Made by a program: the position numbers and the translations under genes
Notes under the pieces: model-generated
Databases searched by the model: none
Told to the model about the DNA's origin: nothing
The model's input: only the letters and a program-made list of their open reading frames with translations
Part shown: positions 1 through 64,000 of the stretch, piece after piece
Position numbering within the stretch: position 1 is the stretch's first letter
Layout of the letters: each line of letters starts with the position of its first letter
Origin: a phage
DNA length: 64,000 nt
Sequence record: PZ386969.1
Strand: one strand, 5' to 3'

Positions 1-304
1 CGCCAAGGCGTGTGTGGGCTACAACCGTCTGGTTGAGAAGAACGAAGATCTGGGTCTACCGATGATCGAGTCGGGTGATAAGGTACAGATGGTGTTGTTG
101 AAGCCGGGCAACCCGTTTGGGCAGAACTACTTTGCATATCCTGAGTTCTTCCCTGAGGAGCTTGGTCTGGGCAAATGGGTGGATTATCAGGCGGCCTTTG
201 AGAAGTCCTTCATTGATCCGATTCAGTCTATCCTCGACGTGGTCGGCTGGTCACACAAGCGCCGTGTGAACCTTCTTGCCATGATGCAAAAGAAGAAAGG
301 TTGA
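1..304 (+). CDS. C-terminal fragment of a protein that starts upstream of the window
   Basis: Reading frame is open from position 2 to the stop at 302-304; the M at 14 is internal; no start visible in window. Confidence 0.5.
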   Translation, partial: AKACVGYNRLVEKNEDLGLPMIESGDKVQMVLLKPGNPFGQNYFAYPEFFPEELGLGKWVDYQAAFEKSFIDPIQSILDVVGWSHKRRVNLLAMMQKKKG

Positions 305-330
305 TTCAATAAACCAAAGGGGGATATAAT
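305..330 (+). promoter_or_regulatory. Promoter-like motif TTCAATAAA-N11-TATAAT; the -10 lies in the loop of hairpin AGGGGGA/TCCCCCT
   Basis: TTCAAT 305-310, TATAAT 325-330, inverted repeat 318-324/331-337; about 30 nt upstream of ATG 367. Confidence 0.5.
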
Positions 331-366
331 TCCCCCTGTTAACCCTTTGACAAACAGGTGATTGAA

Positions 367-708
367 ATGAAACTCAATAAGATTCTTCTGGTGTGCGCTC
401 TGGCTTTCTCTACCACTGCGTGTTCCACCCTTCTGGACGTTGCGTCTACTGTAGACCTTGACGCGCCGACGTTCACCAATGAGCAGGCTGTGTCCAAGAT
501 GGAAGACACCATTAAGGCGCATGCGGCGTTGGATAACGCCACCCCAGGTCCGCTCCAAACTGTCTGCAACTATGACGATTCCATCCAGGAAGACGAAACT
601 TACCACTGCATCACCTACGTGAAGCAGGCCTCCGTCGTTCTGTATGCAGATTGTACCGAAGAACAGTGTGTTGCTACAGGCTACGATAAAGTTGAGGAAG
701 ACAAATGA
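367..708 (+). CDS. Putative lipoprotein
   Basis: ATG at 367 preceded by AGGTGA; N-terminal hydrophobic signal ending in a lipobox-like ...STTAC; track start 358 is a GTG in the same frame. Confidence 0.55.
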   Translation: MKLNKILLVCALAFSTTACSTLLDVASTVDLDAPTFTNEQAVSKMEDTIKAHAALDNATPGPLQTVCNYDDSIQEDETYHCITYVKQASVVLYADCTEEQCVATGYDKVEEDK

Positions 709-1484
709 ACAACCTGGTTTGTATCTATGATATGAAATCAAAGGTCGGTGGCCTGTATCGCGTCCTCGTGGATGTTGACCTGACGTTGGTCGACAGCCTC
801 TCCCCTTGGGTGCAGTGGTTTAACGAAGAGAACATCGCCGCCGCTGCTATCGCTACGGGGGAACATAAGTCATACCAGTTCCAGCCGATTACCAAAGAGT
901 GTTATATGTCCCATGCTGGCGACCTGGCTATTCTGATGCGTGAACGTGCGCATCCGGCGTGGCTATACCATGAAGTCCAATTGGGGATGCACAAACAACG
1001 TGTGCCAAGCGGTAACGATCCTATGGACTGGTGGCGTCGCCCTGACTTGTACGCCAAGATGAACCCGCTCCCCGGCGCTTACGAGTTCCTGGTAAATCTG
1101 AAGGATATCTTGCTTGAAGATTTCGACAATGTTGAATTCATCGCAGTGTCCAAGTGCGAGCCGGAACACGAGCGCAGCAAGCGTCAGTTTGTCTATGACA
1201 AGTTCCCTGGTATCTTCAACGGGTTTGTCAGCACCGACGAAAAGCATCTGCTGGCTGGCGATGTCCTGATTGATGACAATCCGAAGTATGTCGAGCCGTG
1301 CGGCCTGAACAACATCTTTGTCATCTTTGTTCCTCAGGGCAATTATGAAAAACTGGATCTTTCGAATTCGGAAGACATGCTTTATATTAAACCAGTAGAA
1401 GGCCAGAATCACTTCGACTTCCTGAATTACAATATTGTTGAAGTGGTTAACCGCCTGATTAGTCATTATCAATACGTCCGATAG
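705..1484 (+). CDS. HAD-superfamily phosphatase (5'-nucleotidase / polynucleotide 3'-phosphatase-like)
   Basis: DxDxT motif (VDVDLTLVD) near N-terminus and downstream GDVLIDDN motif typical of HAD phosphatases; ATGA start/stop overlap with upstream gene. Confidence 0.6.
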   Translation: MNNLVCIYDMKSKVGGLYRVLVDVDLTLVDSLSPWVQWFNEENIAAAAIATGEHKSYQFQPITKECYMSHAGDLAILMRERAHPAWLYHEVQLGMHKQRVPSGNDPMDWWRRPDLYAKMNPLPGAYEFLVNLKDILLEDFDNVEFIAVSKCEPEHERSKRQFVYDKFPGIFNGFVSTDEKHLLAGDVLIDDNPKYVEPCGLNNIFVIFVPQGNYEKLDLSNSEDMLYIKPVEGQNHFDFLNYNIVEVVNRLISHYQYVR

Positions 1485-1493
1485 GAGGACATC

Positions 1494-1799
1494 GTGCAAG
1501 AACAATCCAAGTTTGGGGAAACCCCAGACAAGCGTTCCGGTGATAGCGACATGGATAGCGTGATTAACCATGTGAACAACTTCATTCGCCAGCAGGAGAC
1601 TCCAACTCCTATCGGTGCAGCCAAGGCTCTTCATGATGTACTGGTGAAGATCGGCCAGCGCTCTGAAGCGGATGAAATCTTCTATAACTTTGACGACCAG
1701 TATAAAGTTAAGTTTGAAGAGAATGGCCGCCCACAGGTTGCTGTGTTCTGGGCACCTTGGTTGGGCGGCGTGAGCTGGCGTATTGAGGATGCTGTGTAA
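1494..1799 (+). CDS. Hypothetical protein
   Basis: GTG start preceded by AGGAGG; stop overlaps next start. Confidence 0.45.
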   Translation: MQEQSKFGETPDKRSGDSDMDSVINHVNNFIRQQETPTPIGAAKALHDVLVKIGQRSEADEIFYNFDDQYKVKFEENGRPQVAVFWAPWLGGVSWRIEDAV

Positions 1800-2704
1800 T
1801 GGCAAAAATTATCGTAGTGAAAGGAACCAGCGGTACGGGTAAGGGCACCCGTGTTGTCCAGTTCATCGAATGGCTGCGCACTAAGCTGGAGCCTACCGAA
1901 CTGACCTACACCGTTGGTGACAAGACTCGCCCGTTTGGCCTGAAGTTCGGAGAGCTGAAGTTAATCTTCGTTGGGCAGTACACCGTGTCTAACAAATCCG
2001 GTCTGGCTTCTTGGACGTCGATGGACGCCATTCATGCTGCTACAGGCTCAGGCGATATTGCTCGTGATCTAATCAAGTGCTGGTTGGTTCAGGGATACAC
2101 TCTGGTGTGTGAGGGCGAACCTCTCATGCTATCGGACAAATGGCGTCCTGAATGGATGTTCAAGAACTATCCGATTGAATCATTGGCGCTGCTGTACTTT
2201 GCGTACCCCGACCGCTATCAGTACGATGCTCGTATCCGTGGTCGATCTGGTAAAGAAGCAGGGAACTCCGGCTGGTCGCGCAACGAATCTTACTACAAGG
2301 AGTTTGAGAAGTCGAAGGCCGAAATGCTGGCACTGGGGTGGAACGTTTTGGCAGATGTGTACAGCGGACAGGATGTTGAGTACATGAAACCTTCTCCAAA
2401 TGAGTGGGAAATGGACCCACGCAGCGAGCTGGCAGTCATGCCGTTTGATGCCCCTCTTTGGGTTGTTGGGGATGCTATCGCTTATCAGATGGATATCGGT
2501 GTGGTCGACCTTGACATCAAAGACTTCTATGCTTTCTGTGAAACCAATCCGATGACTCGTGAAATCGGCGGCCAAGATCCTTTGGCGCACAGAGTCCCTG
2601 AGAAGCCGCAGAAGGCATCCAAAACTAAAACCAAGGCGAGCGCCCAGCCAGAAGCAACGAAGGCAGCGTCGCGCTCTCTCCTTGACCTGATGAAGAAGGG
2701 GTGA
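1799..2704 (+). CDS. P-loop NTPase / kinase-like protein
   Basis: Walker A VVKGTSGTGKGT at N-terminus; lysine-rich C-terminal tail; paralogue-like to 45264-45935. Confidence 0.55.
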   Translation: MAKIIVVKGTSGTGKGTRVVQFIEWLRTKLEPTELTYTVGDKTRPFGLKFGELKLIFVGQYTVSNKSGLASWTSMDAIHAATGSGDIARDLIKCWLVQGYTLVCEGEPLMLSDKWRPEWMFKNYPIESLALLYFAYPDRYQYDARIRGRSGKEAGNSGWSRNESYYKEFEKSKAEMLALGWNVLADVYSGQDVEYMKPSPNEWEMDPRSELAVMPFDAPLWVVGDAIAYQMDIGVVDLDIKDFYAFCETNPMTREIGGQDPLAHRVPEKPQKASKTKTKASAQPEATKAASRSLLDLMKKG

Positions 2705-2706
2705 TC

Positions 2707-2904
2707 ATGAAACGGTTGTCTAATTATCTGTTGTTCATTGGTCTGGTTATGGCAGCCGTTTCAATGTGTACTGCCCTAGCCTATCATTTCACCCCTCTGG
2801 ACTTAACAACCTCAGAGAAGTTGAACGTGACTGTGATGTACTGTATTGGCGCGGTGATGTCTATCGGCGCTGCTGGTTACAAAATATTCAAGGAACCAAA
2901 ATGA
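2707..2904 (+). CDS. Small membrane protein
   Basis: ATG at 2707 in frame with track ORF 2701; two hydrophobic segments. Confidence 0.4.
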   Translation: MKRLSNYLLFIGLVMAAVSMCTALAYHFTPLDLTTSEKLNVTVMYCIGAVMSIGAAGYKIFKEPK

Positions 2905-3278
2905 AAATTCAAATCCCTCGCGATGCTGTGGCTGTTGCGATTGACTACACCGGAAACGCCAAGCACATTACTGCCGTGCGCCTGATTCCTGAAAAGAACT
3001 GCGTCATCCCTCAGTTCCAGCTGAATGCCAATCCGTCGTCCAAAGACTTCGGTAAGTGGTTGCAGGCTGCTCCGTTCCGTACCCAGACGAATGCCCAGAT
3101 GTTCATCTCGGGTAAGACCCACACTGTAGCCCGTCTTTGGTTTGTGACCGCCGACCGCCGCTTCATCGATATGTGGGAACGTCCGATGGGGTTCGTGAAG
3201 CCGGAAGATATTCAGCTGGCTCCTGAGCCTGAAGCTGTGGCTCCTGAAGAGGAAGCGAAAGATGCATCATTTATCTAA
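2901..3278 (+). CDS. Hypothetical protein
   Basis: ATG at 2901 in ATGA overlap with previous stop, preceded by AGGAA; same frame as track ORF 2766. Confidence 0.45.
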   Translation: MKIQIPRDAVAVAIDYTGNAKHITAVRLIPEKNCVIPQFQLNANPSSKDFGKWLQAAPFRTQTNAQMFISGKTHTVARLWFVTADRRFIDMWERPMGFVKPEDIQLAPEPEAVAPEEEAKDASFI

Positions 3279-4500
3279 AATGCCGACGGGTTATACGCCT
3301 CCGGCTGAATGGAAGTACCCGATTGACCTGGCTGTTGATTATCGCAAGCCTGAGAATCGCATGTACCTGCTCAAGGCTTGGGTGGAGGCGCTGTCCTACA
3401 CAGAAGAGCACAACCAGCAGATGCGTCTGATGGACTATGCGATCGAAGTCACTGAAGGCATCAGCCTCGAACAGAAAGTCGAGCGCAAGATCTGGATGGC
3501 ATTCCTGTGGGGTTGTTGCTATAACGCCGTCGGACCGTGGACGATCTACAGTGAGTTCCCTGTGCCGCCTCAGTCTAAGGAAGAGATGCAGCGCTTCTCT
3601 GATTGGTATAATCTGAACTTTGAACGCATGCGATTCGATACCGACTGTCGCTACCGCAAGTCCAAGATGATTCCGTGTGTTCAGTCCTATATTGACTGGC
3701 TGGCTGGCCGTACTCAATATGACGCTTTCCGTGGGATGTTGGTGTGCATCGATAAGACAGAACAATTCACCCAGCTGTGGGACACGGCGATGTCCTGGAA
3801 ATACTTCGGTCGCCTGAGCGCCTGGAACTTCCTGGAAGCCCTGAACATGGTCTTCGGGAACGAATACACCATTGACGTCCCTGGCTTCATGCTGCGTGAT
3901 CGTGATGGAAGCGAGTCCAACCGTAATGGCGCGGCGTTCTTGTCCAACCGTGACGATTGGGTGACTAAACACGGGAAGAAAAAGATCAACGGTTGTCCTA
4001 TCACGGATGAAGAGTGTGACATCCTTGAGGCCGACCTTGAGCAGGCGTTCCAGGATTGTGTGGCTGAGTTCGGGCACCTGACGTTCATCAACCGCCTGAA
4101 CTTTGAAACCTCCGGTGCTTGTTGGCTGAAGAAATTCTTCCGACTGAAGAATACCCGTTACATCGGGTGGGACGCAGAGCGTACCTGGGATGAGATAGAC
4201 TACATGGAACGCGTCTGGCCTGAATACTCCTGCGCAGCGCTCTGGGAAGCCCGTTCGCTCTGGCTGCCAGATACCCTGTTATGTGAAAAGGCTCCTGCAG
4301 GGCACGTTCCAGGCGTCCAGAAGTGGAAGATGCCTGTATTCTTTGAGACTGGTGTTCCTCTGCATATCTGGCACCTGCAAAAGGGTACGCGCTGGGAACC
4401 ATCCGAGGTATGTACGAACCTGAAGATGCCTGTGCGCAAGGTTGAGGACAAGCAGCCGCGCAAACATAGCGTCAACCTCATGACACTCTTGAAACGCTGA
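3262..4500 (+). CDS. Hypothetical protein (412 aa)
   Basis: Long ORF, start preceded by GAGGAAG; no family recognised by eye. Confidence 0.6.
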   Translation: MHHLSKMPTGYTPPAEWKYPIDLAVDYRKPENRMYLLKAWVEALSYTEEHNQQMRLMDYAIEVTEGISLEQKVERKIWMAFLWGCCYNAVGPWTIYSEFPVPPQSKEEMQRFSDWYNLNFERMRFDTDCRYRKSKMIPCVQSYIDWLAGRTQYDAFRGMLVCIDKTEQFTQLWDTAMSWKYFGRLSAWNFLEALNMVFGNEYTIDVPGFMLRDRDGSESNRNGAAFLSNRDDWVTKHGKKKINGCPITDEECDILEADLEQAFQDCVAEFGHLTFINRLNFETSGACWLKKFFRLKNTRYIGWDAERTWDEIDYMERVWPEYSCAALWEARSLWLPDTLLCEKAPAGHVPGVQKWKMPVFFETGVPLHIWHLQKGTRWEPSEVCTNLKMPVRKVEDKQPRKHSVNLMTLLKR

Positions 4501-4508
4501 TATAAATA
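4501..4508 (+). promoter_or_regulatory. T4 late-promoter-like TATAAATA
   Basis: Exact TATAAATA, followed by inverted repeat ATCCTC...GAGGAT and ATG 4537. Confidence 0.35.
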
Positions 4509-4536
4509 TCCTCGCCTATAAAGTGAGGATATTATC

Positions 4537-4704
4537 ATGTTACAAGATCTGTTGGTGTACGCGCTTCCTGGCGTTGTTGTCGGTTTCGTAGCTGGTGCTC
4601 TGGTCTTCCGTAAACACGCGCAAGACGGTGAAGTGATTGTTCAGAAGGGTAAGGACATCCTGGAACAAATCGAAGCCAAGCTGGAAGAGCTGAAGAAAAA
4701 GTAA
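4537..4704 (+). CDS. Small membrane protein (55 aa, not in ORF track)
   Basis: ATG 4537 to TAA 4702-4704 translated by hand: hydrophobic N-terminus then charged coiled tail; below the track size cut-off. Confidence 0.35.
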   Translation: MLQDLLVYALPGVVVGFVAGALVFRKHAQDGEVIVQKGKDILEQIEAKLEELKKK

Positions 4705-4724
4705 TCTGACTGCGGATTGCGTTC

Positions 4725-4750
4725 TTCAATAAAGGGGAATGGGTTAATAT
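4725..4750 (+). promoter_or_regulatory. Promoter-like motif TTCAATAAA-N11-TAATAT overlapping terminator hairpin
   Basis: TTCAAT 4725-4730, -10-like 4745-4750 in loop of hairpin 4734-4763. Confidence 0.45.
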
Positions 4751-4772
4751 TAGCCCGTTCCCCTTTCTTTTT
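4734..4772 (+). terminator. Rho-independent terminator
   Basis: 10-bp stem GGGGAATGGG/CCCGTTCCCC (one G-U) followed by TTTCTTTTT. Confidence 0.6.
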
Positions 4773-4786
4773 GCAAGGATTGATTT

Positions 4787-4978
4787 ATGACACCTCAATA
4801 CAAAATATTGGTCACCAGCCGTTGTTATGCTTATGGACAGGGTGAAGCAATATCAGTACACACAGTTGTAGTTGATTTTGAAAACAAAGAACAAGCAGAT
4901 TTGGCATTCTATAATATGCAGCAGAGCACAGCTCCTGCCGATATTGGCGTTAAACAAGTTTATACGAAATTATACTGA
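4787..4978 (+). CDS. Hypothetical protein
   Basis: ORF following terminator/promoter element. Confidence 0.4.
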   Translation: MTPQYKILVTSRCYAYGQGEAISVHTVVVDFENKEQADLAFYNMQQSTAPADIGVKQVYTKLY

Positions 4979-4989
4979 GGTCCTATATC

Positions 4990-5202
4990 ATGGCAATGCA
5001 ACGAATTGAAGACATGTCTGCGCTCGATATGGAAGCGACTTTTGGTGATTACTTTGAGTCCACCCCAAAACAAAAAGAACCTCTGGTTGGTCGTTTGGTT
5101 GTTTCTGAAGCGTTCGCCCAGAAGGTTCGCGAAGGTCTTCCTGCAGAATATAGTTGTTTCCGTAATGGCGCTCCTGTTATCGTCATGGGAGAATCTAAAT
5201 GA
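4990..5202 (+). CDS. Hypothetical protein
   Basis: ORF with GAGG upstream; tight spacing to next gene. Confidence 0.45.
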   Translation: MAMQRIEDMSALDMEATFGDYFESTPKQKEPLVGRLVVSEAFAQKVREGLPAEYSCFRNGAPVIVMGESK

Positions 5203-5585
5203 CACAGTCCGAATACAAACAGTACCTGTACGATCTGTTCATGAAAGAAACGGATGGTACACTCCACCCTAAGAAAGCCACTATCGTCGCGTTGCATTCT
5301 GAAGGTAATTTGTCTATAGCATATATCCGAAAAGAACTCGATTTGTTGGGAATCGAATACGAAGACCACATCACGGATACACGTGCTTTAAAAAGAGCAA
5401 CAGCAATCGTTCTTCACACCGTTGCAACAATTATGCATCGCCACCATGTTTCTTTTGACGATGCAATAACTCCACAGTACCATGAAGAGCGTTGGGATTT
5501 GTTGTTAAAGAACGGTGCTAATCCTGAGCATAAAGATCAACTCCTTGGTATGACCAAGGCGCAGCTCGTCGGTGAATCCAAATGA
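5199..5585 (+). CDS. Hypothetical protein
   Basis: ATGA overlap with upstream and downstream genes. Confidence 0.5.
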   Translation: MTQSEYKQYLYDLFMKETDGTLHPKKATIVALHSEGNLSIAYIRKELDLLGIEYEDHITDTRALKRATAIVLHTVATIMHRHHVSFDDAITPQYHEERWDLLLKNGANPEHKDQLLGMTKAQLVGESK

Positions 5586-6697
5586 TCTACCTCCTGTTTG
5601 GTGTGCCATTGGTACTGGCTATCCTCTTTGTGACCTACCACCGCAAGACCCATGAGCCGAAAGAGACTCTGATTGCGACGGCGATTGTGGTGGTGCTGTC
5701 CTGTCTGATTCAGGTCGGGGCTTATGCTGCGTTCTCCCTCGGCAGTTCAGGGGACGTTGAGATCCTGAACGGGTACGTCACTGCAAAGGAGCGGAATAAG
5801 GTGAGCTGTGAGCATTCATATGAATGTATGTGCTATTACACAACATCTTGTACAGGTTCAGGAAATAACCGATCTTGTACACAAACGCGTCATTGCAGCA
5901 CATGCTATGAGCACTCTTATGACGTTGATTGGGATGTATTAACAACCGTCGGCGATCTGAGCATTGACCGTATTGATCGTCAGGGTACTACAGAGCCTCC
6001 GCGTTGGACACAAGTTAAAATCGGGGAACCTGTGGCACGTGAACATTCATATATGAATTATGTGCTGGGTAACAAAGACTCTCTGTTCTCTCGTTCAGAC
6101 CAGCAGTTTGCTGAGCGCTTCAAAGACAAGATTCCGAAGTATCCCGAAGTCTATGACTACTATCGCGTCACTCGTGTACTGAATGTGTCTGGTCTGGCGT
6201 TACCGACCACATACTGGAACGATTATCTGAATGATGCCCTGAAGAAGCTGGGCGCAGCCAAGCAGGTGAACATCGTCTGGGTTGTGACTTCCGGGCAGCC
6301 AGTTGAATACTTCCAGGGCTTGGTCTATGCTTGGGATGGTGGTAAAAAGAACGACGTTATCGTCGTGACCGACATCAACAAAGACCTGAAGATCAACTGG
6401 GGTAAGAGCACTTCGTTCGCTGATGGTATGCACAACCGTGAACTCCATTCTCGCAATGGCATGGCTCTCACAGGCCACGACATGGGTGTCGGTGTCATGG
6501 CTGATGTTGTCACTAACATCACCAAAGGCTACAACCGCGTTGAGATGAAGGAAATGGAGTACCTGAAGTGGCGGGAACTCAAGACCTGGGAAGTTGTGGT
6601 TGTTGTTCTGCTGGGCTGCTTACCATTCACCGCAATTTTCATATTACAGCGAATGGAGTACAATGGTGGCCGTCGTCGTTATCCGTTTAATTTTTAA
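5582..6697 (+). CDS. Membrane protein with cysteine-rich extracytoplasmic segment
   Basis: N-terminal and C-terminal hydrophobic helices; Cys cluster CEHSYECMCYYTTSCTGSGNNRSCTQTRHCSTCYEH. Confidence 0.55.
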   Translation: MIYLLFGVPLVLAILFVTYHRKTHEPKETLIATAIVVVLSCLIQVGAYAAFSLGSSGDVEILNGYVTAKERNKVSCEHSYECMCYYTTSCTGSGNNRSCTQTRHCSTCYEHSYDVDWDVLTTVGDLSIDRIDRQGTTEPPRWTQVKIGEPVAREHSYMNYVLGNKDSLFSRSDQQFAERFKDKIPKYPEVYDYYRVTRVLNVSGLALPTTYWNDYLNDALKKLGAAKQVNIVWVVTSGQPVEYFQGLVYAWDGGKKNDVIVVTDINKDLKINWGKSTSFADGMHNRELHSRNGMALTGHDMGVGVMADVVTNITKGYNRVEMKEMEYLKWRELKTWEVVVVVLLGCLPFTAIFILQRMEYNGGRRRYPFNF

Positions 6698-6715
6698 TCA
6701 AAAGAGGAAGTAAGA

Positions 6716-7285
6716 ATGTCTCAATCTAAGGGTATCGCAACAGGTTGGATAGTTGGTTTGGCTTTGCTGGGTATAGTGATTCTCGGCATCAGTACAGTCA
6801 TCAGCTACTTCAACGACTTCAACCGCACTGAGCAGCAGGTCAAGAAGTTCAACAAAGACTCCGAGAACTACCTGAGCAACTACACGCTCAAAGTTCAGGA
6901 GACGGCGCAGATTCCTGACATGTATAAAGACGGCCTGAAGGAAGTGATCAAAGGCACGTTCGAAGGGCGTTATGGTGCTGATGGTTCCAAGGCCGTCATG
7001 CAGTGGATCCAGGAGCAGAATATTCAGTTCGATTCCAGCCTGTACAAAGAGATCCAGGTGGTGATCAGTTCTGGGCGTGATGAATTCCGCATCAGCCAGA
7101 CCAAGAAGCTGGATATCTGCACAATATACGAAACCAAGCTGGCTCAGTTCCCTGGTTCGTTGATTGCTGGCATGTTCGGCTACCCGCGCATCGACCTTGA
7201 CAAGACCTGCCAGGTGGTGAGTGATACCCGTACCCAGGCCGCGTTCGACGCTGGTATTCAGAAACCGATTAACTTCAAAGGCTGA
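6716..7285 (+). CDS. Membrane-anchored hypothetical protein
   Basis: Single N-terminal TM helix then soluble domain. Confidence 0.5.
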   Translation: MSQSKGIATGWIVGLALLGIVILGISTVISYFNDFNRTEQQVKKFNKDSENYLSNYTLKVQETAQIPDMYKDGLKEVIKGTFEGRYGADGSKAVMQWIQEQNIQFDSSLYKEIQVVISSGRDEFRISQTKKLDICTIYETKLAQFPGSLIAGMFGYPRIDLDKTCQVVSDTRTQAAFDAGIQKPINFKG

Positions 7286-7289
7286 TGTC

Positions 7290-7703
7290 ATGAGCGTGAA
7301 ACTCACTGAATCCCTGACACTGGACCAACAGCAGGCTCTGTTGGATGAAGTGGTGATCTCTGCTATCAAGCAAGGGATTATCAAAGACGACATGTTGATT
7401 GACCGCCCCGAGATGATCCATCATCTGGTGGTGTGCCTGGGTGAGGCCAGCAACCCTCGCAAGAAGATCGTGCTGTTTACTGATGGTGTGATCCTTCCGA
7501 GCGGGAAATGTGCGTTCTTGGATGTGGTTGAACATCCGAACACGAAAGGCAAAGAGGTCAAGACTTCTGTTCCGGTGACCCCATACACCGAGGGTGTTGA
7601 CCAGCTGTCTTGGTTTGAGACAATCAACACCATTTATGTGATGGCACCGGACGGTAAACCAGTTCGGGATCTACGAGGCGGCAAAGTAGAATCTGAAGAC
7701 TAA
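7290..7703 (+). CDS. Hypothetical protein
   Basis: ATG at 7290 (MSVKLTE) in frame with track ORF 7221, avoids overlap with previous gene. Confidence 0.45.
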   Translation: MSVKLTESLTLDQQQALLDEVVISAIKQGIIKDDMLIDRPEMIHHLVVCLGEASNPRKKIVLFTDGVILPSGKCAFLDVVEHPNTKGKEVKTSVPVTPYTEGVDQLSWFETINTIYVMAPDGKPVRDLRGGKVESED

Positions 7704-7709
7704 TCGTTC

Positions 7710-7735
7710 TTCAATAAAAGGGGATAGGGTATTAT
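7710..7735 (+). promoter_or_regulatory. Promoter-like motif TTCAATAAA-N11-TATTAT overlapping terminator hairpin
   Basis: TTCAAT 7710-7715, -10-like 7730-7735. Confidence 0.45.
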
Positions 7736-7751
7736 TGCTCTATCCCTTTTT
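7720..7751 (+). terminator. Rho-independent terminator
   Basis: Stem GGGATAG/CTATCCC with A-tract upstream and T-tract downstream. Confidence 0.55.
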
Positions 7752-7814
7752 CGTGGACAGGAACATGACAGACAAGCCAAGAAAGATGAAGAACAAACGC
7801 CGGAGCAAACGCTG

Positions 7815-8282
7815 ATGACTACCAAACCAACTTATGAAGAACTGGCGCAGACCGTTCTGACCTTCGACAGCACCCTGAAGAATCTGTACAAGGTGCTGGG
7901 AAAGAACCCGACTTCAGAGTCAGGAGAAACAGTTAATCTTCTGTTACTGCTGAACCCTCTGTGGGATATTGATGCCACTGTTGCTGCCACTGTTGCTGCC
8001 CTGAAAGATCCTGGGGAACAGGAACCGGAGCCAACCCCTGTATCCACTGGGATTCAGAAATACCTGGAGAACTTTGACGAGTACTCCTTCACCGATCTGC
8101 TCCTGCGTGATATGATCAACACAGAACGCCGTCGCCAGGGGAAGAACTGTCCTGTGGTCCAGTCTGATGAAGAAATCGAGCAGAGTGTTCGAGAAGATCT
8201 GAACAGCACCTACTCGCCGATCGATCTGGCTGTAATGATTGTTCAGGCACTGTCCTATGCTGCCAAGGGGGAAACGAAATGA
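7815..8282 (+). CDS. Hypothetical protein
   Basis: ORF after terminator; acidic protein. Confidence 0.5.
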   Translation: MTTKPTYEELAQTVLTFDSTLKNLYKVLGKNPTSESGETVNLLLLLNPLWDIDATVAATVAALKDPGEQEPEPTPVSTGIQKYLENFDEYSFTDLLLRDMINTERRRQGKNCPVVQSDEEIEQSVREDLNSTYSPIDLAVMIVQALSYAAKGETK

Positions 8283-8479
8283 AGAAATCATCTGCGGCTG
8301 TTGCTGCTATGCTAGCGCTGTCAGAAATGGAAATCGTCGCCGCGCATCGTGGTGATGATATGTGGGGGCGTCGTTACACTCAGGGTGGCACACCCGGCGA
8401 ACCGGGACATGGTCGTCCATCTGTAACCCGCAAGAAGAAGGCGAAGACCTATGGAAAGAACAAGCGCAAACGTAAGTGA
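8279..8479 (+). CDS. Small basic protein
   Basis: ATGA overlap; Lys/Arg-rich C-terminus. Confidence 0.35.
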   Translation: MKKSSAAVAAMLALSEMEIVAAHRGDDMWGRRYTQGGTPGEPGHGRPSVTRKKKAKTYGKNKRKRK

Positions 8480-8620
8480 GGAGCGCCTGAAGGATCTTTC
8501 TGTAGGCAATCCAAAGTTGGCCAGATCATGGGTGATGTTTGATGACCGACGAGATAATCTTCCTTCGAGCAGAGGTCGCTCGATTAAGTAAAACCGAACC
8601 CAAAAAGTAGAGGATATGTT

Positions 8621-8968
8621 ATGAGTTCTATTGAACAGCTGATCACCCCACAGTATGTGTACTCCAACATTGTTGAGCACCTGCGCTCACAGTTGAACGT
8701 GGGAACCCTGAGCAGCACTGAACTGAAAGATCTCCAGATCACCAAAGTGGAAGTGGCAGCGTTCGGTAGCCGTTATCATTTCAACGTGGATTATACCCGC
8801 ATTGAAGAAGAGAAGGCATCTATCATCGCACTGGCTACTCCAGTCAACCCACGCAAAGAGCCTGTGTCGGTCACTCGCACCATCATCGGCTATCTGGAAG
8901 AGAAGTTGGAACCTGGTGCCCAGCGCCCAACATTCGACTTCCAGGCGCGATTTGCCACCGAAGATTGA
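8621..8968 (+). CDS. Hypothetical protein
   Basis: ORF followed by terminator. Confidence 0.45.
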   Translation: MSSIEQLITPQYVYSNIVEHLRSQLNVGTLSSTELKDLQITKVEVAAFGSRYHFNVDYTRIEEEKASIIALATPVNPRKEPVSVTRTIIGYLEEKLEPGAQRPTFDFQARFATED

Positions 8969-8976
8969 TCTGAACA

Positions 8977-8999
8977 AAGCCCTCAGCCGAGGGCTTTTT
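8977..8999 (+). terminator. Rho-independent terminator
   Basis: Stem GCCCTC/GAGGGC loop AGCC followed by TTTTT. Confidence 0.65.
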
Positions 9000-9024
9000 C
9001 AATTGAAGACACCCACCGTATTAT
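8998..9024 (+). promoter_or_regulatory. Promoter-like motif TTCAAT-N15-TATTAT upstream of rIIA
   Basis: TTCAAT 8998-9003, TATTAT 9019-9024, about 50 nt upstream of ATG 9075. Confidence 0.4.
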
Positions 9025-9074
9025 ACCCACTCAACCAATATGTTCCCCTTTGACATTGATAGGATTTCTATACT

Positions 9075-11831
9075 ATGAAAATGCGCAAGTCCGAGCACTT
9101 TATCCGCTCGTCGTCTTCCATTCAGGGGCAGGCGTTCAACGTGAAGATGAACGATAAGATGTTTGAGACTCTGTTCTCATCATTGTATCGTTACAAAGAG
9201 GCTGCAGCCCTGCGCGAAACCGTCTGTAACGCCATCGACTCCCATGGCATGCGTGATCGTATGCACCGTGTGATGGCATCCCACTACGCGCCTCTCACTC
9301 CGCCTCCTGCCCGCCATAGCAAATACCTTGCACCGAAGGGTAAGCAGGTTGTTGTGCATCTACCTGATGACTTTGAACCATGGCTGGAAATACGTGATTA
9401 CGGCATCGGTCTGCCACTTGAGAAGATCATTGGCGAGCCTATCCCAGCGCAGGAAGATGAGGTGCTGCTGGAAGGCAACATGGTGGTTAAGGAAGATGAG
9501 ATCCCTGACTCAGCTGAGGTCATCGGCGTGCCTGCGTTCTATAATGGTGGTCTAGTGTTCCGTCGCGAAGATGGTGAAATCATTCGTACGCCTGGGTTGT
9601 ATACCACTCTCTTCCACAGTACGAAGGAAGAAGATGATGATCAGATTGGGGCATTCGGTCTTGGCTCCAAATCACCATTTGCGGTATCGGATTCGTTCAC
9701 AGTGGAAAGCCGCATGGACGGTAAACTCCATCGCTTCCTGATGTACCTGAATGCCAAGCGCATCCCGACTGTTGATCTGATCACCAAAGATCTTGAAACC
9801 CGTGATCCTAAGCCGGAAGACACCGATGAGTTCAACGGCATGACGGTGAAGATCCCGGTGAAGAACGCTCGCTTCTCCGCATTCTCTGATGAACTGGTCC
9901 GTCTTGGTCGTGTTATGCGCCCTGAACAACGTCCAATTGTTGAGAACGCTTCATACCGCTTCAGCTGGGAAGATATCAGTTATGATTTCAAGGTCAACAA
10001 CACGTACATCCAGCCGAAAGGCCAGGGGAACACCCACTACGCTGTGATGGGCGGCGTGTCATACCCGATTGACCTGGACCAGCTGGACCCGGACACTGCT
10101 TCCATCATGAGCAAGTTCCCGTCGTCTTATACATTCTTTGAACTCGGTTCCCTGAACGTACCGCCGTCGCGTGAAGACCTGTCGTATGACGAATTCACCC
10201 GTGAGACGCTCTCTGAGGAGTTTAAGGGCACCGCCAATGCAATCTTGACAGAAAAGATGCGTGACCTGGAGCTGGCGTGTAAGCGCGGTCCTCTTGCCCT
10301 GTATATGGAGAAGGTAAAACTGAGTGAAATGTTCGGCAGTGGGTTCCGCAAGATGGTTGAAAAGGAATACCCGGCAGACAAGCGCTTTCATGATTCATAT
10401 TACCGTTACCCGCTGCCTGTTGAGATCGACCGTGACTATGACCACACCGCGCCGTTCAATGAATTGTCGTCGCCGTTCTCTATGGAGATCTTCTATGACT
10501 GGGGTGAGTCCAGTAATTTGACCATTTCAGAAATCCAGAAGTGGATTGATCGCGGCCAGCATGTTACTGTGGTGATCGAAGATAGTGTTCGTGCACGTAA
10601 TCTGAAGATCAAGCAGCTGAAAGATACAGGGACGATAGTCATCGTGGCCAAGCCGAACACATCCTATGTCACCAAGCGCAACCAATCTAAGGACAACCCT
10701 GCGTTCAAGAATTCTCAGGCTCTCTATGATTTCTTTGAAACTTGGATTGGTAAAGAAGAAACGACGGTTGATTATCTGTGCTTCGCTGACAAGTTCGTCG
10801 ATTGGCTGAGTGCGGTGCTGGAGCCTGCTGAAGTTAAGTTCATGAACGAACTGACGTATGTCACGCCCCCGGTCACCAAAGACCCTGGCCTGTTTCCGTT
10901 CACGCGCAGCAACTTCGACATATACCAGTATGAAGAACTGACGGGCGACCAGATCTCAGATATCATCAACAAGGGCGAGCGCATCGTCTATATTGAGGTG
11001 TCTGGCCATGCGTGTATCCATCAGGTGATGGACAGAACGTTGACGACTGCGGCGGCGCGGGGTATTCGTAAATCTCTGTATGAGCACGCAGTCAGTGTCG
11101 ACGATGAAGGCAAGCCAGTGTACATCAGCGATATGTTGAACGTTCACAACCGAATCTTCTTGGCTCGTCGTAAATCCGTGCCAATGATGAAGAAGTTCCC
11201 AGAGGTCTTCATACCGATCGATGAAATCCTGAAGATCATGTTGGAAAACGTGAAGCCTATGATGGAGCGCGATAGCGCCAGGCGCATACTGGAATCATAC
11301 CGCCGCATGCGCCTTGGGGCGGATCGATTAAAATACGGGAGTCATCTGGTTCATCAGGCGTTTGGTGATGTTGAAGACGATCGTTATGGCAAATTGGTCA
11401 GCCGTTACAACAAGTTAATGAAAGTTGTGGACGATATCTTGGATGAGCAGACTGTACGTCATTACCAAAGCCTGGCGAAAGCCCCGGTTTCAATCAATGA
11501 CAAGCGTCGATTTAGCCATTTCCAGGACACAATACATTCTCTTAACGTGAATTTGTACGCCAACGAGCGTGACGAAAAGATCTTCCGTTCAGAACATCAG
11601 ATGCTACAGATCTTTGAATACGCTTCGGATGTGTTGCTGTCTCATGGATTTACACCGTTTGATATATCGAGGACTCCGTCATTGAAAGCAAGGCGGGAAA
11701 ACCGATTGACCATCGAGCGTCATCGTGTTGTCCGGTTCTTGAAAGAGAATTACAAACCAAGCGCCCTGAACCCGATTGAAAAATCTTCGGATTACTTGGA
11801 CGTTATTTCAAATTCCATTATCAGGGCATAA
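9075..11831 (+). CDS. rIIA: rIIA protein
   Basis: N-terminal region matches T4 rIIA by eye (VFETLFSSLYRYKEAAALRETVCNAIDSHG; FGLGSKSPF motif of the ATPase-like domain). Confidence 0.85.
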   Translation: MKMRKSEHFIRSSSSIQGQAFNVKMNDKMFETLFSSLYRYKEAAALRETVCNAIDSHGMRDRMHRVMASHYAPLTPPPARHSKYLAPKGKQVVVHLPDDFEPWLEIRDYGIGLPLEKIIGEPIPAQEDEVLLEGNMVVKEDEIPDSAEVIGVPAFYNGGLVFRREDGEIIRTPGLYTTLFHSTKEEDDDQIGAFGLGSKSPFAVSDSFTVESRMDGKLHRFLMYLNAKRIPTVDLITKDLETRDPKPEDTDEFNGMTVKIPVKNARFSAFSDELVRLGRVMRPEQRPIVENASYRFSWEDISYDFKVNNTYIQPKGQGNTHYAVMGGVSYPIDLDQLDPDTASIMSKFPSSYTFFELGSLNVPPSREDLSYDEFTRETLSEEFKGTANAILTEKMRDLELACKRGPLALYMEKVKLSEMFGSGFRKMVEKEYPADKRFHDSYYRYPLPVEIDRDYDHTAPFNELSSPFSMEIFYDWGESSNLTISEIQKWIDRGQHVTVVIEDSVRARNLKIKQLKDTGTIVIVAKPNTSYVTKRNQSKDNPAFKNSQALYDFFETWIGKEETTVDYLCFADKFVDWLSAVLEPAEVKFMNELTYVTPPVTKDPGLFPFTRSNFDIYQYEELTGDQISDIINKGERIVYIEVSGHACIHQVMDRTLTTAAARGIRKSLYEHAVSVDDEGKPVYISDMLNVHNRIFLARRKSVPMMKKFPEVFIPIDEILKIMLENVKPMMERDSARRILESYRRMRLGADRLKYGSHLVHQAFGDVEDDRYGKLVSRYNKLMKVVDDILDEQTVRHYQSLAKAPVSINDKRRFSHFQDTIHSLNVNLYANERDEKIFRSEHQMLQIFEYASDVLLSHGFTPFDISRTPSLKARRENRLTIERHRVVRFLKENYKPSALNPIEKSSDYLDVISNSIIRA

Positions 11832-11862
11832 TAGTCCTGTTAACCAACGTGGGAACTACAAG

Positions 11863-13428
11863 ATGAACAAGATTGACGAAAAGATCCTGAAGTATTTGAA
11901 GGAAGGCAAAAGCCAGAGCGCAATTGCTACTCTGTTGGGCATACCCCGCTCGACTGTACAACGTGTTTCCGACACGGAAATTGGTGTTGACCCTACTTCG
12001 CTGAAATCCCTGACAACAGATCAGATCGCCAATATCCAAAGGGATTCGGCGGCAGGTAATGTCAGCAATGCATTCTTGGCCAAGGTGTACGGTGTGTCCG
12101 CCAAGACCATTGCTCGCGCTCTGTTGGTCCGGATTACCGAGGAGAAAAACAAGGTAACTGTGATCTCTCCTATCAAGCCGGAAGAACAAGAAGTATTCGA
12201 GGTCCAACCGGGCGGCACGGCCAAAGACAAAGATGGCACAGAATGGTATGTTGGGGCATATCTGCCGAACCACAACAAGTATCTGTGTCTCACTAACGAC
12301 GGCAATTTCAAAGGGGCTTTCTTTGAAAAGTCTGAATTGACTCCTGTGGAAGGTGATAGTTGCGCTTTCGATGTTGAAGCTATCGGCGAGATGGCAGAAA
12401 TTTCTGTGGCACTGTCAGAAGGTGCGGACAAAGTTCCGAGCAACGTTGAAATCAGCGTTGTGGTTGACGGGGAAACCTATCCTATCCGTGGATCCTTGGA
12501 TGCCCGTCGCCGTGTTGGTTACTTTGATGGCATCCTCGGTCGCACCCTGCGTCTGGCTCTGTCTTCTGTAGAATTCGCCGTCGCTGTCAAAGACGTTGAA
12601 GAAGTGGCTGATGATAAGAAGACCAAGCAGGACTTCGGCGCGAAAGACCTGGACGTGTTCCTGAACGAACACCAGATCCTGATTCTGCCTGACAGCGTTG
12701 TTATCGCGATTGACGGCAAGCCGGAAACGATCACCACTTCACACCCGGCCTATGACCGCATCGTACAGGCGATCAAAGACAAAGACGTGAAGCTGGCATA
12801 CTCGCTGATGCGTCCTCGTGAAGCCATCGCGAAGTACGCTGCTGGTCTGGTAGACGTGTCTGACAACCGTGTCCGCTGGTCCGGTCATGACATCACAGGC
12901 ACATCCATCGCCAAGCGTGTACTGGCGCTGATGCTGAAGGGTGACTTCCACAACCTGGACCGCATGGCGAAGTTTATGGACAAAATGTTCCAGAACCCGT
13001 CAGCTTCTCTGGTTCAGTCTGGGCGCATCTATGAGTTCATGGCGTACTCTGACATCGAAATTGACGACGATGGTGACATCATCCTCTACAAATCGGTGCG
13101 CGGCAACTACATGGACAAGCACAGCAACACGATCAGCAACGCCCCAGGCACTATCGTGCGGATGGCTCGCTCATTCGTGAACGACAACAACTCTGATCTG
13201 TGTTCATACGGTCTGCACGTTTGCTCCCTGGCCTATCTGAAACAGTGCTTCGGTTCTGTTGGCCAGCGCGTTGTTCGTTGTAAGCTGAACCCGCGCGACA
13301 TCGTGTCTATCACCAACGATTACGGCTCCAGCAAGATCCGCTGCTGTGAATATCTGGTGTTGGATGATTACACGGCTGAGTACAATCGCCAGCACAAGTC
13401 TATTGACGTCACTGGTCTGTACAAGTAA
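11863..13428 (+). CDS. rIIB: rIIB protein
   Basis: C-terminal region matches T4 rIIB by eye (SYGLHVCSLAYLKQCFGS..VVRCKLNPRDIVSI); start set at ATG 11863 (MNKIDEK) after rIIA stop. Confidence 0.85.
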   Translation: MNKIDEKILKYLKEGKSQSAIATLLGIPRSTVQRVSDTEIGVDPTSLKSLTTDQIANIQRDSAAGNVSNAFLAKVYGVSAKTIARALLVRITEEKNKVTVISPIKPEEQEVFEVQPGGTAKDKDGTEWYVGAYLPNHNKYLCLTNDGNFKGAFFEKSELTPVEGDSCAFDVEAIGEMAEISVALSEGADKVPSNVEISVVVDGETYPIRGSLDARRRVGYFDGILGRTLRLALSSVEFAVAVKDVEEVADDKKTKQDFGAKDLDVFLNEHQILILPDSVVIAIDGKPETITTSHPAYDRIVQAIKDKDVKLAYSLMRPREAIAKYAAGLVDVSDNRVRWSGHDITGTSIAKRVLALMLKGDFHNLDRMAKFMDKMFQNPSASLVQSGRIYEFMAYSDIEIDDDGDIILYKSVRGNYMDKHSNTISNAPGTIVRMARSFVNDNNSDLCSYGLHVCSLAYLKQCFGSVGQRVVRCKLNPRDIVSITNDYGSSKIRCCEYLVLDDYTAEYNRQHKSIDVTGLYK

Positions 13429-13444
13429 CCAAACCCCATCCACC

Positions 13445-13470
13445 AAGGAGGCCGGAGCCTCCTTTCTTTT
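13445..13470 (+). terminator. Rho-independent terminator
   Basis: Stem AAGGAGGC/GCCTCCTT loop CGGA followed by TCTTTTG. Confidence 0.6.
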
Positions 13471-13479
13471 GAGGTCGAT

Positions 13480-13785
13480 ATGTTAACCAACGACGTCTAC
13501 TTCAAATATGCAAGGCAGACATACGGCTCGCACCGCGTGACAGACAAGTTCCTGATTGACTCCTTCCAGTTTGAAGGGGAGATGAGGGAATACTCACACA
13601 AACAATTCCCACCCCGTGAAGTGCATGGTGACCAGTTCGTGAAATTGTTCTGTCGCTGTGGTGGATGTGATTTCACGGATGATGGTTACGCAATGCACGT
13701 GTACTGCTGTAATTGCTGTGGTAAATACGTAACAGTCTATAGGAGAACCGAACATGGCCAAGAAACCAGAAGTCAAGAAAGTTGA
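13480..13785 (+). CDS. Cys-rich hypothetical protein
   Basis: ORF with CxxC-type clusters (CRCGGC, CCNCCG); 3' end overlaps next gene by 32 nt. Confidence 0.35.
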   Translation: MLTNDVYFKYARQTYGSHRVTDKFLIDSFQFEGEMREYSHKQFPPREVHGDQFVKLFCRCGGCDFTDDGYAMHVYCCNCCGKYVTVYRRTEHGQETRSQES

Positions 13786-14179
13786 AATTAAAACCGAAGC
13801 CCCAGTCGATGACATCCAGGCGAAGGAGGAAGGTGTGTTGCCTACCTACCTACAACGCGCCATCGATAACATCCCTCCAGGGGGAGACGGAGGCGTCGTC
13901 TACGCTGGCGGGTACGGTTGGGTGTGCGAATACCAAGACGGCACGAAGGAACTCCTCCAGGAGCTTCCAGGGCTGGCTGCGACCCTCAAGCGTTATGGTC
14001 GCGACAAGTTCGGCAAGCCGTTTGAAACCGGGGCTGTGATTGAAACCAACATCACAGTCGAGACTCTGAACCTGCTGGGTGAAGATGATCTCAAGTTGTT
14101 GGCTGCGCCGCTGGGTATCACAGAAGAAGATCGCATTCAGCTGATTGCGAAGCTGATCGAAAAATTGCAGATTAAATAA
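13754..14179 (+). CDS. Hypothetical protein
   Basis: ATG preceded by TAGGAG. Confidence 0.45.
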   Translation: MAKKPEVKKVEIKTEAPVDDIQAKEEGVLPTYLQRAIDNIPPGGDGGVVYAGGYGWVCEYQDGTKELLQELPGLAATLKRYGRDKFGKPFETGAVIETNITVETLNLLGEDDLKLLAAPLGITEEDRIQLIAKLIEKLQIK

Positions 14180-14209
14180 GCCGGTGTACAACAGCTGAAC
14201 TTATTCAAT

Positions 14210-14602
14210 ATGCCTATCGTTGACGAAAGCAACTTGATGGATTATGCACTGAGGCATTATATTGTAGATTCTGTCTCGTGGGATGAACTGCTGGTAGACA
14301 TTCAGCGGATTTCGCTAATTAATCAATCATTGAAGAGATTTGTCCCTGGTAAGAGTCCTCGGTTGATTCTCAATCAATTGATTACTGTCTTCAATACGTT
14401 CGAAACAGAGGCTGCTTGTCGCATGCTCGTTTTGAAGGTGGATAAGCCCCAGTTGCCACGCCTCAAGGCTGCTTTGTTGACATTAGGCGTATGGCGCGAT
14501 GATTTATGTTCCGGTTCATACGAACCAGATAATGAGCTGATGATGGCTCTGAACAACGATTTGGATGAGTGGAGGAAACCATGCCAACGATCACTGTATT
14601 AG
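14210..14602 (+). CDS. Hypothetical protein
   Basis: ORF; 3' end overlaps next gene. Confidence 0.4.
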   Translation: MPIVDESNLMDYALRHYIVDSVSWDELLVDIQRISLINQSLKRFVPGKSPRLILNQLITVFNTFETEAACRMLVLKVDKPQLPRLKAALLTLGVWRDDLCSGSYEPDNELMMALNNDLDEWRKPCQRSLY

Positions 14603-15390
14603 TAGCACCGGAAGTTGTTCGCAACAAACCGGAAACTGAGCGTCTTCACACTGTAACAGGTACTGCTCGTGGTTGGGAAAAGACCAGTCTTAACCAAGAC
14701 CCAGACGAGATCCTGACTGAGTGTAAAGGTCTGGATGCACTGCTGACCAAGAGCAATTTGCAGGCCGATGGCGTCACCAAAGTGGATCCAACCAAGCCCG
14801 TTGGCTTCCAGCTGTCTTATGAAATCCACGACCCAAGCGCTGTGCTGACCACTGGCCTGACCATCACCCCTGAAACTGCTAATGGTGAAGTCGGTCAGGT
14901 TGTTGAACTGAAGGCGGTCGTCGCTCCGGAGAACGCGACCTACCAGGGTGTCAACTGGTACTCTGGCGATCTGACCAAAGCTGTGCACATCGGTGGTGGT
15001 AAATTCAAGCTGCTGGCACCGGGTTCAGTGACTGTTTACGGTGTAACCATCGAAGGTGACCACACCGACTCTACCGTCATCACAGTGGCTGGCGCTCTGT
15101 CTCTGTCTACCGATCTGGCCGCTTCTCAGGATGTAACAACAGGTGAATCCGCAACCTTCACCATCGCTGCTACAGGCGGCACTACCCCATACACACATAC
15201 TTGGTACTTCTCTGATGTCCCTGGTGGTGAAGGTGAGGTGATCGATGCTGGCACTAACCCCACTGCTGCAACTGCGAGCCTGGTTATCACTACAGTTGCT
15301 GCCGAAAACGAGGGTGAGTACTGGTGTGTTGTTGAAGACGCTGACGGCCACTCTGTGACCTCTACTCGTTGCGAAATGGCTGCGGTCTAA
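14581..15390 (+). CDS. Ig-like domain protein (Big_2-like plus I-set-like)
   Basis: ATG 14581 preceded by GGAGGA; Big_2-like segment and Ig I-set-like segment (EGEYWCVV). Confidence 0.55.
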   Translation: MPTITVLVAPEVVRNKPETERLHTVTGTARGWEKTSLNQDPDEILTECKGLDALLTKSNLQADGVTKVDPTKPVGFQLSYEIHDPSAVLTTGLTITPETANGEVGQVVELKAVVAPENATYQGVNWYSGDLTKAVHIGGGKFKLLAPGSVTVYGVTIEGDHTDSTVITVAGALSLSTDLAASQDVTTGESATFTIAATGGTTPYTHTWYFSDVPGGEGEVIDAGTNPTAATASLVITTVAAENEGEYWCVVEDADGHSVTSTRCEMAAV

Positions 15391-15392
15391 TC

Positions 15393-15626
15393 ATGAAAGG
15401 CTTCCAGGACTTCCTTGAAGACTCAGCAGCCCCTGGAACCACGACCGCCGATGTGGGGAAACCCGAAGGCGGTATGGTGAAAGAGCCTGTCAAGAAGCCC
15501 AAGGATCTTGAGGAAGAACAAGAGCAGACCTCCTTCCAAAAGATCTTTGGAAACATCTTCAAAGACCTCGACCTGAAGAATGCGCGAAAGTGGAACTTCA
15601 GGACAGGCAAATATGAAGAGGAATGA
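15393..15626 (+). CDS. Hypothetical protein
   Basis: ATG 15393 in frame with track ORF 15369. Confidence 0.35.
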   Translation: MKGFQDFLEDSAAPGTTTADVGKPEGGMVKEPVKKPKDLEEEQEQTSFQKIFGNIFKDLDLKNARKWNFRTGKYEEE

Positions 15627-15657
15627 GCCATGAACGCGATGATCATGGGTTAACAAA

Positions 15658-15677
15658 AGAGGCTCCGGCCTCTTTTT
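15658..15677 (+). terminator. Rho-independent terminator
   Basis: Stem AGAGGC/GCCTCT loop TCCG followed by TTTT. Confidence 0.6.
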
Positions 15678-15695
15678 CATTTCCAGCATTTGGTG

Positions 15696-15701
15696 TATAA
15701 T
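15696..15701 (+). promoter_or_regulatory. Sigma70-type -10 element
   Basis: Exact TATAAT directly after the terminator; possible -35 TTTTCA 16 nt upstream. Confidence 0.35.
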
Positions 15702-15744
15702 GGAACCGTTCCCCATGAGCGGAACCTATCTGAGGATACACCAA

Positions 15745-16245
15745 ATGAAATCCATGGTCAAACGTAAAGTCGAAATCTCCCTGACTGCCCATATTGAAAT
15801 GGTCCAACAACTTATCCTGGATGCGTATGAAATCCAGAAAGATCGCCAATCGAGGGGAGGTGTGACGGACCCCACCTGTCCTGGAAACATACTGTACTAT
15901 CGCATGCTGCGCCAGACTGGGCACACCGCCGCGCTGAAGAAGATTCTGTCCTATGATTTCCAGACAGAGAACAACCTCAACATCATGGGTGTCTTCCATA
16001 GCGTTAGTGAACGCGATTCTTTCTTCCGCTCCCGAGCAGGCGCGGATGTATCATTGCCCGATGTAGACAAGAAACAGCACACGACAACCATCTCCCATTA
16101 CATGGGCACGGGCATCGATAAAGCAAATATCATCGTGTTCTCTGATACGTTGCATGACCCCAAGCGCCTTGCATCTGCGCATGAAATGCTGCGGGAAGGT
16201 CGCAGCGCCCTCACTAATTTGACTTTAGTAGTGTTTCTGGGCTAG
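15745..16245 (+). CDS. Hypothetical protein
   Basis: Start taken at ATG 15745 (GAGGA upstream) because track start 15700 overlaps the TATAAT; start uncertain. Confidence 0.45.
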   Translation: MKSMVKRKVEISLTAHIEMVQQLILDAYEIQKDRQSRGGVTDPTCPGNILYYRMLRQTGHTAALKKILSYDFQTENNLNIMGVFHSVSERDSFFRSRAGADVSLPDVDKKQHTTTISHYMGTGIDKANIIVFSDTLHDPKRLASAHEMLREGRSALTNLTLVVFLG

Positions 16246-16294
16246 ATAGTTACAGGGGAGTTTCCTCCCCTATTTCCCTAACAGGAGGTGCGCA

Positions 16295-16492
16295 ATGTAT
16301 AAGTTCAGAATTAACAGAGAACGTAATTCGTTCAAATTCGGTGTAATCGCTGGGGTGTGTTTGTTCCTGGCGCTCGAAAGCGTTATCGGCCTGCTTACAA
16401 CACCACAAATGCAGGTGACTCGTTACCTTCTTGCCATTATATTTTCTGTTGTCGGTTTACTCTGCTCCTATTTGGGGTGTGTGAAGAAATAA
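16295..16492 (+). CDS. Small membrane protein
   Basis: Strong RBS AGGAGG; two hydrophobic helices. Confidence 0.5.
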   Translation: MYKFRINRERNSFKFGVIAGVCLFLALESVIGLLTTPQMQVTRYLLAIIFSVVGLLCSYLGCVKK

Positions 16493-16534
16493 ACTGGCTA
16501 CACACAGCAATACTTTGATTTGAGAAACTACATC

Positions 16535-17023
16535 ATGATGCTGTTAATGAGCGTTCCACAGAACAAGATGACCCCTGCAACAGAGGGTAAGAATCACTTC
16601 AACATCTATAGCCGGAGCCAGACGGAACTCGGGCGCTTCCTCTCGCATTTTACCCATCATCCAATGACTACCCATGAACATGGTGTGTTTAACTCCATGG
16701 AGGGGTACTGGTATTGGCTGAAGTATAGGGATGACAACCTGCGCCTGCTCGACGGTTATGAGGCCAAGCAATATGGACAGGGATTGGCGGCTTCCCGCGT
16801 GATTGTCCTGGACCCGTCTACCGAAGAATTCAAGCGCGATATCCTATTTGCAACTAGTATGAAACTCCAGACAATGCCTGAACGTCTGAAGATCAGATTG
16901 GCGTACAGTCGCCTACCCCTGATCCATGCATATGTTCAGAACGGGAAATACAGTTTTCAAAACTCTATGGACTATATCATTGCCCACATTAATCGTCTCC
17001 GCATACAAGGAACTTTGAAATGA
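16535..17023 (+). CDS. NADAR (YbiA/DUF1768)-like protein
   Basis: Pattern FNIYSRS...THEHGVFNSMEGYWYWLK parallels remembered E. coli YbiA (NFYSTS...TSEHYFQAQKF); divergent. Confidence 0.45.
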   Translation: MMLLMSVPQNKMTPATEGKNHFNIYSRSQTELGRFLSHFTHHPMTTHEHGVFNSMEGYWYWLKYRDDNLRLLDGYEAKQYGQGLAASRVIVLDPSTEEFKRDILFATSMKLQTMPERLKIRLAYSRLPLIHAYVQNGKYSFQNSMDYIIAHINRLRIQGTLK

Positions 17024-17601
17024 AATTTCTACACACTATCGTCGACACTTCTTATGACTGCACTGCTCATACCCCAGACCGTTCGCCTGTGTTTGTTCTG
17101 AACAAACTAGGTGAAGAGATCTGTGAACTGTCTGATGTGTTTCATGGCATAGTATCTTCCGAGCCGTTGAATGGCGAAGTTGCTGATGTCATTATCTCTG
17201 CTATTGACCTTCTGTACGTCATGGATTATGACGACGTCCAAATGCGCGGCTCTCTGAACAAGGCCGAAATGATCGACTCTGTCATCAACCACATGGCGAC
17301 AGTGAACGATATTTCTTCTAATCTGTTGGAAGAAGACTGGTTCCGTCTGATTGATCGTGATCCTCAAAAGCATCTGAATCTTATCCATCATTATCATGGC
17401 CGGATTATCCGGTTGTGCAACCAGCCTTATCGCAGTCAAGACAGATTGGATCATCTTGTCAATGACCTAATCAAGCATGTTGCGCGCATGGGGTGTGGGG
17501 AAGGGGCGATCCGTGGATCCTCTTTGACGGCCACTCGCATTAAAGTGGAGCACGCTATTGAACACAAGGTTGAAAAGTGGCGTAGCAAATTTGGTCTATA
17601 A
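17020..17601 (+). CDS. MazG-like nucleotide pyrophosphohydrolase
   Basis: KLGEEICELSD ... EVADVIISAIDLLY resembles the MazG/HisE EExxE...D motifs. Confidence 0.5.
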   Translation: MKFLHTIVDTSYDCTAHTPDRSPVFVLNKLGEEICELSDVFHGIVSSEPLNGEVADVIISAIDLLYVMDYDDVQMRGSLNKAEMIDSVINHMATVNDISSNLLEEDWFRLIDRDPQKHLNLIHHYHGRIIRLCNQPYRSQDRLDHLVNDLIKHVARMGCGEGAIRGSSLTATRIKVEHAIEHKVEKWRSKFGL

Positions 17602-17650
17602 GCCGACCCCATACATAATCTTGTGTGTTTACCATTGACGGGATAGGCCG

Positions 17651-19561
17651 ATGTCCAACAAAATTGATATTGAACGCAAGTACAAGAAGCTCACTCACGT
17701 TGAGCATATCCTACTCCGCCCAGAGCGTCATCTGGGCAGTATTCGTTCGTCTGTGGGGACGGTGTGGGTGTATGACCCAACTAAGGACAAAGTCATCTTC
17801 CGTGACAACTTTGAGTACTCCCCCGCGCTGATCAAACAGTTTGATGAAATCATCACCAACTGTGTTGACCACAGCAAGACCCCTGAGGGCAAATCCCTGA
17901 CGGAAATCACCGTCACAGTTTCCCCTATGAACGGTCAAATCATCGTTGCTGACAACGGGGGTATCCCTGTGGTCAAGCATGGCGTCACCAACGAGTGGCT
18001 TCCTGAAATGTTGTTCGGCTCTCTATATGCGGGATCGAACTTCAACGACGAAGACGAAGAGTACAACAACCAGAAGTCCGGTGGTCAGAATGGCGAAGGG
18101 GCGTCCCTCGTCAACGTGTTCTCCAAATGGTTCCGCGTCACGACTAATGACGGCAAGAAGTCTTATACTCAGACGTTTGAAGACAACATGAGCAAGAAAT
18201 CTAACCCAGTCATCAGCAACGTGAACAGTCCTGGCACATCCATCGCCTGGATCCCTGACTATGCTCGTCTGGGCGTCAAAGGACTTGACCAGAACAACCT
18301 GCTGATGATCTATCGCCGCGCGTTTGAAGTGGCTGCGTGTAACCCGCGCCTGAAGATTGTTCTCAACGGGAAGCAAATCCGGATTGACCGCTTTGGCCAC
18401 TTCGTTGATTACTTCCATGCTGGCTCGGCTGTTGACGAAACCGGGGATTGGTCTGTTGCTGTAGCCCCTTCATCCGGTACGTTCATGCACGCATCATACG
18501 TGAACTCTATTGCCACCCACATCGGTGGTCCTCACGTTGATTATGTTGCTGACCAGATCGTGGCAGCGATTCGTCCCCAGCTGGTGAAGAAGTTCAAGAC
18601 CGAACTGAAGCCAGCAATGATCAAGAACCACATGTCCTTGTTCATCGCTGCCGACATCAACAACCCGCGCTTTGACAGCCAGACCAAGGAGCGCATGACC
18701 ACTCCTGTCAGCCAGTTCGGTACGTCGTACAAGCCCAGTGATAAACTGATCCGCAAGGCGCTTGAGTTCGTTACGGCTGGTCTGAGCAAAGAACTGGCTT
18801 CCCTGCGCAATGAGCAGGATGATGCTGAGTTTGAAAAGGCCAAGAAGGACATCAGCAAGCGGGATTATCGTGAGATTGAGAAGTATTACCCGGCGACCGC
18901 CCGTGGTGACCGCAGCGGATGCTCCCTGTTGCTGACAGAGGGTGATAGTGCCTCCAATCCTATCCTGAACGCCCGCGACACCAAGAAGATCGGGTTGTTC
19001 CCGCTTCGTGGTAAGTTCATCAACTGCCTGAACGCCCCGCGCTCAAAGGTGATGAACAATGAAGAGTTCAAGAACCTGTGTACGATCCATGGCGGCGCAG
19101 TGCCAGGCCAGCCCCTTGATATCACCCGTTACCCACAGACTGTTGTGGCTACCGATGCGGACGATGACGGCATCCACATCCGTGGGTTGTTGATCACCCT
19201 GTATTGCACCTACTGGCCGGAGTATGTCCGTCAGGGCAGGCTGAAGCTCCTGCGCACCCCTTACATGCGTGTGTGGTGTGGTAAGGTGATGCATGAGTTC
19301 ATGAACAACGCCGAGTATGAGGAGTTCCTGAAGACGCCTGATGCCAAGAAGATCACGAAGAAGAAATATCTGAAAGGTCTTGGTGGTAACAGCACTGAAG
19401 ACTTCAAACGTATTCTAAACAACCTAGATGCGTATACTACGACGGTCACGCTGGACGATGGCTACCAACAGTCACTGAAGAATGGCTTCGGTGATGAGGC
19501 TGCCGATTACCGTAAAACCTGGTTTAGCGATGTTTGCCTGTTTGAAACTGAGGATGAATAA
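17651..19561 (+). CDS. DNA topoisomerase II large subunit (T4 gp39-like)
   Basis: GHKL ATPase-type N-terminus (NCVDHS, DNGGIPV) and TOPRIM-like region (LLLTEGDSA). Confidence 0.9.
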   Translation: MSNKIDIERKYKKLTHVEHILLRPERHLGSIRSSVGTVWVYDPTKDKVIFRDNFEYSPALIKQFDEIITNCVDHSKTPEGKSLTEITVTVSPMNGQIIVADNGGIPVVKHGVTNEWLPEMLFGSLYAGSNFNDEDEEYNNQKSGGQNGEGASLVNVFSKWFRVTTNDGKKSYTQTFEDNMSKKSNPVISNVNSPGTSIAWIPDYARLGVKGLDQNNLLMIYRRAFEVAACNPRLKIVLNGKQIRIDRFGHFVDYFHAGSAVDETGDWSVAVAPSSGTFMHASYVNSIATHIGGPHVDYVADQIVAAIRPQLVKKFKTELKPAMIKNHMSLFIAADINNPRFDSQTKERMTTPVSQFGTSYKPSDKLIRKALEFVTAGLSKELASLRNEQDDAEFEKAKKDISKRDYREIEKYYPATARGDRSGCSLLLTEGDSASNPILNARDTKKIGLFPLRGKFINCLNAPRSKVMNNEEFKNLCTIHGGAVPGQPLDITRYPQTVVATDADDDGIHIRGLLITLYCTYWPEYVRQGRLKLLRTPYMRVWCGKVMHEFMNNAEYEEFLKTPDAKKITKKKYLKGLGGNSTEDFKRILNNLDAYTTTVTLDDGYQQSLKNGFGDEAADYRKTWFSDVCLFETEDE

Positions 19562-19562
19562 G

Positions 19563-20894
19563 ATGGTTGCTAAGAGCATTACTGTAACGGACTTTGTCAA
19601 CACTGACCATAAGCAGTTTTCTGTGGTCAACAGCATCCGTCAAATCCCTCAGCTGATCGACAGCCTCAAGCCAAGCCAGCGCAAGATCCTTTTCGCTGCT
19701 CTTGAGTACAACAAGGAGGAGATTGTTGACCGCCTTGGTATGTTCGCCGCCGCTCGCACCAACTACAAGTCTGGTGGTGAGAACATGAGCGGCACTATCG
19801 TGAACATGGCTCAGGGGTTCCCAGGCACGAACAACATCCCGTACTTTGACCGCGATGGCCAGTTTGGTTCTATCATGGGGCGTGATGCTTCATCTGCCCG
19901 ATACATATCCGTCGCTGTATCTGACGTTATCCGCAAGATCTTCCGCAAGGAGGATGAGGGTATTTTGGAATACAACTACCTTGGTGAAGAAAGACTGGAG
20001 CCGAAGTTCTTTCTGCCCATCCTACCCATGTTCCTGGTGAATGGGATCAATGGTATCGGCACCGGATATTCCACCGACACCCCGTGTCATTGCGTTAAGT
20101 CCGTGCTGAATGCCCTGAGAGCGCTTCTCCGTGGCGAAGACCCGAAAGACTTAAAACCGTACTGGAACGGCTTCAAAGGAGAGACAGGCTATACTGAGGA
20201 AGGAAGAGCATACAGTCGCGGCATCTTCCGTCGCGTCAATGCCACGACCCTGCATATCACCGAAGTCCCAGTGGGTTGGTTTGCCAAGACCTATGAGACC
20301 AAGGTGTTGCTGCCTCTGTACAAGGCAGGTATCCTCACCGAGTACGCCAACGACACGACGGAAGATGGCTGGGATATCACGGTTGTGTTTAAGCGCGGCG
20401 AACTGTCCAAGCTGGATGATAATCAGGTTGAGCAGATGTTCAAGTTGTATTCAGCCAACAAGCCTGTTTGGACGGCCTGGGATGAAGACGGGGTCATTCA
20501 TCGTTATTCTGGTTGGCGGGATATGCTGCTGCCGTTCTTCAATTATCGCCTGTCACGGTATGAAGACCGTCGCCAGTATCTGTTGAAGGACATGGCAGAC
20601 AGGATCCGCAAGCTGGGTGACCGGGCGGTGTTCATTGAATGGGCGACGCGTGTTGATCTCCGCCAAAAGATTGACGTGCTGAAGTCTCTGTTCATGCAGG
20701 ACTACCCGGACTTTGGTGGTGATCTTGACGAGTTGTTCAAGATGCCTCTGTCGTCTATTACTCTGGATGCCCGTGAGCGCCTACTCAAGCAGATTGAGAA
20801 CCTTGAAGCACAGCACAAGGAATTAAGTAAGAAAGAGGACATCGATCTTTACACTGAAGACCTTGATGACCTTGAAAAGGCTCTTGGCCTATAA
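19563..20894 (+). CDS. DNA topoisomerase II medium subunit (T4 gp52-like)
   Basis: Follows the large subunit; start re-set to ATG 19563 after its stop; topo IIA breakage-reunion-like region. Confidence 0.8.
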   Translation: MVAKSITVTDFVNTDHKQFSVVNSIRQIPQLIDSLKPSQRKILFAALEYNKEEIVDRLGMFAAARTNYKSGGENMSGTIVNMAQGFPGTNNIPYFDRDGQFGSIMGRDASSARYISVAVSDVIRKIFRKEDEGILEYNYLGEERLEPKFFLPILPMFLVNGINGIGTGYSTDTPCHCVKSVLNALRALLRGEDPKDLKPYWNGFKGETGYTEEGRAYSRGIFRRVNATTLHITEVPVGWFAKTYETKVLLPLYKAGILTEYANDTTEDGWDITVVFKRGELSKLDDNQVEQMFKLYSANKPVWTAWDEDGVIHRYSGWRDMLLPFFNYRLSRYEDRRQYLLKDMADRIRKLGDRAVFIEWATRVDLRQKIDVLKSLFMQDYPDFGGDLDELFKMPLSSITLDARERLLKQIENLEAQHKELSKKEDIDLYTEDLDDLEKALGL

Positions 20895-20935
20895 CATCGG
20901 AGGGGTTCGCCCCTCCTCACCTGGAGGGTTGTGCT

Positions 20936-21223
20936 ATGTTCTATCTCCGTTCTGCAGCACCTGTGGTATTCATCATTATCCTATTTGATTTCTTGGTTCC
21001 TCGCTTTATCAAAGAAGAGGTAGCGTTTGGTCTCTATGGTGAGACGGAAGACCCAGAGGTCGATGAATATTACCCAATGTGCGCCCTGAAAGATATCGAG
21101 GAAGGGGAAGATGTTGCAATGGTCGGCACTATGCGTTCTTTCAACCTGTTCGGGCTTGCACTCTTTCCGAAACTGGTTGGTGAACTGCGCCCCTACGATC
21201 CTGAAGCCACTGTAGATGGTTGA
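20936..21223 (+). CDS. Hypothetical protein
   Basis: ORF with N-terminal hydrophobic segment. Confidence 0.4.
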   Translation: MFYLRSAAPVVFIIILFDFLVPRFIKEEVAFGLYGETEDPEVDEYYPMCALKDIEEGEDVAMVGTMRSFNLFGLALFPKLVGELRPYDPEATVDG

Positions 21224-21258
21224 TCATAACATAGCTTCTGAGCCCTAAACTTCTGTCT

Positions 21259-21480
21259 ATGGATGATTCCTTGTATTTTCATTGTCCTAGGTGTGATATG
21301 CTTCATCTATATCACATTAAGGGCGAAACCCAAGGTCCGATGTGGTCGTGGAACAACAATGTTATTGAGCCTACGTTCACACCGAGCCTGCTGGTGAATG
21401 CATCTGATCCAGCATCACGTTGCCATCTGTTCCTGACCGACGGCAAATACAATTCCTCGGCGACTGTTTCCACGATCTGA
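21259..21480 (+). CDS. Hypothetical protein
   Basis: ORF only. Confidence 0.3.
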   Translation: MDDSLYFHCPRCDMLHLYHIKGETQGPMWSWNNNVIEPTFTPSLLVNASDPASRCHLFLTDGKYNSSATVSTI

Positions 21481-21539
21481 AGAACCAGACAGTGGGTATG
21501 GTCGACATCCATGAACCTGAAATTTGGATTGAATAGATT

Positions 21540-21950
21540 ATGAAATTACTGGGATATTTTCGTGAACTCCCAACGGGAACTGAAGGCAAGTTGTTCTCAC
21601 AGGTGAAGGGGGATGACATCGGCGATACGATGATTCCATTGTACACTCGTGAACTTCCTGCCGAAGGTGCCTGGGAGCGCCGTGTGGTCGCTGCCGCCAA
21701 CAAATATGGTGACGTGATTGTCGTTGCTGACCGTCACCACAGCCGATTCATGAACAGCCAGCTCAAGATCCTGAAAGAAGCAGGCGTCATTAAATCCACC
21801 CATACCCGCGAACAGGGCTTCATCGACAACCAGGGCAACTTCCTCACTCGTGAAGAGGCGTGCATCGTAGCCCGTGAAGCTGGACAGATTAATCAGGTGC
21901 GCCTGAAGACAACCCCTTTCCGAGAACTCTTTTCCGAAGACCTCTATTGA
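21540..21950 (+). CDS. Hypothetical protein
   Basis: ORF followed by hairpin GGCGGTA/TACCGCC. Confidence 0.45.
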   Translation: MKLLGYFRELPTGTEGKLFSQVKGDDIGDTMIPLYTRELPAEGAWERRVVAAANKYGDVIVVADRHHSRFMNSQLKILKEAGVIKSTHTREQGFIDNQGNFLTREEACIVAREAGQINQVRLKTTPFRELFSEDLY

Positions 21951-22000
21951 AGAAAAAGGCGGTATTATTACCGCCTCGACCTCTTGTTTGGTAACATCAA

Positions 22001-22243
22001 ATGAGCCCAGAATTTGAAAACCTGTTCGAGCGATGCTTCGAACCAGGTTCTGTGTCCGGTTACATGGACCGCCTTTGCACTGCCATTGTAATACGCCTTG
22101 CTGCCAAGGGTATCGTTGTCAACACCATTATCCGCAATGGGAACAACTTTATCATGCAGATGACTGATTATCACCACCGCACAGGCATCATCCAGGTGTC
22201 ATGTGTTGACAACAGCATTATTGAATGGAGACAGTACGCATGA
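22001..22243 (+). CDS. Hypothetical protein
   Basis: ORF; ATGA overlap with next gene. Confidence 0.4.
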   Translation: MSPEFENLFERCFEPGSVSGYMDRLCTAIVIRLAAKGIVVNTIIRNGNNFIMQMTDYHHRTGIIQVSCVDNSIIEWRQYA

Positions 22244-22839
22244 CAACTTATGTAATCAATGGCGGCGATCTACTGAAAGCCGCCTGTAGCTTCAATCTGA
22301 TCGACATCTTTGCCCACGGTGCCAACTGTTGGTCTACCATGGGCGCGGGTATTGCCCTGCACATCGGCAACAACTTCCCAGCGCTGCGCGAAGTCGATGC
22401 GAACGACCCTCGTGGTCCAGAGCAACGCCTGGGTGGCATGTCCTATGCATTTGACCACAGCACTGGTGTCTGGGGTGCGAACCTCTACACTCAGTTTTAT
22501 CCAGGTCCGAACGCTCGCATGCCGTCTGTCATCAGTTCTGTTCAGATGTTATTCGAGCAGGTTCACGAAATTGTGGAAGCAACTAAAGACGAAACTGTCT
22601 ATGTCGGCCTGCCTGCTATCGGCTGTGGTATTGGTGGCCTGAACCTCTACAGTGTAGTGCGCCATATCAATCGAATCTCTGAAAGCGTGTATGAAGAGAC
22701 CCGCCGTCGTGTCGTCCCAGTCTTCTATATCAGGGAAGGAGACGGATTCGATGATGATCTGATGGAACTTTCTCATCTGGGCACAGAAGGTATCATGATT
22801 GTCGAAGATGAGCAAGAAATCATCGACGAGGAGGGGTGA
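22240..22839 (+). CDS. Macro domain protein (ADP-ribose binding / hydrolase family)
   Basis: Macro-like motifs GDLLKAA..DIFAHGANCWSTMGAGIA and GLPAIGCGIGGL. Confidence 0.6.
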   Translation: MTTYVINGGDLLKAACSFNLIDIFAHGANCWSTMGAGIALHIGNNFPALREVDANDPRGPEQRLGGMSYAFDHSTGVWGANLYTQFYPGPNARMPSVISSVQMLFEQVHEIVEATKDETVYVGLPAIGCGIGGLNLYSVVRHINRISESVYEETRRRVVPVFYIREGDGFDDDLMELSHLGTEGIMIVEDEQEIIDEEG

Positions 22840-22842
22840 ATA

Positions 22843-23094
22843 ATGATATGTGCGTTTGATCAAGAATTTTATAAAAAGGTCAATATTCTAAAACTTGTCA
22901 TGTCTGGAACTAGTTCGAAAGAAGTATCAGAAATTTATTGTATTTCACAGGCCAGGGTGAGCCAGATTTTGAGGGAAACTATAGGGTTACTTTGCCCAGA
23001 GATAGAAATTAAGCGCGTCAACAAAAAGTTCATTGATGAAAATTATTATACAGTAAAAGCCAAAATAAAGTGTTGGGAGAATAAACATGTATAA
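22843..23094 (+). CDS. Small helix-turn-helix protein
   Basis: HTH-like segment SSKEVSEIYCISQARVSQILRE; sits in a locally AT-rich stretch. Confidence 0.4.
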   Translation: MICAFDQEFYKKVNILKLVMSGTSSKEVSEIYCISQARVSQILRETIGLLCPEIEIKRVNKKFIDENYYTVKAKIKCWENKHV

Positions 23095-23719
23095 ATCAAA
23101 TTTTTTGGCTGTGGCCGACAGTGAAACCTTGGGGCGCTGGGATGATGCAGTCATGCTGTCTTGGGCGCACACCATCGCCGACCTGACCAAGCGTTATACT
23201 CTTCAGCAGCTGGTTGAGGAGCGCACGACGTTCATTAAGCTGAATGTCAAAGAGCAGCTCGAACTTGGTCGCGTGAAGGACACTGGGACAGTTGAATGGT
23301 GGCTGGGCACGGGCAAGCGCAACCCGTGTGATGCGGCTCGCGCCGTCAGTCTGTACCCGACCGAGCAGGACATCTCTATCTTCCAGCTGGCCGATGAAAT
23401 CCGCAAAGGTTGTCATCGTCTTGGGGTAGACCCGCGCTCGGTTGACTGGTGTGACCGTAACTTGTTCGATCTGCGCAAGGCTCAGCACATCATTGAGGTG
23501 ACATGTAAGCAGGACTCCAACGAGCCTTGGGACTACCACCACACCTTCGACATCGTGAGTTGGCTGAAGGGTGTTGGACAGCAGGATCGGTATGCTGGTA
23601 TCAAGGCGTGGGAACTGGAAGGTATGGTCTATCATGACCCTCGTTATGACGCTGCGCTTGACTGGCTGCGTATTCAGAAGACCATGGAAGATCTGATGGG
23701 TCTGGAGGTTGTGGGATGA
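23087..23719 (+). CDS. DEDD-family 3'-5' exonuclease (DexA-like)
   Basis: Exo I-like ADSET motif near N-terminus and YHDPRYDA (Exo III-like) near C-terminus. Confidence 0.5.
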   Translation: MYKSNFLAVADSETLGRWDDAVMLSWAHTIADLTKRYTLQQLVEERTTFIKLNVKEQLELGRVKDTGTVEWWLGTGKRNPCDAARAVSLYPTEQDISIFQLADEIRKGCHRLGVDPRSVDWCDRNLFDLRKAQHIIEVTCKQDSNEPWDYHHTFDIVSWLKGVGQQDRYAGIKAWELEGMVYHDPRYDAALDWLRIQKTMEDLMGLEVVG

Positions 23720-24018
23720 TTGTATTCACTGTCATCGGTGTGATCGTAACAGCTGGGGTATTCACAGCCATATTGGGCTACCTGTACTTCATGTTCCTTC
23801 ATCCGTTATTTCAGGCGTTCAGTCTCACGAATTGGTACTTGGCCTGCCTAAAGGCCGACGGCGGCGTGAACACGGCCTCTCTTCCTTACTGGCGGCTGGT
23901 GGCGCATTACTACTCGGTCGGTGGCTGGCCTGGGGAAAGGACATGGAACTCTATCGGTGAGTGGTATGGAATAGGTCGATGGCGTATATTCCCTGATGAA
24001 GACGATCAAGCCCCGTGA
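23716..24018 (+). CDS. Membrane protein
   Basis: N-terminal TM helix. Confidence 0.45.
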   Translation: MIVFTVIGVIVTAGVFTAILGYLYFMFLHPLFQAFSLTNWYLACLKADGGVNTASLPYWRLVAHYYSVGGWPGERTWNSIGEWYGIGRWRIFPDEDDQAP

Positions 24019-24029
24019 GGGGCTTTTCT
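24008..24029 (+). terminator. Rho-independent terminator
   Basis: Stem AAGCCCC/GGGGCTT loop GTGA followed by TTC; overlaps the stop codon of the preceding gene. Confidence 0.5.
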
Positions 24030-24082
24030 ATATCCGGGATAGAGTATCATTGGTTCACCAACGAATCCTCGGGAGAGGCGAT

Positions 24083-24424
24083 ATGAAACGTTCGGTTGTT
24101 GTAAATGACATCACGAGATTGATAAACCTTGTCAAAGATGTGTTTCCACAACAGGTGGATGTCGAGTACGTGGGGAAGAACGGGAAGTGTTACCAGGTCG
24201 CTCTGTTGTTGAAGCACGTGTACCCTCAAGCAGAGATCCATTACAGTCAGACCGAAGGTCATGTGTATACTCTGATTGATGGGCATTACTACGACATCGA
24301 AGGCATCCACTTCAGTGTCCCACCGGATACGTGTTTGCTCGAACACAACAGAGGCCATAAACCCCATCGCTGGCATAAAGGGTTTGTGAACGTACCGATT
24401 TTAGAATGGTTGAGGAGACCATAA
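24083..24424 (+). CDS. Hypothetical protein
   Basis: ATG 24083 preceded by GGGAGAGG; in frame with track ORF 23996. Confidence 0.4.
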
Positions 24425-24984
24425 TGGCAGGAATTGTAAAGTATCTGGGCGACACTCACCTCGGACACAAGAAGATCTTCAAGCCCCGTGGGTTCGACAC
24501 GCAGGAAGCCCACGACGCTGTGGTCATCGACAGTATCTTTCAGGGGCTGAAGTCTCGAGACGTCCTTGAACTTGCAGGCGACATCTGCTTCATCGGGGCT
24601 GAGGGGTTCATTCGCCTGATGCGCGAGGGTGCCAAGCGGAATATTGATGAGTTCAAGCGCCGCCCCGTCCCTGATGACTGGCGTCCGAACTTTATCATCA
24701 GGGTGGCGCAAGGCAACCATGACAGATTCAAGATGTTGATTCAGCTGTATCAAGAGGGATGGATTAGCTCCTTTGGTGCGATGTATGAGCGTGATACTCC
24801 GGTTGGTCGTGTACTGACCACTCACGTTCCTTATCAATTAGACCGCTGGGCGTATAATATCCATGGCCATCTTCACGAAAATATTCGCGAAGAGCGCGAA
24901 TACCTGAACTGCAGCTGGGAACAATTCAAGCGTCCTGTAACCCTGTCTGAGTTGTTATACACCAATCTGGGGATTGAAATATGA
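24424..24984 (+). CDS. Metallophosphoesterase (calcineurin-like)
   Basis: GDTHLGH, GNHD and GHLHE motifs; ATG 24424 overlaps previous stop. Confidence 0.55.
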
Positions 24985-25298
24985 AAATTTATTTTCCTGG
25001 CCAAAAAGTGCCTTCTGAAGTGCAGAAGGTCACAATCACAGGCTACCGGAAAGGGGATCCGTATCTGCGCTTCTCCTCTCCATGTATCGTGAAGCGAACT
25101 AAAACGGGTTATTATATCAGGCCGATTGTGTTGATGGGCTGTGTAACGACGTTCAGAGCTTCCTGTGAACACGTTCTTATACAAGGAAGTCCGAACATCG
25201 AAGGTGGAGAAACCCACATGAACTGCAAGCCGATTATCCCGACATGGTTGATTATTGGTGTGCTTTCCGTTTTAGCTCTGAAAGGAGTATTTTCATGA
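24981..25298 (+). CDS. Hypothetical protein with C-terminal TM helix
   Basis: ORF; ATGA overlap. Confidence 0.4.
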
Positions 25299-25624
25299 AA
25301 AAGCCGCGCATCACAGGACATCAACTCTGCGTCCTTTTAGGAATGTTGAACTTTGAGAAAGGTCATTGCCGTTATGGTGAATGGTACTTTCATCCCAAAT
25401 CCTGGACCAATGACAAGGGCAACACCGTCTGGACGTTCCAGGTATGCCCGAACGCTGGTGGTTTCACCTCCGTCAAAGGCAACCCCCGCACTGGGGCTTC
25501 CCTGCTCGCCAAGGGGTTGATCGAACCAGCTGGCTCAATGGTTCATGACGGTTCTTACGTGAACTGGCCGAACGCTGAGGTGACGTTCTATCGCCTGACC
25601 GAACTCGGTAAATCTTACCTCTGA
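25295..25624 (+). CDS. Hypothetical protein
   Basis: ATG 25295 preceded by AAAGGAG; in frame with track ORF 25244. Confidence 0.4.
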   Translation: MKKPRITGHQLCVLLGMLNFEKGHCRYGEWYFHPKSWTNDKGNTVWTFQVCPNAGGFTSVKGNPRTGASLLAKGLIEPAGSMVHDGSYVNWPNAEVTFYRLTELGKSYL

Positions 25625-25680
25625 ATAAAGATTCAGCGGTTATTGAAGAAGGGGGAGTATATACTTCCCTTCGTTTATTA
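25621..25680 (+). terminator. Terminator region with two hairpins
   Basis: CTGAAT/ATTCAG hairpin and G-rich hairpin GAAGGGGGAG..CTTCCCTTC followed by GTTTATT. Confidence 0.45.
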
Positions 25681-25693
25681 AGAGGAACCGGAA

Positions 25694-26008
25694 ATGACCC
25701 CATTAAAAGAAATGTATGAGCGCCTGGCTGAACTGCAGGCGAAGGAAAAGCGCTTCTCAGAAGAAGAGTCTGAAATCTCCGAGCTGAACAACCTGATTGC
25801 CACTCGCGAGAAGTACCTGCAGCGCTACATTAATCACCCGCCGCGCATGGTAGACCGCGTCAGCACTATCATGGACCTGGATGAAGTTACTCCTGGTAAA
25901 GAAATCATTGTCAGGGAAGTCCACCAGATGGTCGCCATGGGTCAGATCTTTGGTCGTGCAGACCAAGACGACATGATCTTCCTCCTTGAAAAGAAACTGG
26001 TGATGTGA
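25694..26008 (+). CDS. Hypothetical protein
   Basis: RBS AAGAGGAA; ATGA overlap with dCMP deaminase. Confidence 0.45.
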   Translation: MTPLKEMYERLAELQAKEKRFSEEESEISELNNLIATREKYLQRYINHPPRMVDRVSTIMDLDEVTPGKEIIVREVHQMVAMGQIFGRADQDDMIFLLEKKLVM

Positions 26009-26514
26009 TGGCTATCAAACCCCGTATGTTATTTGCGCATATGCGCTCGGCTCATGCATACGCCCTGTCCAGCTATGCCCAGCGCCTGAAGGTCGGCTGT
26101 GTTATCGTTGACCCGCGTGTTGACCAGCCCCTGTCTATCGGTTGGAACGGGACTGCTCCTGGCGCTCCTAATGTCTGTGAGAAGGAAGTAGACGGTCAAC
26201 TGGTATCGGTGGGTGTTATCCACGCCGAGGAGAATGCTCTGAGCAAACTCCCCCAGCACACCGAAGACTGTTGTGGCCTGGTGATGTTTGTCACTCATAG
26301 CCCATGCCCAGAGTGCACCCGTCGTATTATCGACAGTGGCAAGATCGCTAAAGTGTTCTATGACCGACCATATCGTATCATAGACGGCATTATTGAAATG
26401 CTGAATGCTGGGATTGAAGTATATCGCATGGTCGATCAGTTTGTTGTAGTCCAGCATTCTGTGAAGAACGGCGAACTGGTATCCACCCCTGTTTTAGTGA
26501 ACCCTGACAAATAA
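26005..26514 (+). CDS. dCMP deaminase
   Basis: Zinc-binding cytidine/deoxycytidylate deaminase motifs HAEENAL and PCPECTRRI. Confidence 0.8.
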   Translation: MMAIKPRMLFAHMRSAHAYALSSYAQRLKVGCVIVDPRVDQPLSIGWNGTAPGAPNVCEKEVDGQLVSVGVIHAEENALSKLPQHTEDCCGLVMFVTHSPCPECTRRIIDSGKIAKVFYDRPYRIIDGIIEMLNAGIEVYRMVDQFVVVQHSVKNGELVSTPVLVNPDK

Positions 26515-26524
26515 GGAATTTATC

Positions 26525-26932
26525 ATGCGTTATGTAGATCGTATGCTCGGCAAAGACGAGCACGTTATTGCCTTCACCCGCCCGACTTGGTGGAGCGGTT
26601 TTTGGATTTATGTTCTGGTTATTTTAACGTTTATCCCAACATTTGGATTCAGCTTGTTATTTCTGATACCAACAATTTTAAATGTATTGACAACTGAATT
26701 CGCTGTGACTAATAAGCGTGTCATCGTCAAACGTGGTTTCATCCGTCGTGATGCTGATGAGTTGCGCATCGGTAAGGTGGAGACAGTGAAGGTTGATCAG
26801 TCCATCACAGGCCGTATCTTGGGCTTCTCAACAATCAGCGTGATCGGTACGGGCGGCACCCACCTGCTGGCCAAGGGTTGTGCTGGTGGTAATGCGTTCC
26901 GTCAGAAGATCTACGATCACCTAGAAGACTGA
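26525..26932 (+). CDS. Membrane protein with bacterial PH-like domain
   Basis: Two TM helices followed by a PH-like beta-rich segment. Confidence 0.4.
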   Translation: MRYVDRMLGKDEHVIAFTRPTWWSGFWIYVLVILTFIPTFGFSLLFLIPTILNVLTTEFAVTNKRVIVKRGFIRRDADELRIGKVETVKVDQSITGRILGFSTISVIGTGGTHLLAKGCAGGNAFRQKIYDHLED

Positions 26933-26934
26933 TT

Positions 26935-27147
26935 ATGATCATTTCAGGTTACACCATCGATCTTTATTGTGAATGCTCAGATTGCAAGGCATGCAGTTGG
27001 GCTTGGGAAGAGCATCACCCCAAGTGCGGGTTCAAACAATACACTGGTGAGACTTGGGGTGATTGTGTCAAACAGGCGCGAGCAGACGGCTGGCAAATCG
27101 GGCGCGACAGGCATACCTGCTACGCCCCTGGCCACAAAAGAAGTTAA
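26935..27147 (+). CDS. Small Cys-rich protein
   Basis: CxCxxC and further Cys/His pairs. Confidence 0.4.
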   Translation: MIISGYTIDLYCECSDCKACSWAWEEHHPKCGFKQYTGETWGDCVKQARADGWQIGRDRHTCYAPGHKRS

Positions 27148-27152
27148 GGTAG

Positions 27153-27767
27153 TTAAGGTAATAGAAGTCCATCATCCCGCTCCGTTGGGGCGGGTTTAAT
27201 CTCCTTCCGCATCTGTTCCTTCAGCACCCTGACACGTTCGGCATGTCGGCGATCTTGCATCTCCATATCCCGTTTCTTTTTCGACTTCAGCTCAAACTGT
27301 TTACGAACATCCGGATCTTCACCTGGAACAAGATGCTCTTCGGTCCAGATAATGAACTTCCAGTTCTTCTTGGCACACAGTTCGCGGGTGGCCTCCCACT
27401 TGGCAGAATTGACCAACCAGGTTCGCATCGCATTGTTGAATGTCGACTCCTTCATGTTCGGAGTCTTCTTCGGCTGCTTGATCTGGTCTTTGGGCTTGAT
27501 CTCAATGAGGGTGACCTGTAGTTCCTCTTGCCCTTCACGGCGCGTCCAGACCTTGAGGTCCATGAAGTAACGATGGGTGCGCCCGTCGACTGGGGAAATG
27601 TAAGGGATTACGGTCTCCTCACTAGACCACTTCACTATCGCGGAGTTCATATCACAGAACTTGAAAGCCACCAACTCCAGCGAAGAGCGGAAGATGATGT
27701 TATTCACATTCCCCTGATACTTCTTGGGATTAACCGGGGTGTACTTCCCCTGAAGATAGTTGCTCAT
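27153..27767 (-). CDS. Head completion protein (T4 gp4-like)
   Basis: Pattern YRSSLEL..VIPYISPVDGRTHRYF..IEIKP..KWEA matches remembered T4 gp4; divergent from the following late genes as in T4. Confidence 0.55.
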   Translation of the reverse strand: MSNYLQGKYTPVNPKKYQGNVNNIIFRSSLELVAFKFCDMNSAIVKWSSEETVIPYISPVDGRTHRYFMDLKVWTRREGQEELQVTLIEIKPKDQIKQPKKTPNMKESTFNNAMRTWLVNSAKWEATRELCAKKNWKFIIWTEEHLVPGEDPDVRKQFELKSKKKRDMEMQDRRHAERVRVLKEQMRKEIKPAPTERDDGLLLP

Positions 27768-27817
27768 AATCTAGTCCTAAATAGCCATAACACTCTATCT
27801 ATTTAAGGGCTGAGACC

Positions 27818-28786
27818 ATGGCCGACTTCAAGAAGACAATCGATAAGATCAAGGTTCTGAACACGAAGGGATTGTCCCAGGCTCAGAAGCAATTGTCTTA
27901 TCCCCTAGACGTTACTGGGGGTAAGACCTTGGGACACTATGTCCTATTCAACATCAACCGCATCTCCGGTTCATCTTATGGCAACACGGCTGCTCAGACT
28001 ATCGAGAACCCAATACAGAACCCTCTGGGGAATACTCCTGTGGTCTATGGGTCCAAGTCTGGTTCCATCACCAAATATGCATGGGCGCGTCACGTTCGTT
28101 CGAACGAATCTATTGTTCTGTGTATGCCGGAGTCCATTACAACCAACTATGGTGTTGGCTGGAACGGTAGCGAGCTGGGGCTGGCTGGTATGGGGGCACA
28201 GTTCCTTTCCCGCGCCGCCCAAGACATGACTCAGTTTAAACTGGGTGATGCGCTCAACGTCGGGAAGGAGATGGGGCGATTCGCTGCCACCAAGGCTATC
28301 CAATCTGCGTCGGAGGCTATTCCATTCCTGCCGAGCATTAACGCTCATGACACCCTTGAGTTGTTCACAGGCACCATGACCAACCCATATGTGGAGATGA
28401 TCTTCCAGGGTGTTCGCAACCGTGAGATTCCATTTACATTCAAATTCACGCCGCGATCTCAGAAGGAAGCCAAGATGGTCCGTGAGATCATCCGCATGTT
28501 CAAGATGCATATGTACCCAGAGTACAAGTACAACAAGAATTCCAGCGCGTTTTACTTGCATCCTTCAACATTCGACATTACGTTCATGGTCAATGGGGAG
28601 CGTAACCAGTGGCTGCACCGCATATCCACTTGTGTACTTTCCAACATGTTCGTCAACGAGACGCCGGACAGTTCATATGCGGTTCACAAAGATGATGGTA
28701 TCGTGTCCACGCAGGTTGACATGACCTTCATTGAACTGGAGCCTCTACATAAAGGGCGCTTTGAAACCGAAGGCGATAGCTTCTAA
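27818..28786 (+). CDS. Tail-tube-fold baseplate protein (T4 gp48/gp54 family)
   Basis: Tube-protein-like C-terminal region; adjacent to other virion genes. Confidence 0.45.
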   Translation: MADFKKTIDKIKVLNTKGLSQAQKQLSYPLDVTGGKTLGHYVLFNINRISGSSYGNTAAQTIENPIQNPLGNTPVVYGSKSGSITKYAWARHVRSNESIVLCMPESITTNYGVGWNGSELGLAGMGAQFLSRAAQDMTQFKLGDALNVGKEMGRFAATKAIQSASEAIPFLPSINAHDTLELFTGTMTNPYVEMIFQGVRNREIPFTFKFTPRSQKEAKMVREIIRMFKMHMYPEYKYNKNSSAFYLHPSTFDITFMVNGERNQWLHRISTCVLSNMFVNETPDSSYAVHKDDGIVSTQVDMTFIELEPLHKGRFETEGDSF

Positions 28787-28797
28787 GAGAGGATGCC

Positions 28798-29352
28798 ATG
28801 AAATATTTTGAGAAGTTTCCTCTTGTTTGGCATCAATTACAAGATGTCCAAGAGAACGATCAGGTGCTGTTACAGAACTTAACGCGCCGTGTAATGATCT
28901 TACAGAAAATTAAGGACATCGAAGGGCTTCTCCTGCCGTATACGATCCAAGATGGGGAAACCCCAAGGTCTTTCGCAGAACGCGTTTACGGATCCTTCGA
29001 GTTGTTTTGGATACCTTGTCTGATAAACGGCATCATGGACATCAATAAGGACTGGCCGAAACCGGAACGCCGTATTGTTGAAGAACTGACTGCAGATTAC
29101 GGCATCGATGGTATGTGGGATACAGCCTATTATGTCGACCAGTTCAACAATGTGACCGACGCCCGTGCTATCAAATTTGCATATAACCTAGACCTAGATG
29201 AGCCGTCCATAATTGCTAACTATGGTCTGACGGCAGTTTCATACCATGATGATGCAATCAGTAAGAATGAAGCCAAACGGAACATCCAAGTACTCGACCC
29301 AGATTATGTGTCTTCGTTTGTCAATCAGCTGGAGCAGGAGTTGGCGAAATGA
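28798..29352 (+). CDS. Putative baseplate-associated protein
   Basis: Position in structural block only. Confidence 0.35.
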   Translation: MKYFEKFPLVWHQLQDVQENDQVLLQNLTRRVMILQKIKDIEGLLLPYTIQDGETPRSFAERVYGSFELFWIPCLINGIMDINKDWPKPERRIVEELTADYGIDGMWDTAYYVDQFNNVTDARAIKFAYNLDLDEPSIIANYGLTAVSYHDDAISKNEAKRNIQVLDPDYVSSFVNQLEQELAK

Positions 29353-30737
29353 TCGAAAACAGAGAGACCCAAGACGGTATTGTAACACCGTCAACAACAT
29401 TTGACCTGAAGTATATGGCGATACTCCCTCATACACCCCAGGGCGGATCACCAACGCCATATGACCTGACGGCGTTGTTTGAGGAGTTCAACGTCTTCCA
29501 GGATCTGGGTCTTGAAGGGAAGTCATCTCCATCACTTACAGCCAATGTCTTGATAAAAGAAGGGTGGGACATTCTTGACACAATGCCTATCTTGGGTGGT
29601 GAAGAAGTTGTGGTGTCATTCAAGAGTCCGGCGGCCTCGGAATACACCACTCTATCCCTGCGCGTAGCGCGTGTTGGGCGCGTAGCTGATGAGTCCAACA
29701 GCTCGTCCAAGAAAGCATTCTGGTTACACATGGTGACCACCGATGCCTACAAGGACAGCATGATCCGCTGCTCCCTCGGTCTTGAAGGTTCGTATTCTGA
29801 CATGGCGAAGGCAATCTTCAATCAGTTGGAGTCGCGCACCAAGTTCGAAGACATCGACCCGTCATATGGTATTCAAGAGCGGTTCGCCACCCCGCTCTGG
29901 CCTGTGCTGCGATCTATTGATTATATGGCAAGCCGTTCTTATGACGAATTGTTCATGCCATTCGTTTTCTATGAAGACTTCAATGGCTATCACTTCAAGA
30001 GCCTGACGACGTTGTTCAACCAGGGCAGCCAGTCATTGACGGCAGAAGAGAAGCAGGAACTGGCTCAGCAGAACAAGTTATTCCGTGATCCTCAGGACGC
30101 ACCGCTCATGCAGGATAACAACTTCAACTCTGAGCGCTTTATGCGCACGATCATCAAGGCAGAGAAGAAGCTGGCGCGTGACCAGTTCATGGCAAACTAC
30201 CGCGATGTCCTGGCGGTGAACGAGCGCGTCTACGACTTTGAGACCAAGACAGTCACCCCAACACAGCGCATCTATACTGAGTGGTTTGCAGAGACGGCTC
30301 ACCTTGATCCGTTCCCGATGTTCTCAGATGAATTCAATCGTCAGAACGTCCGTTACATTGAAGCCCAGCCGGATGGAGCGGAGCAGATTGATTATGCTCG
30401 TCGTGTTATCAACTTCAGTCTTGCCAGCACTGTGATGCGCGTGTTGCTCGTTGGTGATAACCGCCTGAACGTCGGTCAGGTGTTCTACGTCGAAGACCAG
30501 TCCAACCGTCCTAAGAAGAACGAAAACCTGGCAGAGTTAAGTAAGCTATCGACAGGCCACTATATCGTGACCAAAGTGCGTCACAAGATTTCCCGCCTAA
30601 CCAAAGATTATCAGTGTATCGCTGAGATTGCCAAGGACAGTTTGCTGGAGCAGGTGCTTCCACCTCAGACCAATCAGACAACTGCTTCCACCACTACTCC
30701 TCAGGCGATTGAGAAAGGCCAAGCACAGAAGGTTTAA
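29349..30737 (+). CDS. Putative baseplate hub/virion protein
   Basis: Position between baseplate genes and the tape-measure-like gene; no motif recognised. Confidence 0.4.
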   Translation: MIENRETQDGIVTPSTTFDLKYMAILPHTPQGGSPTPYDLTALFEEFNVFQDLGLEGKSSPSLTANVLIKEGWDILDTMPILGGEEVVVSFKSPAASEYTTLSLRVARVGRVADESNSSSKKAFWLHMVTTDAYKDSMIRCSLGLEGSYSDMAKAIFNQLESRTKFEDIDPSYGIQERFATPLWPVLRSIDYMASRSYDELFMPFVFYEDFNGYHFKSLTTLFNQGSQSLTAEEKQELAQQNKLFRDPQDAPLMQDNNFNSERFMRTIIKAEKKLARDQFMANYRDVLAVNERVYDFETKTVTPTQRIYTEWFAETAHLDPFPMFSDEFNRQNVRYIEAQPDGAEQIDYARRVINFSLASTVMRVLLVGDNRLNVGQVFYVEDQSNRPKKNENLAELSKLSTGHYIVTKVRHKISRLTKDYQCIAEIAKDSLLEQVLPPQTNQTTASTTTPQAIEKGQAQKV

Positions 30738-30748
30738 CGAGGTGACCC

Positions 30749-32695
30749 ATGGCACAGGAAGCAACGAACAACGATGTTGTCAAAGTTCTAGACAAGATCA
30801 AGGCGGAGATGATGCAGCGCAAACAACTCCGCGCTCAGAATGAAACCAACAAACAGCTTGACCGGATGAACAAGAATCTGGCCAAGCTGGAATCTGCCAC
30901 CAAACAGGGCACCAAGGCCGAGTCCAAGCCATTTGAAATCCGTATCCCGACGGTCAATGAGATCGTCATGGGATTCGCTCGCATGTCTCCGATCTTCACC
31001 CGCGACTTCAGCGTATGGATGAAAGATACTGTCGATGTGGGTAACGAAGGCAATCGGGAACTGGAGAATATCGCAGGCAAGATTGACCGCCTCGGTGAGA
31101 TCACCCGTATGCCAACAGATGACACGTCCCTGGAGTATCTTAACCTGATCTCAGACCAGCTGAAGTCTGCCAATGATGACACCCTCAAGCGCATGGACGA
31201 GCAGAGTGTGTCTCTGGTCCGCGTGGGATCATTCTTGAACATGATCGACGGAGTGATGATCGAAGTTCGTGACGATGTTGCTGAACTGAAAAAGAACTCC
31301 GATGACACCCTTACTCGCCTGTCTAGTATTGAAAACAAGATTGGGCGCACGGGTGGTCATATCGTTGGAGTGTTGACACGCATCTTTGATGAAGACCAGA
31401 AGTGGCGTGAGAAGGACGAGATGCGCCGTGGGGAAACCGACAAAGAAACAGGTGGTCATCCTCAGGCGGGTTCTGTTATACCCAAAGACGATGACCAGAA
31501 AGACGATTCCTCCGGTATCGGGGCTGCTGTGGCTGCTATGCTCGGTCTGAATGCACTGAAGGGATTCTTGCTCAAGCCGTTCAAGATCATCGGTGGCGTT
31601 GTCGGGGCTTTCCTCGGTATGTTCTCCAAGCTGGGAGAAGGTATCACCAAACTTCTGGGTCCATTTGGGAAGGTGTTCAAGTTCCTGAAAGTCGGCCCAC
31701 TGGCTCTCCTGTCTATGATCTGGGACTTCGGTAAAGGCTTCATTGATGCGAAGGAGATCCTAGGTAAAGGTGCTGTCACGATAGTTGACCGAGTACGGGC
31801 GGGGATATCAGAACTGGTTGGTGGATTTGGTGATCTATTTGACTGGGTGTCCAAGATCTTTGGCTTTGATACCGAGGCGGGTGAAACCCTGCGCAAATAC
31901 ACCCTCATGATCACTGAGGCTCCCGCTCGTTGGCTGAATGGTATTATCGACTGGATTAGCAACGACTTGTTTGCAGGGATCGGGAGAGACACGTCTCTTA
32001 CGGATATCCCTGGCAAGTTAGCAGACAACCTACAGTCCGAGTTGATAAAGCTGGTAGGCTGGATCACAGGGGGTATCAGTAGTGTGATCGACGAGGGCAT
32101 GGGTGTGGCCAACAAGGTCATTGACGATATCAAGAAGGGATTTGCCGAAAATGTGAAGAAACCTTTCTTCAACATGCTGAACACAATCACCAATGCGATG
32201 TTCGATATCGTTGACAAGTTCGTCAGCATCATCCCTGACGCTCTGGGTGGACAGGCTGCGAAGCAGAAGATGGATGAGGCTCGCCAGTCTATGCTGATTG
32301 ACACTGATGAGAATCCGTCTCCTAATGTGACAGAGACCCAGCAGCCACAGACGCCAGCACAACCGAACATCGATCCACAAACGCTGACTCCAATACCTTC
32401 TGGTGCGTCTTCGGATGACAAGAATATGACTAATGACCGCACCTCTCAGCTGAAAGCTGCGTATGGTTCTATCGGGGGTGGTACTCTGGGCGGGGCCATG
32501 CCATCACAAGGGAGGGCGCTGTCTAATATTGAGCAAGTACAAGGCGGCTATTCACCGCCTCCAGCCAGCGTCGTGATACCAGTACAGCAGAATGTGGATG
32601 CTTCTAAGAGGATCAACACGACCAATAACTTCAACAGCTCATATCTTGAGCCTGAGAACAAAACAGATAATTCCCGCATCCTGTGGGAATGGTAA
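30749..32695 (+). CDS. Tape-measure-like / baseplate hub protein (T4 gp29-like)
   Basis: 648 aa; coiled-coil N-terminus and Gly-rich hydrophobic core typical of tape measure proteins. Confidence 0.5.
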   Translation: MAQEATNNDVVKVLDKIKAEMMQRKQLRAQNETNKQLDRMNKNLAKLESATKQGTKAESKPFEIRIPTVNEIVMGFARMSPIFTRDFSVWMKDTVDVGNEGNRELENIAGKIDRLGEITRMPTDDTSLEYLNLISDQLKSANDDTLKRMDEQSVSLVRVGSFLNMIDGVMIEVRDDVAELKKNSDDTLTRLSSIENKIGRTGGHIVGVLTRIFDEDQKWREKDEMRRGETDKETGGHPQAGSVIPKDDDQKDDSSGIGAAVAAMLGLNALKGFLLKPFKIIGGVVGAFLGMFSKLGEGITKLLGPFGKVFKFLKVGPLALLSMIWDFGKGFIDAKEILGKGAVTIVDRVRAGISELVGGFGDLFDWVSKIFGFDTEAGETLRKYTLMITEAPARWLNGIIDWISNDLFAGIGRDTSLTDIPGKLADNLQSELIKLVGWITGGISSVIDEGMGVANKVIDDIKKGFAENVKKPFFNMLNTITNAMFDIVDKFVSIIPDALGGQAAKQKMDEARQSMLIDTDENPSPNVTETQQPQTPAQPNIDPQTLTPIPSGASSDDKNMTNDRTSQLKAAYGSIGGGTLGGAMPSQGRALSNIEQVQGGYSPPPASVVIPVQQNVDASKRINTTNNFNSSYLEPENKTDNSRILWEW

Positions 32696-33355
32696 TCAGA
32701 TTCCGTGGGCTTGTATTAGCTCACGGAGTCTCTGTTTTGAATATGTGGTATCCTCATCCGGAACCACAGCATTCGTCTTCCTGAGCAAGAACGCCTCTGA
32801 GTTCCAGTAGATGTCATCACGCAGAATCGTATCGTATAGATGAATGAAACCAACGATCTTGTTCAGACCGACAAGGAACCAAATCGGGAACTTCTTGATG
32901 ATGATGTCTGTCAGCAACGGTGGATGACCTGTACCCGTCCCCTTGATGTACTCAATGAAGGTGCAGTTGCGCTCCCTTATGGCAGGGATCATCTCCCGCT
33001 CGAACTCCTCAAGGAAGTTATATGTGAAGTTCTCGTACAGCTTACGGTATTCATCATAATTGGCCTGAGCCTGGCGTGTAAGCAATGTCGTCACCCAGGT
33101 CTTGGGTGATTTGATGAAGTTGGCAATGATGTAGTTCTCTACCACTTCACCCTGTGTTGACTCGAACCGACGGGCAAGGCGAGCAAACTGTTTGCACACG
33201 GCCTCCTTCGCCAAGAACGTCTCGAACTTGTAATTCATCGGTCCATACAAGCTGTAATCGAAGTCCTTAGTGGTGAAGTGCAGCTTGATCGCCATGAAGA
33301 CACAGTAAACGTTGAACGCCCGTTCATACTCCATCTTTTGCCACTCTGTCAGCAT
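32696..33355 (-). CDS. Helicase loader (T4 gp59-like)
   Basis: N-terminal pattern YCVFMAIKLHFTTKDFDYSLYGPMNYKF parallels remembered T4 gp59; next to DNA ligase. Confidence 0.55.
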   Translation of the reverse strand: MLTEWQKMEYERAFNVYCVFMAIKLHFTTKDFDYSLYGPMNYKFETFLAKEAVCKQFARLARRFESTQGEVVENYIIANFIKSPKTWVTTLLTRQAQANYDEYRKLYENFTYNFLEEFEREMIPAIRERNCTFIEYIKGTGTGHPPLLTDIIIKKFPIWFLVGLNKIVGFIHLYDTILRDDIYWNSEAFLLRKTNAVVPDEDTTYSKQRLRELIQAHGI

Positions 33356-33603
33356 TTGCGTTCCTCTTCTTTAATAAATTGCAATAACTCTTCCATCAGC
33401 CCTTTCTTCTTGATGAACTGTAACACTAGGATGAAGCGACGGAAGGAACGGGGGACAACACGATAACCCTTCGCCCAGTAGTTCACAACATTGGAACAAT
33501 CCAATAAACGAGCCAGCCCAGATTGTGACACCCCGAGGCTCAGCAGAACCTTGTACATGTACTTCTTGTCATTTACCGGAAGCTCTTTCATTCTTAAACT
33601 CAT
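33349..33603 (-). CDS. XRE-family helix-turn-helix protein
   Basis: HTH segment LGVSQSGLARLLDCSNVVNYWAKG. Confidence 0.5.
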   Translation of the reverse strand: MSLRMKELPVNDKKYMYKVLLSLGVSQSGLARLLDCSNVVNYWAKGYRVVPRSFRRFILVLQFIKKKGLMEELLQFIKEEERKC

Positions 33604-33826
33604 GATACTTGTCCGCTAATGTCTTGTAATATTTGTTAGGATTATACTCCTGTTTGGAATAGTGAAGAGTAAGGGAAGCACTCAGACCGAGGATAATCAC
33701 GACAACGAGCGCCTTGTGGTTATTGATCTCGGGAATAGCTATCCACACCAGCAGCATCACAAGCGAGCTGATAATCAAGGACAATAAGAACGTTAATGCA
33801 ATCACCAATGCGAATAGCTCGTCCAT
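33569..33826 (-). CDS. Small membrane protein
   Basis: Two hydrophobic helices. Confidence 0.4.
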   Translation of the reverse strand: MDELFALVIALTFLLSLIISSLVMLLVWIAIPEINNHKALVVVIILGLSASLTLHYSKQEYNPNKYYKTLADKYHEFKNERASGK

Positions 33827-33830
33827 CAGA

Positions 33831-34064
33831 TCACACCTCTTTGTGTTTCTTCATCTTGCGAACAGTGCCCACAAACCCAAGATCCTTCCCGCAATGGGTG
33901 CAGATAGCATGGCAAGCGTGGTTCTCACGATAGGTGCTGTGTTTGCAGCGCCATTGCTTGAACGCCGAACGGGCAACTAGGATCACGGCGATCAAGAAGA
34001 CGATGCCGGATATCTGAAGTTCAACCAAGAACTTCGCCCACCAGAAACTCATGTACTCACCCAT
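33831..34064 (-). CDS. Small membrane protein with Cys-rich tail
   Basis: Start set at ATG 34064 (MGEYM), 2 nt after ligase stop, GGAGAAGG upstream; track start 34154 overlaps ligase. Confidence 0.35.
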   Translation of the reverse strand: MGEYMSFWWAKFLVELQISGIVFLIAVILVARSAFKQWRCKHSTYRENHACHAICTHCGKDLGFVGTVRKMKKHKEV

Positions 34065-35487
34065 TTCCCTTCTCCAACAGGAATGCAATGTTTTCGATGT
34101 ATGCTTTCTGTATCGCATAGACTTCATCCAGTGTGTTGGCCACTTTCTTGTCAATGCGGACTTCTACAAGGCGAGGTAGGAACAAAGACTTCATCGCATC
34201 ATCTGTCTTATCCTGTACGCCATTGGAGAGCACTGCGGCGATCTTGCCAATGTAGTCGCCCTGGTTCTCCCACATATGGCGTCTCAGCTCATCTGAGATC
34301 CCTGATACGCCAACAACAAGCAGGCTGTCGGAAGTTTTACAAATCAGTGAGCCAAAAGTCTTGGCGTGTTTACCCTTCTTGTCAGCCTCGTTGAAGCCCA
34401 CAATTTCAAGGTCACACTCAACCTCCATCTTCAGCTTCAGACCTTCAGAAGAAGTCCCATCTTCCCAAGGCATGTCGGCGGCCTTACATATCGTGCCTTC
34501 TTCTTTGCGAGCCAGCGCGTCTTTGAAGTGGTCGACGGCTTCGGCAAATGAGTGAACAACATGAGTTTCCTGAACCTGAACCAGACCGTCGTCTTCATCA
34601 AACAGTTGCTGGATAATATCGAAGCGGCGCTCATACGGGGTGTCCACGCGCTGGGCGTTGAACCAGTTGTCGTACGGGATAACATCCCACACCCGGTAGA
34701 TCACCCGATAACGATCTTCTAGGGGTTCTCCTGTCTGAATCACGCTGTTGAGTTTACCGTTACCGACAGCACGAGGCAGGATGGTATTCGACTTGAGGTC
34801 AACAACGAGAAGTTCACCATGGAACACACTCTCACCAATCCCCGCATCGTAGATCAGGTCTTTGAACACCAGTGAAAGGTTATCAACCGAACCACCTGCG
34901 ATAAGGGAACCGGAGCGAGAGCGAATCTCAGGCTCTTTATTGTACCGACATATGATGTTGGCGAACATACCGTCTGACTTCAGCTGGCTGTAGACGCCGC
35001 GCTTGAAGTCCATCTTCTTCAGCAGGTCAATCGTCATGTTGTCATAACGATGATATGGAAGGATGTTGATCAGGCGTCCAGTGCCTCCGGCGGCGTTGAA
35101 TGCAGCGTTGATGCCCTTCTCAGCGATACCCGCCTTGATATCACGGTCTAGGATCATCTGAATGAGTTCGTGGTATTGGGGATCCATCTTCAGGGCGACA
35201 GAGGCCAACAGGGCATCAGCCTTTTGGCCACCGACAAGGCGCTGCGCCATCTGGTCGAGGACGTCATAGACTTCGCTGATGTCATCAGTCTTCTCACGGA
35301 CGAGCATGCGAGGATACGCGCTGAGCTTCAACTCAGTCCGATAGAACGACATCATTGGGTCATAGACATACTGCAGGAAGTCTGCCAAGTCTGGGTTGTT
35401 CTTGAATGCTTCGGTCAGCACGGCTTTCTTCGCATTGCTGCCTTTGGTTTCGCGAAGTCGGTGGACTGTTTCAAGGATAGGGATCAT
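34057..35487 (-). CDS. ATP-dependent DNA ligase (T4 gp30-like)
   Basis: Adenylation motif KSDG (YSQLKSDGMF); N-terminus parallels remembered T4 DNA ligase. Confidence 0.85.
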   Translation of the reverse strand: MIPILETVHRLRETKGSNAKKAVLTEAFKNNPDLADFLQYVYDPMMSFYRTELKLSAYPRMLVREKTDDISEVYDVLDQMAQRLVGGQKADALLASVALKMDPQYHELIQMILDRDIKAGIAEKGINAAFNAAGGTGRLINILPYHRYDNMTIDLLKKMDFKRGVYSQLKSDGMFANIICRYNKEPEIRSRSGSLIAGGSVDNLSLVFKDLIYDAGIGESVFHGELLVVDLKSNTILPRAVGNGKLNSVIQTGEPLEDRYRVIYRVWDVIPYDNWFNAQRVDTPYERRFDIIQQLFDEDDGLVQVQETHVVHSFAEAVDHFKDALARKEEGTICKAADMPWEDGTSSEGLKLKMEVECDLEIVGFNEADKKGKHAKTFGSLICKTSDSLLVVGVSGISDELRRHMWENQGDYIGKIAAVLSNGVQDKTDDAMKSLFLPRLVEVRIDKKVANTLDEVYAIQKAYIENIAFLLEKGNG

Positions 35488-35506
35488 GTGGTGTCTCCAG
35501 GGTTAT

Positions 35507-35539
35507 ATGTGCTGCTATTATAACCCTGGGGACTTCAAT
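35507..35539 (-). promoter_or_regulatory. Perfect 11-bp inverted repeat containing a TATAAT on the - strand, upstream of ligase
   Basis: CCAGGGTTATA-11 nt-TATAACCCTGG; - strand TATAAT at 35532-35527, 40 nt upstream of ligase ATG. Confidence 0.5.
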
Positions 35540-35601
35540 AGATTATTGGCGGGTACGGGATCTTGCTTGGCTGATAATGACCGCAAATGTTTCTGTATCC
35601 A

Positions 35602-36162
35602 TCATGAACCCTCCGCCCAGACAAAGCCGTATTTGTTCAGTAGATCCACGGTTTCACCACGAGCGCGAGCCACGATAGATTCTACTGATTCTTCCACCTC
35701 GAGTGGTGGGCAACCAGCCTTTTCGTACGTGTTAAGCAAGAGAGCAAGTTCTTTTACAAACTCTTCTTGTTCCTCTCCTCCAAAGAACCACATCCGCAGA
35801 TCGTCGCGTTCCCCGTGCTTGTTCAGGGAAGCCATATTCACGTACACGTAATCAGTTTTCTGAACAACGCCGTTTATCTCCGGCCATCGCAACCCAGCCA
35901 TCGCATAATTGAAGAATTCCGAAGGGGTGACTTCATCCGACAAATAATACAAACGGAAGTCACCGCTGGGGCCATGTTTGCAAGTTCTATCCAGCATTAT
36001 TTTGTGGATGTCAATACGGTCTCGCTTCAAGACTTCCCGTTTCTTCAGTCGACCTCTCAGCCAGGCACTGCCAATACACAAAAGAACGAAAGCAGTAGCA
36101 CCAGTGAGTATGTTGAAAGAATCAATAATGTTCATAAGATCCCCGAAGTGATAGAGGGGCAT
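35602..36162 (-). CDS. Membrane-anchored hypothetical protein
   Basis: Hydrophobic N-terminal helix; start uncertain (internal M at MNIIDSF). Confidence 0.45.
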   Translation of the reverse strand: MPLYHFGDLMNIIDSFNILTGATAFVLLCIGSAWLRGRLKKREVLKRDRIDIHKIMLDRTCKHGPSGDFRLYYLSDEVTPSEFFNYAMAGLRWPEINGVVQKTDYVYVNMASLNKHGERDDLRMWFFGGEEQEEFVKELALLLNTYEKAGCPPLEVEESVESIVARARGETVDLLNKYGFVWAEGS

Positions 36163-36176
36163 AAGCCCCTCTGATG

Positions 36177-36785
36177 TTATTTGCTCAGGCTGGCGAGGTA
36201 GTTGTCGGCTTCGATAGACGACGGGCTGTTGGCGGAGTAGCTCGAATCAGCGATTTCGGTTTCGCGCAGGATGGCATCGATATCGATGGTGGTCATACCA
36301 GCGGCATAATCGATATCTTCAGGGAGCACCAGACCCAGGTCGTTCGTCTCTTTCTGAACACGAACCAGCTCGAGATTGGACTTGACTTCGTCCAGTTTGT
36401 CACCCAGCTGGATGATCGCACCGTTCAGTTTGTCGCTGCTTGCTTCGATGTCCTTCACCTGAGCCAACAGGGCTTCACCGATACGGCGGCGATGCAGAAT
36501 AATCAGGGCGTCGGCGCGGGTTGGTGTGACACCACGAGCGATGGCGTCCTTCAGAACTTCTTCGCGCTTGGCGGCTTCACTTAGGTTCTGTTCTGCGGTC
36601 TTCTTCAGCTTGACGCCGTTGCGGACGTTGGTGACACGGGCTTCCTCCAGGCGACGGATTTCGTCAGACAGCTTGCGAGCAGCCAGGTTCAGGCGCTTTT
36701 CGGTGTCGGTCAGTTTATCCAGACCTGCGGTGACGTTAGCTTCAACAGTGGTGAAGATGCGTTTCAGTAAGTTTTTCAGTGACAT
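36177..36785 (-). CDS. Coiled-coil protein (PspA/IM30-like, tentative)
   Basis: Long helical heptad-like sequence; PspA family suggested by eye only. Confidence 0.35.
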   Translation of the reverse strand: MSLKNLLKRIFTTVEANVTAGLDKLTDTEKRLNLAARKLSDEIRRLEEARVTNVRNGVKLKKTAEQNLSEAAKREEVLKDAIARGVTPTRADALIILHRRRIGEALLAQVKDIEASSDKLNGAIIQLGDKLDEVKSNLELVRVQKETNDLGLVLPEDIDYAAGMTTIDIDAILRETEIADSSYSANSPSSIEADNYLASLSK

Positions 36786-36802
36786 CAGTGTGTAGTCCTC
36801 AG

Positions 36803-37144
36803 TTATTTCTTCGGGGGTTCAATTGAGGTGAAAGAATCCTTCCAACTCTTGAATTTTTCAACCAGGGCTTCTTTACCCAGCTTGTCATTTGACACGCTGT
36901 GAATATAGGCGAATGCTCCATAGCCGGATCCTGGCATAGCCTTGCAGATGCGCAGACTGACCAAAGAATCTCCTACGGAAACAAGATAGTGGTCACGACG
37001 ATTGTTCAGGGCATAGTGGTTGTCGTGAAACTTGTCAACAATAACACAGTTCTGAGGTTCGACGTCAATCGGTAGCCCGTTGGCTTCGGATCCACCGCGC
37101 CCAAGCACGCAGCCTGGGAATAATGTTTCTACGAGTGTAGTCAT
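36803..37144 (-). CDS. Hypothetical protein
   Basis: ORF with AGGAA RBS. Confidence 0.45.
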   Translation of the reverse strand: MTTLVETLFPGCVLGRGGSEANGLPIDVEPQNCVIVDKFHDNHYALNNRRDHYLVSVGDSLVSLRICKAMPGSGYGAFAYIHSVSNDKLGKEALVEKFKSWKDSFTSIEPPKK

Positions 37145-37171
37145 GGTCTGTTCCTTCTGTAAGTTCCCATG

Positions 37172-37197
37172 TATTATATGGGTGAATAGTTTATTGA
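37172..37197 (-). promoter_or_regulatory. Promoter-like motif TTCAATAAA-N11-TATAAT (- strand)
   Basis: - strand TTCAAT at 37197-37192, TATAAT at 37177-37172, about 30 nt upstream of ATG 37144. Confidence 0.5.
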
Positions 37198-37374
37198 ATT
37201 ATTTGTTATGAAACCCAGAGCCTTGTGGACTTCTTCACGATTTTAATTTCGGCCTGAGCCTTTGTGCGATTAATCCGGCGCTCGCCATTCCATTTCAACA
37301 TCGATCGCATCTATCAGACAACGGATTTCGGTGCTCAGGGGCTTGCCAACAGCCAGTTGAAATACTTGCGCATG

Positions 37375-37590
37375 TCACTTCCTCATCAATGAGAGTAGGT
37401 TGACCGTAGCCGGACGCGCATCAGGAGCGTAGAAGACGTCCTGAGAGTGCCTCTTACAGCACGGGCAATCCTTCGTGGCGATTACACAGGGAGCCTTGTC
37501 CACGGCAAATCCAGCGGCTTCGGCTTCCTTCACAGTGGTGAATGGCAGGTAAGCACTTGTGCCCTGCCCTCCGCATGAACATTCCATCAA
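37375..37590 (-). CDS. Small Cys-rich protein
   Basis: CSCGG and CPCC motifs. Confidence 0.4.
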   Translation of the reverse strand: MMECSCGGQGTSAYLPFTTVKEAEAAGFAVDKAPCVIATKDCPCCKRHSQDVFYAPDARPATVNLLSLMRK

Positions 37591-37699
37591 CGTTTCCTCT
37601 TAAAGGGGATGACCAGGGCTATGATGAGAAGCATAGCTGTAATCATCCCACATGCTATCAGACCGAAGGCGAACGACTTCAGAACAAACTCAATCAAAT

Positions 37700-38926
37700 T
37701 CATAACTTCCTCAATTTAGCTCTGGTGACCTGAGTTTGTTTAACGCCGTTGTACTCAGTCAGTTCTTTAACACGACCACGGATGATCATATCACCCTGCA
37801 AGAACTCTGTATCCATATAAGAGGTCTTCCAGGTAATTGTATTGCCTTCTGCTGTTTTGAAAGTAAACAGGTAGCTATCACCATATTCATTGGAGAAGAG
37901 GAAGGTGCGCTTGTCGAACCTGACTTGCACTTCCAGCATTTCACCGACTTCACCCACCCATTTGTTCTCCGCCTTGCGGTCAGTACGAGGACGATGGATG
38001 TAATCGTAATACTTCTTGGCACCCCAGCGGACTGTGTTGTTATCCTTGATGAGGTGATAGCCGGGTTCACACATGCGTTTCAGGCGAACATTGAACTCAT
38101 TAGATTCGGACAGCGCACTGATGAAAAGCTTCATATGGTACATTTCCGACTCGGCATCTTCACGGTATTCGTGTGCCTTGTTTACGAAATACTCTTCATC
38201 GGAACCTGCTTTTGGTTTCTGATGAGACCGGACATAGCCCAGTACTTTGTCAAACAGTTCAGACTTGATATCCACGCCTGCTAGCATCACCTGGAAGCAT
38301 GCGCGCAGGAAACTGTGGGTGTCGACGAAGCGCTCATTTTGGACGCGATATATACCCTCTGGGTCGTCCTCGTCTGGCATGAAGAACTCTTGGATTTCCA
38401 GATAGTAAGACATAATCGCGTCAAGGGACTTCTGATGAGGCACATAATGATGCATACAGGTGCTACCAATCAGCATCTGGGTATGCGTTTCCTCATTTTC
38501 AATCACATACGTGTTCTTGCGACGGATGACTAGATTGCAATGCTGACACCAAGAGACGTTCTCTGTCTCGAAGTGACGGATGAAGTCAGGATTGATGTTG
38601 TCGGACAGGCGGTTAAGAATAACCTTTGGATATTCGTGATTGAACTGACCGATGATCTTCCAGCCACCATAAGAGACGGGGCGGTCAATGCCTTCGCCTT
38701 CGAGAGTAACAGGTTTCCACCAGTGAGTAAGGATCTCACCAGTGAAGTCGCGGGTGTGGGTTTTGAAGGGTTCACCATAAGTCACAGTCGGAAACGGAAC
38801 ACCCAACCTTTCGGCAGTGCGCTCGAGCTTCTTCAGTCGCTCAACTACCAACCCTTCATTGTCGATCGGAATATTGAATGTTTTGACGTTCATTTCCAGC
38901 CTCATGATGTAGTTGTAACTCTTCAA
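37700..38926 (-). CDS. Hypothetical protein (408 aa)
   Basis: Long ORF in replication-gene neighbourhood; no family recognised. Confidence 0.55.
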   Translation of the reverse strand: MKSYNYIMRLEMNVKTFNIPIDNEGLVVERLKKLERTAERLGVPFPTVTYGEPFKTHTRDFTGEILTHWWKPVTLEGEGIDRPVSYGGWKIIGQFNHEYPKVILNRLSDNINPDFIRHFETENVSWCQHCNLVIRRKNTYVIENEETHTQMLIGSTCMHHYVPHQKSLDAIMSYYLEIQEFFMPDEDDPEGIYRVQNERFVDTHSFLRACFQVMLAGVDIKSELFDKVLGYVRSHQKPKAGSDEEYFVNKAHEYREDAESEMYHMKLFISALSESNEFNVRLKRMCEPGYHLIKDNNTVRWGAKKYYDYIHRPRTDRKAENKWVGEVGEMLEVQVRFDKRTFLFSNEYGDSYLFTFKTAEGNTITWKTSYMDTEFLQGDMIIRGRVKELTEYNGVKQTQVTRAKLRKL

Positions 38927-38975
38927 TACAGATTAAATATTAGGCGATTATTTCTTGAAAGTAAAGTTATTGAAG

Positions 38976-39002
38976 TTAAAAAGCCCAGTACTTGACTGGG
39001 CT
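38976..39002 (-). terminator. Rho-independent terminator (- strand)
   Basis: Stem AGCCCAGT/ACTGGGCT followed on the - strand by TTTTTAAC. Confidence 0.6.
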
Positions 39003-39020
39003 TCTTGGTGTTCTATTGAC

Positions 39021-39335
39021 TTATTCGCCACTGGCATTCGGATCTCGATCGGGCTTGGCGTTCGGGAATAGAGACTCGTACAAGTCTTGATATTTCTCGC
39101 TCGTTTCGATCGTCTTATGGTAAGTTCCATTGGCGCGGTCGGATACAACCTTGCGCAGGTCGCTGGCCTTGATGCCCGTCTCTTTCGCCAGCTCGGCCAG
39201 AGTCTCAGTAATGAAAGTCTGTTCCGACTTGATGCGGACCTGGGCGGCACGACAGTTTTCAATCGCACCTATCAGCTTGCGACGGGATTCAGGATCAGAA
39301 GGTAGTACATAAAAACCGATTTGTTCTACAGACAT
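39021..39335 (-). CDS. Hypothetical protein
   Basis: ORF followed by terminator. Confidence 0.45.
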   Translation of the reverse strand: MSVEQIGFYVLPSDPESRRKLIGAIENCRAAQVRIKSEQTFITETLAELAKETGIKASDLRKVVSDRANGTYHKTIETSEKYQDLYESLFPNAKPDRDPNASGE

Positions 39336-39350
39336 TTGGTGTTCCTCTTG

Positions 39351-39686
39351 TTAGGATCTCATACCTTGTGGGATCAGATTAGTCCCGCAACGGCGTAAAA
39401 AGAAGTTTACGATGGAGTGATACTGGAACTTCGGGATGATCTCTACACCATCTTCCGTCGTATACCATTCCACTGTGTTAGTGCGCACTGGAAGGGGGAA
39501 TGACGGCAGATCCAGCTGTACGAGTTCACCCTCTTGGCATATCATACCAATTCCATATTCCTCCCAGATTTTACGATTGTTGAAGAACTCCAGAGTCTGC
39601 TCCGGACTCAGCTCAATCGCTTGTTTGGTGTGGCACACCTGTTTGGCGGCCTGCACCAGGCCAGCCATAAAATCATTGTGTGACAT
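39351..39686 (-). CDS. Hypothetical protein
   Basis: ORF with CCAGGAG RBS. Confidence 0.45.
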   Translation of the reverse strand: MSHNDFMAGLVQAAKQVCHTKQAIELSPEQTLEFFNNRKIWEEYGIGMICQEGELVQLDLPSFPLPVRTNTVEWYTTEDGVEIIPKFQYHSIVNFFLRRCGTNLIPQGMRS

Positions 39687-39718
39687 GATGTGCTCCTGGT
39701 TTACATTCAGATCATAGA

Positions 39719-39746
39719 ATTATACCCTATGACCCGCTTTATTGAA
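39719..39746 (-). promoter_or_regulatory. Promoter-like motif TTCAATAAA-N13-TATAAT (- strand), -10 in hairpin loop
   Basis: - strand TTCAAT 39746-39741, TATAAT 39724-39719, within TCATAG/CTATGA hairpin. Confidence 0.5.
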
Positions 39747-39750
39747 TTGC

Positions 39751-41175
39751 CTAGAATTTCCAATTATTGACTGTTTGGGCTTTCTGCTCATCGCTGGCAG
39801 CAGCCCCGGACTTGTTGAGGTCATGTTTGATGTGTACGTTTTCGACATATTTGGCCTCAGCCTCAGTCAGATCCTTCTTAACTTCGTTCCAGTCCAGGTC
39901 AAACAGGATCTGTTTGTCTTGGTCCATACCAAACAGGAATGACTTCAGCTTCTGCTTGTTGGCATAACGGTTCTTGAGTATTGAGGCTCGGGCTTTCTTG
40001 ACCGCCGCCAGTTCGTCAGGAGCATAGAATGCCATGATGAAGTCGGCCACCTTCGGAATACCGATAGCATCTGCCAGATCACTGATTCCACCATCAGTGC
40101 TATTCTGATTCTCACGATTGAACTGCATACCAGTCCATACAGGGACATCAAACTCAAATCCCAGCGCACGAAACTCACGAGCCACAGACGTGTAATAGAC
40201 GTTCGTGTTCTGCATCAGGTGGGAAGGCAGGCGCGAGGAAGCAGCTTCGCCAAGATAGTCAATAACGATAACATCAGGAGCACGACCTGTTGCCTGGATG
40301 TACTCAAGGATATCGCGGCGGAATAAACCCGTGTGTCCAGTACCAGAAGGATATTCCTTGATGACGATATCACCCTTGGGCGCACCATCTTGGCGACTGC
40401 GGAGCTTCTCTATCGTTGCAATATACTCGTGCCTTGTGAGTTTCTCTAAAGACTCAAAGTCGCGACGCATGATACGGGCATCAAGACGGTGTCGCCAGAC
40501 GTTCTCGGCCACTTCAAGGGTGAAGACAAAGACGTTCAGCCCCTGCTCCGAGTACCCTGCGGTCAGGTCAATCAGCGTTGTGGTCTTACCTGCGTTGATC
40601 GCACCTGTTACGATGTTCAGTGTCTTCTTACCAACGCCACCACGTGTCGCCTTATTGAAGATCTCAACTGCGAACGGGATCTTGGCCTCGTTGGAGTTCA
40701 TGTGGTCATACTGCTCTGCCGCCATCTCCCAATAGATGTGGCCGAGGTATGAATCAAACCGGATAGCCAGGGCTTCCTGCAACATGGTCGGGATGTTGTT
40801 CATCTCGTCCTTGCGCTTCTCGTCACCGTAGATGTTGACGGCGGTCTTGATTGCGTTGTGTACGGCTTTTTGCCGCGCCCAAGCCTCGGTTTCCTTCGCC
40901 AGCCACTCTTCATTGAAGGTGTTGTCGTTGATGTTCTCCAGGGCAGTCACTGCCTGGTCAAACACATATTCGTTCAACTTTGTCCGTTCAAGAATGATAG
41001 ATAGTGCTTCGACAGACGGGCGGGCATTGTACTCTGAGGTATAACTGTCAATCAGGCCAAAGATGACCTTTTCGCCTTCGTTGTCAAAATAATCGGCTTT
41101 CAGGTACGGCAGGATCTTTCTTTGGTAATCTTCATTGTAAATCAACTGTGAAAGCACGACAGATTCGAGTAACAT
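39751..41175 (-). CDS. Replicative DNA helicase (DnaB family, T4 gp41-like)
   Basis: Walker A GAINAGKTT; DnaB-like N- and C-terminal domains. Confidence 0.85.
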   Translation of the reverse strand: MLLESVVLSQLIYNEDYQRKILPYLKADYFDNEGEKVIFGLIDSYTSEYNARPSVEALSIILERTKLNEYVFDQAVTALENINDNTFNEEWLAKETEAWARQKAVHNAIKTAVNIYGDEKRKDEMNNIPTMLQEALAIRFDSYLGHIYWEMAAEQYDHMNSNEAKIPFAVEIFNKATRGGVGKKTLNIVTGAINAGKTTTLIDLTAGYSEQGLNVFVFTLEVAENVWRHRLDARIMRRDFESLEKLTRHEYIATIEKLRSRQDGAPKGDIVIKEYPSGTGHTGLFRRDILEYIQATGRAPDVIVIDYLGEAASSRLPSHLMQNTNVYYTSVAREFRALGFEFDVPVWTGMQFNRENQNSTDGGISDLADAIGIPKVADFIMAFYAPDELAAVKKARASILKNRYANKQKLKSFLFGMDQDKQILFDLDWNEVKKDLTEAEAKYVENVHIKHDLNKSGAAASDEQKAQTVNNWKF

Positions 41176-41181
41176 TGGCCA

Positions 41182-41511
41182 CTACCCCACCAAAAATTTA
41201 TTATATTCCTGAGCATTACGCTGCATGAGGTCTACAAGGATATCCCCTGATACCTCAGTGAACAAGTCATTTTCTTTCAAATTCACAAACATCAGACGCA
41301 ATGGTTTCTTCAATATATCAGTCACGAAAGACAGGCGGGGTTCGCCGTCCACTTCGTTAATAGCCACCTTGCCGAACCGGAATTGAACACCACGGAATTT
41401 GCCAGAAGTGATCTTGATGATCGCCAGCTGATCAGCACCAGGGTCGATGATTGTGTAGTTATTGGGGGAGTCTCCTCCCCCTCCACTATTATTCGCTTGT
41501 GTTAATAACAT
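41182..41511 (-). CDS. Hypothetical protein
   Basis: Start set at internal ATG (MLLTQ); overlaps the UvsX 3' end by about 23 nt; uncertain. Confidence 0.3.
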   Translation of the reverse strand: MLLTQANNSGGGGDSPNNYTIIDPGADQLAIIKITSGKFRGVQFRFGKVAINEVDGEPRLSFVTDILKKPLRLMFVNLKENDLFTEVSGDILVDLMQRNAQEYNKFLVG

Positions 41512-42574
41512 GGTCCATTTGCTCCAGCATGTTAGCAGGCATAACAGTACCGTTAGAAACACCGAACATTTTCTTCACGTCATCGGCGAAGTTGACATTC
41601 TCCAGCAGCGGATACCAGAAATCATCACCCATCTGACGCTTCTGATATTTCTTTTCCTTCTCAGGATCGAAACCGCCCTTGGCTGTACGCACATACCAGC
41701 CGGAAGACGGCATATCAACATAACCCAGAGCACGAGCGATCTCAAGCAGGCCGCTCCAGCGATCAATACCACCGTTGTACAGTACCGTGACAGGGAGCTT
41801 GGCTTTTTCTTTGACATGGCGGCCTTTCATGATGCTTATGTTGAAGTTCCAGCCCAGCAGATCTTTGTCTTCCTTCACCTGAGAACGGGTGATAAACCAG
41901 ATCAAGTTGGAGGATAAGAAGCCCTGTTTGCCGCCTTTGATGTTAGGCTCGGCATATTGGTTGCCGATCTCATCGTAATAGGAGTTGATCCAAACACACA
42001 CGAGATTTTTGCTGTTGATTTCGGGAGTCATGACACGCCAGAAGCTGTTGAGGGCACGGGCGCGGGTCATGTCTTGAGTGTCGTTCCCTTTGATCGCATC
42101 TTCAACTTCCTTGGTGGAGGGAAGTTGGCTGATAGAGTCGATGAAGATTATAACATGGTCGCCTTTCTTGACTTCCTGTAGGATCTGTAGCAATCGGATC
42201 TTGGTCTGTTCAACGTTGTCGATCGGTACGTACAGGACGCGATCCATGTCAATGCCCATAGAGGTCCAGTAATCAGCGTTGGCACCCTTTTCTGAGTCCG
42301 CAAAGACGCAGATAGCATCAGGGAACTTGTCCATGTACGCCTTGACGTCCACCAGACCGAACATCGTTTTGAAGGTACGGGAATCACCCACCATCATCTT
42401 GATACCGGAGATCAGGCCGCCGTCAATACGCCCAGACCATGCGATGTCGATCAGGGGAATACCAGTAGAACAGATGATAGACGGTTCCAGAGCGTCTGAT
42501 TGGGACAGCACTGAAGCCTGGTCATCGTGTTTCTTAGCAACCTTCAGCATGCGGTCCATTAATGAACTGGCCAT
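41489..42574 (-). CDS. uvsX: UvsX recombinase (RecA-like)
   Basis: Extended by-eye similarity to remembered T4 UvsX across the RecA core (FIDSISQL, MTRA). Confidence 0.85.
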   Translation of the reverse strand: MASSLMDRMLKVAKKHDDQASVLSQSDALEPSIICSTGIPLIDIAWSGRIDGGLISGIKMMVGDSRTFKTMFGLVDVKAYMDKFPDAICVFADSEKGANADYWTSMGIDMDRVLYVPIDNVEQTKIRLLQILQEVKKGDHVIIFIDSISQLPSTKEVEDAIKGNDTQDMTRARALNSFWRVMTPEINSKNLVCVWINSYYDEIGNQYAEPNIKGGKQGFLSSNLIWFITRSQVKEDKDLLGWNFNISIMKGRHVKEKAKLPVTVLYNGGIDRWSGLLEIARALGYVDMPSSGWYVRTAKGGFDPEKEKKYQKRQMGDDFWYPLLENVNFADDVKKMFGVSNGTVMPANMLEQMDHVINTSE

Positions 42575-43101
42575 TTCACTTCCTCTTTGTTGTTAATCGT
42601 CGTTAGTAAGTCTACACCCATAACCTTCTGGGACAAAATGTTAACCGCCTCTTGGATGCTCTTCAGGGACATTATCTCAACAAGTGACGATGCGTCATTA
42701 TGCCGGTCGGTTAGGTACATATTGCGCAGATTGTTGTAGTTCGTGCGGTTGATGCACGCAGTGTTCAGTGCTATATTCAGGATATACATCATCTGTTCAA
42801 TGGTTATATCCTTTGGCATAGCGTGGATGTAATAGATCGATCCTTCAAAATAGACGTCTACCAGTTCATCTGGTATCTTGATACCACCACTGGCATACTC
42901 TTCGATCATTCTGAACAGAGACTCTGGTTGCTCGCTGGCGATCTTATGCGTAACAGTCGCCGAAAGACCGTCGCCCGGTTTAACAGGCCTGTTGTATTCA
43001 GTAAGGAATACATTATGGCCGCCGCCGATGATGTGCTCGGCGAATTTGGAGGATGCCTGAGCAGCGTTCTCCGCATGGTATGAAACGACGACTGTAAACA
43101 T
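42559..43101 (-). CDS. Hypothetical protein
   Basis: ORF between uvsX and the nucleotide-metabolism cluster. Confidence 0.45.
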   Translation of the reverse strand: MFTVVVSYHAENAAQASSKFAEHIIGGGHNVFLTEYNRPVKPGDGLSATVTHKIASEQPESLFRMIEEYASGGIKIPDELVDVYFEGSIYYIHAMPKDITIEQMMYILNIALNTACINRTNYNNLRNMYLTDRHNDASSLVEIMSLKSIQEAVNILSQKVMGVDLLTTINNKEEVKWPVH

Positions 43102-43655
43102 TAGAACTCCAGGGTCAGAGGGGTTTCTGCGGACTTGTCGTAATCCGCGCCACCAGAAGCACGCAGACGATTGCGATCGTTCTTGCGTTTGTGCGCCAGC
43201 ATGTAAGTCTCAATGTCGATCTCCATATAAGAACACGCAGACGACAGGAAGAACATGAGAGTCTCAACGCAAGGATCGTTCATGAATTGCCCAAGGCGGT
43301 ACGTAACATTGCGATGCCCTACAACACCCAAAGCAGATGGGGTGAATTCGCGATTACTGAGGACTTCAAATTCTTCTTCGATCTCACCTTTGGTTCGGTC
43401 CACAAGGATGAAGCACAACATGAAGTGTACCACGTCCACCAGTTCATAAACTGCGTTCGTATGGTCAAACCCGATGTCGTTGCCATAGACCTTCCAGTCA
43501 CGGGTGGTTTCATCAAGGAACTCTGCCCACTCACGATAGATGGAGTTGATGACTGCGTTCTGACTCCATACATTCTTCCACTCTTCCCCAAAATAGGCCA
43601 CGTTGGTGACCTTTTGGAGTTCGAGCAGGCTTTTGATATGTCCTGCTGTGATCAT
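43101..43655 (-). CDS. Nucleoside triphosphate pyrophosphohydrolase (T4 gp56 dCTPase/dUTPase-like)
   Basis: YELVDVVHFMLCFILV parallels remembered T4 gp56 FELVDIFHFVLNMFV. Confidence 0.5.
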   Translation of the reverse strand: MITAGHIKSLLELQKVTNVAYFGEEWKNVWSQNAVINSIYREWAEFLDETTRDWKVYGNDIGFDHTNAVYELVDVVHFMLCFILVDRTKGEIEEEFEVLSNREFTPSALGVVGHRNVTYRLGQFMNDPCVETLMFFLSSACSYMEIDIETYMLAHKRKNDRNRLRASGGADYDKSAETPLTLEF

Positions 43656-44221
43656 TTACGTTCTCCGTAGAATTTAACGAACGGTTCCCAACCATCAAAT
43701 GGATTGAGGAATTCGTAGTCCACTTTCATTTGGTCAATGAAAGCCTCTATATCGTCCTCTATGATACCAGCACGGTCGGCCTTTGAAATACGGGTGATAG
43801 GACATTTCGTACTCAGCGCCCATTCATATTCCTGAGGGGTACGCAGATCGCTCACGATATAATGGACGTGGGGGTTCTGCTCTACCAGAGGAAGCTGGAA
43901 GCGCTTGAAGAATGCCAGGAACAGATCGGGTTGTACGTAACGCAAGCCCGTATCGCTGCCTAGATGAAGCCAGATCTGCCGTGGAGTTAAGCCCTTGGGG
44001 TTATCAGGGTGCACGTAAGGAACGTCCTTCACGGCATCCTCTACCTCCGCTGGGAGCCATGGGTAGATGTAGTTGGCCACACGGCGCAGTTCATCTGAGA
44101 ACGAAAGGCGCTGGATGTCCATATCACCCTGTAGTTGGTGATAGCTGATGAGGGACTCCAAACAGAAGTCCTTACCGGAGCGTTTGCGCCCCGTAAAGAA
44201 TTCAAGATTTGGGTACATCAT
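43652..44221 (-). CDS. Deoxynucleoside monophosphate kinase (T4 gp1-like)
   Basis: FTGRKRSGKD and YIVSDLRTPQEYEWA match T4 gp1 motifs (LSGVKRSGKD, YIVPDTRQDHEMDAA). Confidence 0.6.
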   Translation of the reverse strand: MMYPNLEFFTGRKRSGKDFCLESLISYHQLQGDMDIQRLSFSDELRRVANYIYPWLPAEVEDAVKDVPYVHPDNPKGLTPRQIWLHLGSDTGLRYVQPDLFLAFFKRFQLPLVEQNPHVHYIVSDLRTPQEYEWALSTKCPITRISKADRAGIIEDDIEAFIDQMKVDYEFLNPFDGWEPFVKFYGERK

Positions 44222-45264
44222 ACTACACCTTCCAGGAACTTAGGATCAACGATCTTGCGGTCAACCGGAGAATGGGTGAGCGCGGTGTTCAAGCCATGAT
44301 CCTGAATCAGGTCCAGGTTAATGAGCTTTTCGTTCAGTTTGCAGTGCAGACAGTACGCCATCTGTACAATCAGGCCGCGATCCGCATCGTATTCCTTCAG
44401 GTGAGCAACCACAGTTTCCCACGGGCTACCGATATCACAGTGATGAAGCACACCAGTGAACAGATTGCGGATATGGTTCTGGTTGGTCACGTTCGTGAAG
44501 TGGATCATGGAGTTGATGAACCCAGCTTCTACTTTGGTGTCCTTCGTGATCTTGCCCAGCTGCTTCTGGCTGACTTCATTGTTGTAGTAATGAAGATTGT
44601 TAGAGAATAGCTTGTACTGACCGACATCAACATCTAACACCCGAGCAATCACTTCCTGAAGAATAGAGAACTCAATGAAGTTGATTGAACTCATCCCCCA
44701 CAGAACATCCTGTGAGCGATTGATGACCGTCAGGTTCAGACGACCTTCAACGATGGCGAACAACAGAGCCAGGTTACACACCATGTCCTTAGTCTTTGCT
44801 TCGCCGCTCTCGCTGAACTTCGCCAGACCAGCATCCGAATCTAGAGCCGGGTCATAGATGGTGAGGTACGCCTGACGAGTGTTTGGGTTCTTGCGCAGGC
44901 GGTTGATAACGCTATCCAGCTGGCCATGGGCGTACAGACGCGGACCATAAGCAGCTCGCCATGTTACCCCATCATCCGAAAAGTTAGCAGCGCGAGGCAA
45001 TACGCGTGACAGGAACTTTATGTCGTTGCGGCCTGACAACACCCAGAAGGTCTCGCCGATGGCAGCGATAGCCGATGAGTTGCGACCTTCAACGGAGAGC
45101 CAGCGGTCACGAATATCGGAAACAGTGATAGTCACACCATCAAGGAAGCGGGTGCTATCAGTATTGATTTCAGCATTACCAGGATCAGATTCGATCCCGA
45201 ATTCACGGATAGCCAAGACAGCCTGCTTCAGCATGTCATTGTTGTTAATTGCTTTGATTTCCAT
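44218..45264 (-). CDS. Pyrimidine deoxynucleotide hydroxymethylase (ThyA superfamily, T4 gp42-like)
   Basis: ThyA-fold motifs RQAYLTIYDP and NRSQDV; catalytic Cys in MVCN context as in T4 dCMP hydroxymethylase (FMCTN), not the canonical PCH. Confidence 0.65.
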   Translation of the reverse strand: MEIKAINNNDMLKQAVLAIREFGIESDPGNAEINTDSTRFLDGVTITVSDIRDRWLSVEGRNSSAIAAIGETFWVLSGRNDIKFLSRVLPRAANFSDDGVTWRAAYGPRLYAHGQLDSVINRLRKNPNTRQAYLTIYDPALDSDAGLAKFSESGEAKTKDMVCNLALLFAIVEGRLNLTVINRSQDVLWGMSSINFIEFSILQEVIARVLDVDVGQYKLFSNNLHYYNNEVSQKQLGKITKDTKVEAGFINSMIHFTNVTNQNHIRNLFTGVLHHCDIGSPWETVVAHLKEYDADRGLIVQMAYCLHCKLNEKLINLDLIQDHGLNTALTHSPVDRKIVDPKFLEGVV

Positions 45265-45935
45265 CAGATACTCCCAAAATCACGACAGAGGAATGCCATC
45301 ACAGCCTGGTCTACCGTTAGGCCGTGAGACTTCATCATACCCGCAGCCACCGTAGGGAACAAGTCTTTATGTCGTTGACGATGGTCATGAACTCTCTCCC
45401 ACTTCTCGACCACCAGACTTTCATTGAAGTCCACACCGCCGTTACGTGATTTAACGCGGGTGATACACGTTTCAAGAGGAGTGTCCATAAAGAGCACAAC
45501 CAATTCACGTGGTGGGCGTGTCAGACGGGGGATCCAAGAACTCAATAATGTGGATGGAATGATACCTTCGAAAATCACATCATATTTCAAGTATTCTGGT
45601 TGGTCAGCAATAGACAACGCGAACAACATCTGCTCAGTGTCCTTCAGGGAATCAACCCCCTTGGACTTCGACTTGTCATATTTACCGATACAGACCACGT
45701 TGAACGAAGGACAGACAGTCAGCATGACCTTGCCATTATGGGTCACGACATACGCCTGAGGATCCCTCTCCGCCAGCTGAGACGGCACAGTGGATTTACC
45801 GCTACCATTGGAGCCTTTGACGTAGTAGATTTGCCCTCGTGCTGGGTAGATCCCCTTTACGACGGGTGGTTTAAAGAATGTGTGGACGGGGCGCTTCATC
45901 AACCCCTTCAGGGAGTAGGACATAAACTGCTCCAA
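45264..45935 (-). CDS. P-loop kinase-like protein
   Basis: Walker A YVKGSNGSGKST; several aligned blocks with the 1799-2704 protein. Confidence 0.55.
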   Translation of the reverse strand: MEQFMSYSLKGLMKRPVHTFFKPPVVKGIYPARGQIYYVKGSNGSGKSTVPSQLAERDPQAYVVTHNGKVMLTVCPSFNVVCIGKYDKSKSKGVDSLKDTEQMLFALSIADQPEYLKYDVIFEGIIPSTLLSSWIPRLTRPPRELVVLFMDTPLETCITRVKSRNGGVDFNESLVVEKWERVHDHRQRHKDLFPTVAAGMMKSHGLTVDQAVMAFLCRDFGSI

Positions 45936-45968
45936 TAAACAAAAGGAGCTGCTATTATAGCAGCCCCT
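45936..45968 (-). terminator. Rho-independent terminator (- strand)
   Basis: Stem GCTGCTAT/ATAGCAGC followed on the - strand by TTTTGTTTATTGG. Confidence 0.55.
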
Positions 45969-45997
45969 TCATCTTTTGAACAGTTTCTGAACTTAAA

Positions 45998-46837
45998 TTA
46001 CGCAGCAGCTTTCGCTTCAGCCAGAGCCTGTGGAAGCCATTCATTGATCGCCTTAACCAGAGACTCAGCATCAGACTCTTTGATCTTCTGACGTTTGGTG
46101 AAGGACTTGCCGTTCACGTACAGACTGAAGCCCCAGCCACCGGAAACGATAGGCGCAACGTCGACATACGTATTGGTGCGGGCGTGAAGGTTTTCAGGGT
46201 TAGCCAGTTCGGTGACCGGGAACTGGAACCAACGCATGTCTGGGTTCACGTAGCTCAGGAACACGCCGGGGACAACACCAGCTTCAATCGCCGCCAAGAC
46301 CGGACCGTGATTAGAAGCGCGAGCCAAGTCAACCATTTCCTCACGTTTGGTGTGACGGCGTTTACGCTCTACCAGCGCTGCCTGCGGGGTCAGGGTCTTA
46401 CCCTTCGATGCTTCTTTCAGCATAGAAGACGCTAAGGAACCGATTTTCGCGTCGGACGGCTGATTGCCTTCTTCCAGCGCCGCGTTGACTGCATCTTTAA
46501 CCGCGTCTACCGGGGCGTCGGACACTGGGGCTTCACATGCATCGGCAGAGATCGGTGCTTCAGCATCAACGGTTTCAGCGACTTTCAGGGATACTTCAGC
46601 TTGGGCTTGCTCTTGGGCTTGCGCCAGAGCCTGCTGAGTTTCTTCCTTCTCTTCGGCGCTCAGACCTTCAATCAGTTCGAAGCCGTTGGCAGCCTGAAGA
46701 ACACCTTCAACCATACGGCGCAGGGTAACGTTTCCGATGACCAGACCTGCTTCTTTGATTTCAGCCTGAATAGCAGCAACGTCTTTGCCTTCAATTTCAA
46801 TTTTGGTTCCAGAATCCACATGAAGAATATATGACAT
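45998..46837 (-). CDS. Hypothetical acidic protein
   Basis: ORF; Ala/Glu-rich linker and C-terminal globular region. Confidence 0.5.
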   Translation of the reverse strand: MSYILHVDSGTKIEIEGKDVAAIQAEIKEAGLVIGNVTLRRMVEGVLQAANGFELIEGLSAEEKEETQQALAQAQEQAQAEVSLKVAETVDAEAPISADACEAPVSDAPVDAVKDAVNAALEEGNQPSDAKIGSLASSMLKEASKGKTLTPQAALVERKRRHTKREEMVDLARASNHGPVLAAIEAGVVPGVFLSYVNPDMRWFQFPVTELANPENLHARTNTYVDVAPIVSGGWGFSLYVNGKSFTKRQKIKESDAESLVKAINEWLPQALAEAKAAA

Positions 46838-47026
46838 AATAAAAACCCTTTCGTTATTAAGACCGTATCCGCGGCATATTGTTGTTCTGACTGTGTAGTG
46901 AGAACATAATATACTGCATTTTCATAGATGTAAACTACTTTTTATTGAAAAGAAAGTTAACACCTTAGTGTTATAAGGTGCGCGACCAAGCGGAGCGCGA
47001 ACTTGCGTGAATATTAACTTTCTACG

Positions 47027-47308
47027 TCAATATAGAAAAACCATTTCCGGCGGCCAACAATTTGTTAGCTCGACTTTTGCGAACCGTGGTTGGCAGTACG
47101 CATCAACCGACTCATCAAACAGACAGTGTTCTACATTTGCAATCATCAGATCATCATCCACCACTTCAACAGAATGGACAATGATCTTGTGGTCATACGT
47201 CAGGCAACCGTCTAAATGCATGTTGTCGGCGCGGAGGTGTTGCATGATGAAATACTCTATGATCGACTCAAGGACAGTCGTCAGCTTCAGATAACGTTTC
47301 ATACACAC
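47027..47308 (-). CDS. Hypothetical protein
   Basis: ORF only. Confidence 0.3.
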   Translation of the reverse strand: MCMKRYLKLTTVLESIIEYFIMQHLRADNMHLDGCLTYDHKIIVHSVEVVDDDLMIANVEHCLFDESVDAYCQPRFAKVELTNCWPPEMVFLY

Positions 47309-47322
47309 CTCTCACAGTGGAG

Positions 47323-48072
47323 TTATTTGGACAGGTAGAAGTTTGGAACTTCAGGGAAATGCTCTGGTAGATATCCCACCAGAACATCCTGTTTCACCTT
47401 CCCTTCGATATCTTCGCGGATACGACGAATCACTTCTTCCTGTTGTTCTGCTGCCATCACTTCTTCCATGGCTGAGTACAAGTTTTCTAGAATGGCACCT
47501 ACGTAGTTGTGGATGGCACGACAGGAGTTCTGATCATACTCCATATCCGGATGAATCGCCAGGTCGACCTGATCACGCCCTACCAGCAGATGCCCAGACA
47601 CCAGATTTATCGGGTGTTTGAATACTTCACTAGATTTGACAGCAACTCCGTCAGCTTGCTTCAGCAGGAATTCGGTTTCAGAGAAGCGTTCAAGCAGTTC
47701 CGATGGGAATACCATATCGAGATTCTGACGCTTGCGACCAAAGAAGTATAGACAATGCGCCAGCTTCAGGCAAGCCTCTGTCGCCATCTTCATATGCGCT
47801 TTGGCATGTTCATATCCAGCGATCACATCACGGACATAATCGTACAGGTCGGCATGACCAAAACGAATGTCTTCGCTGAACTGAATTGCGGTTTCGCTGT
47901 CTTCTTTCAGACCCAGCGCGTCGAAGATATTGTGTTCACGGACAGATCTGCCATTGCGATCGAACCCCAGGACGCAACCGACTTCGAACCCGCTCTTTTC
48001 AAAGTTTGGGAGTTTCATTTCAAGACGGGCTGGCGTAAACTCCAGACCGAACAAACGATACATTTGTGACAT
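47323..48072 (-). CDS. Hypothetical protein
   Basis: ORF in the modification-gene neighbourhood. Confidence 0.5.
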   Translation of the reverse strand: MSQMYRLFGLEFTPARLEMKLPNFEKSGFEVGCVLGFDRNGRSVREHNIFDALGLKEDSETAIQFSEDIRFGHADLYDYVRDVIAGYEHAKAHMKMATEACLKLAHCLYFFGRKRQNLDMVFPSELLERFSETEFLLKQADGVAVKSSEVFKHPINLVSGHLLVGRDQVDLAIHPDMEYDQNSCRAIHNYVGAILENLYSAMEEVMAAEQQEEVIRRIREDIEGKVKQDVLVGYLPEHFPEVPNFYLSK

Positions 48073-48135
48073 GTTATAGCCTCATTGTTGAAGGATTACC
48101 CGTTCACGAATTATCCCTCGGAACAGGTTATAGAA

Positions 48136-48840
48136 CTATTTCTTCTTATGCATACGACGTGCATCTTTCCACACAGACATCTGGCTCTGTTTCTGGAAGC
48201 GAGCCGTGCGCATGAAGAGAACGATCTCCCAGTACTGTGGTTCAATCTCGTAAAGCTGTGAACGGAACTGATCGGCGCGGTACAGCTTCACACAGTGATT
48301 GTACAGCGGATGGTTGGCGAAGCGCTTCAGGGCTTCCCAGGTGAGCTTCAGACGCGTCTTTGAGCGGTATGCCCGTTCGTTACGCAACTTAATCAGATCC
48401 TCAAACACCAACAGCCTGAGCTTCGGTGGCAGGTAGTGCATGTTGAGTCCCCAGAGGTATGTCACACCCTTCTCTCCAAAGGTGATACCATCACCCTTGA
48501 CAAAGTTGAAGAAGAACACCAGAGGGTACATATCCCAGTAGGGTAGTTCATTCTTCGTCAGAGCATCATATTTGAAATAGAACATACGCCCGACTATATA
48601 CCGCACACCTTGTACCGGACGTTTGTGATCAGCAAACGCCTGTTTCATATGGTTGGGATTCAGGTTGGCGTCCTTAGACACACGCTCCATGAACCACACA
48701 TGCGAACGGCGGATGTTACGCTTCGCCTCTGGACCGAAGTGTTGACGGTACTTGCGGATGTAACGCTTGACCAGCTCGGGGGCGTCCATCTCGGCCGGAA
48801 ACAGCAACGGATCTTCTTCGCCAGCTGCATTCTTTGCCAT
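48136..48840 (-). CDS. Hypothetical protein
   Basis: ORF in the modification-gene neighbourhood. Confidence 0.5.
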   Translation of the reverse strand: MAKNAAGEEDPLLFPAEMDAPELVKRYIRKYRQHFGPEAKRNIRRSHVWFMERVSKDANLNPNHMKQAFADHKRPVQGVRYIVGRMFYFKYDALTKNELPYWDMYPLVFFFNFVKGDGITFGEKGVTYLWGLNMHYLPPKLRLLVFEDLIKLRNERAYRSKTRLKLTWEALKRFANHPLYNHCVKLYRADQFRSQLYEIEPQYWEIVLFMRTARFQKQSQMSVWKDARRMHKKK

Positions 48841-48851
48841 TTGTCAACTCC

Positions 48852-48859
48852 TATAAATA
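48852..48859 (+). promoter_or_regulatory. T4 late-promoter-like TATAAATA
   Basis: Exact TATAAATA 35 nt upstream of the GTG start of a tail-tube-fold gene. Confidence 0.45.
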
Positions 48860-48893
48860 ATAACAGTTATTTTATTTAAGTGGAGTCCTCACC

Positions 48894-49838
48894 GTGGAAG
48901 ACTATCGCAATTTTATCACACAGATATTACAGCGGGGCTTGTCGCGCAAGAACCGCTTCAGAGTGACCATCCCTCTACCACCAGGGATCTTTGACTCCAA
49001 TGCCACTCTGGCTAATGACGGAAAGGCGTACAGAACCAATTCATCTTTCGGTGACTTGTTTAAGCAGTCAGCCCGTATTGTAAACGCTTTCTTTGGAGGG
49101 ACAAACCAGACGTCCCGTTCCCTTCAGATGATGTGTATGGTTGCCTCATTGCCAGGGGTTGGTATCGACACCACTCCAATGACAAGCAACGGTAATCACA
49201 TCAAGATGCCGAACAACAAGTCCAACGTCGACCTCGACTTGTCATTCTTATTAGCCAATGACTATTATGAGAAGTCTGTGATGGACAAGTGGAAGAGTCT
49301 GATCTTTGATCCACACACCACCAAAATGGGATATTACGAAGACTTCGTGACTGACATATGCATTGAACAGCTTGACACCGAAGATCAAGTGGTCCACCGC
49401 GTCTACATCGTCGAGGCTCACCCAATAAATTTCAGTTCTATTGAGCTGGATAAAGGTGCCACAGACCAGTTCAACCAGTACAACATTTCTTTCTCTTACA
49501 ACAAAGTGCTTTCGGAGACAGAATATGAAACACGCAGCCTTTCCAGCGATTTTCTTCCTCTCGGTATTGCTGACGCTCTTACCAGTGGTGACTGGGAAAC
49601 TGCGGCCTCAAAAGCCGGACAGCTTTATCGCAAGGTGAAAGAAGGGAACTTCACAGGAGAGGCTCTCCTGGCTTACAAACAGCTTGACCAACTTGTAAAC
49701 AACCTGGCTGGGATAAGCATACAGGACTTCGAGCGCATCTCGGTAGGTATCTCTCGTGACATCATGGGCAACGATAACCTGACGGCGGCGGAGAAGACAA
49801 GCCTGTTGGGGATATTGAAAGACGTGATGGGAAAATAA
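48894..49838 (+). CDS. Tail-tube-fold baseplate protein (T4 gp48/gp54 family)
   Basis: N-terminal RFRVTIPLPPGIF resembles the tail-tube N-terminal motif; GTG start with GGAG RBS. Confidence 0.5.
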   Translation: MEDYRNFITQILQRGLSRKNRFRVTIPLPPGIFDSNATLANDGKAYRTNSSFGDLFKQSARIVNAFFGGTNQTSRSLQMMCMVASLPGVGIDTTPMTSNGNHIKMPNNKSNVDLDLSFLLANDYYEKSVMDKWKSLIFDPHTTKMGYYEDFVTDICIEQLDTEDQVVHRVYIVEAHPINFSSIELDKGATDQFNQYNISFSYNKVLSETEYETRSLSSDFLPLGIADALTSGDWETAASKAGQLYRKVKEGNFTGEALLAYKQLDQLVNNLAGISIQDFERISVGISRDIMGNDNLTAAEKTSLLGILKDVMGK

Positions 49839-49864
49839 AAAGCCATCCGAAGATGGCTTGTTTG
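49836..49864. terminator. Bidirectional terminator between convergent genes
   Basis: Stem AGCCATC/GATGGCT loop CGAA, A-tract upstream and T-rich downstream. Confidence 0.6.
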
Positions 49865-49865
49865 A

Positions 49866-50876
49866 TCAGTTAGACTTGAGATACTGCTCGAATTCATCAA
49901 TGGTAGCCGTGTTTCTGGCATCCGGTTGAGTCTGAGCCTGCGACGGCGCGGCCTGTTGCTGTTTCAGGCTGTCTTGAGCAGTTGGCTGATGTGTAGTCTG
50001 GGTGCTAGGAGCATGAGCCATCGTGGCTGCACCACCTTCAACCAGAGGCTGGTCATCAGGAATTGCCAGAACTTTGCGCAGGCGCTTTTCCAGGGTGTCG
50101 TAGTCTTTGAAGTTAGCCGGATTGAAGAATTCAAACAGGCTATGCTCACGAGACCAGACGTCTTCCATATACGCTTCGTCATCACTCAGCGGGGCAGGGT
50201 TCTCCCACACCACCTTACTGAAGTTTGCCACCAGACCTTCCCAGTTCCCAAACTTCTTCTGCTCGCCAAAGAGCTTCAGGTTCAGGTTGGCACCTTCCCA
50301 CAGATCGAACGGATCGAATTTAGGGTCGGTTGGGAACTTAGGATTCTGCGCCTGATCCAGGATTTTCTTGATGGCGTTACCAAATTTCAACAGGAAGACC
50401 TTGCCGTTGTTTTCCGGTACGTTGACATCTTTGATCACCAGAATGTTAGCGTAGTAATCGGTGTTGGGTAGACGTTTCTTCAGGATGTCCTTCAGCTTTT
50501 CGTCGTTCGTTTCTTTCTGCTGCGCCCACAGCGGACGGTCATGGTCGCGCACCGGATCGTCGTTGCCGAACGTCTGAGGTGAGTTCTCAATGTACCAACC
50601 ACCAGGTCCTTGGAACTGATGCTTCATGATCATGGCACAAGGGGTGAGGATCTGATCTTTATCGATCGTCCCTTCTTCCTGTGCCTTGAGGTCTACCAGC
50701 GGGACTGGCAGGAAGCGGATGATATTCTCGGAGATACCATCTTTGTTCCAAGTCCATTTCCAGATGCGAGGATCCTTCTGGAAACCGGACTTCTGGCCTT
50801 GCTGTGCAAGACGCGCCTGCATTGCTTCAGTTTGCTGGCCACGAGATGCTTTCAGACGATCGAATAAATTACCCAT
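49866..50876 (-). CDS. Single-stranded DNA-binding protein (T4 gp32-like)
   Basis: IIRFLP, YYANILVIKDVNVPENNGKVFLLKFG and WEGANLNLK match T4 gp32 blocks. Confidence 0.85.
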   Translation of the reverse strand: MGNLFDRLKASRGQQTEAMQARLAQQGQKSGFQKDPRIWKWTWNKDGISENIIRFLPVPLVDLKAQEEGTIDKDQILTPCAMIMKHQFQGPGGWYIENSPQTFGNDDPVRDHDRPLWAQQKETNDEKLKDILKKRLPNTDYYANILVIKDVNVPENNGKVFLLKFGNAIKKILDQAQNPKFPTDPKFDPFDLWEGANLNLKLFGEQKKFGNWEGLVANFSKVVWENPAPLSDDEAYMEDVWSREHSLFEFFNPANFKDYDTLEKRLRKVLAIPDDQPLVEGGAATMAHAPSTQTTHQPTAQDSLKQQQAAPSQAQTQPDARNTATIDEFEQYLKSN

Positions 50877-50950
50877 TTCTTAATTTCCTCTGTTTCCGCC
50901 CCTCAGGGCTATTCTGTTACATGTATTTCAGTTTGCTACAAAGCGGGGTA

Positions 50951-50974
50951 ATTATACCCCGATCTTACATTGAA
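50951..50974 (-). promoter_or_regulatory. Promoter-like motif TTCAAT-N12-TATAAT (- strand), -10 in hairpin loop
   Basis: - strand TTCAAT 50974-50969, TATAAT 50956-50951, inside hairpin CGGGG/CCCCG (50944-50961). Confidence 0.45.
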
Positions 50975-51214
50975 TTAACCTTTAAGCACTTGATTTGCTG
51001 GGTCAATTTCAATAATGTCGAACACGTCCGAAAACGTCTTCTTGCCTTCGTCGTGCGTGTGATACTCAACGACATATGAGCGACCATCAGGGGTAACGTA
51101 ACGAATACGATCCGTCTGGTCGGCATGCTCGTTCAGGCTACCCACACGCCAGCGCATAGAGCCAGGAAGGAATTCGGAGGCTTTCATTGCGCTGTAAATT
51201 GATTCTTTGCTCAT
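50975..51214 (-). CDS. Hypothetical protein
   Basis: ORF only. Confidence 0.4.
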   Translation of the reverse strand: MSKESIYSAMKASEFLPGSMRWRVGSLNEHADQTDRIRYVTPDGRSYVVEYHTHDEGKKTFSDVFDIIEIDPANQVLKG

Positions 51215-51221
51215 AATAGAC

Positions 51222-51467
51222 CTACACTAATTTCTTAGACTTTAGCGCGTCTTTGATCAGGCGCGCATCGGAGCACTCAGCTGTCAGTCGTGACAACAAT
51301 GGTGCTGTAATCATCTTTTTGACTTTGGTCTCGTCTATGTCGTTCTCTTCACAGACAGCTGCCAGAGTCTCAAGGATACTATCCTTGGTTTGGGCGGCGC
51401 GTAGTAGGACGATTTCAGAAAATAATTCTGGTGTCATCACAAGCGCTGGCTGTTTTTCGTCAGACAT
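51222..51467 (-). CDS. Hypothetical protein
   Basis: ORF only. Confidence 0.4.
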   Translation of the reverse strand: MSDEKQPALVMTPELFSEIVLLRAAQTKDSILETLAAVCEENDIDETKVKKMITAPLLSRLTAECSDARLIKDALKSKKLV

Positions 51468-51705
51468 CGATTGTGTTCCCCTTACCCGAACCCTTCTTTA
51501 TCGTACGCAAGACGTCCTTGAAGCCGTCTGGAGCTGATTGTGGTCCCTTCACCCCAGAGACAATCTTGGGAGCACCCACGATCATTTTAATCTCCCCTCC
51601 GCACTCAGTGCAAGGGTTGGATTCAGGCTCATGGCGATCTGCAATAGATTTACGCAGTGTCATCGCGTTACCACAGCCCTTGCATTGATAATCATACAGC
51701 GGCAT
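51460..51705 (-). CDS. Zinc-ribbon protein (FmdB-like)
   Basis: MPLYDYQCKGCG ... CTECGG paired CxxC. Confidence 0.45.
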   Translation of the reverse strand: MPLYDYQCKGCGNAMTLRKSIADRHEPESNPCTECGGEIKMIVGAPKIVSGVKGPQSAPDGFKDVLRTIKKGSGKGNTIDV

Positions 51706-52006
51706 GGAACACCCCCACGGTTGTCAGTACGAAACGCACCATAATGATAACCAGCAACATCACTGTAGAAAACACTACACGCTTGATCATTTTATCGCGC
51801 ATGTGGATGAACTGATATGAGAGGATAGCCTCGGCCTGTTGATCGGCACGAACGTTCGTGTCACGATGTGGGGACAGCGTGTAGAAGTTGATCTGGTACA
51901 CATACGCATGAACCAGAGTGAAGAACGACTTCACCCAGACCAAGACAACCACTAACAACAAAGCGAACGTCAGGAAGTTCGCCAACAACCAATAATCGAC
52001 CATCAT
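51692..52006 (-). CDS. Membrane protein
   Basis: Multiple hydrophobic helices. Confidence 0.4.
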   Translation of the reverse strand: MMVDYWLLANFLTFALLLVVVLVWVKSFFTLVHAYVYQINFYTLSPHRDTNVRADQQAEAILSYQFIHMRDKMIKRVVFSTVMLLVIIMVRFVLTTVGVFHAAV

Positions 52007-52593
52007 ATACCTCTGTTGAAGTCTGGATTATTCTCAATGAAGTAAGAGCCACAAGCCATTATCGCAAACGAATCCACGAGGTCATCGATTGGCTTAGGAT
52101 CCTTAACTTCCAACATATCCATTATACCGCGCATATTAACATTGAACAGCGACTCGAAGTGAGCGATCATGGCGTGTTTATCCGCGTTGCCCTTGTCGGT
52201 GAACATCTTCTTCACATGGGATGGCGTCACGATCTGGAAGTCGAAATTGTTACGGCGCAGGGCTTGCTTCAACAGTGAGGTATTCTCTGCGGTCTGGCAT
52301 ATGTTGTTGGAGTTCTTAGAGTTGCCCATAGCATACCCTTCAAGAGTGATCACATCCGGCTTCTCAGTCAACAGGACAGCCTCAGCCCATTTACAGATGT
52401 TATAGAAGCGTTCTTCTGGGGTCTCCCACTTCGGTTGCTTCATGATAAGGATATTCTGACGAATCTGAGTGCAGTACTTCTCCACAGTATAATATGCGTA
52501 GAAGCGCAGATGATCAAAATCAAGAGGGTCTTTGTCATCCCAGAAGCACAGGGATGGACAGCCATAGGAGTAGTCGATTCCGCAATATTTCAT
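52003..52593 (-). CDS. RuvC-like Holliday junction resolvase
   Basis: YCGIDYS N-terminus, ITLEGY and DDLVDSFAI acidic motifs. Confidence 0.45.
   Translation of the reverse strand: MKYCGIDYSYGCPSLCFWDDKDPLDFDHLRFYAYYTVEKYCTQIRQNILIMKQPKWETPEERFYNICKWAEAVLLTEKPDVITLEGYAMGNSKNSNNICQTAENTSLLKQALRRNNFDFQIVTPSHVKKMFTDKGNADKHAMIAHFESLFNVNMRGIMDMLEVKDPKPIDDLVDSFAIMACGSYFIENNPDFNRGI
52121..52146 (-). promoter_or_regulatory. Promoter-like motif TTCAAT-N14-TATAAT (- strand), internal to a coding region
   Basis: - strand TTCAAT 52146-52141, TATAAT 52126-52121, about 115 nt upstream of the next - strand gene start. Confidence 0.4.
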
Positions 52594-52644
52594 GTAAATA
52601 GCCCATAACGAAGTTTCATTGGTGTATGGGCTATTTACGCCGGG

Positions 52645-53154
52645 TTAACGGGTGATGATTTTGCTATCAGGTAGGATCAGACCAGGGTGGTCCAGGTTCT
52701 TCTGCATCTGTTGGATACTCTGCAGGATCACGGTAGTGTCGATGTGGCGTTTCACTTTGCGCGCTTCATCACCGTAGGAGATCTGTCCCTGAGGATCGAT
52801 GTAGTGGGCTGTCACAACCTGCAGATCATAACCACACTTGATCAGGTACTTAGCAATGTTGCTAACTTCGAGAGACAGGGACTCACCGTCCACACCGATG
52901 TTGGCTGAGTAGACGATTACGCCATTTTCTACTGCTTTTGGTTCAAACAAAACCATACCAGCGATCGTCTGGATCAAAGGAACTCCCTCTGTATCGAAAG
53001 CCACCTGATCGAACGCACCGATGAACTCATCCGGCACTTTACCTTCGGCATCAGAAACTGTGTGTTTCATAAGGTCCAGGACGTGTTGTTGTACTTCCTC
53101 AATCGGAGCACGTTCAACGGGTTTTTCGTTTTGCATTACTTTTCTCCAGTTCAT
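52645..53154 (-). CDS. Hypothetical protein
   Basis: Start uncertain; the track N-terminus overlaps the upstream gene, internal ATG 53154 chosen. Confidence 0.4.
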   Translation of the reverse strand: MNWRKVMQNEKPVERAPIEEVQQHVLDLMKHTVSDAEGKVPDEFIGAFDQVAFDTEGVPLIQTIAGMVLFEPKAVENGVIVYSANIGVDGESLSLEVSNIAKYLIKCGYDLQVVTAHYIDPQGQISYGDEARKVKRHIDTTVILQSIQQMQKNLDHPGLILPDSKIITR

Positions 53155-53644
53155 AATCGCGCTCCACAACGTATTGGTAGACACGCATCTTAATATAGTC
53201 AGCACTGCCTGCTGAAGACAGCACCATCCATCCACTACTAAGGGCATTCATCTTATATTGACCAACACCCTCTTGAAAATAACTTTTAATCTGTTCCAGC
53301 TTTCGCACACGATGATAATACGAGATGAGTTCGCCGATGACAATACAATCTGGATAATGCTTTTCCAATGTATTGATGTTGCGGTGAACATATACGGGTA
53401 GAACTTCTTCATCGTCGATAGGGCTGTAGTATGGGTCTACAATGACCACTTGTAGACCATAACGCAGCAGGTCTTTGACACCCAGCCGACAGAACTTATA
53501 ATCTTCGTGTTTCATTGCCACATGGAGGATATTCTCTTTCTTGGCATAATCAGTCAGGAAGATAAAGAAGTCTGTGTTGGGATCGGGATATTGTATAGAC
53601 AGTTCTTTGCCTATTTCACTAAAACAAAATCCGCGCATTTTCAT
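53114..53644 (-). CDS. Hypothetical protein
   Basis: ORF only. Confidence 0.45.
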   Translation of the reverse strand: MKMRGFCFSEIGKELSIQYPDPNTDFFIFLTDYAKKENILHVAMKHEDYKFCRLGVKDLLRYGLQVVIVDPYYSPIDDEEVLPVYVHRNINTLEKHYPDCIVIGELISYYHRVRKLEQIKSYFQEGVGQYKMNALSSGWMVLSSAGSADYIKMRVYQYVVERDYELEKSNAKRKTR

Positions 53645-53687
53645 TCCTCGTTATAATTACTCTTACAATATACCGTGGAGATACATT

Positions 53688-54494
53688 ATGAATTTACCAT
53701 CATTGCCCAGAACAGAAAAGACATATAAAAGCGACTTTTGGCCTACTGTGATCAAATATCGCGCCTTTACTGCGGGGCAACAAACTTTATTACTTCAGGT
53801 GTCAGATCCGCAAACGCCGATTGAAGAACGCGCGGCCATGATGGAGAGTCTCTTTAGCGAGTGTGTAAATGCAGGCGCACCTTTCAGTAAACTGCCAATC
53901 GGCGTTGTTGAGGAAGTGTTCATCCGCATGCGCATGATCTCCATCGGTGAATTGATGAAGATTCGTTATAAGTGCAATAATCAGATTGAAGAAACGATCG
54001 ATCTGGGAGATGGTCAAGAAAAGCACCAGATGGTTCCCTGTGAGCAGGAACTGACTCTACCTATCCCGTTGAACAACGTCAAATGCATTGCTCAGGACGG
54101 CTTCCGGGAGACGTTTGACCTGCCAGGTGGATATCACCTCAAGATGCGCCAACCTTCCTTCTCGGACGCTACGGCACTGTCTGATGCTGCAAGCGTTGAG
54201 ATGATGCTGGCCACCTTTATCGACTGTCTGTACGATGATGACGGTCAGGTGTGGAAGGTTGAGAATCCTGAAGAAATCGGAATCACTCCGGAAGAGGCTA
54301 CTGAGCGCCGCCGTGTGAAAGAAGCGTTTGTTGAGTGGGTGAAGGATAACATCGAATCAGATGTTATTGACAGCATTACGAAGAACTTCTTCCATAAAAT
54401 ACCGCGCATCCACTACAAGAGTTCGATCAAGTGTCCGAAATGTGGTAAGGAGCACAAAATCGAATTCAATAGTATTAATGAAATTTTCATTTAA
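53688..54494 (+). CDS. Hypothetical protein with C-terminal zinc ribbon (possibly baseplate-associated)
   Basis: ATG 53688 with GGAG RBS; TTATAATTA upstream; CPKCG motif near C-terminus. Confidence 0.5.
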   Translation: MNLPSLPRTEKTYKSDFWPTVIKYRAFTAGQQTLLLQVSDPQTPIEERAAMMESLFSECVNAGAPFSKLPIGVVEEVFIRMRMISIGELMKIRYKCNNQIEETIDLGDGQEKHQMVPCEQELTLPIPLNNVKCIAQDGFRETFDLPGGYHLKMRQPSFSDATALSDAASVEMMLATFIDCLYDDDGQVWKVENPEEIGITPEEATERRRVKEAFVEWVKDNIESDVIDSITKNFFHKIPRIHYKSSIKCPKCGKEHKIEFNSINEIFI

Positions 54495-54643
54495 TGTTTG
54501 AAACTGATTTATTATCCTACTTCGTGATGTGTGATGAATTGAAGTTACACGGCTATAGCATATTTGAAATCAACGAGTCGATGCCATGGCATCTTGACTT
54601 GTTAACCGAAGCCCTCAAGGTCAGGTTGTCTAAGAAACAGTAA
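54494..54643 (+). CDS. Small ORF (49 aa, not in track)
   Basis: ATG overlapping the previous stop (TAATG); followed directly by a strong terminator. Confidence 0.3.
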   Translation: MFETDLLSYFVMCDELKLHGYSIFEINESMPWHLDLLTEALKVRLSKKQ

Positions 54644-54666
54644 TCCCGCTTCGGCGGGATTTTTAT
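54644..54666 (+). terminator. Rho-independent terminator
   Basis: Stem TCCCGC/GCGGGA loop TTCG followed by TTTTTATT. Confidence 0.7.
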
Positions 54667-54964
54667 TGGCTTAACTGTAAAATCGGTTAACACGCGCTCT
54701 TTTTACCTGAAATTGCTATAATGGGCTTGTTCCCGAGTCATTTGTTGGTGTTTGTCTGTTTTGAATCAGATTGTCAGTAAAATACCATTTTTCAAGGAGT
54801 GTTCTGGGGTGTACAGTTATTGCCTCGCCCTTATGCCTCCATGGCATTGGAATGGTGCTGCCCGCATAGGGCGGTTTGATGAGCGAAGCGAATAGGATCG
54901 AATAAAACAAATAAAATGAACGGAAGCAGAGCTTCCTATAGTATATAAGGCAAAATCAGCTGCG

Positions 54965-54972
54965 CATAAATA
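54965..54972 (+). promoter_or_regulatory. Late-promoter-like CATAAATA upstream of the hub gene
   Basis: 7 of 8 match to TATAAATA, 35 nt upstream of ATG 55007. Confidence 0.3.
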
Positions 54973-55006
54973 CCTTCAAATCCTTGTTTGACAACCGGAA
55001 CTCAAT

Positions 55007-56617
55007 ATGTTAGACAATATGAGATGGTTTTACGGCACCGTTGAAGATGTCAACGATCCAGACCAAAACGGGCGCGTCGCCGTCCGCATCTATGGCGTAC
55101 ACACCGACGATCCCGTCCTCCTGCCTACAGACAAACTCCCGTGGGCGAAGGTACTGATGCCTGCTTCTAACGCCTCCTCTGCTGGTTTAGGTTGGTCTCC
55201 AACGGGTATCATTCCTGGTACTGAGGTTATGGGGTTCGCCCTTGACGAAGCATACCAGAATTTACGCATCACCTGGACTTGGACTGGTTCAAGTCCTACT
55301 GATGGCGCCGACACAAACCCACTGGCTCTCGGGCAGGTCGTTCAATCTGTAGAACGTCAGGCGTACAACGCTGTCACTGACGTTCCTGTGAAACAAGAAG
55401 ACGAACCACAACCAGATCCACAACCACCTGTTGGTGGGTATGATCCAGAGAAGTGGATGACAATCGCTCGTGGCGAATTAGGTATCAAGGAGTATGCCGG
55501 AAAGTTCAACAACAACCCGCGCATTATAGAATATCACAAGACAACCTCCCTTGGTGCTTCTGAAGATGAAGTGTCGTGGTGTGCGGCGTTCGTGGGTTGG
55601 GTTATGATACAGGCTGGATACACGTCTACACGCTCCGCTCTTGCCCGATCTTACCTTACATGGGGTACTGCACTGTCAGCACCACAATATGGCGCTATCG
55701 TAGTCTTCCGGCGTGGTAACAACCCCACATTTGGACACGTAGCGTTTGTGCAGAAGTTCGATGCAAACTATGTCTGGTGTATTGGTGGCAACCAATCCGA
55801 TTCAGTGAAGGTCAGTCGTTTCAGACGTTCTTCGGTCTTGGGATATCGTTGGCCTGGTCCTGCTAACACAGCCACAGCCGCGCCTGCGCAGCAGAATGGT
55901 AAATGGTCAGAACCTATCCCAGATCGTACCCCAAAGGAACAACCGACTCCGGCTCCTACTGGGCGAGTACAGGATATTGACAACACTGGAGAAACCATGG
56001 TTCCGGCTGCGGGTGGATCTAAATACCCGTACAATAACGTCATGGTGTCCCGAGCTGGGCATATTATGGAAGTGGACGACACCCCTGGTGGTGAACGTCT
56101 TCACTGGATGCATAAGTCTGGGTCTTACAAGCAAATGTTGCCGGATGGTGATGTGGTCAACAAGTCCGTCAAAGACCACTATGACCTGACGATGTTCAAC
56201 AAGCGTTATTATGTCGGCGGGGACCACAACCTGACGGTCAAAGGAACTGAAGTTCAGCGCAAGACAGGTGAGGTCTATCATTTGCATTCCAACAATTACT
56301 CCAACGTGGTTGCGGGCACAGCGCTGATGAAATTCAGTGACCTAGCGGAAATGCAAGCGCAGAATATTCTGCGCATTATCTGCGAGACTCTGGAGGTCGG
56401 TGGGACATTGAAGGTTCCTAAGATTCTAACGACTGAGATAATCGCTGACAAACTGACTGTCGCTCAGACGATCAATGGTAACATCATATATGCCGAAGGT
56501 GCTGGTCGCGCTTCTTCTCTGTCAGGTGCAACCCCTGCATCCCCTACGGGTCCGGGTGAGATTGACATCAAGGCAGAATTAAAAGACAATGGTGGTAATT
56601 TCGGCACCAAAGAGTAA
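55007..56617 (+). CDS. Baseplate hub / cell-puncturing protein (T4 gp5-like) with CHAP/NlpC-P60-like domain
   Basis: gp5-type N-terminal OB region; central Cys...His peptidase-like pair (SWCAAFVGW ... FGHVAFV); beta-helix-like C-terminus. Confidence 0.7.
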   Translation: MLDNMRWFYGTVEDVNDPDQNGRVAVRIYGVHTDDPVLLPTDKLPWAKVLMPASNASSAGLGWSPTGIIPGTEVMGFALDEAYQNLRITWTWTGSSPTDGADTNPLALGQVVQSVERQAYNAVTDVPVKQEDEPQPDPQPPVGGYDPEKWMTIARGELGIKEYAGKFNNNPRIIEYHKTTSLGASEDEVSWCAAFVGWVMIQAGYTSTRSALARSYLTWGTALSAPQYGAIVVFRRGNNPTFGHVAFVQKFDANYVWCIGGNQSDSVKVSRFRRSSVLGYRWPGPANTATAAPAQQNGKWSEPIPDRTPKEQPTPAPTGRVQDIDNTGETMVPAAGGSKYPYNNVMVSRAGHIMEVDDTPGGERLHWMHKSGSYKQMLPDGDVVNKSVKDHYDLTMFNKRYYVGGDHNLTVKGTEVQRKTGEVYHLHSNNYSNVVAGTALMKFSDLAEMQAQNILRIICETLEVGGTLKVPKILTTEIIADKLTVAQTINGNIIYAEGAGRASSLSGATPASPTGPGEIDIKAELKDNGGNFGTKE

Positions 56618-56690
56618 GTTGGTATAAGTTTAGTGGCAGAGGGACAGCACGTCTCTCTGCTCCTTATAGGCATCCTGAGAGGATCGCGAA

Positions 56691-57071
56691 ATGAAAGAGT
56701 ATAAAGATGTCGATCTGAAGTTCGGCATGCATCCGGTGACCAAAGATGTCACCATGAAATCAGGTGTGTATGCTGTCTTACAATCCGTGCGGAATATCGT
56801 CATGTCTTCAGTCGGGGACTGGCCCACTTATCCTGGGATCGGCGCGGGACTTTATGGGCTGCTGGGTGAAAACACGACACCGACTATCCAGGTAGATGTG
56901 AAGAACAAAGTAGAGGACGCCATCGCCCTGTATGAACCCAGAGCAGAGGTAGAAGAAGTCACGGTGAGTCTGTCAGAGGATTACCACTCTCTGGGCGTGA
57001 CCATCACATTCTATGTGGTCAACAATCCAGATCCAATAACAGACACCGTGTGGTTGAAAAGGACGAATTAG
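56691..57071 (+). CDS. Baseplate wedge protein (T4 gp25-like)
   Basis: 126 aa; gp25/GPW-type sequence including DWPTYPGIG. Confidence 0.7.
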   Translation: MKEYKDVDLKFGMHPVTKDVTMKSGVYAVLQSVRNIVMSSVGDWPTYPGIGAGLYGLLGENTTPTIQVDVKNKVEDAIALYEPRAEVEEVTVSLSEDYHSLGVTITFYVVNNPDPITDTVWLKRTN

Positions 57072-57418
57072 AATTTCGTCCTGAATGCCGGAGCCACGAC
57101 TAACATGAAGTGGCTCAATAACCTGAACATTTCTTTGCCGTTGAATTGGTAGAGGATAATCATCGGCCTGACGTCAACCACTGATCCCTCCAGCTTCTTG
57201 TTCAACACAAATCTGGAACCCACACTGACCTTTCCGCGCTCTTCGTCTCCTGGTTTGTCGTAGACCACGCAACTGGTGGCATAACCGATCTGAGATCCAT
57301 CCTCAGACCGCAAGGGCAGCATATGCCCTTCAGACATCAGATGATGCAGGTTCTGGTATAAACCTTTGTCTGGTATGGGGACTGCCAGCTGCATTCTCAA
57401 CTCTTTGTAATCTTGCAT
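57068..57418 (-). CDS. Hypothetical protein
   Basis: ORF convergent with gp25. Confidence 0.4.
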   Translation of the reverse strand: MQDYKELRMQLAVPIPDKGLYQNLHHLMSEGHMLPLRSEDGSQIGYATSCVVYDKPGDEERGKVSVGSRFVLNKKLEGSVVDVRPMIILYQFNGKEMFRLLSHFMLVVAPAFRTKF

Positions 57419-57423
57419 GAGGA

Positions 57424-57885
57424 CTACTCCGCCAGGGTGATCACAACCATATTTAAGACTGTGTCGATAGCTCGGCCTGTTTCCTCTTCATGGAGGGTTT
57501 CGGCGCGGAGGTGCACGTCGGTGATGAAATTGTCGATGTGCATTGACGTCAGATACGGGCGGTGTTGACTGACCGGGCGGTTGACCAGAACATAATTGCG
57601 CAATGTGTTGAAGTCCTGATGAGAGCACCCCGTTGTATCGATACGAAGGAAGCGTTCGTTGTGGCTTGTCTTCAACTCAGTCACCTTGCCGAGGTAGACC
57701 AGAGGTCCATTGCGACCGATACGGAACATGACATCAACAACAGACTTGAAGATTTCGCGTTCAATCAGTGCGGTGGGTGACCAGCAGATCTCTTCTTTGT
57801 CGTCGGCGTACAGGGTGTCGATCACCAGAGGGAGTTGAATGTAACCGAAGTTGTGCAGTGGGTTGGTGAGTACTTTGTTTGTCAT
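57424..57885 (-). CDS. Hypothetical protein
   Basis: ORF only. Confidence 0.45.
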   Translation of the reverse strand: MTNKVLTNPLHNFGYIQLPLVIDTLYADDKEEICWSPTALIEREIFKSVVDVMFRIGRNGPLVYLGKVTELKTSHNERFLRIDTTGCSHQDFNTLRNYVLVNRPVSQHRPYLTSMHIDNFITDVHLRAETLHEEETGRAIDTVLNMVVITLAE

Positions 57886-57896
57886 GATATAGTTCC

Positions 57897-58157
57897 TTAT
57901 TTCACATATTCAAGGGCTTTGGTCAGACCAAAGCGAAGACGTTCACGAGCAACCTTCAATTCTTCTCGGTCTTTACCTTGACCGTTGTTGTCGTGATTCA
58001 TAATGATTTCGTGGTTGACCACGGCGCGGAGGGTTCTGAGTTCACCTATCCAATATGCCTTGTTAGCAGCACAGCCGCGTTTGGCTGTCATGGCGTGGTA
58101 TTTCATTGAGGTGTCGTAGACTTCAGAGTCGGTCATGATATAGTTCCTGCTGTTCAA
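57897..58157 (-). CDS. Hypothetical protein
   Basis: ORF only. Confidence 0.4.
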   Translation of the reverse strand: MNSRNYIMTDSEVYDTSMKYHAMTAKRGCAANKAYWIGELRTLRAVVNHEIIMNHDNNGQGKDREELKVARERLRFGLTKALEYVK

Positions 58158-58202
58158 TTTGTGGCGAATGCCAATGAATTACTGGGAAGTATAAGCGCAG
58201 GG

Positions 58203-58236
58203 ATTATAGAAGTAAAGCCCCTCAATGAGGGGCTTT
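58203..58236 (-). promoter_or_regulatory. Hairpin followed by - strand TATAAT downstream of the RNR operon
   Basis: Stem AGCCCCTC/GAGGGGCT at 58216-58234; - strand TATAAT at 58208-58203. Confidence 0.4.
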
Positions 58237-58242
58237 GGCTTG

Positions 58243-58467
58243 TCAGCGTTTAAGGCTGGCGGCGAGTCCATTAACGTCGGTCACGGTCTGGTCAGCGAGG
58301 ACGATTACAGGCATCGACACGCGCGGCTTACCCGTCAACTGCTGAAGTTCTTCCAGCCGGTAATCTTTGTCCAGCTTGAGGATCTTGTGTTCCAGCCCTT
58401 TCATTTTGCACAGATTTTCGGCTGTTACACACTGAGCGCAACCTTGTTTGGAATAGATCGTAATCAT
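58243..58467 (-). CDS. Glutaredoxin / NrdH-like redoxin
   Basis: 74 aa with CAQC redox motif; directly downstream of nrdB. Confidence 0.65.
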   Translation of the reverse strand: MITIYSKQGCAQCVTAENLCKMKGLEHKILKLDKDYRLEELQQLTGKPRVSMPVIVLADQTVTDVNGLAASLKR

Positions 58468-58476
58468 TTCTCACCT

Positions 58477-59580
58477 TTAAGCGAATTTGAGGCCATCGGA
58501 TACCGAACCAGTCAGTACACCCATCAGATAATCAGGAGCTTCCGCTTCCTGCAACGCGTACTGCATTGCCTTATTATCTAGCCAGTCATTAATCCATGGG
58601 ACTGGGTTCTCCTTGCGAGGTTCACCGGGATATGGGTGCCCGATAGCGCCCATCCGGTGGGTTGCCAGCCAGTCTACCATCTGATGAAGGATCTTGGCGT
58701 TCAGCCCCAGGATGGAACCGTCTTTGAATAGGTAGTTCGCCCACTCCTTCTCCTGATGGACCACGTCCAGGAACATCTGGGTCATCTCACCACGCAGTTC
58801 CTCACGGATGATTGCAAAGTCAGGGTCCATACCAGGCAGGCGGTTTAGCAGCGTCTGGGTCAGGATCAGGTGATCCTGCTCATCACGGGCGATCTGTCGA
58901 ATGATTTTGGCATTGCCTTCCATCTTCTTCTGGAACTGTGTGAATGCCCAAGAGCATGCAAAGGACACGTAGAAGCGGATGCCTTCCAGTGTGTTGGCAG
59001 CAAACAGAGCACGCCAGAATGCGCGTTTGGCATTCATCAGATCTTCTCGGGTGAAGATGCGTCCGGCCATACGCATGCCACTGTACTGTACCATGTCATC
59101 GTAGTACACACTGATCTGGTGAGCACAGTCCACGATCTCCACAACATCCAGTACGTGGTCAAACACAATACCTGGATCGTTCACAGTATTGCGCAAAATG
59201 TGGGTGTAAGATAAAGAGTGAATGGCTTCCTGGCGCGTCCATTCAAGGACAGCAAACTGCATTTCAGGGGTAGACGCCCATGGACCAAACGCCTCGAACG
59301 GAGCCGCACCCTGGATAGAGTCCAGCATGGTCTGGCGCTTCAGGTTGCTGAAGTAGACATGTTTCTCTGCTTCGTTCAGAGTAGCGAAGTCTGCCTTGTC
59401 CTTGGTGATGTCCACCTCTTCAGGACGCCAGAATTGACTGAGACCTTTCTCATACCACTTCTGTACGAATGGCCAGGCCACGACATCGTAACGCTGAATG
59501 CTCACTGGGTCACCGAAGAACGGCAGACCAGTGTTATCGGAGCTTGGGTCGAATACGGAGAATTGTTTCTGTTCGCTCAT
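58477..59580 (-). CDS. nrdB: Ribonucleotide reductase class Ia beta subunit
   Basis: Ferritin-like di-iron R2 sequence; start re-set to ATG 59580 (MSEQKQ), 1 nt after upstream stop. Confidence 0.85.
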   Translation of the reverse strand: MSEQKQFSVFDPSSDNTGLPFFGDPVSIQRYDVVAWPFVQKWYEKGLSQFWRPEEVDITKDKADFATLNEAEKHVYFSNLKRQTMLDSIQGAAPFEAFGPWASTPEMQFAVLEWTRQEAIHSLSYTHILRNTVNDPGIVFDHVLDVVEIVDCAHQISVYYDDMVQYSGMRMAGRIFTREDLMNAKRAFWRALFAANTLEGIRFYVSFACSWAFTQFQKKMEGNAKIIRQIARDEQDHLILTQTLLNRLPGMDPDFAIIREELRGEMTQMFLDVVHQEKEWANYLFKDGSILGLNAKILHQMVDWLATHRMGAIGHPYPGEPRKENPVPWINDWLDNKAMQYALQEAEAPDYLMGVLTGSVSDGLKFA

Positions 59581-59581
59581 G

Positions 59582-59875
59582 TTATGCCTTGCCTTCGTGG
59601 AGTTTGATCTGTTCGGTGGTAATGTAATTCTTGATGTTAACAACAAAATCCCGGCGTTTGTCTGCAGGTAATTTGCTGAGGTCTAGAAGGATGTGAGTAC
59701 GGTTCACAGTATCCATTGGATCCGTGTAGTTCAACGGGATAGCCGTGACTTCGCCGCCGTTGTGCCAAGCAGTGGCCACCTTCACGTTGCGCAGAACATT
59801 CTCCGCTTCCATTTTGCTGTTGTGTTCGAGCAAGATACCTGGTTGGCCAGGGACTAACAATAACGTTTGGAACAT
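59582..59875 (-). CDS. Hypothetical protein between nrdA and nrdB
   Basis: ORF filling the nrdA-nrdB gap. Confidence 0.4.
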   Translation of the reverse strand: MFQTLLLVPGQPGILLEHNSKMEAENVLRNVKVATAWHNGGEVTAIPLNYTDPMDTVNRTHILLDLSKLPADKRRDFVVNIKNYITTEQIKLHEGKA

Positions 59876-59944
59876 ATAGAACTCCTGATGAATAGGGGTG
59901 ATCTCTCACCCCTGATGATATAACGGTAGTAGGTTTAGACCAAT

Positions 59945-62227
59945 TTATACAACACAGCTATCGCACTGAGTTTCCTCAGCCTGCTTCAGCTCTTCGTCTT
60001 CCTTGGCGTCCTTGTTTGTGTTGTAATACAGAGTCTTGCCACCCCACATATAGAACGACAGGATATCCTGCATCATCTTGGCGCGAGGGATCTTGCTGTC
60101 AGGGTACTTCTCTGGGTCATACCACGTGTTGGTACTGATGGACTGGTCAACCCAGCGCTGGATGACAGCAGCGGTCTTCAGGTACTCAATACAGTCCAGG
60201 TCCCACTTGAGGTCATACATCGGTCCAAGGGTCTCAACGTCCGGGACGACCTGCTTATAAGTGCCGTCCTTGCTACCCTTGATGCTCACCAAGCCCTTCG
60301 GTGGCTCAATGCCGTTCGTTGCGTTGAGGACCTGTGAGGAGCTTTCGGTAGGGGCTACTGCCAGCAGAGTGGCGTTGCGGATACCATAGGTCTTCAGATT
60401 ATCCTTCAACTCATCCCAATCCAGCCCGTATGCCATCCCTTCTGGCTTCTTGCCATTTGGTAGGATATCAAGTGGAAGCGGCTGAAGGTCGGCGGTGACC
60501 TGCCCATTATTGTGGATGGTTCTGCGTTTACACGCCCCGAACTTCATGGCCAGACGGTTGGACGCCTTGACCAGATAGAAGTGCAGGTGTGCCATCCACG
60601 CATCCAGCATTTCAAGACCAGCTGGTGAGCCATAGCCCGTGAAGTTCTTGGCCAGGAAGTGAGCCACATTCACGATACCAACACCCAGAGGACGATAGTC
60701 TTCAACAGCCTTGCGAGCCTGAATCGCTGGATAGTCCTGATATTCCAACAGCATGTCCAGCGCAGACACCAACACGAACGCCACGTCTTCCATTTCCGTA
60801 GGATCTTCGAACGCTGTCAGGTTGAAGGAAGCCAGGGTGCACAGAGCCACGCGCCCGTTTTCATCGTTGTACTGCTCAAACTCACGGGTCGGCAGGGCGA
60901 TTTCTAAACAAAGATTTGAAGAATAAATCGTGTCTAGGTTGAATGGACTGTATTCATTCATGTGATCGACAAATGCGATGTAGATGCGGCCTGTGTCTGA
61001 ACGCTGGTCTAACAGCATCTGGAACACCTCTTCTGCCTGCAACTTTTTAGCACGAACCAAACCAGCATCAGCGGCCTTGATCATGTTCTCATACAGAGTA
61101 CGGAACTTGTCAACGTCAGCGAAGTATGCTTCATACATTTCGCGGTTGTCTTTCGGGTCGAACAGATACAGAGGCTGCTTGGCAACAAGGCGCTCAAACA
61201 TCACGCGGTTGATCTGAATGCCATAGTCGATACGACGTTCGCGGTTTTCTTCAGTACCACGGTTGTTCTTCAGAACAACGACGTCATCGAACTGGTAATG
61301 CCACAGAGGGATGTACGCTGTTGCTGCACCACCACGAATGCCGCCCTGAGAGCACGATTTGAGTGCCCCAGTGAGATACTTGATGAACGGGATCAGGCCT
61401 GTGTGAACCATCTCTCCGCCGCGAATAGGACTACCAATCCCACGGATTGCCCCGACATCGAAGCCGATACCCGCACGTTTGGACACATAGTCAACGATGG
61501 TCTTGGCTGTTGCGTTGATAGAGTTCAGGGTGTCATCAGTCTTGATTAACACACAGGAACTGAACTGACGGGTAGGAGTACGAACACCTGCCATAATCGG
61601 GGTGGGAAGACTGAACTTGCCTGTGCTGGCATATTCATAGAACTTTTTCACCATCTCCAGGCGGCTGGCTTTGTCCCAGTTAGAGAACAACGCCATGGCG
61701 ATGCCCATGTACATGACCTGAGGGGTTTCGTAGAAGATCTTGCTGTCTTTCTTGGAACGGTCGCGCAACAGGTACTTCTCAGTCAGCTGACCCATGGCCG
61801 CCCACGTGAAGTTCTTATCGCGTTTGTGATTGATGACGTCGTTCAGCTCGTTGAACTCTTCGGTCGTGTAGAGATCAAGGAACTCACGATCATACACGCG
61901 CTGTTTGATGTTCTTGACGAAGATGTCCAGCAGGTGAGGCGGCTTGTACTGACCATAGACAGCCTTGCGCAGATCATACGACTTCAGACGAGCAGCCACA
62001 TACTGGTAATTGGGTTTGTCTACAGAGATCAGTGAAGCCGCAGCCTGGATGAGGATATCCTGAATGCGATCTGTTCTCATGTTGTCGGTGAACTGAATCT
62101 TAGATGCAGCGATCACCTCTGACATTGACACACCAGACAGGCCATCACATGCGCGGTCTACGACTGCGTGTAGTTTCTCAATATCAAATGGGACAGAAGA
62201 TCCGTCACGTTTTATAACGTTAATCAT
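59945..62227 (-). CDS. nrdA: Ribonucleotide reductase class Ia alpha subunit
   Basis: 760 aa; ATP-cone N-terminus (MINVIKRDGSSVPFDIEKL) and RNR large-subunit core. Confidence 0.9.
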   Translation of the reverse strand: MINVIKRDGSSVPFDIEKLHAVVDRACDGLSGVSMSEVIAASKIQFTDNMRTDRIQDILIQAAASLISVDKPNYQYVAARLKSYDLRKAVYGQYKPPHLLDIFVKNIKQRVYDREFLDLYTTEEFNELNDVINHKRDKNFTWAAMGQLTEKYLLRDRSKKDSKIFYETPQVMYMGIAMALFSNWDKASRLEMVKKFYEYASTGKFSLPTPIMAGVRTPTRQFSSCVLIKTDDTLNSINATAKTIVDYVSKRAGIGFDVGAIRGIGSPIRGGEMVHTGLIPFIKYLTGALKSCSQGGIRGGAATAYIPLWHYQFDDVVVLKNNRGTEENRERRIDYGIQINRVMFERLVAKQPLYLFDPKDNREMYEAYFADVDKFRTLYENMIKAADAGLVRAKKLQAEEVFQMLLDQRSDTGRIYIAFVDHMNEYSPFNLDTIYSSNLCLEIALPTREFEQYNDENGRVALCTLASFNLTAFEDPTEMEDVAFVLVSALDMLLEYQDYPAIQARKAVEDYRPLGVGIVNVAHFLAKNFTGYGSPAGLEMLDAWMAHLHFYLVKASNRLAMKFGACKRRTIHNNGQVTADLQPLPLDILPNGKKPEGMAYGLDWDELKDNLKTYGIRNATLLAVAPTESSSQVLNATNGIEPPKGLVSIKGSKDGTYKQVVPDVETLGPMYDLKWDLDCIEYLKTAAVIQRWVDQSISTNTWYDPEKYPDSKIPRAKMMQDILSFYMWGGKTLYYNTNKDAKEDEELKQAEETQCDSCVV

Positions 62228-62257
62228 GGTGTTCCTCGGGTTTGTTTACGCAGGTTT

Positions 62258-62283
62258 ATTATACGCCGCCCTCGTAGATTGAA
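62258..62283 (-). promoter_or_regulatory. Promoter-like motif TTCAAT-N14-TATAAT (- strand) upstream of nrdA
   Basis: - strand TTCAAT 62283-62278 in the loop of hairpin CGCCGCC/GGCGGCG, TATAAT 62263-62258, 30 nt upstream of ATG. Confidence 0.5.
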
Positions 62284-62309
62284 GGCGGCGGGGAGGGTTG
62301 GTGAGTTAC

Positions 62310-63152
62310 TTAAATGTCGTACAGATCGTTGACTTCCAGCATCAGGCGGGTGAAGTCGCCGCGCCCGTTGCGGTCAGACTTGTCGAACTCGATGATACTG
62401 AACGGCTGAACCCATTCAGGGTACTCATCACCGACGCCAACACCATCGATCTTCAGGGTTCCGGCCTCCAGCTTGGCGTTGAAGTCGCGGAAGGAACTGA
62501 CGTACTTTTCAAGGGCGCTGTCGCGCAGGCGCTTGTTGGACTGTTTGATGTCACCGTTGACGAAGATGTAAGTCGAGTCGGATGCGCGGGTCAGTAGGTT
62601 CTTCAACTGCTCCATATCACATTCCTGCGCTTCTTCAATGATCAGGAAGGTGTCGTCGAAGGTCATCCCCTTGATGGTCTCCAGATCCTGGATCTCAATG
62701 ATCCGCTTCTCCCACAGATAGTTGAAGAAACCGTCGCTACCTGTGTCAGTCTTCAGCACCTTCTTCAGCGTCTGAATCAGGGGCATCAGATATGGCATCA
62801 GTTTTTCGTATGTGTCGCCAGGGCGGAAGCCTGCAGTCTGGCCTGTTGGCAGCGGAGAGCGCGTGATGACGATCTTGCTGACCACTTTATCGATCAGGAG
62901 CTTGGCGGCGGCTGAGGCACCACAATACGATTTACCTGTGCCTGCCGGACCGATTGCGATGGTGAGGTTTTCTTCAAGAGCAGATTGATACGCGAGGTTC
63001 TGATTTTCTGAGAGGCCATTGAACGGAGCGATTCTGAAGTCACCTTTAGAGAACTTCATCCAGTCATCTTCTTTCTGGATTGTCTCTTTCTTACGTGCTG
63101 ACTTGGTCTTGCCCGCTGGCTTCTTACTTACAACTTTGGTGGCAGATTGCAT
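62310..63152 (-). CDS. phoH: PhoH-like ATPase
   Basis: Walker A GPAGTGKS and PhoH-type downstream motifs. Confidence 0.8.
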   Translation of the reverse strand: MQSATKVVSKKPAGKTKSARKKETIQKEDDWMKFSKGDFRIAPFNGLSENQNLAYQSALEENLTIAIGPAGTGKSYCGASAAAKLLIDKVVSKIVITRSPLPTGQTAGFRPGDTYEKLMPYLMPLIQTLKKVLKTDTGSDGFFNYLWEKRIIEIQDLETIKGMTFDDTFLIIEEAQECDMEQLKNLLTRASDSTYIFVNGDIKQSNKRLRDSALEKYVSSFRDFNAKLEAGTLKIDGVGVGDEYPEWVQPFSIIEFDKSDRNGRGDFTRLMLEVNDLYDI

Positions 63153-63254
63153 GGGAACCTTCCTATATCTCAGGGTGTCATCACCTCTAATTAAGGTGAC
63201 AACCCCAGCATACCTGAGGATTGGATAAAGAAAAGGCCGTTTCCGGCCTTTGAG

Positions 63255-64000
63255 TTAACTGAAACTCTTGTATGCTGCTGCGAGCTTCTTGTCGTACTGG
63301 TTCTTGGCATACGCCGGACCATTATAGCGCCGTGCAAATTCAGACCAGTTCTTGTCCTTCAGAGCCTGCCAGAGCTTGGCGTCAGCCTTGATGAACTTCA
63401 CGAATGCCATCAAATGAGCACGTTCTCCTGTCAGGAAGTCGTTGAACATCTCCTTGGCGTTGGCATATCCACAGACCTGGCAGTTGAATCCCATGATCTG
63501 GAAGAGACCGTAAGAGGCACTCTCGTACGCACAATCCTCGTCGATGTTGATCGCTGCATGAAGTCGATCCAACTCCGCGTCACCACCCGTGTACCCGCCT
63601 GCGGAAGGACTGACCAACGTCGGGTACATATGTCCCATGGCATTCGCCCGAGCCTGTCCGAACTTCGCCGTCAGCTTCTTATACATGATGTGGCGCTCAA
63701 ATAATGTCTTGATCTTACCTGACTTGGTGAAGCCCGTACCGCGTGACTCAACCTGATTCACCGCCTTGGCAGAGGCGAGGTCAACACCCAGATCGTTAGC
63801 AGCATCAATCAGGTCTGATTCAGTTAGATGATCCTGATGGGCGTCTCCGGCGTTGCGAATAGCATAGGAGGTCTTTGGACCTACGATACCATCAATGACA
63901 AGCCCCGCACCCGCCTGAACAGTCTTGACAGCGTTCTCTGTTGCCTTGCCAAAGATACCATCAGCGACGAGGGTGAAGCCGATTTTGTTGAGGCTATTCT
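63255..64000 (-). CDS. Endolysin, partial (peptidoglycan-binding domain plus muramidase-like domain), N-terminus beyond window
   Basis: Frame stays open upstream of the track start to the window edge; hand translation of 63762-64000 gives a PG_binding_1-like repeat (ADGIFGKATENAVKTVQAGAGLVIDGIVGPKT); C-terminal catalytic domain. Confidence 0.6.
   Translation of the reverse strand, partial: NSLNKIGFTLVADGIFGKATENAVKTVQAGAGLVIDGIVGPKTSYAIRNAGDAHQDHLTESDLIDAANDLGVDLASAKAVNQVESRGTGFTKSGKIKTLFERHIMYKKLTAKFGQARANAMGHMYPTLVSPSAGGYTGGDAELDRLHAAINIDEDCAYESASYGLFQIMGFNCQVCGYANAKEMFNDFLTGERAHLMAFVKFIKADAKLWQALKDKNWSEFARRYNGPAYAKNQYDKKLAAAYKSFS

Follow-up and report, generated by a model that had tools for sequence, protein, structure and literature searches.

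The TTCAAT-N14-TATAAT promoter motif of an Agtrevirus-like phage: probable pre-replicative promoters interleaved with a separable hairpin function

The repeated signal TTCAAT-14 bp-TATAAT in the window (the whole 64-kb stretch of phage DNA analysed, 64,000 nucleotides of PZ386969.1) is a real, already published promoter motif of the Ackermannviridae, the ViI-like phages formerly known as Viunalikevirus, and was reportedly first described by Adriaenssens et al. in 2012. With a probability of roughly 80%, its copies represent pre-replicative (early/middle) promoters of an Agtrevirus-like phage, with the accompanying hairpins serving a second, separable function. Judged by sequence identity, which amounts to 95–98% with the Escherichia phages LHE287, YX22 and AV101 and to 90% with Agtrevirus AG3, the window is assigned to an Agtrevirus-like Ackermannviridae phage. 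The phage DNA carries hypermodified thymidines, and the boxes of the motif are T-rich. As TTCAAT[N14]TATAAT has been cited for Ackermannviridae in the EspM4VN paper (PMC7283392), the core finding is already known; five complete copies are listed there, CTAAATAcCcc being the second of the “two unique regulatory motifs” that the paper names, and the sequence, spacing and host family of its TTCAAT motif are the same as those of the window motif, with no essential difference. No mechanism, transcript mapping or hairpin overlap was found in the literature on this motif, promoters and transcription are nowhere mentioned in the 2024 review of the family, and no mapped transcript 5' or 3' ends were found in the literature for any Ackermannviridae member. 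Four copies in the window and four in AG3 are exact at N14; further exact matches occur at N12 and N16 in the window and at N13, N15 and N16 in AG3. Among the matches listed in a scan of viral contigs, the multi-copy contigs belonged to Ackermannviridae, the other multi-hit loci being of low GC content and explained by composition.

All nine copies located by eye in a preliminary description of the window were present at their positions. The exact motif with a spacer of N12–16 occurred six times versus 0.06 expected, a number that none of 100 shuffled sequences reached (dinucleotide-preserving shuffles; 100-fold motif enrichment over them). For the N14 spacer, 4 exact matches, 9 with at most one mismatch and 22 with at most two were counted (0.0, 0.29 and ~4.5 expected, respectively); spacers other than N14 were near background, so that the peak at 14 bp was sharp, and the N17 spacer revealed no excess in the window (0 exact matches and 0 with at most one mismatch versus 0.21 expected). 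TTCAATAAA was present in 6 occurrences (0.6 expected). The TATAAT hexamer is exact at six of the nine sites and carries one or two mismatches at the other three; each site lies on the strand of the next gene, and the −10 element ends 29–115 nt ahead of that gene at all nine. Genome-wide motif matches in AG3 are nearly all intergenic, and 12 of its 17 intergenic exact TATAAT hexamers have the box, with TTGACA found at only one; promoters with the TTCAAT box are the dominant strong-promoter class, and no enrichment was found in a generic sigma-70 scan. The downstream genes include rIIA, gp32, NrdA, the ORFs following gp41 and gp43, the clamp loader and the tRNA region; the motif stands ahead of pre-replicative genes only, late genes using a different element, (C/T)TAAATA. 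In every clade sampled, the two boxes are retained while their flanks vary. The identification as promoters is well supported by the orientation and intergenic location of the sites, by the retention of both boxes and by a perfect −10 of sigma-70 type.

On the plus strand, the promoter at 305–330 directly follows the stop codon of the gp43 DNA polymerase gene (box 305–310, N14, TATAAT 325–330); its −10 element is the loop of the stem AGGGGGA/TCCCCCT (318–337; MFE −16.6, z −2.2; no sense-strand U-tail), and the site is near-invariant in all clades; where a different gene lies upstream (L036), homology sets in precisely with TTCAAT. The sites at 4725–4776 and 7710–7751 are terminator-promoter composites. 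In the former (box 4725–4730, N14), the −10-like hexamer TAATAT (4745–4750; two mismatches) is situated within the loop of a hairpin of 16 pairs (4731–4766; MFE −25.9, z −5.3) followed by CTTTTTG, a top terminator call whose loop reads TATTAT in relatives; in the latter (box 7710–7715, N14), TATTAT (7730–7735) is located in the loop of the hairpin 7716–7751, which is followed by a T-run (MFE −24.0, z −6.2). The rIIA promoter region (8976–9024) comprises the box at 8998–9003, an N15 spacer and TATTAT at 9019–9024; here the −10 element lies outside any hairpin, and a separate intrinsic terminator hairpin (8976–8997; MFE −14.4, z −3.7) precedes the box, into which its T-run merges. Across clades this terminator stem covaries (GCCCTC, GCCCCT, GCCTCC), and the spacer stays at N15 whether the box reads TTCAAT or TTCTAT. 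An additional plus-strand site, missed in the preliminary description, was found at 15676–15701 (TTCATT-N14-TATAAT) upstream of a HU/histone-like gene; it likewise has an upstream terminator with a T-run merging into the box and is kept in 7 distinct orthologues.

Two further sites that had been missed are on the minus strand: 33641–33666 (TTCACT-N14-TATAAT), which precedes a small ORF by 38 nt and whose −10 element is framed by a weak stem of 4–5 bp, is kept in 9 distinct orthologues, and 45942–45980 (TTCAAA-N15-TATAAT; box TTCAAT in AG3) has its −10 element within the loop of a terminator of 13 pairs (45942–45970; MFE −23.4, z −5.1) followed by TGTTTATT, a top terminator call with 12 distinct orthologues that include sense-strand G.U intermediates. 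The minus-strand promoter at 37166–37198 directly follows a TAA stop codon (box 37193–37198, N14, TATAAT 37173–37178) and possesses a weak stem CCCAT/ATGGG (37166–37182; MFE −5.7, z −0.9); it was found only in Agtrevirus and one Kuttervirus-like lineage. The promoter at 39708–39746 (minus strand), positioned after the gp41 helicase gene (box 39741–39746, N16, TATAAT 39719–39724), is kept in all clades with a spacer of N15–16, and its −10 element lies in the loop of the hairpin 39708–39736 (no U-tail; MFE −14.2, z −2.7), in which 96.6% of the alignment cells were paired, 3 pairs had changed on both sides and none of 500 shuffles reached the covariation score. Directly after a TAA stop codon, the gp32 promoter (50944–50974, minus strand; box 50969–50974, N12, TATAAT 50951–50956) contains the stem CGGGGTA/TACCCCG (50944–50961; MFE −15.0, z −3.1); across clades its box reads TTCAAT, CTCAAT or ATCAAT with a spacer of N12 or N14, and the hairpin is absent from the Kuttervirus-like clade although both boxes are kept, and is remodelled in other clades. 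A doubtful member is the exact TTCAAT-N14-TATAAT at 52121–52146 (minus strand), which is situated inside a RuvC-like ORF (52003–52593), 115 nt before the next gene, and has no hairpin (z +1.9); in other clades the box is changed to TTCAAC by a synonymous substitution, with GGTATAATG invariant. The NrdA promoter (62258–62290, minus strand), after PhoH (box 62278–62283, N14, TATAAT 62258–62263), has a hairpin (62264–62290; MFE −22, z −3.9) that encloses the TTCAAT box instead of the −10 element, which its 3' arm abuts; all cells were paired (100%), 3 pairs had changed on both sides, and 4 of 500 shuffles reached the score.

Taken over all sites, stems enclose the −10 element at ~22% compared with 1% of random positions; a perfect stem with a score of at least 10 is present at 4 of the 17 sites in the window and at 6 of the 28 in AG3 (1% of random positions, 8% of all TATAAT hexamers), and fold z-scores range from −2.2 to −6.2 at 8 sites. 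The compensatory changes and the sense-strand G.U pairs support the hairpins as genuine structures maintained by selection. Since the stem changes on the sense strand yield G.U 35 times versus A.C 5 times, the stems would act as RNA and not as DNA cruciforms. It had been claimed that at least five terminator-like hairpins hold the −10 element: enclosure indeed holds for 305, 4725, 7710, 39746 and 50974 and weakly for 37198, but among the nine original sites a U-tail is confined to 4725 and 7710. The stem at 45980 is also U-tailed, as are the hairpins immediately preceding 8998 and 15676; U-tails are missing at 305, 37198, 39746, 50974 and 62283. Besides, the hairpin register varies: depending on the site, the stem precedes the box, encloses it, encloses the −10 element or lies downstream. 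Accordingly, of the proposed element shared by termination and re-initiation, the hairpins stand as structures under selection, but only some are U-tailed and the register is variable, so that two functions appear to be packed together instead of forming one obligatorily coupled element. With classical intrinsic terminators, 40 of which were reported from intergenic regions of AG3 (Anany 2011), they share the GC-rich stems with U-tails (4725, 7710, 45980, upstream of 8998 and 15676) and the sense-strand covariation; in contrast, many stems of the window are without a U-tract and overlap a promoter instead of standing alone.

The TTCAAT box spans −32 to −27 (centred at −29.5) and its extended form TTCAATAA −32 to −25; the consensus TTnTTCAATAA has its C at −30, followed by A at −29 and −28. 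A spacing of 14 bp is too short for the normal contact of sigma-70 region 4 with a −35 element. The promoters resemble those of E. coli sigma-70 in the perfect TATAAT, in a G often present at −14 to −16 and in the T at −35 and −34 of ~60% of sites, but TTCAAT agrees with TTGACA in just 3 of the 6 positions and lies 14 bp, not 17 ± 1 bp, from the −10 element. An identity as canonical sigma-70 −35/−10 promoters was rejected (modal spacer of 14, no N17 excess, only the T at −35/−34 retained); one canonical consensus promoter of a different kind from the TTCAAT class is present in the region at 53475–53502.

The strong conservation of the box where sigma-70 is normally unable to read it implies that something else does, and it is possible, yet not the favoured reading, that these are activator-dependent middle promoters at which a phage protein binds TTCAATAA at −30, with remodelling or displacement of sigma-70 region 4 in a MotA/AsiA-like manner. 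The MotA box of T4 middle promoters is located 12 ± 1 bp from the −10 element and centred at −30 (Hinton 2010, PMC2988021); the likeness claimed in the preliminary description is correct and even stronger than stated there, as TTCAATAA-N12-TATAAT has the T4 distance of 12 bp at the modal spacing. In both phages a box centred near −30 replaces the −35 element, the −10 match is stringent, and replication, recombination, nucleotide metabolism and tRNA genes are served; the position of the window promoters just after or within terminators would offer the two routes of T4, i.e. read-through from upstream (Hinton 2010, PMC2988021) and fresh initiation. However, the T4 box, (a/t)(a/t)(a/t)TGCTTtA, is unrelated to TTCAATAA, the spacing between individual loci (N12 to N16) is wider than the ± 1 bp of T4, and the window class is apparently the sole pre-replicative class, while that of T4 is a second tier; no separate enriched class of early promoters exists that would express an activator first. 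The expected MotA/AsiA-like activator did not emerge: phmmer detected no homologue in AG3 and the window (positive control Arn.3, 1e-14), and a MotA tblastn of 50,697 phage records matched 1143, all T4-type genomes among the matches listed, the organism counts for MotA/AsiA not fitting the Ackermannviridae set. For AsiA, phmmer (AG3 and window) likewise gave no homologue and the tblastn matches listed were again all T4-type genomes, and the 40 uncharacterised ORFs of the window gave no Pfam/PHROG match to a transcription-factor, DNA-binding or anti-sigma domain; this sequence-level screen covered ~40% of the genome. Likewise, MotA and AsiA were undetectable for Kutter 2011. Furthermore, a head-of-unit promoter, AG3 134996, belongs to the TTCAAT class and is without a hairpin. 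Because the class is the sole enriched one and includes this promoter, at least some copies would have to be active ahead of all phage protein synthesis, an argument that draws on one head-of-unit promoter.

Two readings that assign the signal wholly or partly to the hairpins are less probable. That termination hands the polymerase to the promoter, or that a structured −10 element is recognised as in N4, making hairpin and promoter one obligatorily coupled element, is unlikely: the −10 element in a loop or arm at about one fifth of sites (1% of random positions), the recurrence of this arrangement at many independent loci across Ackermannviridae and the compensatory changes that keep the stems with an invariant loop TATAAT are in its favor, but the well-conserved 8998, 62283 and AG3 134996 have no stem at −10, the gp32 promoter of the Kuttervirus-like clade retains both boxes without one, most stems lack the U-tail, and the G.U asymmetry indicates RNA rather than a DNA cruciform. 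Hairpins of N4-type promoters are fixed relative to the start, in contrast to the variable register in the window with some conserved promoters hairpin-free. Very improbable, and largely refuted, is the view that the motif is no promoter but a by-product of A/T-rich terminator loops, base composition or coding constraint. It could apply to 52146, which lies in a coding region and whose box decays synonymously in other clades, and to 4725 and 7710, which are foremost good terminators with imperfect −10-like hexamers; it is contradicted by the enrichment over dinucleotide-preserving shuffles, the sharp N14 peak, the cross-clade conservation, the count of intergenic TATAAT in AG3, the box spacing kept where no hairpin encloses the boxes, the strict co-orientation with genes, the loops of other window terminators, which are not TATAAT, and the absence of any Rfam family match.

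According to the favored reading as pre-replicative promoters, host sigma-70 RNA polymerase would be anchored by the near-perfect −10 TATAAT and start transcription probably 6–9 nt downstream of it, with the TTCAAT(AA) box (−32 to −25) taking the place of the −35 element. Use of the promoters without a phage-made activator is somewhat more likely than use with a MotA-like factor, which remains a serious alternative, because the class is the only abundant one and heads transcription units; the box would then confer phage-specific strength or selectivity. The short spacing leaves its strong conservation unexplained under unaided use, and the N12 spacer of gp32 and the N16 spacer of the post-gp41 site, a range wider than the ± 1 of T4, form a counter-point to the proposal.

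Beyond the known motif, the analysis adds its status as dominant class, the restriction to pre-replicative genes, the cross-clade conservation, the T4-like geometry and the link to hairpins. The latter would be sense-strand RNA structures belonging to the mRNA of the co-directional gene upstream: the U-tailed ones (4725, 7710, 45980, upstream of 8998 and 15676) are predicted to be true intrinsic terminators, and those without a U-tail are probably attenuators or stems protecting the 3' end. As the intergenic gaps measure only ~55–110 nt, hairpin and promoter would interleave in these phages, the A/T-rich −10 element most often doubling as the hairpin loop.

The window is 95–98% identical to the Escherichia phages LHE287, YX22 and AV101 and approximately 90% identical to Shigella phage AG3 (Ackermannviridae; Aglimvirinae; Agtrevirus); it was compared with the complete annotated AG3 genome and with the 10-kb flanks of homologues of gp32, rIIA, gp41 and NrdA from some 20 members of the family, by which nearly all of the window was covered in several clades. 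The nine promoter-like sites that the preliminary description had recognized by eye (box positions 305, 4725, 7710 and 8998 on the plus strand; 37198, 39746, 50974, 52146 and 62283 on the minus strand) were all found as described; the assignment of 52146 is doubtful, and three further sites had been overlooked: 45980 (−), TTCAAA-N15-TATAAT with the −10 element within the loop of a clear terminator, 33666 (−) and 15676 (+). The exact arrangement TTCAAT-N12-16-TATAAT (N, spacer length) occurs six times versus 0.06 expected, and at N14 with up to two mismatches 22 matches stand against 4.56 expected. A scan of spacers from 8 to 22 in the window peaks sharply at 14 (4 exact matches, 9 with at most one and 22 with at most two mismatches; 0.0, 0.29 and 4.5 expected in the scan), with minor shoulders at 12, 15 and 16 and no excess at 17. 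All sites share the strand of the next gene and end 29–115 nt 5' of its start codon; the stop codon of the previous gene often adjoins the box (305, 37198, 50974).

In AG3, matches with at most one mismatch are nearly all intergenic and 13–75 nt 5' of a gene on the same strand, the coding share of this genome being 94%. Among the 17 intergenic exact TATAAT hexamers of AG3, 12 are preceded by a TTCAAT-like box at N12-16 and only one by TTGACA (at N16); a generic sigma-70 scan of the window revealed no enrichment (12 versus 9.4 expected and 23 versus 18.9). The base profile of 32 non-orthologous N14 sites favors T at −35 (18/32) and −34 (20/32) and A at −26 (19/32) and −25 (20/32), is G-rich and T-poor from −16 to −13 and C-rich from −3 to −1, and yields the extended consensus TTnTTCAATAA-N12-TATAAT. 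Interpretation of TTCAAT as a shifted −35 element was rejected: the registers NNNTTC at 17 bp and NNTTCA at 16 bp keep only the T at −35 and −34. Downstream of the class are rIIA (site 8998), gp32 (50974), NrdA (62283), the ORFs after gp41 and gp43, the clamp loader, the HU-like gene and the tRNA/small-ORF region: essentially all pre-replicative genes are served by one promoter class. The motif was never found upstream of the late structural genes gp4/gp48, gp2/gp54 and gp5; these possess (C/T)TAAATA 25–35 nt upstream of their starts (27768–27817, 48841–48893 and ~54967), an element resembling T4 late TATAAATA, and in the two divergent late pairs one copy per strand is present in a near-palindromic intergenic region of ~50 nt. 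Among the strong −10 elements of AG3, the only one with a canonical consensus is that of a TTGACA-N16-TATAAT promoter at 53475–53502 (+) of the window, a 12/12 match to sigma-70 that is kept in AG3 and lies antisense within an orf81-like ORF (53114–53644, −), facing the gp26 baseplate-hub gene.

The core motif is already known as a family signature and is said to date from 2012, when Adriaenssens et al. proposed the genus Viunalikevirus in Arch Virol. It is missing from the LIMEstone1, CBA120 and AG3 genome papers, and in the AG3 GenBank record the TTCAAT sites are unmarked as regulatory features, except for a "minus_10_signal" at the 45980 orthologue. No transcript mapping for Ackermannviridae was found in the literature, and the 2024 review of the family nowhere mentions promoters or transcription. 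In viral contigs, TTCAATAA-N12-TATAAT (the extended box at 12 bp from the −10) was present, among the matches listed, in 2–3 copies per Ackermannviridae genome and singly elsewhere; use of the motif by other phage groups was not supported among the matches listed, in which the multi-hit loci outside the family were of low GC content and explained by composition.

Conservation was followed locus by locus. The 305 site is almost invariant across all clades, and in one genome, where the gene upstream is another, the homology starts precisely at TTCAAT. TTCAATA and GGTATAAT of the 39746 site are kept in all clades (spacer 15–16), the NrdA site retains both boxes at N14-15, the rIIA site reads TTCAAT or TTCTAT at N15, and the gp32 site TTCAAT, CTCAAT or ATCAAT at N12 or N14; spacing is thus fairly fixed per locus and differs between loci. 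The conservation of both boxes across clades indicates that they are under selection as DNA elements. Membership of 52146 in the class is doubtful: it sits within a RuvC-like ORF, and in other clades its box is changed to TTCAAC (synonymous) while GGTATAATG is invariant. The codons GGT ATA ATG within 52121–52146 (−), among them ATA, which is rare for Ile, are the same in 15/15 orthologues, with neighboring third positions varying, which hints at an internal −10 element for the downstream gene of a two-TM protein despite the non-conserved TTCAAT box.

Several further features accompany these promoters. The 5' leaders of the 305 and 8998 promoters share CCCTTTGA(C/A)A (343–352 and 9046–9055, +), kept in all clades; in the 305 leader an alternative stem can form between it and the G-run in the spacer of the promoter. 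The 4725 terminator-promoter and the following 62-aa ORF (4700–4980, +) are near-identical (100% protein identity) in genomes with an rIIA only 54% identical to that of the window, which suggests recent horizontal exchange of this small module. An HU/histone-like DNA-binding protein (15700–16245, +; phrog_4164, E 3e-76) has its own TTCATT-N14-TATAAT promoter and may be likened to TF1 of SPO1, a phage that contains hmU; TF1 binds to modified DNA at early promoters.

Perfect stems (score at least 10) surround the −10 element at 4/17 sites in the window and 6/28 in AG3, versus 1% of positions taken at random and 8% of TATAATs overall. Calculated folding energies are lowest for 4725 (MFE −25.9 kcal/mol, z −5.3), 7710 (−24.0, z −6.2), 45980 (−23.4, z −5.1) and 62283 (−22.0, z −3.9), followed by 305 (−16.6, z −2.2), 50974 (−15.0, z −3.1), 39746 (−14.2, z −2.7) and 37198 (−5.7, z −0.9); 52146 has no structure (z +1.9). 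In the 39746 stem 96.6% of the cells are paired, three pairs are altered on both sides and 0/500 shuffles reach the score; the 62283 stem is 100% paired, likewise with three pairs altered on both sides (4/500 shuffles). These compensatory substitutions argue that the stems are maintained. Across the family, the non-Watson-Crick cells of the hairpins comprise 35 G.U and 5 A.C on the sense strand, a preference that points to a structure in the sense transcript; since the predicted start site is located downstream of the 5' arm, the hairpin must belong to the RNA of the preceding gene. U-tails are present only at 4725, 7710 and 45980 and in the hairpins that directly precede 8998 and 15676, and Rfam gave no family match anywhere in the window. 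A second conserved hairpin, GCCCTGAGGGGC, was observed in the gp32 5' leader (~50898–50909, −), with the gene start ~20 nt further downstream; covariation is seen between clades (GCCCGAAGGGGC, GCCCCCTGGGGC, GCCGATGTCGGC, GCCTTATGGC), and the hairpin is a candidate autoregulatory operator by analogy to the leader structure of T4 gene 32.

The position of the hairpins relative to the boxes is variable: upstream of the box at 8998, 15676 and AG3 85060; around the box at 62283; around the −10 at 305, 4725, 7710, 39746, 45980, 50974 and AG3 90179, 101555 and 139510; downstream of the −10 at AG3 93070, 88881 and 58428. Moreover, the head-of-unit promoter AG3 134996 is without a hairpin, and in one clade the gp32 promoter has lost the stem and kept both boxes. 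The earlier proposal of one hairpin shared by termination and re-initiation is thus borne out in that the stems are selected and overlap the promoters, but the variable register and the few U-tails do not fit it; a single, obligatorily coupled element is unsupported, the register varying and some promoters being hairpin-less. From the same features we conclude that promoter and hairpin are two separable functions crowded into 55–110-nt gaps, in which the A/T-rich −10 would serve as a convenient loop.

T4 middle promoters combine a stringent sigma-70 −10 element with a MotA box, (a/t)(a/t)(a/t)TGCTTtA, at 12 ± 1 bp from the −10 and centered at −30, and serve replication, recombination, nucleotide and tRNA genes, into which early transcripts also extend by read-through (Hinton 2010, PMC2988021). 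The activator-dependent, MotA-like class envisaged in the preliminary description is consistent with the geometry, the stringent −10 and the class of genes served, all shared with T4, whereas the box sequence differs from that of T4 and neither MotA nor its co-activator AsiA was detected. In phmmer searches of the complete ORF sets of AG3 and the window neither had a match (Arn.3 control, 1e-14), and in tblastn against 50,697 phage records each matched ~1,150 records which, among the matches listed, were all T4-type genomes; the organism counts are inconsistent with the Ackermannviridae set. By sequence homology, the proposed search for a MotA/AsiA-like activator thus yielded none. Earlier work on ViI-like phages had found no early or middle promoters and remarked that MotA, AsiA, Alt and ModA were absent (Kutter 2011, Anany 2011); Kutter et al. 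were unable to identify early promoters or a MotA/AsiA-type regulator. The region 19482–21950 (+), comprising gp52, small ORFs and Arn.3, mirrors the T4 order 52, motA.1, motA, arn.4, arn.3, but the motA slot holds no more than a membrane protein of 95 aa and one small ORF.

Among 40 uncharacterised window ORFs, Pfam and PHROG revealed no DNA-binding or anti-sigma domain with one exception, ORF 39021–39335 (−), a conserved protein of 104 aa whose operon is under the 39746 promoter. Its PHROG match is phrog_639 "transcriptional regulator" (4e-31), and there is a faint one to Pfam Phage_DsbA (E 0.074); no similarity to T4 DsbA was found by BLASTP or hhalign and no sequence match in the PDB. Its confident AlphaFold model (pLDDT 87.6) shows a beta-hairpin followed in the description by one helix of 39 residues and three short ones, and has no significant PDB neighbor. 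In view of the faint DsbA match and the lack of similarity to T4 DsbA or PDB entries, this ORF was rejected as evidence for an activator and kept only as a lead.

Three genes of the window point to thymidine hypermodification, encoding a 5-hmdU DNA kinase 2 (1799–2704, +; E 6e-151), an amino acid:DNA transferase (3262–4500, +; E 5e-60) and a 5-hmdU DNA kinase (45264–45935, −; E 2e-108); judged from this gene content, virion DNA probably carries chemical modifications in the T-rich promoter boxes.

Since the TTCAAT class is the only enriched class and one of its members, AG3 134996 (divergent from gp6), heads a transcription unit, some copies at least must fire without phage-made proteins, which speaks against a phage-made factor as the reader of the box; we lean slightly towards use of the class by the host polymerase unaided. 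The activator model is nevertheless kept alive by the strong conservation of a box at a distance that sigma-70 cannot normally read. In one form of it, to which we assign a probability of roughly one in four, Ackermannviridae would have an analogue of T4 sigma appropriation that is not homologous to it: a phage protein at TTCAATAA (−30) would redirect sigma-70 polymerase to DNA with hypermodified thymidines, and the overlapping hairpins would give two routes of expression. The factor might enter the cell with the virion or be expressed from a small number of promoters that work unaided, and each replication gene would be expressed by read-through as well as by fresh initiation, via the overlapping terminator hairpins. 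This sigma-appropriation analogue is retained since geometry and gene class fit, and since the exclusion of MotA/AsiA extends only to sequence homology and the screen for other regulatory factors covered ~40% of the genome. Overall, the observation of the preliminary description is confirmed, its interpretation is partly supported and its core motif had been known before.

The control of early and middle transcription in ViI-like phages has been an acknowledged gap since 2011, and these phages are widely used in biocontrol and phage engineering, so that defined promoter and terminator parts are of practical value. The class described here pairs the geometry of T4 middle promoters with the absence of detected T4 proteins, and the question is sharpened to what reads TTCAATAA at −30 in a family without detected MotA/AsiA and with hypermodified thymidines. 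As a second result, the promoters are documented to be systematically interleaved with selected hairpins of the upstream transcripts.

Follow-up and report, generated by a model that had tools for sequence, protein, structure and literature searches.

The closest described system is that of Salmonella phage ViI, for which gp67 and gp243 were listed as paralogous predicted 5-hydroxymethyl-deoxyuridine DNA kinases (5-HMUDKs) and the synthesis of 5-NeOmdU was reconstituted from five ViI lysates (Lee et al., PNAS 2018, PMC5889632). The 5-HMUDKs were also found to co-associate with a dUMP hydroxymethyltransferase (PMC5889632). Each of the two ViI kinases turns the 5-hmdU of SP8 DNA into 5-phosphomethyl-dU (5-PmdU) in vitro, as followed by a nucleotide of 418 u, and in the same study gp247 was shown to be a serine:DNA transferase and gp226 a PLP decarboxylase (Lee et al., NAR 2021, PMC8989533). 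With these two enzymes the ViI pathway was reconstituted (PMC8989533, PMC5889632). In the published pre-replicative pathway, a phage dTMPase and a dTTPase deplete the thymidine nucleotides (PMC8989533).

A second described system, that of phages T4 and RB69, concerns the sliding clamp gp45, and there the C-termini of the polymerase (gp43), gp33 and gp55 are interchangeable gp45-binding epitopes carried behind divergent linkers (PMC2988020, PMC3012046, PMC6212786). A 2025 preprint failed to reproduce the analogous interaction of the T4 alpha-glucosyltransferase with gp45. Here we describe a stretch of phage DNA of 64,000 nucleotides (record PZ386969.1; hereafter the window) in which features that recall both systems are found on the same proteins.

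Source Phage and Assignment of the Two Kinases

By its sequence, the phage belongs to the ViI-like myoviruses of the Ackermannviridae. It is matched by 279 phage records, and the first 6 kb of the window show 95% identity to Escherichia phage vB_EcoM-RPN242, an Aglimvirinae phage that is the nearest relative; the window phage belongs to a different subfamily from Salmonella phage ViI, and the gene order in the window is identical to that of ViI.

The initial annotation had singled out two open reading frames by their Walker A motifs, and both were found as described. The product of the first one (1799-2704, plus strand; 301 amino acids), termed here HMUD2, carries the motif VKGTSGTGKGT (1817-1849, plus strand; residues 7-17) and matches over its full length the Pfam family PF18747 (HMUD2), which is named for 5-hmdU DNA kinase 2, with residues 1-300 aligned to profile positions 1-298 of 298 (E 6.3e-151; 502.1 bits for a cut-off of 25). 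It shows 81% identity to ViI gp243 (YP_004327565), again along the full length, and all the residues that are invariant among 33 homologues, including G9, S11, G14, K15, G16, E105, G106, E107, R145 and R149, are present. The AF2 model of HMUD2 (pLDDT 87.6) consists of a P-loop kinase core and an additional C-terminal subdomain. The same gene order around HMUD2 is observed in ViI and in five other genera.

The product of the second reading frame (45264-45935, minus strand; 223 amino acids), HMUD1, carries the Walker A motif VKGSNGSGKST (45789-45821, minus strand; residues 39-49), within which N43, G44, G46, K47, S48 and T49 are invariant in the aligned homologues. It is a member of the family PF18748 (HMUDK_HMUD1), named for 5-hmdU DNA kinase, with residues 18-212 aligned to profile positions 1-195 of 196 (E 1.7e-108; 361 bits for a cut-off of 27), and it is 88% identical to ViI gp67 (YP_004327432), from which it differs by conservative substitutions only. 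The HMUD1 orthologues begin with MSYSL, which makes the ATG at 45923 the probable true start; the TTG at 45935, from which the mechanical reading frame call adds four N-terminal residues, is probably not used.

The two proteins had also been proposed to be paralogues that share further aligned blocks, a proposal that holds with modest statistics. For the comparison, 79 homologues of HMUD2 and 29 of HMUD1 were collected and representative sets were aligned. BLASTP between HMUD2 and HMUD1 gave 24% identity over 168 residues (E 0.001), and a profile-profile hhalign comparison of 33 versus 23 homologues gave an E value of 4.6e-4 over 134 columns, with a probability no higher than 33%, both alignments being shallow. 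Beyond the P-loop, three pairs of blocks (HMUD2/HMUD1) follow each other in the same order, i.e., GQYTVSNKSGL/GKYDKSKSKGV, CEGE/FEGI and RGRSG/KSRNG. These data support, without being overwhelming, that HMUD2 and HMUD1 are distant paralogues.

Two functions had been put forward for the pair, and the comparison with the profiles of 5-hmdU DNA kinases, in which both proteins behave as full-length family members, upheld one of them. Thus, HMUD2 and HMUD1 are very probably the two 5-HMUDKs of a ViI-like Ackermannviridae phage; the second function, a split polynucleotide kinase/phosphatase, was not sustained and is considered below. What this analysis established is family membership, orthology and synteny, and catalytic activity was established by others on the ViI orthologues, from which we infer the activity of the two window proteins. 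Since the biochemistry of the ViI kinases has been published and the window proteins are their orthologues, the finding of two kinases was already known, and the assignment is a re-discovery of a published pathway. The part that looks unreported is a putative docking peptide that is shared by kinase, transferase and DNA polymerase.

Pathway Genes in the Window

As had been noted, one of the kinase genes lies beside that of the hydroxymethylase: HMUD1 adjoins, on the same strand and with one base in common, a gene (44218-45264, minus strand) for a thymidylate synthase (TS) homologue that is a predicted dUMP hydroxymethylase (Pfam Thymidylat_synt, E 1e-15; phrog_3676, E 2e-183) and the positional orthologue of ViI orf00066. 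This arrangement is also found in ViI and in Vibrio phage K475. On the same strand there follow a dNMP kinase predicted to phosphorylate 5-hmdUMP (43652-44221; phrog_139, E 1e-47; role from PMC8989533) and a dUTPase_2/MazG-type NTP pyrophosphohydrolase that is a candidate dTTPase/dUTPase (43101-43655; Pfam dUTPase_2, E 2e-8; phrog_173, E 1e-39). A dCMP deaminase that would supply dUMP is encoded at 26005-26514 on the plus strand (Pfam dCMP_cyt_deam_1, E 4e-16; role from PMC8989533).

The surroundings of HMUD2, all on the plus strand, include a gene for a DUF7254 protein (1494-1799; Pfam DUF7254, E 2e-52), whose stop overlaps the HMUD2 start (ATGA) and which is kept upstream of HMUD2 in relatives, and a gene for an amino acid:DNA transferase of the aGPT-Pplase2 type (3262-4500; Pfam ADDT, E 4.5e-60), orthologous to the ViI serine:DNA transferase gp247 (89% identity). 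The HAD phosphatase reported at 705-1484 is real as well. It shows the DxDxT nucleophile motif I as DVDLT (771-785; residues 23-27), it is 76% identical to ViI orf00239, and its gene lies between those of the polymerase and HMUD2 in six genera. The protein is of the NT5C-like 5'(3')-deoxyribonucleotidase type (Pfam NT5C, E 1e-8; 35.8 bits for a cut-off of 24.8), although the match covers residues 109-198 only; in the K475 homologue the NT5C match extends across residues 10-159. In PDB searches the sole matches were NT5C deoxyribonucleotidases, i.e., 3bwv (E 0.002), 1mh9 and 4l6a, including the mitochondrial dNT-2. Given the depletion of thymidine nucleotides by a dTMPase and a dTTPase in the published pathway (PMC8989533), the HAD protein is best read as a candidate dTMPase, and its substrates are probably free dNMPs.

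In the pathway that these genes suggest, 5-hmdUTP would be made in place of dTTP by the combined action of the TS-like hydroxymethylase, the dNMP kinase, the NTP pyrophosphohydrolase, the dCMP deaminase and, probably, the HAD dTMPase, and 5-hmdU would then be built into DNA by the phage polymerase. Drawing on ATP, the HMUD kinases would phosphorylate 5-hmdU in the polymer at its 5-hydroxymethyl group, generating 5-PmdU, and the phosphate would act as the leaving group when the transferase encoded at 3262-4500 attaches serine. Finally, a PLP decarboxylase, whose gene is not in the window, would convert O-seryl-T into 5-(2-aminoethoxy)methyl-dU. This PLP enzyme is co-distributed with HMUD2 (347 versus 350 phage records, with nearly equal counts per genus).

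A C-terminal Peptide Shared by Kinase, Transferase and Polymerase

The last residues of HMUD2 are organized in two parts. A Lys/Pro/Ala-rich linker (2600-2668, plus strand), which is predicted to be disordered (AF2 pLDDT 49-66, around residues 270-293), is followed by a putative, PIP-box-like docking peptide, SRSLLDLMKKG (2669-2701, plus strand), with a predicted helix at residues 294-299. Across the 79 homologues of HMUD2 the linker is variable in both sequence and length, including a deletion of 16 amino acids, and the terminal peptide behind it is kept at the extreme C-terminus down to about 45% identity. Neither linker nor C-terminal tail was present in any of the 22 aligned homologues of HMUD1.

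A peptide of the same type ends three other products encoded in the window. The family-A DNA polymerase, whose 3' end lies at 14-304 (plus strand), carries after its ...GWSH ending a 15-amino acid extension, KRRVNLLAMMQKKKG (257-301), and this type of tail is also found in the polymerases of ViI, phiMAM1, phiEa2809, KpS110 and PP35. The transferase ends in SVNLMTLLKR (4468-4497, plus strand), and a 71-amino acid protein of the phrog_4789 family (37375-37590, minus strand) ends in TVNLLSLMRK (37378-37407). The pattern L[LM]x[LM][LM][KRQ][KR] occurs only four times among the 493 six-frame open reading frames of the window, each time within 0-3 residues of the C-terminus, and the four are precisely the polymerase, HMUD2, the transferase and the 71-amino acid product, when 0.16 would be expected by chance (P about 3e-5).

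The tails were compared across seven genomes. A scan of the ViI proteome, which covered ViI 50-157 kb with the window standing in for the remainder, revealed the same motif on gp243, gp247 and the polymerase; gp160 of ViI (aGPT-Pplase1; Pfam HMUDK_hel) ends in SVNLLDRLKKPE, and the PLP decarboxylase gp226 lacks such a tail. The same motif class is present on the polymerase, HMUD2 and the transferase of the Serratia, Erwinia, Klebsiella and Dickeya relatives. In Vibrio phage K475, five of the 876 open reading frames end in [KR][KR]LW (0.087 expected; P about 4e-8), and they encode the polymerase, HMUD2, the transferase, the gp160-type protein and the phrog_4789 protein, the latter ending in KTRKLW. 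The fact that five families switch their C-terminal peptide together in Vibrio speaks for a common binding partner.

As a reference clamp client we used, by analogy with T4 (PMC2988020), the gp33-like late-transcription coactivator (51222-51467, minus strand; Pfam Trans_coact, E 8.5e-18). In K475 this coactivator ends in KTKRLF; in the window it ends in ...ALKSKKLV, i.e., with a KSKKLV terminus and not with one of the NLLxLM type. The gp55 homologues of ViI and K475 show neither tail motif. The K475 polymerase retains an internal RVNLFAL beside its KKLW end, so that the two motif types may not be equivalent.

N-terminal look-alikes in SSB (MGNLFDRLK), UvsX (MASSLMDRMLK) and gp62 (SLFDYL) were weighed as additional clamp motifs but not retained; those of SSB and gp62 are kept, not switched, in the Vibrio clade. 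A scan for a T4-like acidic motif ([ST]L[DE..]) returned nothing besides HMUD2 itself.

A Possible Tether to the Replisome

The distribution of the peptide suggests that HMUD2, the transferase and the gp160-type protein could be tethered to the replisome, most likely through the gp45-type sliding clamp, and that HMUD1 would be untethered. Three observations make the sliding clamp the likeliest partner, namely the clamp epitopes of T4 and RB69 described above, the gp45-type clamp and loader of ViI-like phages (the clamp being orf00165 in ViI and VPHK475_0021 in K475, whereas its gene is not part of the window), and the enterobacterial motif, [ST]x[NS]L[LM]x[LM][LM], whose hydrophobic residues are spaced in a way that fits the PIP template Qxxhxxaa. 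We give about even chances to the proposal that HMUD2, the transferase, the gp160-type aGPT-Pplase1 and the 71-amino acid protein are sliding-clamp clients by means of a co-varying, PIP-box-like C-terminal peptide that they share with the polymerase. A link between these enzymes and the clamp was not found in the searchable literature. Catalysis does not require the tail, given that ViI gp243 works in vitro with no clamp present.

Several points speak against such a tether, namely the tail of the window gp33 protein, the lack of the motif in the gp55 homologues, the two motif types on the K475 polymerase, the basic character of the tails, the T4 alpha-glucosyltransferase interaction that could not be reproduced and the clamp-independent activity of ViI gp243. 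They leave room for a different explanation, according to which the two kinases are merely redundant and the shared peptide is a non-specific basic tail that binds DNA, or a dock for SSB, the helicase loader or a similar partner. We consider this explanation possible, if somewhat doubtful. In vitro, one and the same product is obtained with either ViI kinase, and a difference between them is unreported (PMC8989533, PMC5889632), which would fit redundancy; nevertheless, both paralogues have been kept in some 350 phage genomes. With their strongly basic character, the tails and linkers could bind DNA or another replisome protein instead, but the hydrophobic positions are conserved and not charge alone, and the motif is confined, in five protein families that include the polymerase, to the extreme C-terminus. 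Similarly, the absence of an enterobacterial-type motif from the window gp33 protein and from the ViI and K475 gp55 homologues would favor a partner other than the clamp, but in Vibrio all five families switch motif together, and the gp33 homologue there is near-identical to them at its end.

If the tether to the clamp is true, thymidine hypermodification would be carried out by a "toolbelt" that travels with the replisome, which would explain the presence in ViI-like phages of two 5-hmdU DNA kinases, a tethered one and a free one, and might also explain why just a fraction of the thymidines is modified. It would also define the clamp-binding motif of the Ackermannviridae, which pair a family-A polymerase with a T4-type clamp. 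The peptide offers an answer to a question that Lee et al. left open, namely why the phage retains two kinases and also two glycosylase-fold paralogues. More generally, it would represent a concrete and testable mechanism for the coupling of post-replicative base hypermodification to replication, comparable to the binding of PCNA by DNMT1 in eukaryotes.

Other Annotations of the Kinases

The two proteins appear in databases under other names, and a reading of them as ordinary small-molecule nucleotide kinases (guanylate or thymidylate kinases), or of HMUD1 as the small terminase subunit, would follow from those names. HMUD2 is called "guanylate kinase" (phrog_4409) and HMUD1 "terminase small subunit" or "thymidylate kinase" (phrog_800, phrog_761) in RefSeq/PHROG, and the best Foldseek matches are guanylate and adenylate kinases; however, these fold matches are generic (TM 0.26-0.37; 9-16% identity), the window phage carries a separate dNMP kinase at 43652-44221, a genuine small terminase is encoded elsewhere in ViI, and in the published assays the phosphate was transferred to DNA (PMC8989533). 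We therefore regard this reading as very unlikely and rejected both labels as database mislabels. The practical value of this result is the correct annotation of the genes, since many records label them as "guanylate kinase" or "terminase small subunit".

The split polynucleotide kinase/phosphatase raised in the initial annotation, in which, as in T4 Pnk, the P-loop proteins would phosphorylate 5'-OH ends and the HAD protein would remove 3'-phosphates, is hardly tenable and was rejected, because the kinases match the 5-HMUDK families (E 1e-108 to 1e-151), their ViI orthologues phosphorylate the base and not DNA ends (PMC8989533), PDB sequence searches with HMUD2 and HMUD1 gave no match to T4 Pnk, a fold comparison did not place the kinases closer to Pnk than to other enzymes with a P-loop, the Pnk-like scores being equal to those of adenylate kinases, and the test for a polynucleotide 3'-phosphatase type of HAD protein came out against it, its matches being to NT5C deoxyribonucleotidases only.

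Comparison with Known Systems

Returning to the 5-hmdU DNA kinases, HMUD2 agrees with ViI gp243 in length, Walker A motif and type of C-terminal linker and tail, and also in its neighborhood, which consists of the polymerase, HAD and DUF7254 genes, the kinase, two small open reading frames and the transferase. The two proteins differ in the tail itself (SRSLLDLMKKG in HMUD2 versus SVSLLGLMRKA in gp243), and the most divergent part is a surface region at residues 181-240. HMUD1 resembles gp67 in its location directly upstream of, and overlapping, the gene of the TS-like dUMP hydroxymethylase and in having no C-terminal tail.

Beyond the ViI-like phages, the same ATP-dependent phosphorylation of 5-hmdU activates amino-acid or polyamine transfer with gp54 of Pseudomonas phage M6, gp49 of PaMx11, gp37 of PhiW-14 and gp186N of SP10 (PMC8989533). 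These enzymes are likened to the window kinases by their chemistry, not by sequence; the final modifications are other ones, and a single kinase is reported in M6, PaMx11 and PhiW-14, SP10 being the exception.

With T4 Pnk the window proteins have in common that a P-loop kinase fold and a HAD-fold phosphatase are both encoded by the phage. In contrast to T4 Pnk, they are products of separate genes and belong to different families with no specific sequence or structural affinity to Pnk, and their substrates would be the hydroxymethyl group of a DNA base and, probably, free dNMPs instead of nucleic-acid ends.

The putative docking peptide is best compared with the clamp peptides of T4 and RB69, i.e., those of gp43, gp33 and gp55 and the LDFLF loop of T4 ligase. 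Like them, it is a short hydrophobic peptide whose spacing fits Qxxhxxaa, and, as in T4 and RB69, it stands at the C-terminus behind a variable, unstructured linker, both on the replicative polymerase and on non-polymerase proteins that would be its fellow clients. Unlike the T4 and RB69 peptides, that of the window proteins has basic residues behind it, where those have acidic ones, and Leu/Met in place of aromatic residues, and the putative clamp binding would here involve a family-A polymerase together with enzymes of DNA hypermodification.

Shared C-terminal Peptide in Proteins of the Kinase-Transferase Cluster and Beyond

A PIP-box-like C-terminal peptide was found to be common to the DNA polymerase (tail at positions 257-301 of the window), the 5-hmdU DNA kinase HMUD2 (2669-2701), the amino acid:DNA transferase (4468-4497), the gp160-type protein, represented by ViI gp160 (positions 37432-38655, minus strand, of the ViI locus L004), and a 71-aa phrog_4789 protein (37378-37407). 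HMUD1 and the PLP decarboxylase were devoid of this C-terminal peptide. The comparison also covered the loci of relatives (L008-L012) and the K475 genome (L013-L016); in the Vibrio phages, a K(K/R)LW end replaces the peptide in all five families. The polymerase of Vibrio phage K475 (L008, 1967-5008) has ...KARKLW as its new end and, some 27 residues before this, still contains RVNLFALGG, an internal sequence akin to the enterobacterial tail; it may therefore have two docking elements.

The 71-aa protein (37375-37590, minus strand; N terminus MMECSCGGQG...) has the same tail as the polymerase and is possibly a small factor associated with the clamp. In K475, the gene for its homologue directly precedes that for the DNA ligase.

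Gene Organization and Annotation

Three small conserved ORFs lie within the kinase-transferase cluster, i.e. a DUF7254 ORF (1494-1799) with a stop codon that overlaps the start of HMUD2, a probable membrane protein of 67 aa (2701-2904), and a phrog_4163 protein (2901-3278). The gene order is the same in ViI and in the Dickeya and Klebsiella relatives. The surroundings of the cluster are polymorphic for homing endonucleases among relatives. A SegD gene, absent from the window, separates DUF7254 from HMUD2 in Escherichia phage RPN242 (L001, 3298-3984), and HNH endonuclease genes split the DNA polymerase gene of Dickeya phage PP35 (L012, 1-3747). HMUD2 forms the end of annotated ORFs of 497-529 aa in Klebsiella phage KpS110 (L011, 5239-6828) and PP35 (L012, 5341-6834), where the open frames span 532 codons; some database homologues are 495-527 aa long.

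Both kinases are systematically misannotated in public records and PHROGs, HMUD1 as "terminase small subunit" (phrog_800) and HMUD2 as "guanylate kinase" (phrog_4409) or "endonuclease" (phrog_15209). The genes affected are those at 45264-45935 and 1799-2704, Vi01_061c and Vi01_196 of ViI, and VPHK475_0203 and 0211 of K475.

A "Phage ACT-like domain" protein (42559-43101, minus strand; PF24021, E 2e-79), flanked by uvsX and an NTP pyrophosphohydrolase gene, is encoded at the margin of the nucleotide-pool module and may regulate it.

N-terminal Motif of the SSB

The ViI gp160 tail, NLLDRLKK, closely resembles the N terminus of the SSB, which is MGNLFDRLK in the window (49866-50876, minus strand) and MGLLDRLKK in K475 (53387-54442); this motif is not switched in the Vibrio clade. 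The SSB N-terminal segment may be a gp32-like cooperativity segment.

Follow-up and report, generated by a model that had tools for sequence, protein, structure and literature searches.

The rIIA and rIIB genes in a 64,000-nucleotide stretch of phage DNA (the whole stretch analyzed, referred to here as the window) are very probably a standard rIIA-rIIB operon, in its long form, from a phage of the Ackermannviridae (Agtrevirus/Ag3-like). The extra length of both proteins relative to T4 is most likely due to lineage-specific accretion on conserved scaffolds, and not to miscalled starts or to new kinds of proteins. We are highly confident of the identity and architecture of the two proteins as described below.

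The rII locus and its relatives

The locus comprises the following features.

8976..8999, + strand: terminator-like hairpin (AAAGCCCTC-agcc-GAGGGCTTT, then Ts), read directly from the sequence
9075..11831, + strand: rIIA, ATG start, 918 aa
11863..13428, + strand: rIIB, ATG start, 521 aa
13445..13474, + strand: terminator-like hairpin with a T-rich tail, 17 nt past the rIIB stop

The lengths reported in the first-pass annotation were confirmed from the ORFs and from the T4 genome (NC_000866), in which rIIA is 725 aa (NP_049616) and rIIB is 312 aa (NP_049889); the window proteins are thus 193 and 209 aa longer, respectively. rIIB follows rIIA directly, as a separate ORF on the same strand, with its ATG 32 nt past the rIIA stop codon, which ends at 11831 (i.e., a spacer of 31 nt). 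The pair is flanked by the two hairpins. The first of these, located just past the stop of the upstream ORF (8968), marks the upstream limit of the rII unit; it was not called in the consensus scan because its T-run is too short.

At the nucleotide level, identity to the window was 98% for Escherichia phage YX22 and 93% for Shigella phage Ag3, and 45 records spanned at least 80% of the query. Both proteins matched dedicated profiles along their entire lengths: rIIA residues 1 to 918 aligned with positions 1 to 917 of phrog_3661 ("RIIA"; E = 0), and rIIB residues 1 to 521 aligned with positions 1 to 530 of phrog_3803 ("RIIB"; E = 5e-280). rIIA also matched phrog_612, the T4-type rIIA (E = 1e-78). 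Residues 1 to 278 of rIIB were found at ≥80% coverage in 281 phage records (e.g., Vi01, Det7, Menlow, and phiMAM1), and those listed among them were all ~120- to 166-kb phages of Enterobacterales. The long form is common to the whole Vi01/Ag3/LIMEstone-type clade, in which homologues measure 908 to 973 aa (rIIA) and 504 to 555 aa (rIIB). Compared with the Ackermannviridae rII proteins (Ag3, Vi01, and Dickeya phage LIMEstone1; PHROG 3661/3803), those of the window have equal lengths and the same domain order and genomic context. At 41% to 98% identity, the window genes are members of this group, from which they differ only by local sequence divergence that peaks in the second HTH of rIIB (HTH2) and not in architecture.

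Gene starts

The first-pass annotation had allowed that the true starts might lie downstream, in which case the long proteins would be annotation artifacts of really T4-sized products. Each gene does have only a weak Shine-Dalgarno-like sequence (rIIA, "tagga," 11 nt ahead of the ATG; rIIB, "tggga," ~8 nt ahead of it), and residues 1 to 26 of rIIA were predicted with low confidence in its AF2 model (pLDDT, 85.9). However, BLASTP aligned residues 17 to 417 of rIIA with T4 rIIA (~400 aa; 25% identity; E = 6e-29), pairing residue 17 with T4 residue 16; rIIA therefore has no N-terminal extension, and the added residues are located internally and toward the C terminus. For rIIB, the mechanically called ORF begins at a TTG (11776; 550 aa), while the ATG at 11863 yields 521 aa, and codons 1 to 150 contain no other ATG. 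The N-terminal sequence of rIIB is conserved in homologues down to ~41% identity and includes an HTH that scores above Pfam gathering thresholds. The Ag3 and LHE287 annotations use the same starts, and even a start at HTH2 would keep the 150- to 170-aa middle insertion of rIIB. Together, these observations effectively refute the artifact explanation.

Domain architecture of rIIA

rIIA consists of an N-terminal GHKL (Hsp90/GyrB/MutL-type) ATPase region, a transducer-like region, and a variable C-terminal half. The features of the ATPase region are as follows.

9216..9239, + strand: GHKL N-box, E48-x3-N52-x2-D55 (E48, N52, and D55 invariant in 58 homologues)
9261..9335, + strand: insertion 1, residues 63 to 87 (25 aa), absent in homologues of <800 aa
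9396..9410, + strand: GHKL G1 box, D108-x-G110-x-G112 (D108 and G110 invariant; G112 at least 90%)
9432..9593, + strand: insertion 2, residues 120 to 173 (54 aa), between the G1 and G2 boxes
9648..9671, + strand: GHKL G2 box, G192-AF-G195-L-G197-S-K199 (G192, G195, L196, G197, and K199 invariant)

On the basis of these motifs, rIIA is a predicted GHKL ATPase with all of its ATP-binding motifs intact. A Foldseek search with the rIIA model returned TRAP1/Hsp90/HtpG (E = 2e-11) and GyrB/ParE/MutL (E = 1e-6 to 1e-5), and weak NCBIfam matches to sacsin/HtpG were detected at the G2 box. The Pfam search gave no match in the window rIIA, whereas T4 rIIA matches HATPase_c_3 (E = 1.6e-4). The predicted fold and the N, G1, and G2 boxes resemble those of transducer-containing GHKL ATPases (Hsp90/TRAP1/HtpG, GyrB/ParE, and MutL), although the sequence identity to these proteins is only 9 to 14%. 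What sets rIIA apart from Hsp90, GyrB, and MutL is the 54-aa insertion 2, located between the G1 and G2 boxes, and a C-terminal half of its own.

The additional 193 aa relative to T4 are accounted for by insertions 1 and 2, both of which are gaps in the T4 alignment, and by further insertions in the variable C-terminal half. Insertion 1 is a predicted loop of lower confidence (block pLDDT, 59 to 70), and its columns are occupied in <20% of 25 short homologues (<800 aa). Insertion 2 sits in the ATP-lid region of GHKL ATPases; it is acidic (net charge, −9), with four predicted beta-strands at residues 129 to 163 (block pLDDT, 83 to 89). This segment is missing in homologues of <800 aa and is kept in the 868- to 913-aa forms of Vibrio phages. 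The C-terminal half is, judging from a match at the profile level only (hhalign, 93.5%; E = 2e-7), remotely homologous to the T4-type C-terminal half.

Domain architecture of rIIB

We are similarly sure of the order of elements in rIIB, which comprises two HTH units, an acidic beta-rich insertion, the universal rIIB core, and a 14-aa C-terminal tail (AF2 model: pLDDT, 83.8; pTM, 0.76).

11863..11997, + strand: HTH1, residues 1 to 45 (Pfam HTH_38, HTH_23, and CENP-B_N past gathering scores)
11998..12138, + strand: HTH2 and the following strand, residues 46 to 92, counterpart of the T4 rIIB N-terminal HTH
12163..12672, + strand: middle insertion, approximately residues 101 to 270 (~150 to 170 aa), clade specific, between HTH2 and the core
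12673..13425, + strand: conserved core, approximately residues 271 to 521 (36% identity to T4 residues 88 to 311)

The two HTH-like segments singled out in the first-pass annotation correspond to residues 16 to 35 (11908 to 11967) and 67 to 87 (12061 to 12123) and fall inside HTH1 and HTH2, respectively. Both units were borne out. HTH1 exceeded the gathering scores of Pfam HTH_38 (29.4 versus 27 bits; E = 6e-7), HTH_23 (28.9 versus 24.6 bits), and CENP-B_N (24.4 versus 21.2 bits). HTH2 alone was below the Pfam threshold (HTH_36, 21.3 versus 25 bits; E = 2e-4) and was identified by BLASTP against T4 (residues 46 to 100 with T4 rIIB residues 3 to 57; E = 1e-4), by hhalign against HTH1 (95.6%; E = 1e-8), and by a confident three-helix AF2 prediction (helices 52 to 63, 69 to 76, and 80 to 86). 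Together with the HTH1 helices (3 to 13, 18 to 25, and 29 to 40), these form tandem tri-helical HTHs (helices within 3 to 40 and 52 to 86; block pLDDT, 75 to 91).

The proposal that both HTHs are added DNA-binding modules holds for HTH1 and fails for HTH2, because T4 rIIB itself has the HTH2 counterpart at residues 3 to 57. T4 rIIB matched the HTH2 HMM (E = 2.8e-6), and its residues 7 to 50 matched Pfam HTH_7, HTH_28, and HTH_29 (E = 6e-5 to 1.5e-4). HTH2 is thus ancestral and not an addition. HTH1 (~43 to 45 aa), which has no counterpart in the BLASTP alignment with T4 rIIB, is by this comparison the only added module of a DNA-binding type, with binding being a prediction; it is possibly a duplicate of HTH2.

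Most of the extra sequence of rIIB is not HTH but the middle insertion between HTH2 and the core. Relative to T4, the only extra parts are HTH1, this insertion, and the 14-aa tail. T4 rIIB has only ~28 residues at the position of the insertion (BLASTP alignment), and an HMM of rIIB residues 88 to 278 matched only Ackermannviridae-type representatives. The insertion is acidic (residues 93 to 270; net charge, −15), and AF2 predicted two small all-beta modules (strands 119 to 154 and 195 to 242) with a helix (171 to 186) between them. The Pfam search found nothing in this part. A Foldseek search of the whole rIIB model against the PDB returned tandem Tudor/Agenet/KOW/SH3-like barrels as weak matches (E = 0.004 to 0.1; probabilities up to 0.97; low TM-scores; aligned query residues unreported), and no match reached E ≤ 1e-3.

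The core is shared with T4 rIIB (BLASTP, E = 5e-47) and carries the CSxGLHVC...RxC signature of the T4 rIIB family. The CSxGLHVC motif spans C447 to C454 (13201 to 13224); C447, G450, L451, and H452 were invariant and C454 and C495 were ≥90% conserved in 78 diverse homologues. The window and T4 thus have in common the rIIA-then-rIIB order, the rIIA GHKL region, the rIIB core, and an rIIB HTH.

Variation in the rIIB family and the role of the HTHs

A search with the rIIB core detected 7,342 representatives at E ≤ 1e-3. Among the best 150 of these, lengths ranged from 209 to 659 aa (median, 374 aa), with the 312 aa of T4 rIIB lying between the 10th and 25th percentiles, and the core was at the very N terminus, with no N-terminal region, in 69; therefore, the core also occurs in proteins that lack an N-terminal HTH. 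N-terminal HTHs are nonetheless widespread in the family: custom HMMs detected one in 47 of 152 sequences (i.e., the best 150 of the 7,342, the window, and T4), and Pfam HTH_23 was present in 20 of 78 N-extended homologues. N-terminal architectures are highly diverse across the family and include ACP-type PP-binding domains; a second double-HTH lineage is represented by P0179. The first-pass annotation had raised the possibility that the extensions are common to rII homologues, and this is partly the case: the whole Ackermannviridae-type clade is long, and rIIB length is very variable.

The bipartite arrangement of two consecutive tri-helical HTHs joined by a short linker resembles that of IS630/Tc1-mariner and IS21 transposases, CENP-B, and Cbp1, although rIIB has no transposase catalytic domain, HTH2 by itself falls under Pfam thresholds, and DNA binding is only predicted. 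The third helix of an HTH is normally the DNA-contacting element, and the third helices are the most conserved HTH positions in both units, on a par with the core (within-clade conservation: helix 3 of HTH1, 0.78; helix 3 of HTH2, 0.82; core, 0.79). HTH2 is basic (net charge, +4). We regard the chances that the rIIB HTHs bind DNA as evenly balanced.

Iyer et al. (2021; PMC7824862) proposed that rIIB is a sequence-specific transcription factor. Under this proposal, HTH1 would create a bipartite, paired-domain-like DNA-binding domain that alters or extends operator specificity in Ackermannviridae. The tandem HTHs with their conserved third helices, the charge of HTH2, the Pfam matches typical of bipartite transposase/CENP-B DNA-binding domains (HTH_23, HTH_28, CENP-B_N, and HTH_38), weak NCBIfam matches to the IS21 transposase N terminus (residues 10 to 92) and Cbp1, and the P0179 lineage all agree with such a role. 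We nevertheless consider it unlikely as the main function. Many family members (the 69 of the best 150) have the core and no N-terminal region. T4 rIIB is membrane associated, and B function is retained in the classical r1589 deletion, in which the beginning of the rIIB cistron (the "B1 segment") is lost. Neither DNA binding nor an operator was reported for any rIIB in the literature searched, and rII knock-downs had no phenotype in the absence of Rex (PMC11879866), which would be unexpected for a general regulator.

Codon comparison with Ag3 revealed uneven divergence along rIIB. Only 36 of 252 core codons differed (32 synonymous and 4 nonsynonymous), versus 29 of 46 in the HTH2 region (14 nonsynonymous); 7 of the 9 differing HTH1 codons were nonsynonymous, and in the middle insertion 24 were synonymous and 10 nonsynonymous. 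The many nonsynonymous differences in HTH1 and HTH2 are compatible with selection on their surfaces being relaxed or diversifying. The RIIB protein of T6 is sufficient to trigger a CARD-gasdermin defense system, from which phages escape by mutations that inactivate rIIB (PMC10312443); therefore, rIIB is under selection to evade recognition. The HTHs and the middle insertion could accordingly be protein-interaction or decoy surfaces shaped by an arms race with rIIB-sensing host sensors, and not nucleic acid binders. The divergence of HTH2 relative to the core, the strong acidity and low conservation of the middle insertion (0.46, the least conserved part of rIIB), and the diverse N-terminal architectures of the family favor this explanation. 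It is improbable all the same, given that the best-conserved HTH positions are those that usually contact DNA and that an HTH has been kept from T4 to Ackermannviridae despite a core identity of ~36%.

Function of the rII proteins

Divergent rII modules counter lambda RexAB, and rIIB is needed for growth on RexAB-carrying hosts by T4, MM02, EdH4, SUSP1, and N4 (PMC11879866). By analogy with T4, N4, SUSP1, and other phages, whose rII proteins are <40% identical to those of the window, rIIA and rIIB probably act together as a counter-defense module against Rex-type abortive infection. In this module, rIIA would, like Hsp90, MutL, or GyrB, perform ATP-driven clamping or remodeling, and rIIB would contribute the activity of its core and may contact nucleic acid through its tandem (paired-like) HTH. 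In RB43-type phages, a single fused protein (phrog_609; Q56C47, 1,049 aa) combines the GHKL region of rIIA with the core of rIIB, whereas rIIA and rIIB are separate ORFs in the window; this fusion supports the idea that rIIA and rIIB work together. ATP hydrolysis by rIIA and its joint function with rIIB are what we infer from motif conservation and the RB43 fusion only. Our literature search turned up no experimental work on rII proteins of Ackermannviridae.

The main elements noted here were already known: the rIIB HTH (as a "specific TF"), the rIIA GHKL domain, and the variable C-terminal domain of rIIA have been published (PMC7824862), and the long forms are annotated. Long rIIA and rIIB proteins are thus a real, family-wide feature and not an unusual one. 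That DNA binding is required for counter-defense activity seems doubtful to us. If the r1589 deletion covers the HTH, the HTH of T4 rIIB would be dispensable for the evasion of Rex.

Long rIIA and rIIB forms are shared across a phage family

Two codirectional open reading frames (ORFs) occupy positions 9075 to 13428. The features discussed here are as follows.

8976-8999, hairpin followed by Ts, just 3' of the upstream ORF (read from the sequence)
9075-11831, + strand, rIIA (ATG start; 918 aa)
11863-13428, + strand, rIIB (ATG start; 521 aa)
11998-12138, + strand, second helix-turn-helix segment of rIIB (HTH2; residues 46 to 92)
13201-13224 and 13345-13347, + strand, rIIB core residues C447 to C454 and C495
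13445-13474, terminator-like hairpin 3' of rIIB (computed scan)

The ORF calls and the T4 record NC_000866 (rIIA, 725 aa; rIIB, 312 aa) bear out the lengths quoted in the first-pass annotation. We discarded the start that the mechanical call gives for the second ORF, TTG 11776 (550 aa), since it falls within the end of rIIA and the residues it adds are conserved in no homologue. The annotated starts also hold up against the suggestion that the true start codons lie further downstream, as judged from T4 alignment, a Met scan, N-terminal conservation, and Pfam. The alignment of rIIA with T4 rIIA begins at residue 17 (residue 16 in T4), and rIIA thus has no N-terminal extension. The first 150 codons of rIIB contain no further Met, its N terminus is kept in homologues down to approximately 41% identity, and residues 6 to 36 exceed the Pfam gathering scores for HTH_38, HTH_23, and CENP-B_N.

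A megablast search with 9075-13428 matched 92 phage records. The closest were Escherichia phage YX22 (98.0%), LHE287 (97.7%), and Shigella phage Ag3 (93.4%; Ackermannviridae, Aglimvirinae, Agtrevirus); phages of Dickeya, Salmonella, Klebsiella, and Serratia (~150 to 160 kb) came next. In the Ag3 record, the first two genes carry the labels RIIA and RIIB lysis inhibitor and match the window genes in extent, and the LHE287 annotation is the same. Both proteins have end-to-end PHROG matches (rIIA, residues 1 to 918 on the 917-position profile phrog_3661 "RIIA"; rIIB, residues 1 to 521 on 530 positions of phrog_3803 "RIIB"). These full-length matches, together with the shared annotation, indicate that the long forms are an established family and not peculiar to the window. 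The full N-terminal architecture of rIIB was present in 281 phage records (tblastn, residues 1 to 278), including Vi01, Det7, Ag3, LIMEstone-type phages, Menlow, and phiMAM1. Close homologues are already named "helix-turn-helix domain-containing protein" in databases, and PF26926 is given as a precomputed domain for all rIIB homologues. The extra length relative to T4 is real, but it is family-wide and already on record. In hundreds of sequenced Vi01/Ag3-type phages (here, the clade), the long versions are the usual form of rIIA and rIIB and have been annotated before.

rIIB has one ancestral HTH, and its extra length lies mostly outside the HTHs

BLASTP comparison of rIIB with T4 rIIB gave two colinear matches: residues 279 to 507 with T4 residues 88 to 311 (36% identity; E = 5e-47) and residues 46 to 100 with T4 residues 3 to 57 (E = 1e-4). 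T4 rIIB residues 7 to 50 match Pfam HTH_7, HTH_28, and HTH_29 (E = 6e-5 to 1.5e-4), and an HMM of the clade's HTH2 matches T4 rIIB (E = 2.8e-6). Because T4 rIIB has HTH matches of its own and aligns with HTH2, this second segment is ancestral and shared with T4. T4 rIIB lacks HTH1 (residues 1 to 45) and the 14-residue C-terminal tail, and it has ~28 residues where the window protein carries an insertion (residues ~101 to 270). The two HTH-like segments had been proposed as added DNA-binding modules; both are present, but only HTH1 is an addition, and the bulk of the added length comes from the non-HTH insertion. In T4, an rIIB cistron that has lost its start through the classical r1589 deletion retains B function, so the T4 HTH would be accessory if that deletion spans it; our literature search did not find codon positions for r1589 or the "B1 segment" deletion.

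The HTH1 and HTH2 profiles are related (hhalign, 95.6%; E = 1e-8), a relation that fits a tandem duplication but also plain membership of one HTH class. An AF2 model of rIIB (32-sequence alignment; pLDDT, 83.8; pTM, 0.76) predicts three-helix units at residues 3 to 40 and 52 to 86, a beta module at 89 to 154, a helix at 171 to 186, a second beta module at 195 to 242, and the core from residue ~261.

The middle region of rIIB has an acidic composition (net charge of −15 over residues 93 to 270) and is the least conserved part of the protein across the clade. Searched against 150 diverse rIIB representatives, its HMM had no match outside the clade except for a marginal hit of the midA sub-HMM to one homologue, P0174 (E = 0.016). 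Foldseek searches of the model against the PDB gave no match at E ≤ 1e-3 for the core or the insertion, and a sequence search for solved structures found none for rIIB. The best weak Foldseek matches, to tandem Tudor, Agenet, KOW, or SH3-like barrels, may serve as a lead only. A likeness of the middle region to the core ("ISVVVDGETY") was rejected as a repeat, with local alignments no better than shuffles (z = −1.6 to 1.4). No transmembrane segments were found (top 19-residue Kyte-Doolittle mean, 1.42).

The rIIB core is widespread and carries conserved Cys/His residues

A search with the core (residues 279 to 521) against 1.84 billion representative proteins returned 7342 representatives at E ≤ 1e-3. 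Among the best 150 of these 7342, lengths were 209 to 659 aa (median, 374), with T4 rIIB (312 aa) falling between the 10th and 25th percentiles; the core was N terminal in 69 and preceded by at least 260 residues in 21. At least one HTH was detected with our own HMMs in 47 of 152 sequences. Two HTHs occurred mainly in this clade, although the homologue P0179 also has two (Pfam). In 78 N-extended homologues, Pfam identified HTH_23 in 20, HTH_28 in 15, and a PP-binding domain in 3. This phosphopantetheine-attachment (ACP) domain (PF00550) precedes the core, replacing or alongside the HTH (e.g., P0044 and P0047). A few core-first homologues (P0204, P0276, P0280, and P0300) have a C-terminal HTH, indicating that module shuffling has placed the HTH on either side of the core.

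Named phage rIIBs in BFVD were 265 to 644 aa, and RB43 has an rIIA-rIIB fusion of 1,049 aa. In Salmonella phage 38 (A0A0N7C9T3/A0A0N7C9T1; 290 + 147 aa) and Erwinia phage phiEa104 (E5AFT4/E5AFT3; 102 + 265 aa), rIIB appears as two ORFs; this is either a genuine separation of the HTH/N-terminal part from the core or the product of a frameshift or sequencing error.

Across 78 very diverse homologues, C447 and H452 were invariant and C454 and C495 were at least 90% conserved (CSxGLHVC ... RCC). K410, D418, N426, D486, K491, and R493 were also invariant, and R436 was at least 90% conserved. From this conservation, the Cys/His and charged residues look like a putative metal-binding or catalytic site; we know of no description of such a Cys/His site.

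rIIA extra length is insertional

The rIIA homologues fell into three length classes: 908 to 973 aa (this clade), 868 to 913 aa (some Vibrio phages), and ~640 to 810 aa (T4-like and others). Residues of the GHKL ATP-binding motifs were invariant in a 58-sequence alignment (E48, N52, and D55; D108 and G110; G192, G195, L196, G197, and K199). Segments 63 to 87, 120 to 173, and 237 to 245 and several in the C-terminal half are missing from homologues of <800 aa. Segment 120 to 173 lies between the G1 and G2 boxes, i.e., in the ATP-lid region; it is acidic, with four predicted strands (block pLDDT, 83 to 89). Profile comparison of the C-terminal halves (hhalign, 93.5%; E = 2e-7) argues that long and T4-type rIIAs are remotely homologous there and differ by insertions. 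Given the absence of the inserts from short homologues and the homology of the C-terminal halves, the extra length of rIIA is insertional, like that of rIIB.

The rIIA model (pLDDT, 85.9) matched TRAP1/Hsp90/HtpG (Foldseek E = 2e-11) and the ATPase regions of GyrB, ParE, and MutL (E = 1e-6 to 1e-5). Pfam gave no match for the window rIIA, and T4 rIIA weakly matches HATPase_c_3; the GHKL assignment thus rests on motifs, T4 alignment, and Foldseek. A sequence search of solved structures with rIIA gave a chance match only (E = 0.65).

The HTHs change faster than the core

At the nucleotide level, the rII region as a whole shares 93% identity with that of Ag3. Relative to Ag3, codon differences in rIIA were mostly synonymous throughout; the rIIB core differed at 36 of 252 codons (32 synonymous, 4 nonsynonymous) and the middle region at 24 synonymous and 10 nonsynonymous codons. 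HTH1 changed faster (2 synonymous, 7 nonsynonymous). In HTH2, 29 of 46 codons differed (15 synonymous, 14 nonsynonymous), which points to a patch of local rapid evolution or recombination. Helix 3 conservation across the clade was 0.78 in HTH1 and 0.82 in HTH2, versus 0.79 for the core. A conserved helix 3 within fast-changing HTHs is what functional HTHs whose outer surfaces vary would be expected to show.

Gene neighborhood

The rIIA-rIIB pair looks like one unit. No convincing sigma-70-type promoter was found upstream of rIIA (6 consensus matches in 8500-14000, versus 5.4 expected by chance). Terminator-like hairpins bracket the pair. Genes for an HU family histone-like protein and topoisomerase II subunits lie 2 to 4 kb downstream of rIIB in LHE287 (13537-18354) and Ag3 (6634-10351). 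T4 rIIA likewise adjoins topoisomerase genes 60 and 39; from these placements, an rII-topoisomerase II neighborhood seems to be conserved between two phage families.

Implications for rII function

The results that bear on mechanism are homology, conserved ATP-binding motifs, a predicted tandem HTH, and no transmembrane segments. The rIIB HTH and the rIIA GHKL domain are already in the literature (Iyer et al., PMC7824862). The rII module both counters RexAB and triggers CARD-gasdermin defense: divergent modules (T4, MM02, EdH4, SUSP1, and N4) are dispensable except on RexAB hosts (Adler et al. 2025, PMC11879866), and T6 RIIB, which is toxic in Escherichia coli, by itself sets off a CARD-gasdermin system (Wein et al. 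2023, PMC10312443).

The rIIA-rIIB pair is probably a Rex-type counterdefense module, in which rIIA may be an ATP-driven clamp or remodeler and rIIB would contribute its conserved core together with a tandem HTH that contacts nucleic acid. A more specific reading, which we regard as improbable, is that Ackermannviridae rIIB is a bipartite (paired-like) sequence-specific DNA binder, with the clade-specific insertion, putatively a tandem beta-barrel, as an extra reader/adaptor, and that it anchors the Hsp90/MutL-like ATPase rIIA in a nucleoprotein complex. If so, rII would defeat Rex-type abortive infection by remodeling or masking a DNA-protein trigger, not via the membrane. The long form, whose domains can be separated, would then offer a convenient system for addressing the 70-year-old question of rII function.

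The long rIIA and rIIB matter little as new findings; they are genuine, but they occur throughout the family and were known before. What the analysis adds is modest: a precise domain map that distinguishes the ancestral from the added HTH, locates the insertion relative to T4, places rIIA inserts in the ATP-lid region, and could guide rII truncation experiments.

Follow-up and report, generated by a model that had tools for sequence, protein, structure and literature searches.

What is the role of a protein with immunoglobulin (Ig)-like domains whose gene lies between rIIA/rIIB and the genes for a histone-like protein and topoisomerase II? This gene was found in the window analyzed here, the whole 64,000-nucleotide stretch of phage DNA in sequence record PZ386969.1. 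The initial annotation had pointed to capsid decoration proteins such as Hoc or to adhesins as possible counterparts of the product, and presented its position among small early-type genes, far from the structural blocks, as unexpected. The explanation that best joins our results, to which we assign a probability of roughly 0.6, is that the gene encodes a late-expressed accessory protein of the virion surface, which would carry an N-terminal anchor and displayed Ig domains and sit on the capsid similar to pb10 of phage T5. The features on which this explanation is built are listed in Table 1.

Table 1. Positions of the Ig-protein gene, its domains, its neighbors and the associated transcription signals in the window.
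Feature	Position	Strand	Description or basis
Terminator after rIIB, upstream boundary of the unit	13445-13464	+	Intrinsic; terminator scan, fold
Small Cys-rich ORF	13480-13785		101 aa; CRCGGC...CCNCCGKY; phrog_3805; putative late promoter inside its 3' end
Putative late promoter TGCTGTGGTAAATA	13714-13727	+	TAAATA core 13722-13727; conservation; 27 nt before ATG 13754
DUF7440 protein, first gene of the unit	13754-14179	+	141 aa; Pfam PF24224, E = 2e-46; phrog_3795
DUF7207 protein	14210-14602	+	130 aa; Pfam PF23837, E = 2e-26; phrog_407
Ribosome-binding site GGAGG	14571-14575	+	Sequence
Ig-like protein ORF	14581-15390	+	269 aa, from ATG
N-terminal module, putative virion anchor	14581-14838	+	Residues 1-86; conservation, low omega, always N-terminal
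Big_2 Ig-like domain	14839-15096	+	Residues 87-172; Pfam PF02368, AlphaFold2, PDB 7quz match
I-set/Ig_3-type Ig domain, exchangeable distal module	15097-15390	+	Residues 173-269 and stop; Pfam
Small ORF, last gene of the unit	15393-15626	+	77 aa; phrog_4805; conserved synteny
Terminator, downstream boundary of the unit	15655-15676	+	Intrinsic; 9-bp GC-rich stem and U-run
Early-type promoter motif, opens next unit (histone-like gene)	15676-15701	+	Motif count
TAAATA sites near gene starts	13722, 27778, 27800(-), 48854, 48873(-), 52632(-), 54967, 57450(-)
Early-type motif sites	305, 7710, 15676, 24833, 33641(-), 37173(-), 52121(-), 53965(-), 62258(-)

The Gene and Its Family

In addition to the ATG given in Table 1, the ORF list shows a possible GTG start at 14569 on the + strand in the same ORF, which ends at 15390. 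The GGAGG sequence upstream of the ATG and the N-terminal peptide identified by mass spectrometry (MS) for the orthologue of phage EspM4VN establish the ATG as the true start. That peptide, PTITVLVAPEVVR, covers residues 2–14 of the orthologue and excludes the GTG. The DUF7207 ORF overlaps the start of the Ig gene by 22 nt, suggesting translational coupling.

The gene is a member of a conserved and already known family of the Ackermannviridae (ViI-like phages), the "Ig-like virion protein" or orf006 family (PHROG 215). It has been recognized, and given names, in papers and sequence databases from about 2010–2012 onward. Members include ORF006 of LIMEstone1, gene 56 of EspM4VN, Vi01_006, and orf006 of CBA120. 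A note in the GenBank record of phiMAM1 makes the connection to Serratia phage KSP90 and its "Ig-like virion protein." In the main text of the papers on phiD3 and phiPD10.3, the protein is unmentioned. The window is from an Ackermannviridae phage. The region that contains the gene is 97–98% identical to those of the Escherichia Ackermannviridae phages RPN242, YX22, ZQ1, and AV101, and 85–89% identical to those of Agtrevirus and Limestonevirus phages. The protein is identical to QVW27078.1 of phage vB_EcoM-ZQ1 in GenBank, which is labeled "tail fiber protein," and shares a 90%-identity cluster with the EspM4VN protein. Over residues 1–269 it matches phrog_215, "structural protein with Ig domain" (E = 6.8e-73), a PHROG placed in the category head and packaging.

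When the first 88 residues were used as a tblastn query, the N-terminal module was found once per record in 283 phage records, with identities ranging from 48 to 100%. All 283 records are Ackermannviridae of ~150–165 kb, including Kuttervirus, Agtrevirus, Limestonevirus, Taipeivirus, phiMAM1, and Bue1. The orthologue is commonly located at a coordinate of ~5.5 kb and named "orf006," and the gene order around it is constant: rIIA, rIIB, small ORFs (DUF7440/DUF7207), the Ig gene, a small ORF, and the genes for the histone-like protein and topoisomerase II. The identities between ORF6 of LIMEstone1 and the window protein are 93, 90, and 84% in the three domains. For the two orthologues confirmed by MS together, the identities range from 84 to 94% per domain and are ~89–90% overall. 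The window protein shares its length (269 amino acid residues), three-part architecture and synteny with the orf006 family, from which it does not differ in any point of substance. It has little discovery value in itself, being a virion protein that is conserved and already described in a family of phages that has been sampled extensively, with its gene most likely in an ordinary late unit.

Detection of Orthologues in Virions

Two orthologues have been detected in purified virions. ORF6 of LIMEstone1 was found in purified virions with 4 peptides and a coverage of 21.9%, and labeled "Hoc" in Table 2 of that study (PMC3296691). The GenBank record of LIMEstone1 also gives ORF006 as "confirmed structural protein." In EspM4VN, the product of gene 56 had the highest score in Coomassie-stained band 9, with 4 peptides (PMC7283392, Table S3) covering residues 2–14, 35–49, and 50–67 (PMC7283392). 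Given that the peptide of residues 2–14 was recovered from virions, the N-terminus of the EspM4VN orthologue is kept and not cut off in maturation. The modest MS coverage is explained by the tryptic map of the protein, in which residues 144–263 form one 120-residue peptide and residues 68–111 one 44-residue peptide, leaving only ~35% of the protein in detectable peptides. The coverage reported for LIMEstone1 is roughly 60% of this trypsin-accessible maximum.

These detections might also be read as carry-over of a non-structural early protein, for example an adhesin that is secreted or placed on the cell surface, or a factor acting inside the cell. In favor of this reading, the gene lies between the rII and replication genes, and MS of LIMEstone1 virions also caught a few non-structural proteins (PMC3296691). 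The latter, however, were each covered by <5%, against 21.9% for ORF6. Moreover, carry-over would have to account for detection in two independent virion proteomes, for the top match in a Coomassie-stained band, and for the late-promoter element and terminators that delimit the unit of the gene (see below). We therefore consider a non-structural protein very improbable. Through its orthologues in these two proteomes, the window protein is assigned as a virion protein, and the absence from virions that the initial annotation had named, together with an Ig fold unsupported by profile search, as speaking against its reading is contradicted by the same orthologues; the Ig fold is supported by profiles as well (see below).

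A Probable Late Transcription Unit between Early Units

The Ig gene is part of a five-gene stretch, from 13480 to 15626, between two intrinsic terminators. The downstream terminator has a predicted fold of -17.2 kcal/mol (z = -3.9). In Menlow, terminators are annotated at both of the matching places, and in LIMEstone1 at the upstream one. Within the stretch, the element TGCTGTGGTAAATA is invariant in five genera, its wobble positions included, across the window, LIMEstone1, Vi01, Menlow, and EspM4VN, and the annotation of LIMEstone1 gives a late -10 at the equivalent site. At the aligned site of phiMAM1 and Bue1, which are without the first small, Cys-rich ORF of the stretch, a perfect T4 late promoter, TATAAATA, is found, with the unit's first gene starting ~30 nt downstream. 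The window's own element is GGTAAATA and not the full TATAAATA. When the window was scanned, neither the T4 late motif TATAAATA nor the published CTAAATAcCcc was found near the Ig gene. A second TAAATA at 14173, 32 nt before the ORF that starts at 14210, was not conserved in LIMEstone1 and was not relied on. In the window, the Cys-rich ORF occupies the interval from the rIIB terminator to the putative late promoter, with no space for a promoter of its own.

The total of TAAATA in the window is at the level of chance (14 vs. 14.75 expected), and the core is informative solely via its position and its conservation across genera. Eight of the 14 sites are located 27–39 nt upstream of a gene start, compared to 0.33 for random placement, and in 2000 random trials the count always stayed below 8; the observed count rises to nine of 14 if the gp54-like gene with a GTG start is included. 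Baseplate and head genes are among those marked in this way, whose products are the gp48-like baseplate cap, gp4, gp2, the gp54-like tube initiator, the gp5 hub/lysozyme, and a RuvC-like resolvase. The remaining marked starts belong to the unit of the Ig gene and to one gene without assigned function. The placement of TAAATA suggests that it is the core of the late promoter in these phages, whose late promoter was described in the CBA120 paper as not yet identified. A TAAATA core ~27–39 nt before a start codon could be used for annotating late promoters in these phages.

The early-type motif TTCAAT-N14-TATAAT, with one mismatch allowed, occurs 9 times in the window vs. 0.29 times expected, and the same motif search of the window found none before the Ig gene. 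The nine motifs mark the starts of early units.

The Ackermannviridae encode homologues of gp55, gp33, and gp45 (PMC3184105), and the structural genes of LIMEstone1 are scattered across its genome (PMC3296691). Given these observations, the two terminators and the conserved TAAATA element, the Ig gene is most likely in a small late unit (13754–15626) embedded between early units, with late expression predicted from the sequence signals. The nearest recognized morphogenesis genes (gp4 and gp48-like), at 27.2–28.8 kb, are ~12 kb away, so the gene does lie apart from the structural blocks as the initial annotation stated; the description of its surroundings as early-type, however, fails for the gene's own unit. 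With a terminator-bounded unit, a conserved element of the T4 late type and scattered structural genes, a structural gene among early genes is no longer puzzling, and the implied paradox of position dissolves.

Ig Domains and Comparison with Hoc

The Big_2-like and I-set-like segments recognized in the initial annotation both scored above the curated cutoffs of Pfam. Big_2 (PF02368) matched residues 91–158 with 24.4 bits (gathering cutoff 22.8). At residues 182–258, Ig_3 (PF13927) and I-set (PF07679) scored 38.6 bits (cutoff 30) and 30.2 bits (cutoff 23.7), respectively. With V-set (29.4 bits; cutoff 26) and ig (26.5 bits; cutoff 21.8), four Ig models jointly span residues 182–261. The Ig fold expected from these segments was also borne out by structure prediction, as two AlphaFold2 runs gave two beta-sandwich domains with pLDDT values of ~90, and Foldseek matched the model to tandem-Ig structures such as Big_2-CBM56, titin, and Dscam. 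In the PDB sequence search, the Big_2 domain matched the Big_2 domain of 7quz (E = 1e-9). The best match of the C-terminal Ig domain was gp17 of phage N4 (9E99; E = 5e-10), and the domain was also similar to the Ig domain of T5 pb10 (E = 5e-7 and 1e-6). Outside the orf006 family, the best structural match of the two domains together was the "decorating protein" of the T5-like phage Gostya9, with TM values of 0.45–0.49, in Foldseek searches against PDB and BFVD whose matches were mostly generic Ig ones that do not distinguish head from tail. According to Pfam and PHROG, the protein consists of Ig domains and a family-specific N-terminus only. No fiber or spike domain, i.e., trimeric shaft, beta-helix, receptor-binding tip or baseplate adaptor, was found in it with Pfam, PHROG, and Foldseek.

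Similar to T4 Hoc, the protein is an accessory virion protein with Ig-like domains and a presumed role in surface adherence. The label used for LIMEstone1, as well as the weaker Hoc-like PHROG matches over the C-terminal Ig domain, would suggest a true orthologue of Hoc. Yet in BLASTP the similarity to T4 Hoc was limited to Ig regions (E = 0.13), and hhalign gave a probability of 0.06% for the N-terminal profile against Hoc. Moreover, the domain polarity is reversed: the Ig domains of Hoc are N-terminal and its anchor, the capsid-binding domain, is C-terminal. Hoc itself occupies the center of each capsid hexamer in one copy. Homology to Hoc was rejected given this polarity and the lack of sequence similarity beyond generic Ig, and true orthology, already contradicted by these results, is scarcely credible. 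The comparison with T4 Hoc thus failed, and of the decoration-protein reading of the initial annotation, a virion protein with displayed Ig domains is supported through the orthologues found in virions, whereas kinship with Hoc is not.

Similar to gp17 of N4 (279 amino acid residues), the protein is a free-standing multi-Ig protein, of comparable size and with a similar C-terminal Ig domain. Different from it, gp17 consists of three Ig domains that lie flat against the capsid surface, with DI and DII making the contacts, while the conserved part of the window protein is the non-Ig N-terminal module.

The N-Terminal Module as a Putative Anchor

Among the 17–22 family members that were aligned, the identities to the window protein were 49–94% for residues 1–86, 26–92% for the Big_2 domain, and 13–87% for the C-terminal module. 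Omega was 0.03–0.09 at the N-terminus, ~0.14 for Big_2, and 0.14–0.25 for the C-terminal Ig domain, consistent with purifying selection that acts everywhere and to an unequal extent. Positive selection was not found on the Ig domains, for which omega was at most 0.25. A deep phmmer search with the N-terminal module retrieved the orf006 family only, with the module invariably at the extreme N-terminus. Three other phmmer matches to the N-terminus, one of them with SpaA repeats, were repeat-driven false positives. A G-rich database protein of 120 amino acid residues that aligned with the module was also discarded; many of its residues were changed to G, R or E, and the sequence is likely to be an artefact or to have mutated heavily.

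Across the architectures of the family, the N-terminal module is followed by one to three Ig modules. For instance, relatives of 339–342 amino acid residues, including that of Salmonella phage CRW-SP2, have two Big_2 repeats in place of the I-set domain. The homolog of phiMAM1 consists of the N-terminal module and two Big_2 domains, and that of Bue1 of the N-terminal module and one Big_2 domain. For the alternative Big_2 repeats, identities of up to 76% were found with Big_2 modules of Enterococcus, Stenotrophomonas, and jumbo phages, and in these unrelated phages the modules belong to capsid-decoration proteins as well as to major-tail proteins. The identities of Big_2 across unrelated phages thus indicate that the Ig modules are promiscuous, exchanged cassettes that are uninformative about location on the particle.

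The steep conservation of the N-terminus, its low omega and its fixed place, together with the promiscuity of the Ig modules, suggest that residues 1–86 may anchor the protein to the virion and that the Ig domains may be the modules on display. Residues 13–49 had low AlphaFold2 confidence though they are conserved; strands 3–8 and 76–81 and helix 51–57 reached pLDDT values of 60–73 when AlphaFold2 was given a more diverse alignment. The low confidence would fit a segment that may become ordered only upon binding of a partner, and a shallow alignment is another possible cause. The N-terminal profile had only insignificant matches in PDB (eS4, E = 0.78; lactate dehydrogenase, E = 1.5).

Location on the Particle

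The closest functional parallel may be pb10 of T5 (PDB 5LXK/5LXL and 8ZVI), in which an N-terminal domain of 73 residues binds the capsid and a C-terminal Ig-like domain is exposed to solvent. Similar to pb10, a non-Ig module precedes the Ig part, and from its conservation this module is the putative anchor. Different from pb10, which has one Ig domain, the window protein has two, and its N-terminal module has no detectable similarity to pN, the matches of the PDB search being confined to the Ig part.

The Ig accessory protein could also be mounted on the tail, neck or baseplate, for instance on the sheath, the collar or the tailspike complex. Many orthologues are annotated as tail fiber or tail proteins, major tail and tail-tube proteins often carry Big_2 domains, and the MS data specify the virion only. 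The matches of the Ig modules are split between head and tail proteins (PHROG, BFVD, tblastn): those of the Ig parts in PHROG include many tail families, and tail proteins are also among the BFVD and tblastn matches. However, the "tail fibre" label originated with Vi01_006, the note of which mentions only "some similarity to bacterial Ig-like domain," and no tail-fiber, tailspike-adaptor or baseplate domain was found in the protein. A small anchor with Ig domains in a free-standing protein of ~27 kDa is instead the format of the head decorations pb10, gp17, and Hoc. PHROG 215 is also classified under head and packaging, and the name chosen by the LIMEstone1 authors was that of a capsid protein, Hoc. 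Although literature searches found neither a cryo-EM structure of an Ackermannviridae capsid nor an explicit decoration protein, the free-standing format, the visible stained gel band and the PHROG 215 classification lead us to favor the capsid over the tail with some confidence, and to regard a tail, neck or baseplate location as rather unlikely. As the label "tail fiber protein" of QVW27078.1 and many orthologues is unsupported, "Ig-like virion protein" would be a better name.

According to the capsid reading, the protein would be expressed from a T4-type late promoter, the core of which is at 13722, as part of the five-gene stretch between the two terminators. The N-terminal module of ~86 residues would dock it on the particle and would probably be fully ordered only once bound. 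The Big_2 and I-set domains would project outward as exchangeable display modules and, by analogy with what has been suggested for T4 Hoc and for Ig domains in other phage proteins, might adhere weakly to carbohydrate or other surface ligands. The protein on the capsid would be a functional counterpart of T5 pb10 rather than of T4 Hoc. Should residues 1–86 prove to be an anchor that works on its own, a display tag for biocontrol Ackermannviridae could be made from them, in the way that pb10 is used for T5.

A Module Probably Shared with the DUF7440 Protein

The one small new observation of this study is an N-terminal module that is probably common to the Ig protein and the DUF7440 protein. Residues 11–64 of the Ig protein (14611–14772) appear to share a module of ~50 residues with the DUF7440 protein, whose gene lies two genes upstream. 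The DUF7440 family is found in Ackermannviridae only, where its members always stand alone. The DUF7440 profile (PF24224) matched the Ig protein, at residues 11–61, with 20.9–23.3 bits, below the cutoff of 25, at profile positions 3–52 of 110, and the match had the same register in several divergent family members. In hhalign, the N-terminal profile of the Ig family matched DUF7440 with a probability of 88% (E = 3e-6, 52 columns). Moreover, BLASTP of the Ig N-terminus against the phiMAM1 neighbor gave E = 1e-5 and 44% identity over 43 residues. From these profile and sequence matches, the putative anchor and the DUF7440 neighbor probably share an old module of ~50 residues, rather than the Ig protein being a full member of DUF7440.

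A further, speculative step, which we consider doubtful, is that the anchor and DUF7440 are ancient paralogues that have the module (GW...E-hL-x-E-x-x-GL) in common and bind one site on the particle, with the DUF7440 protein as a second, Ig-less occupant of that site or as an assembly factor that hands it over. If so, the phages would possess a lineage-specific docking module that is unrelated to the anchors of Hoc, Soc, and pb10 and usable for display on ViI-like phages. As for the other neighbor upstream of the Ig gene, the DUF7207 ORF is described in a note on Vi01 as similar to Gp189 of cyanophage Syn9.
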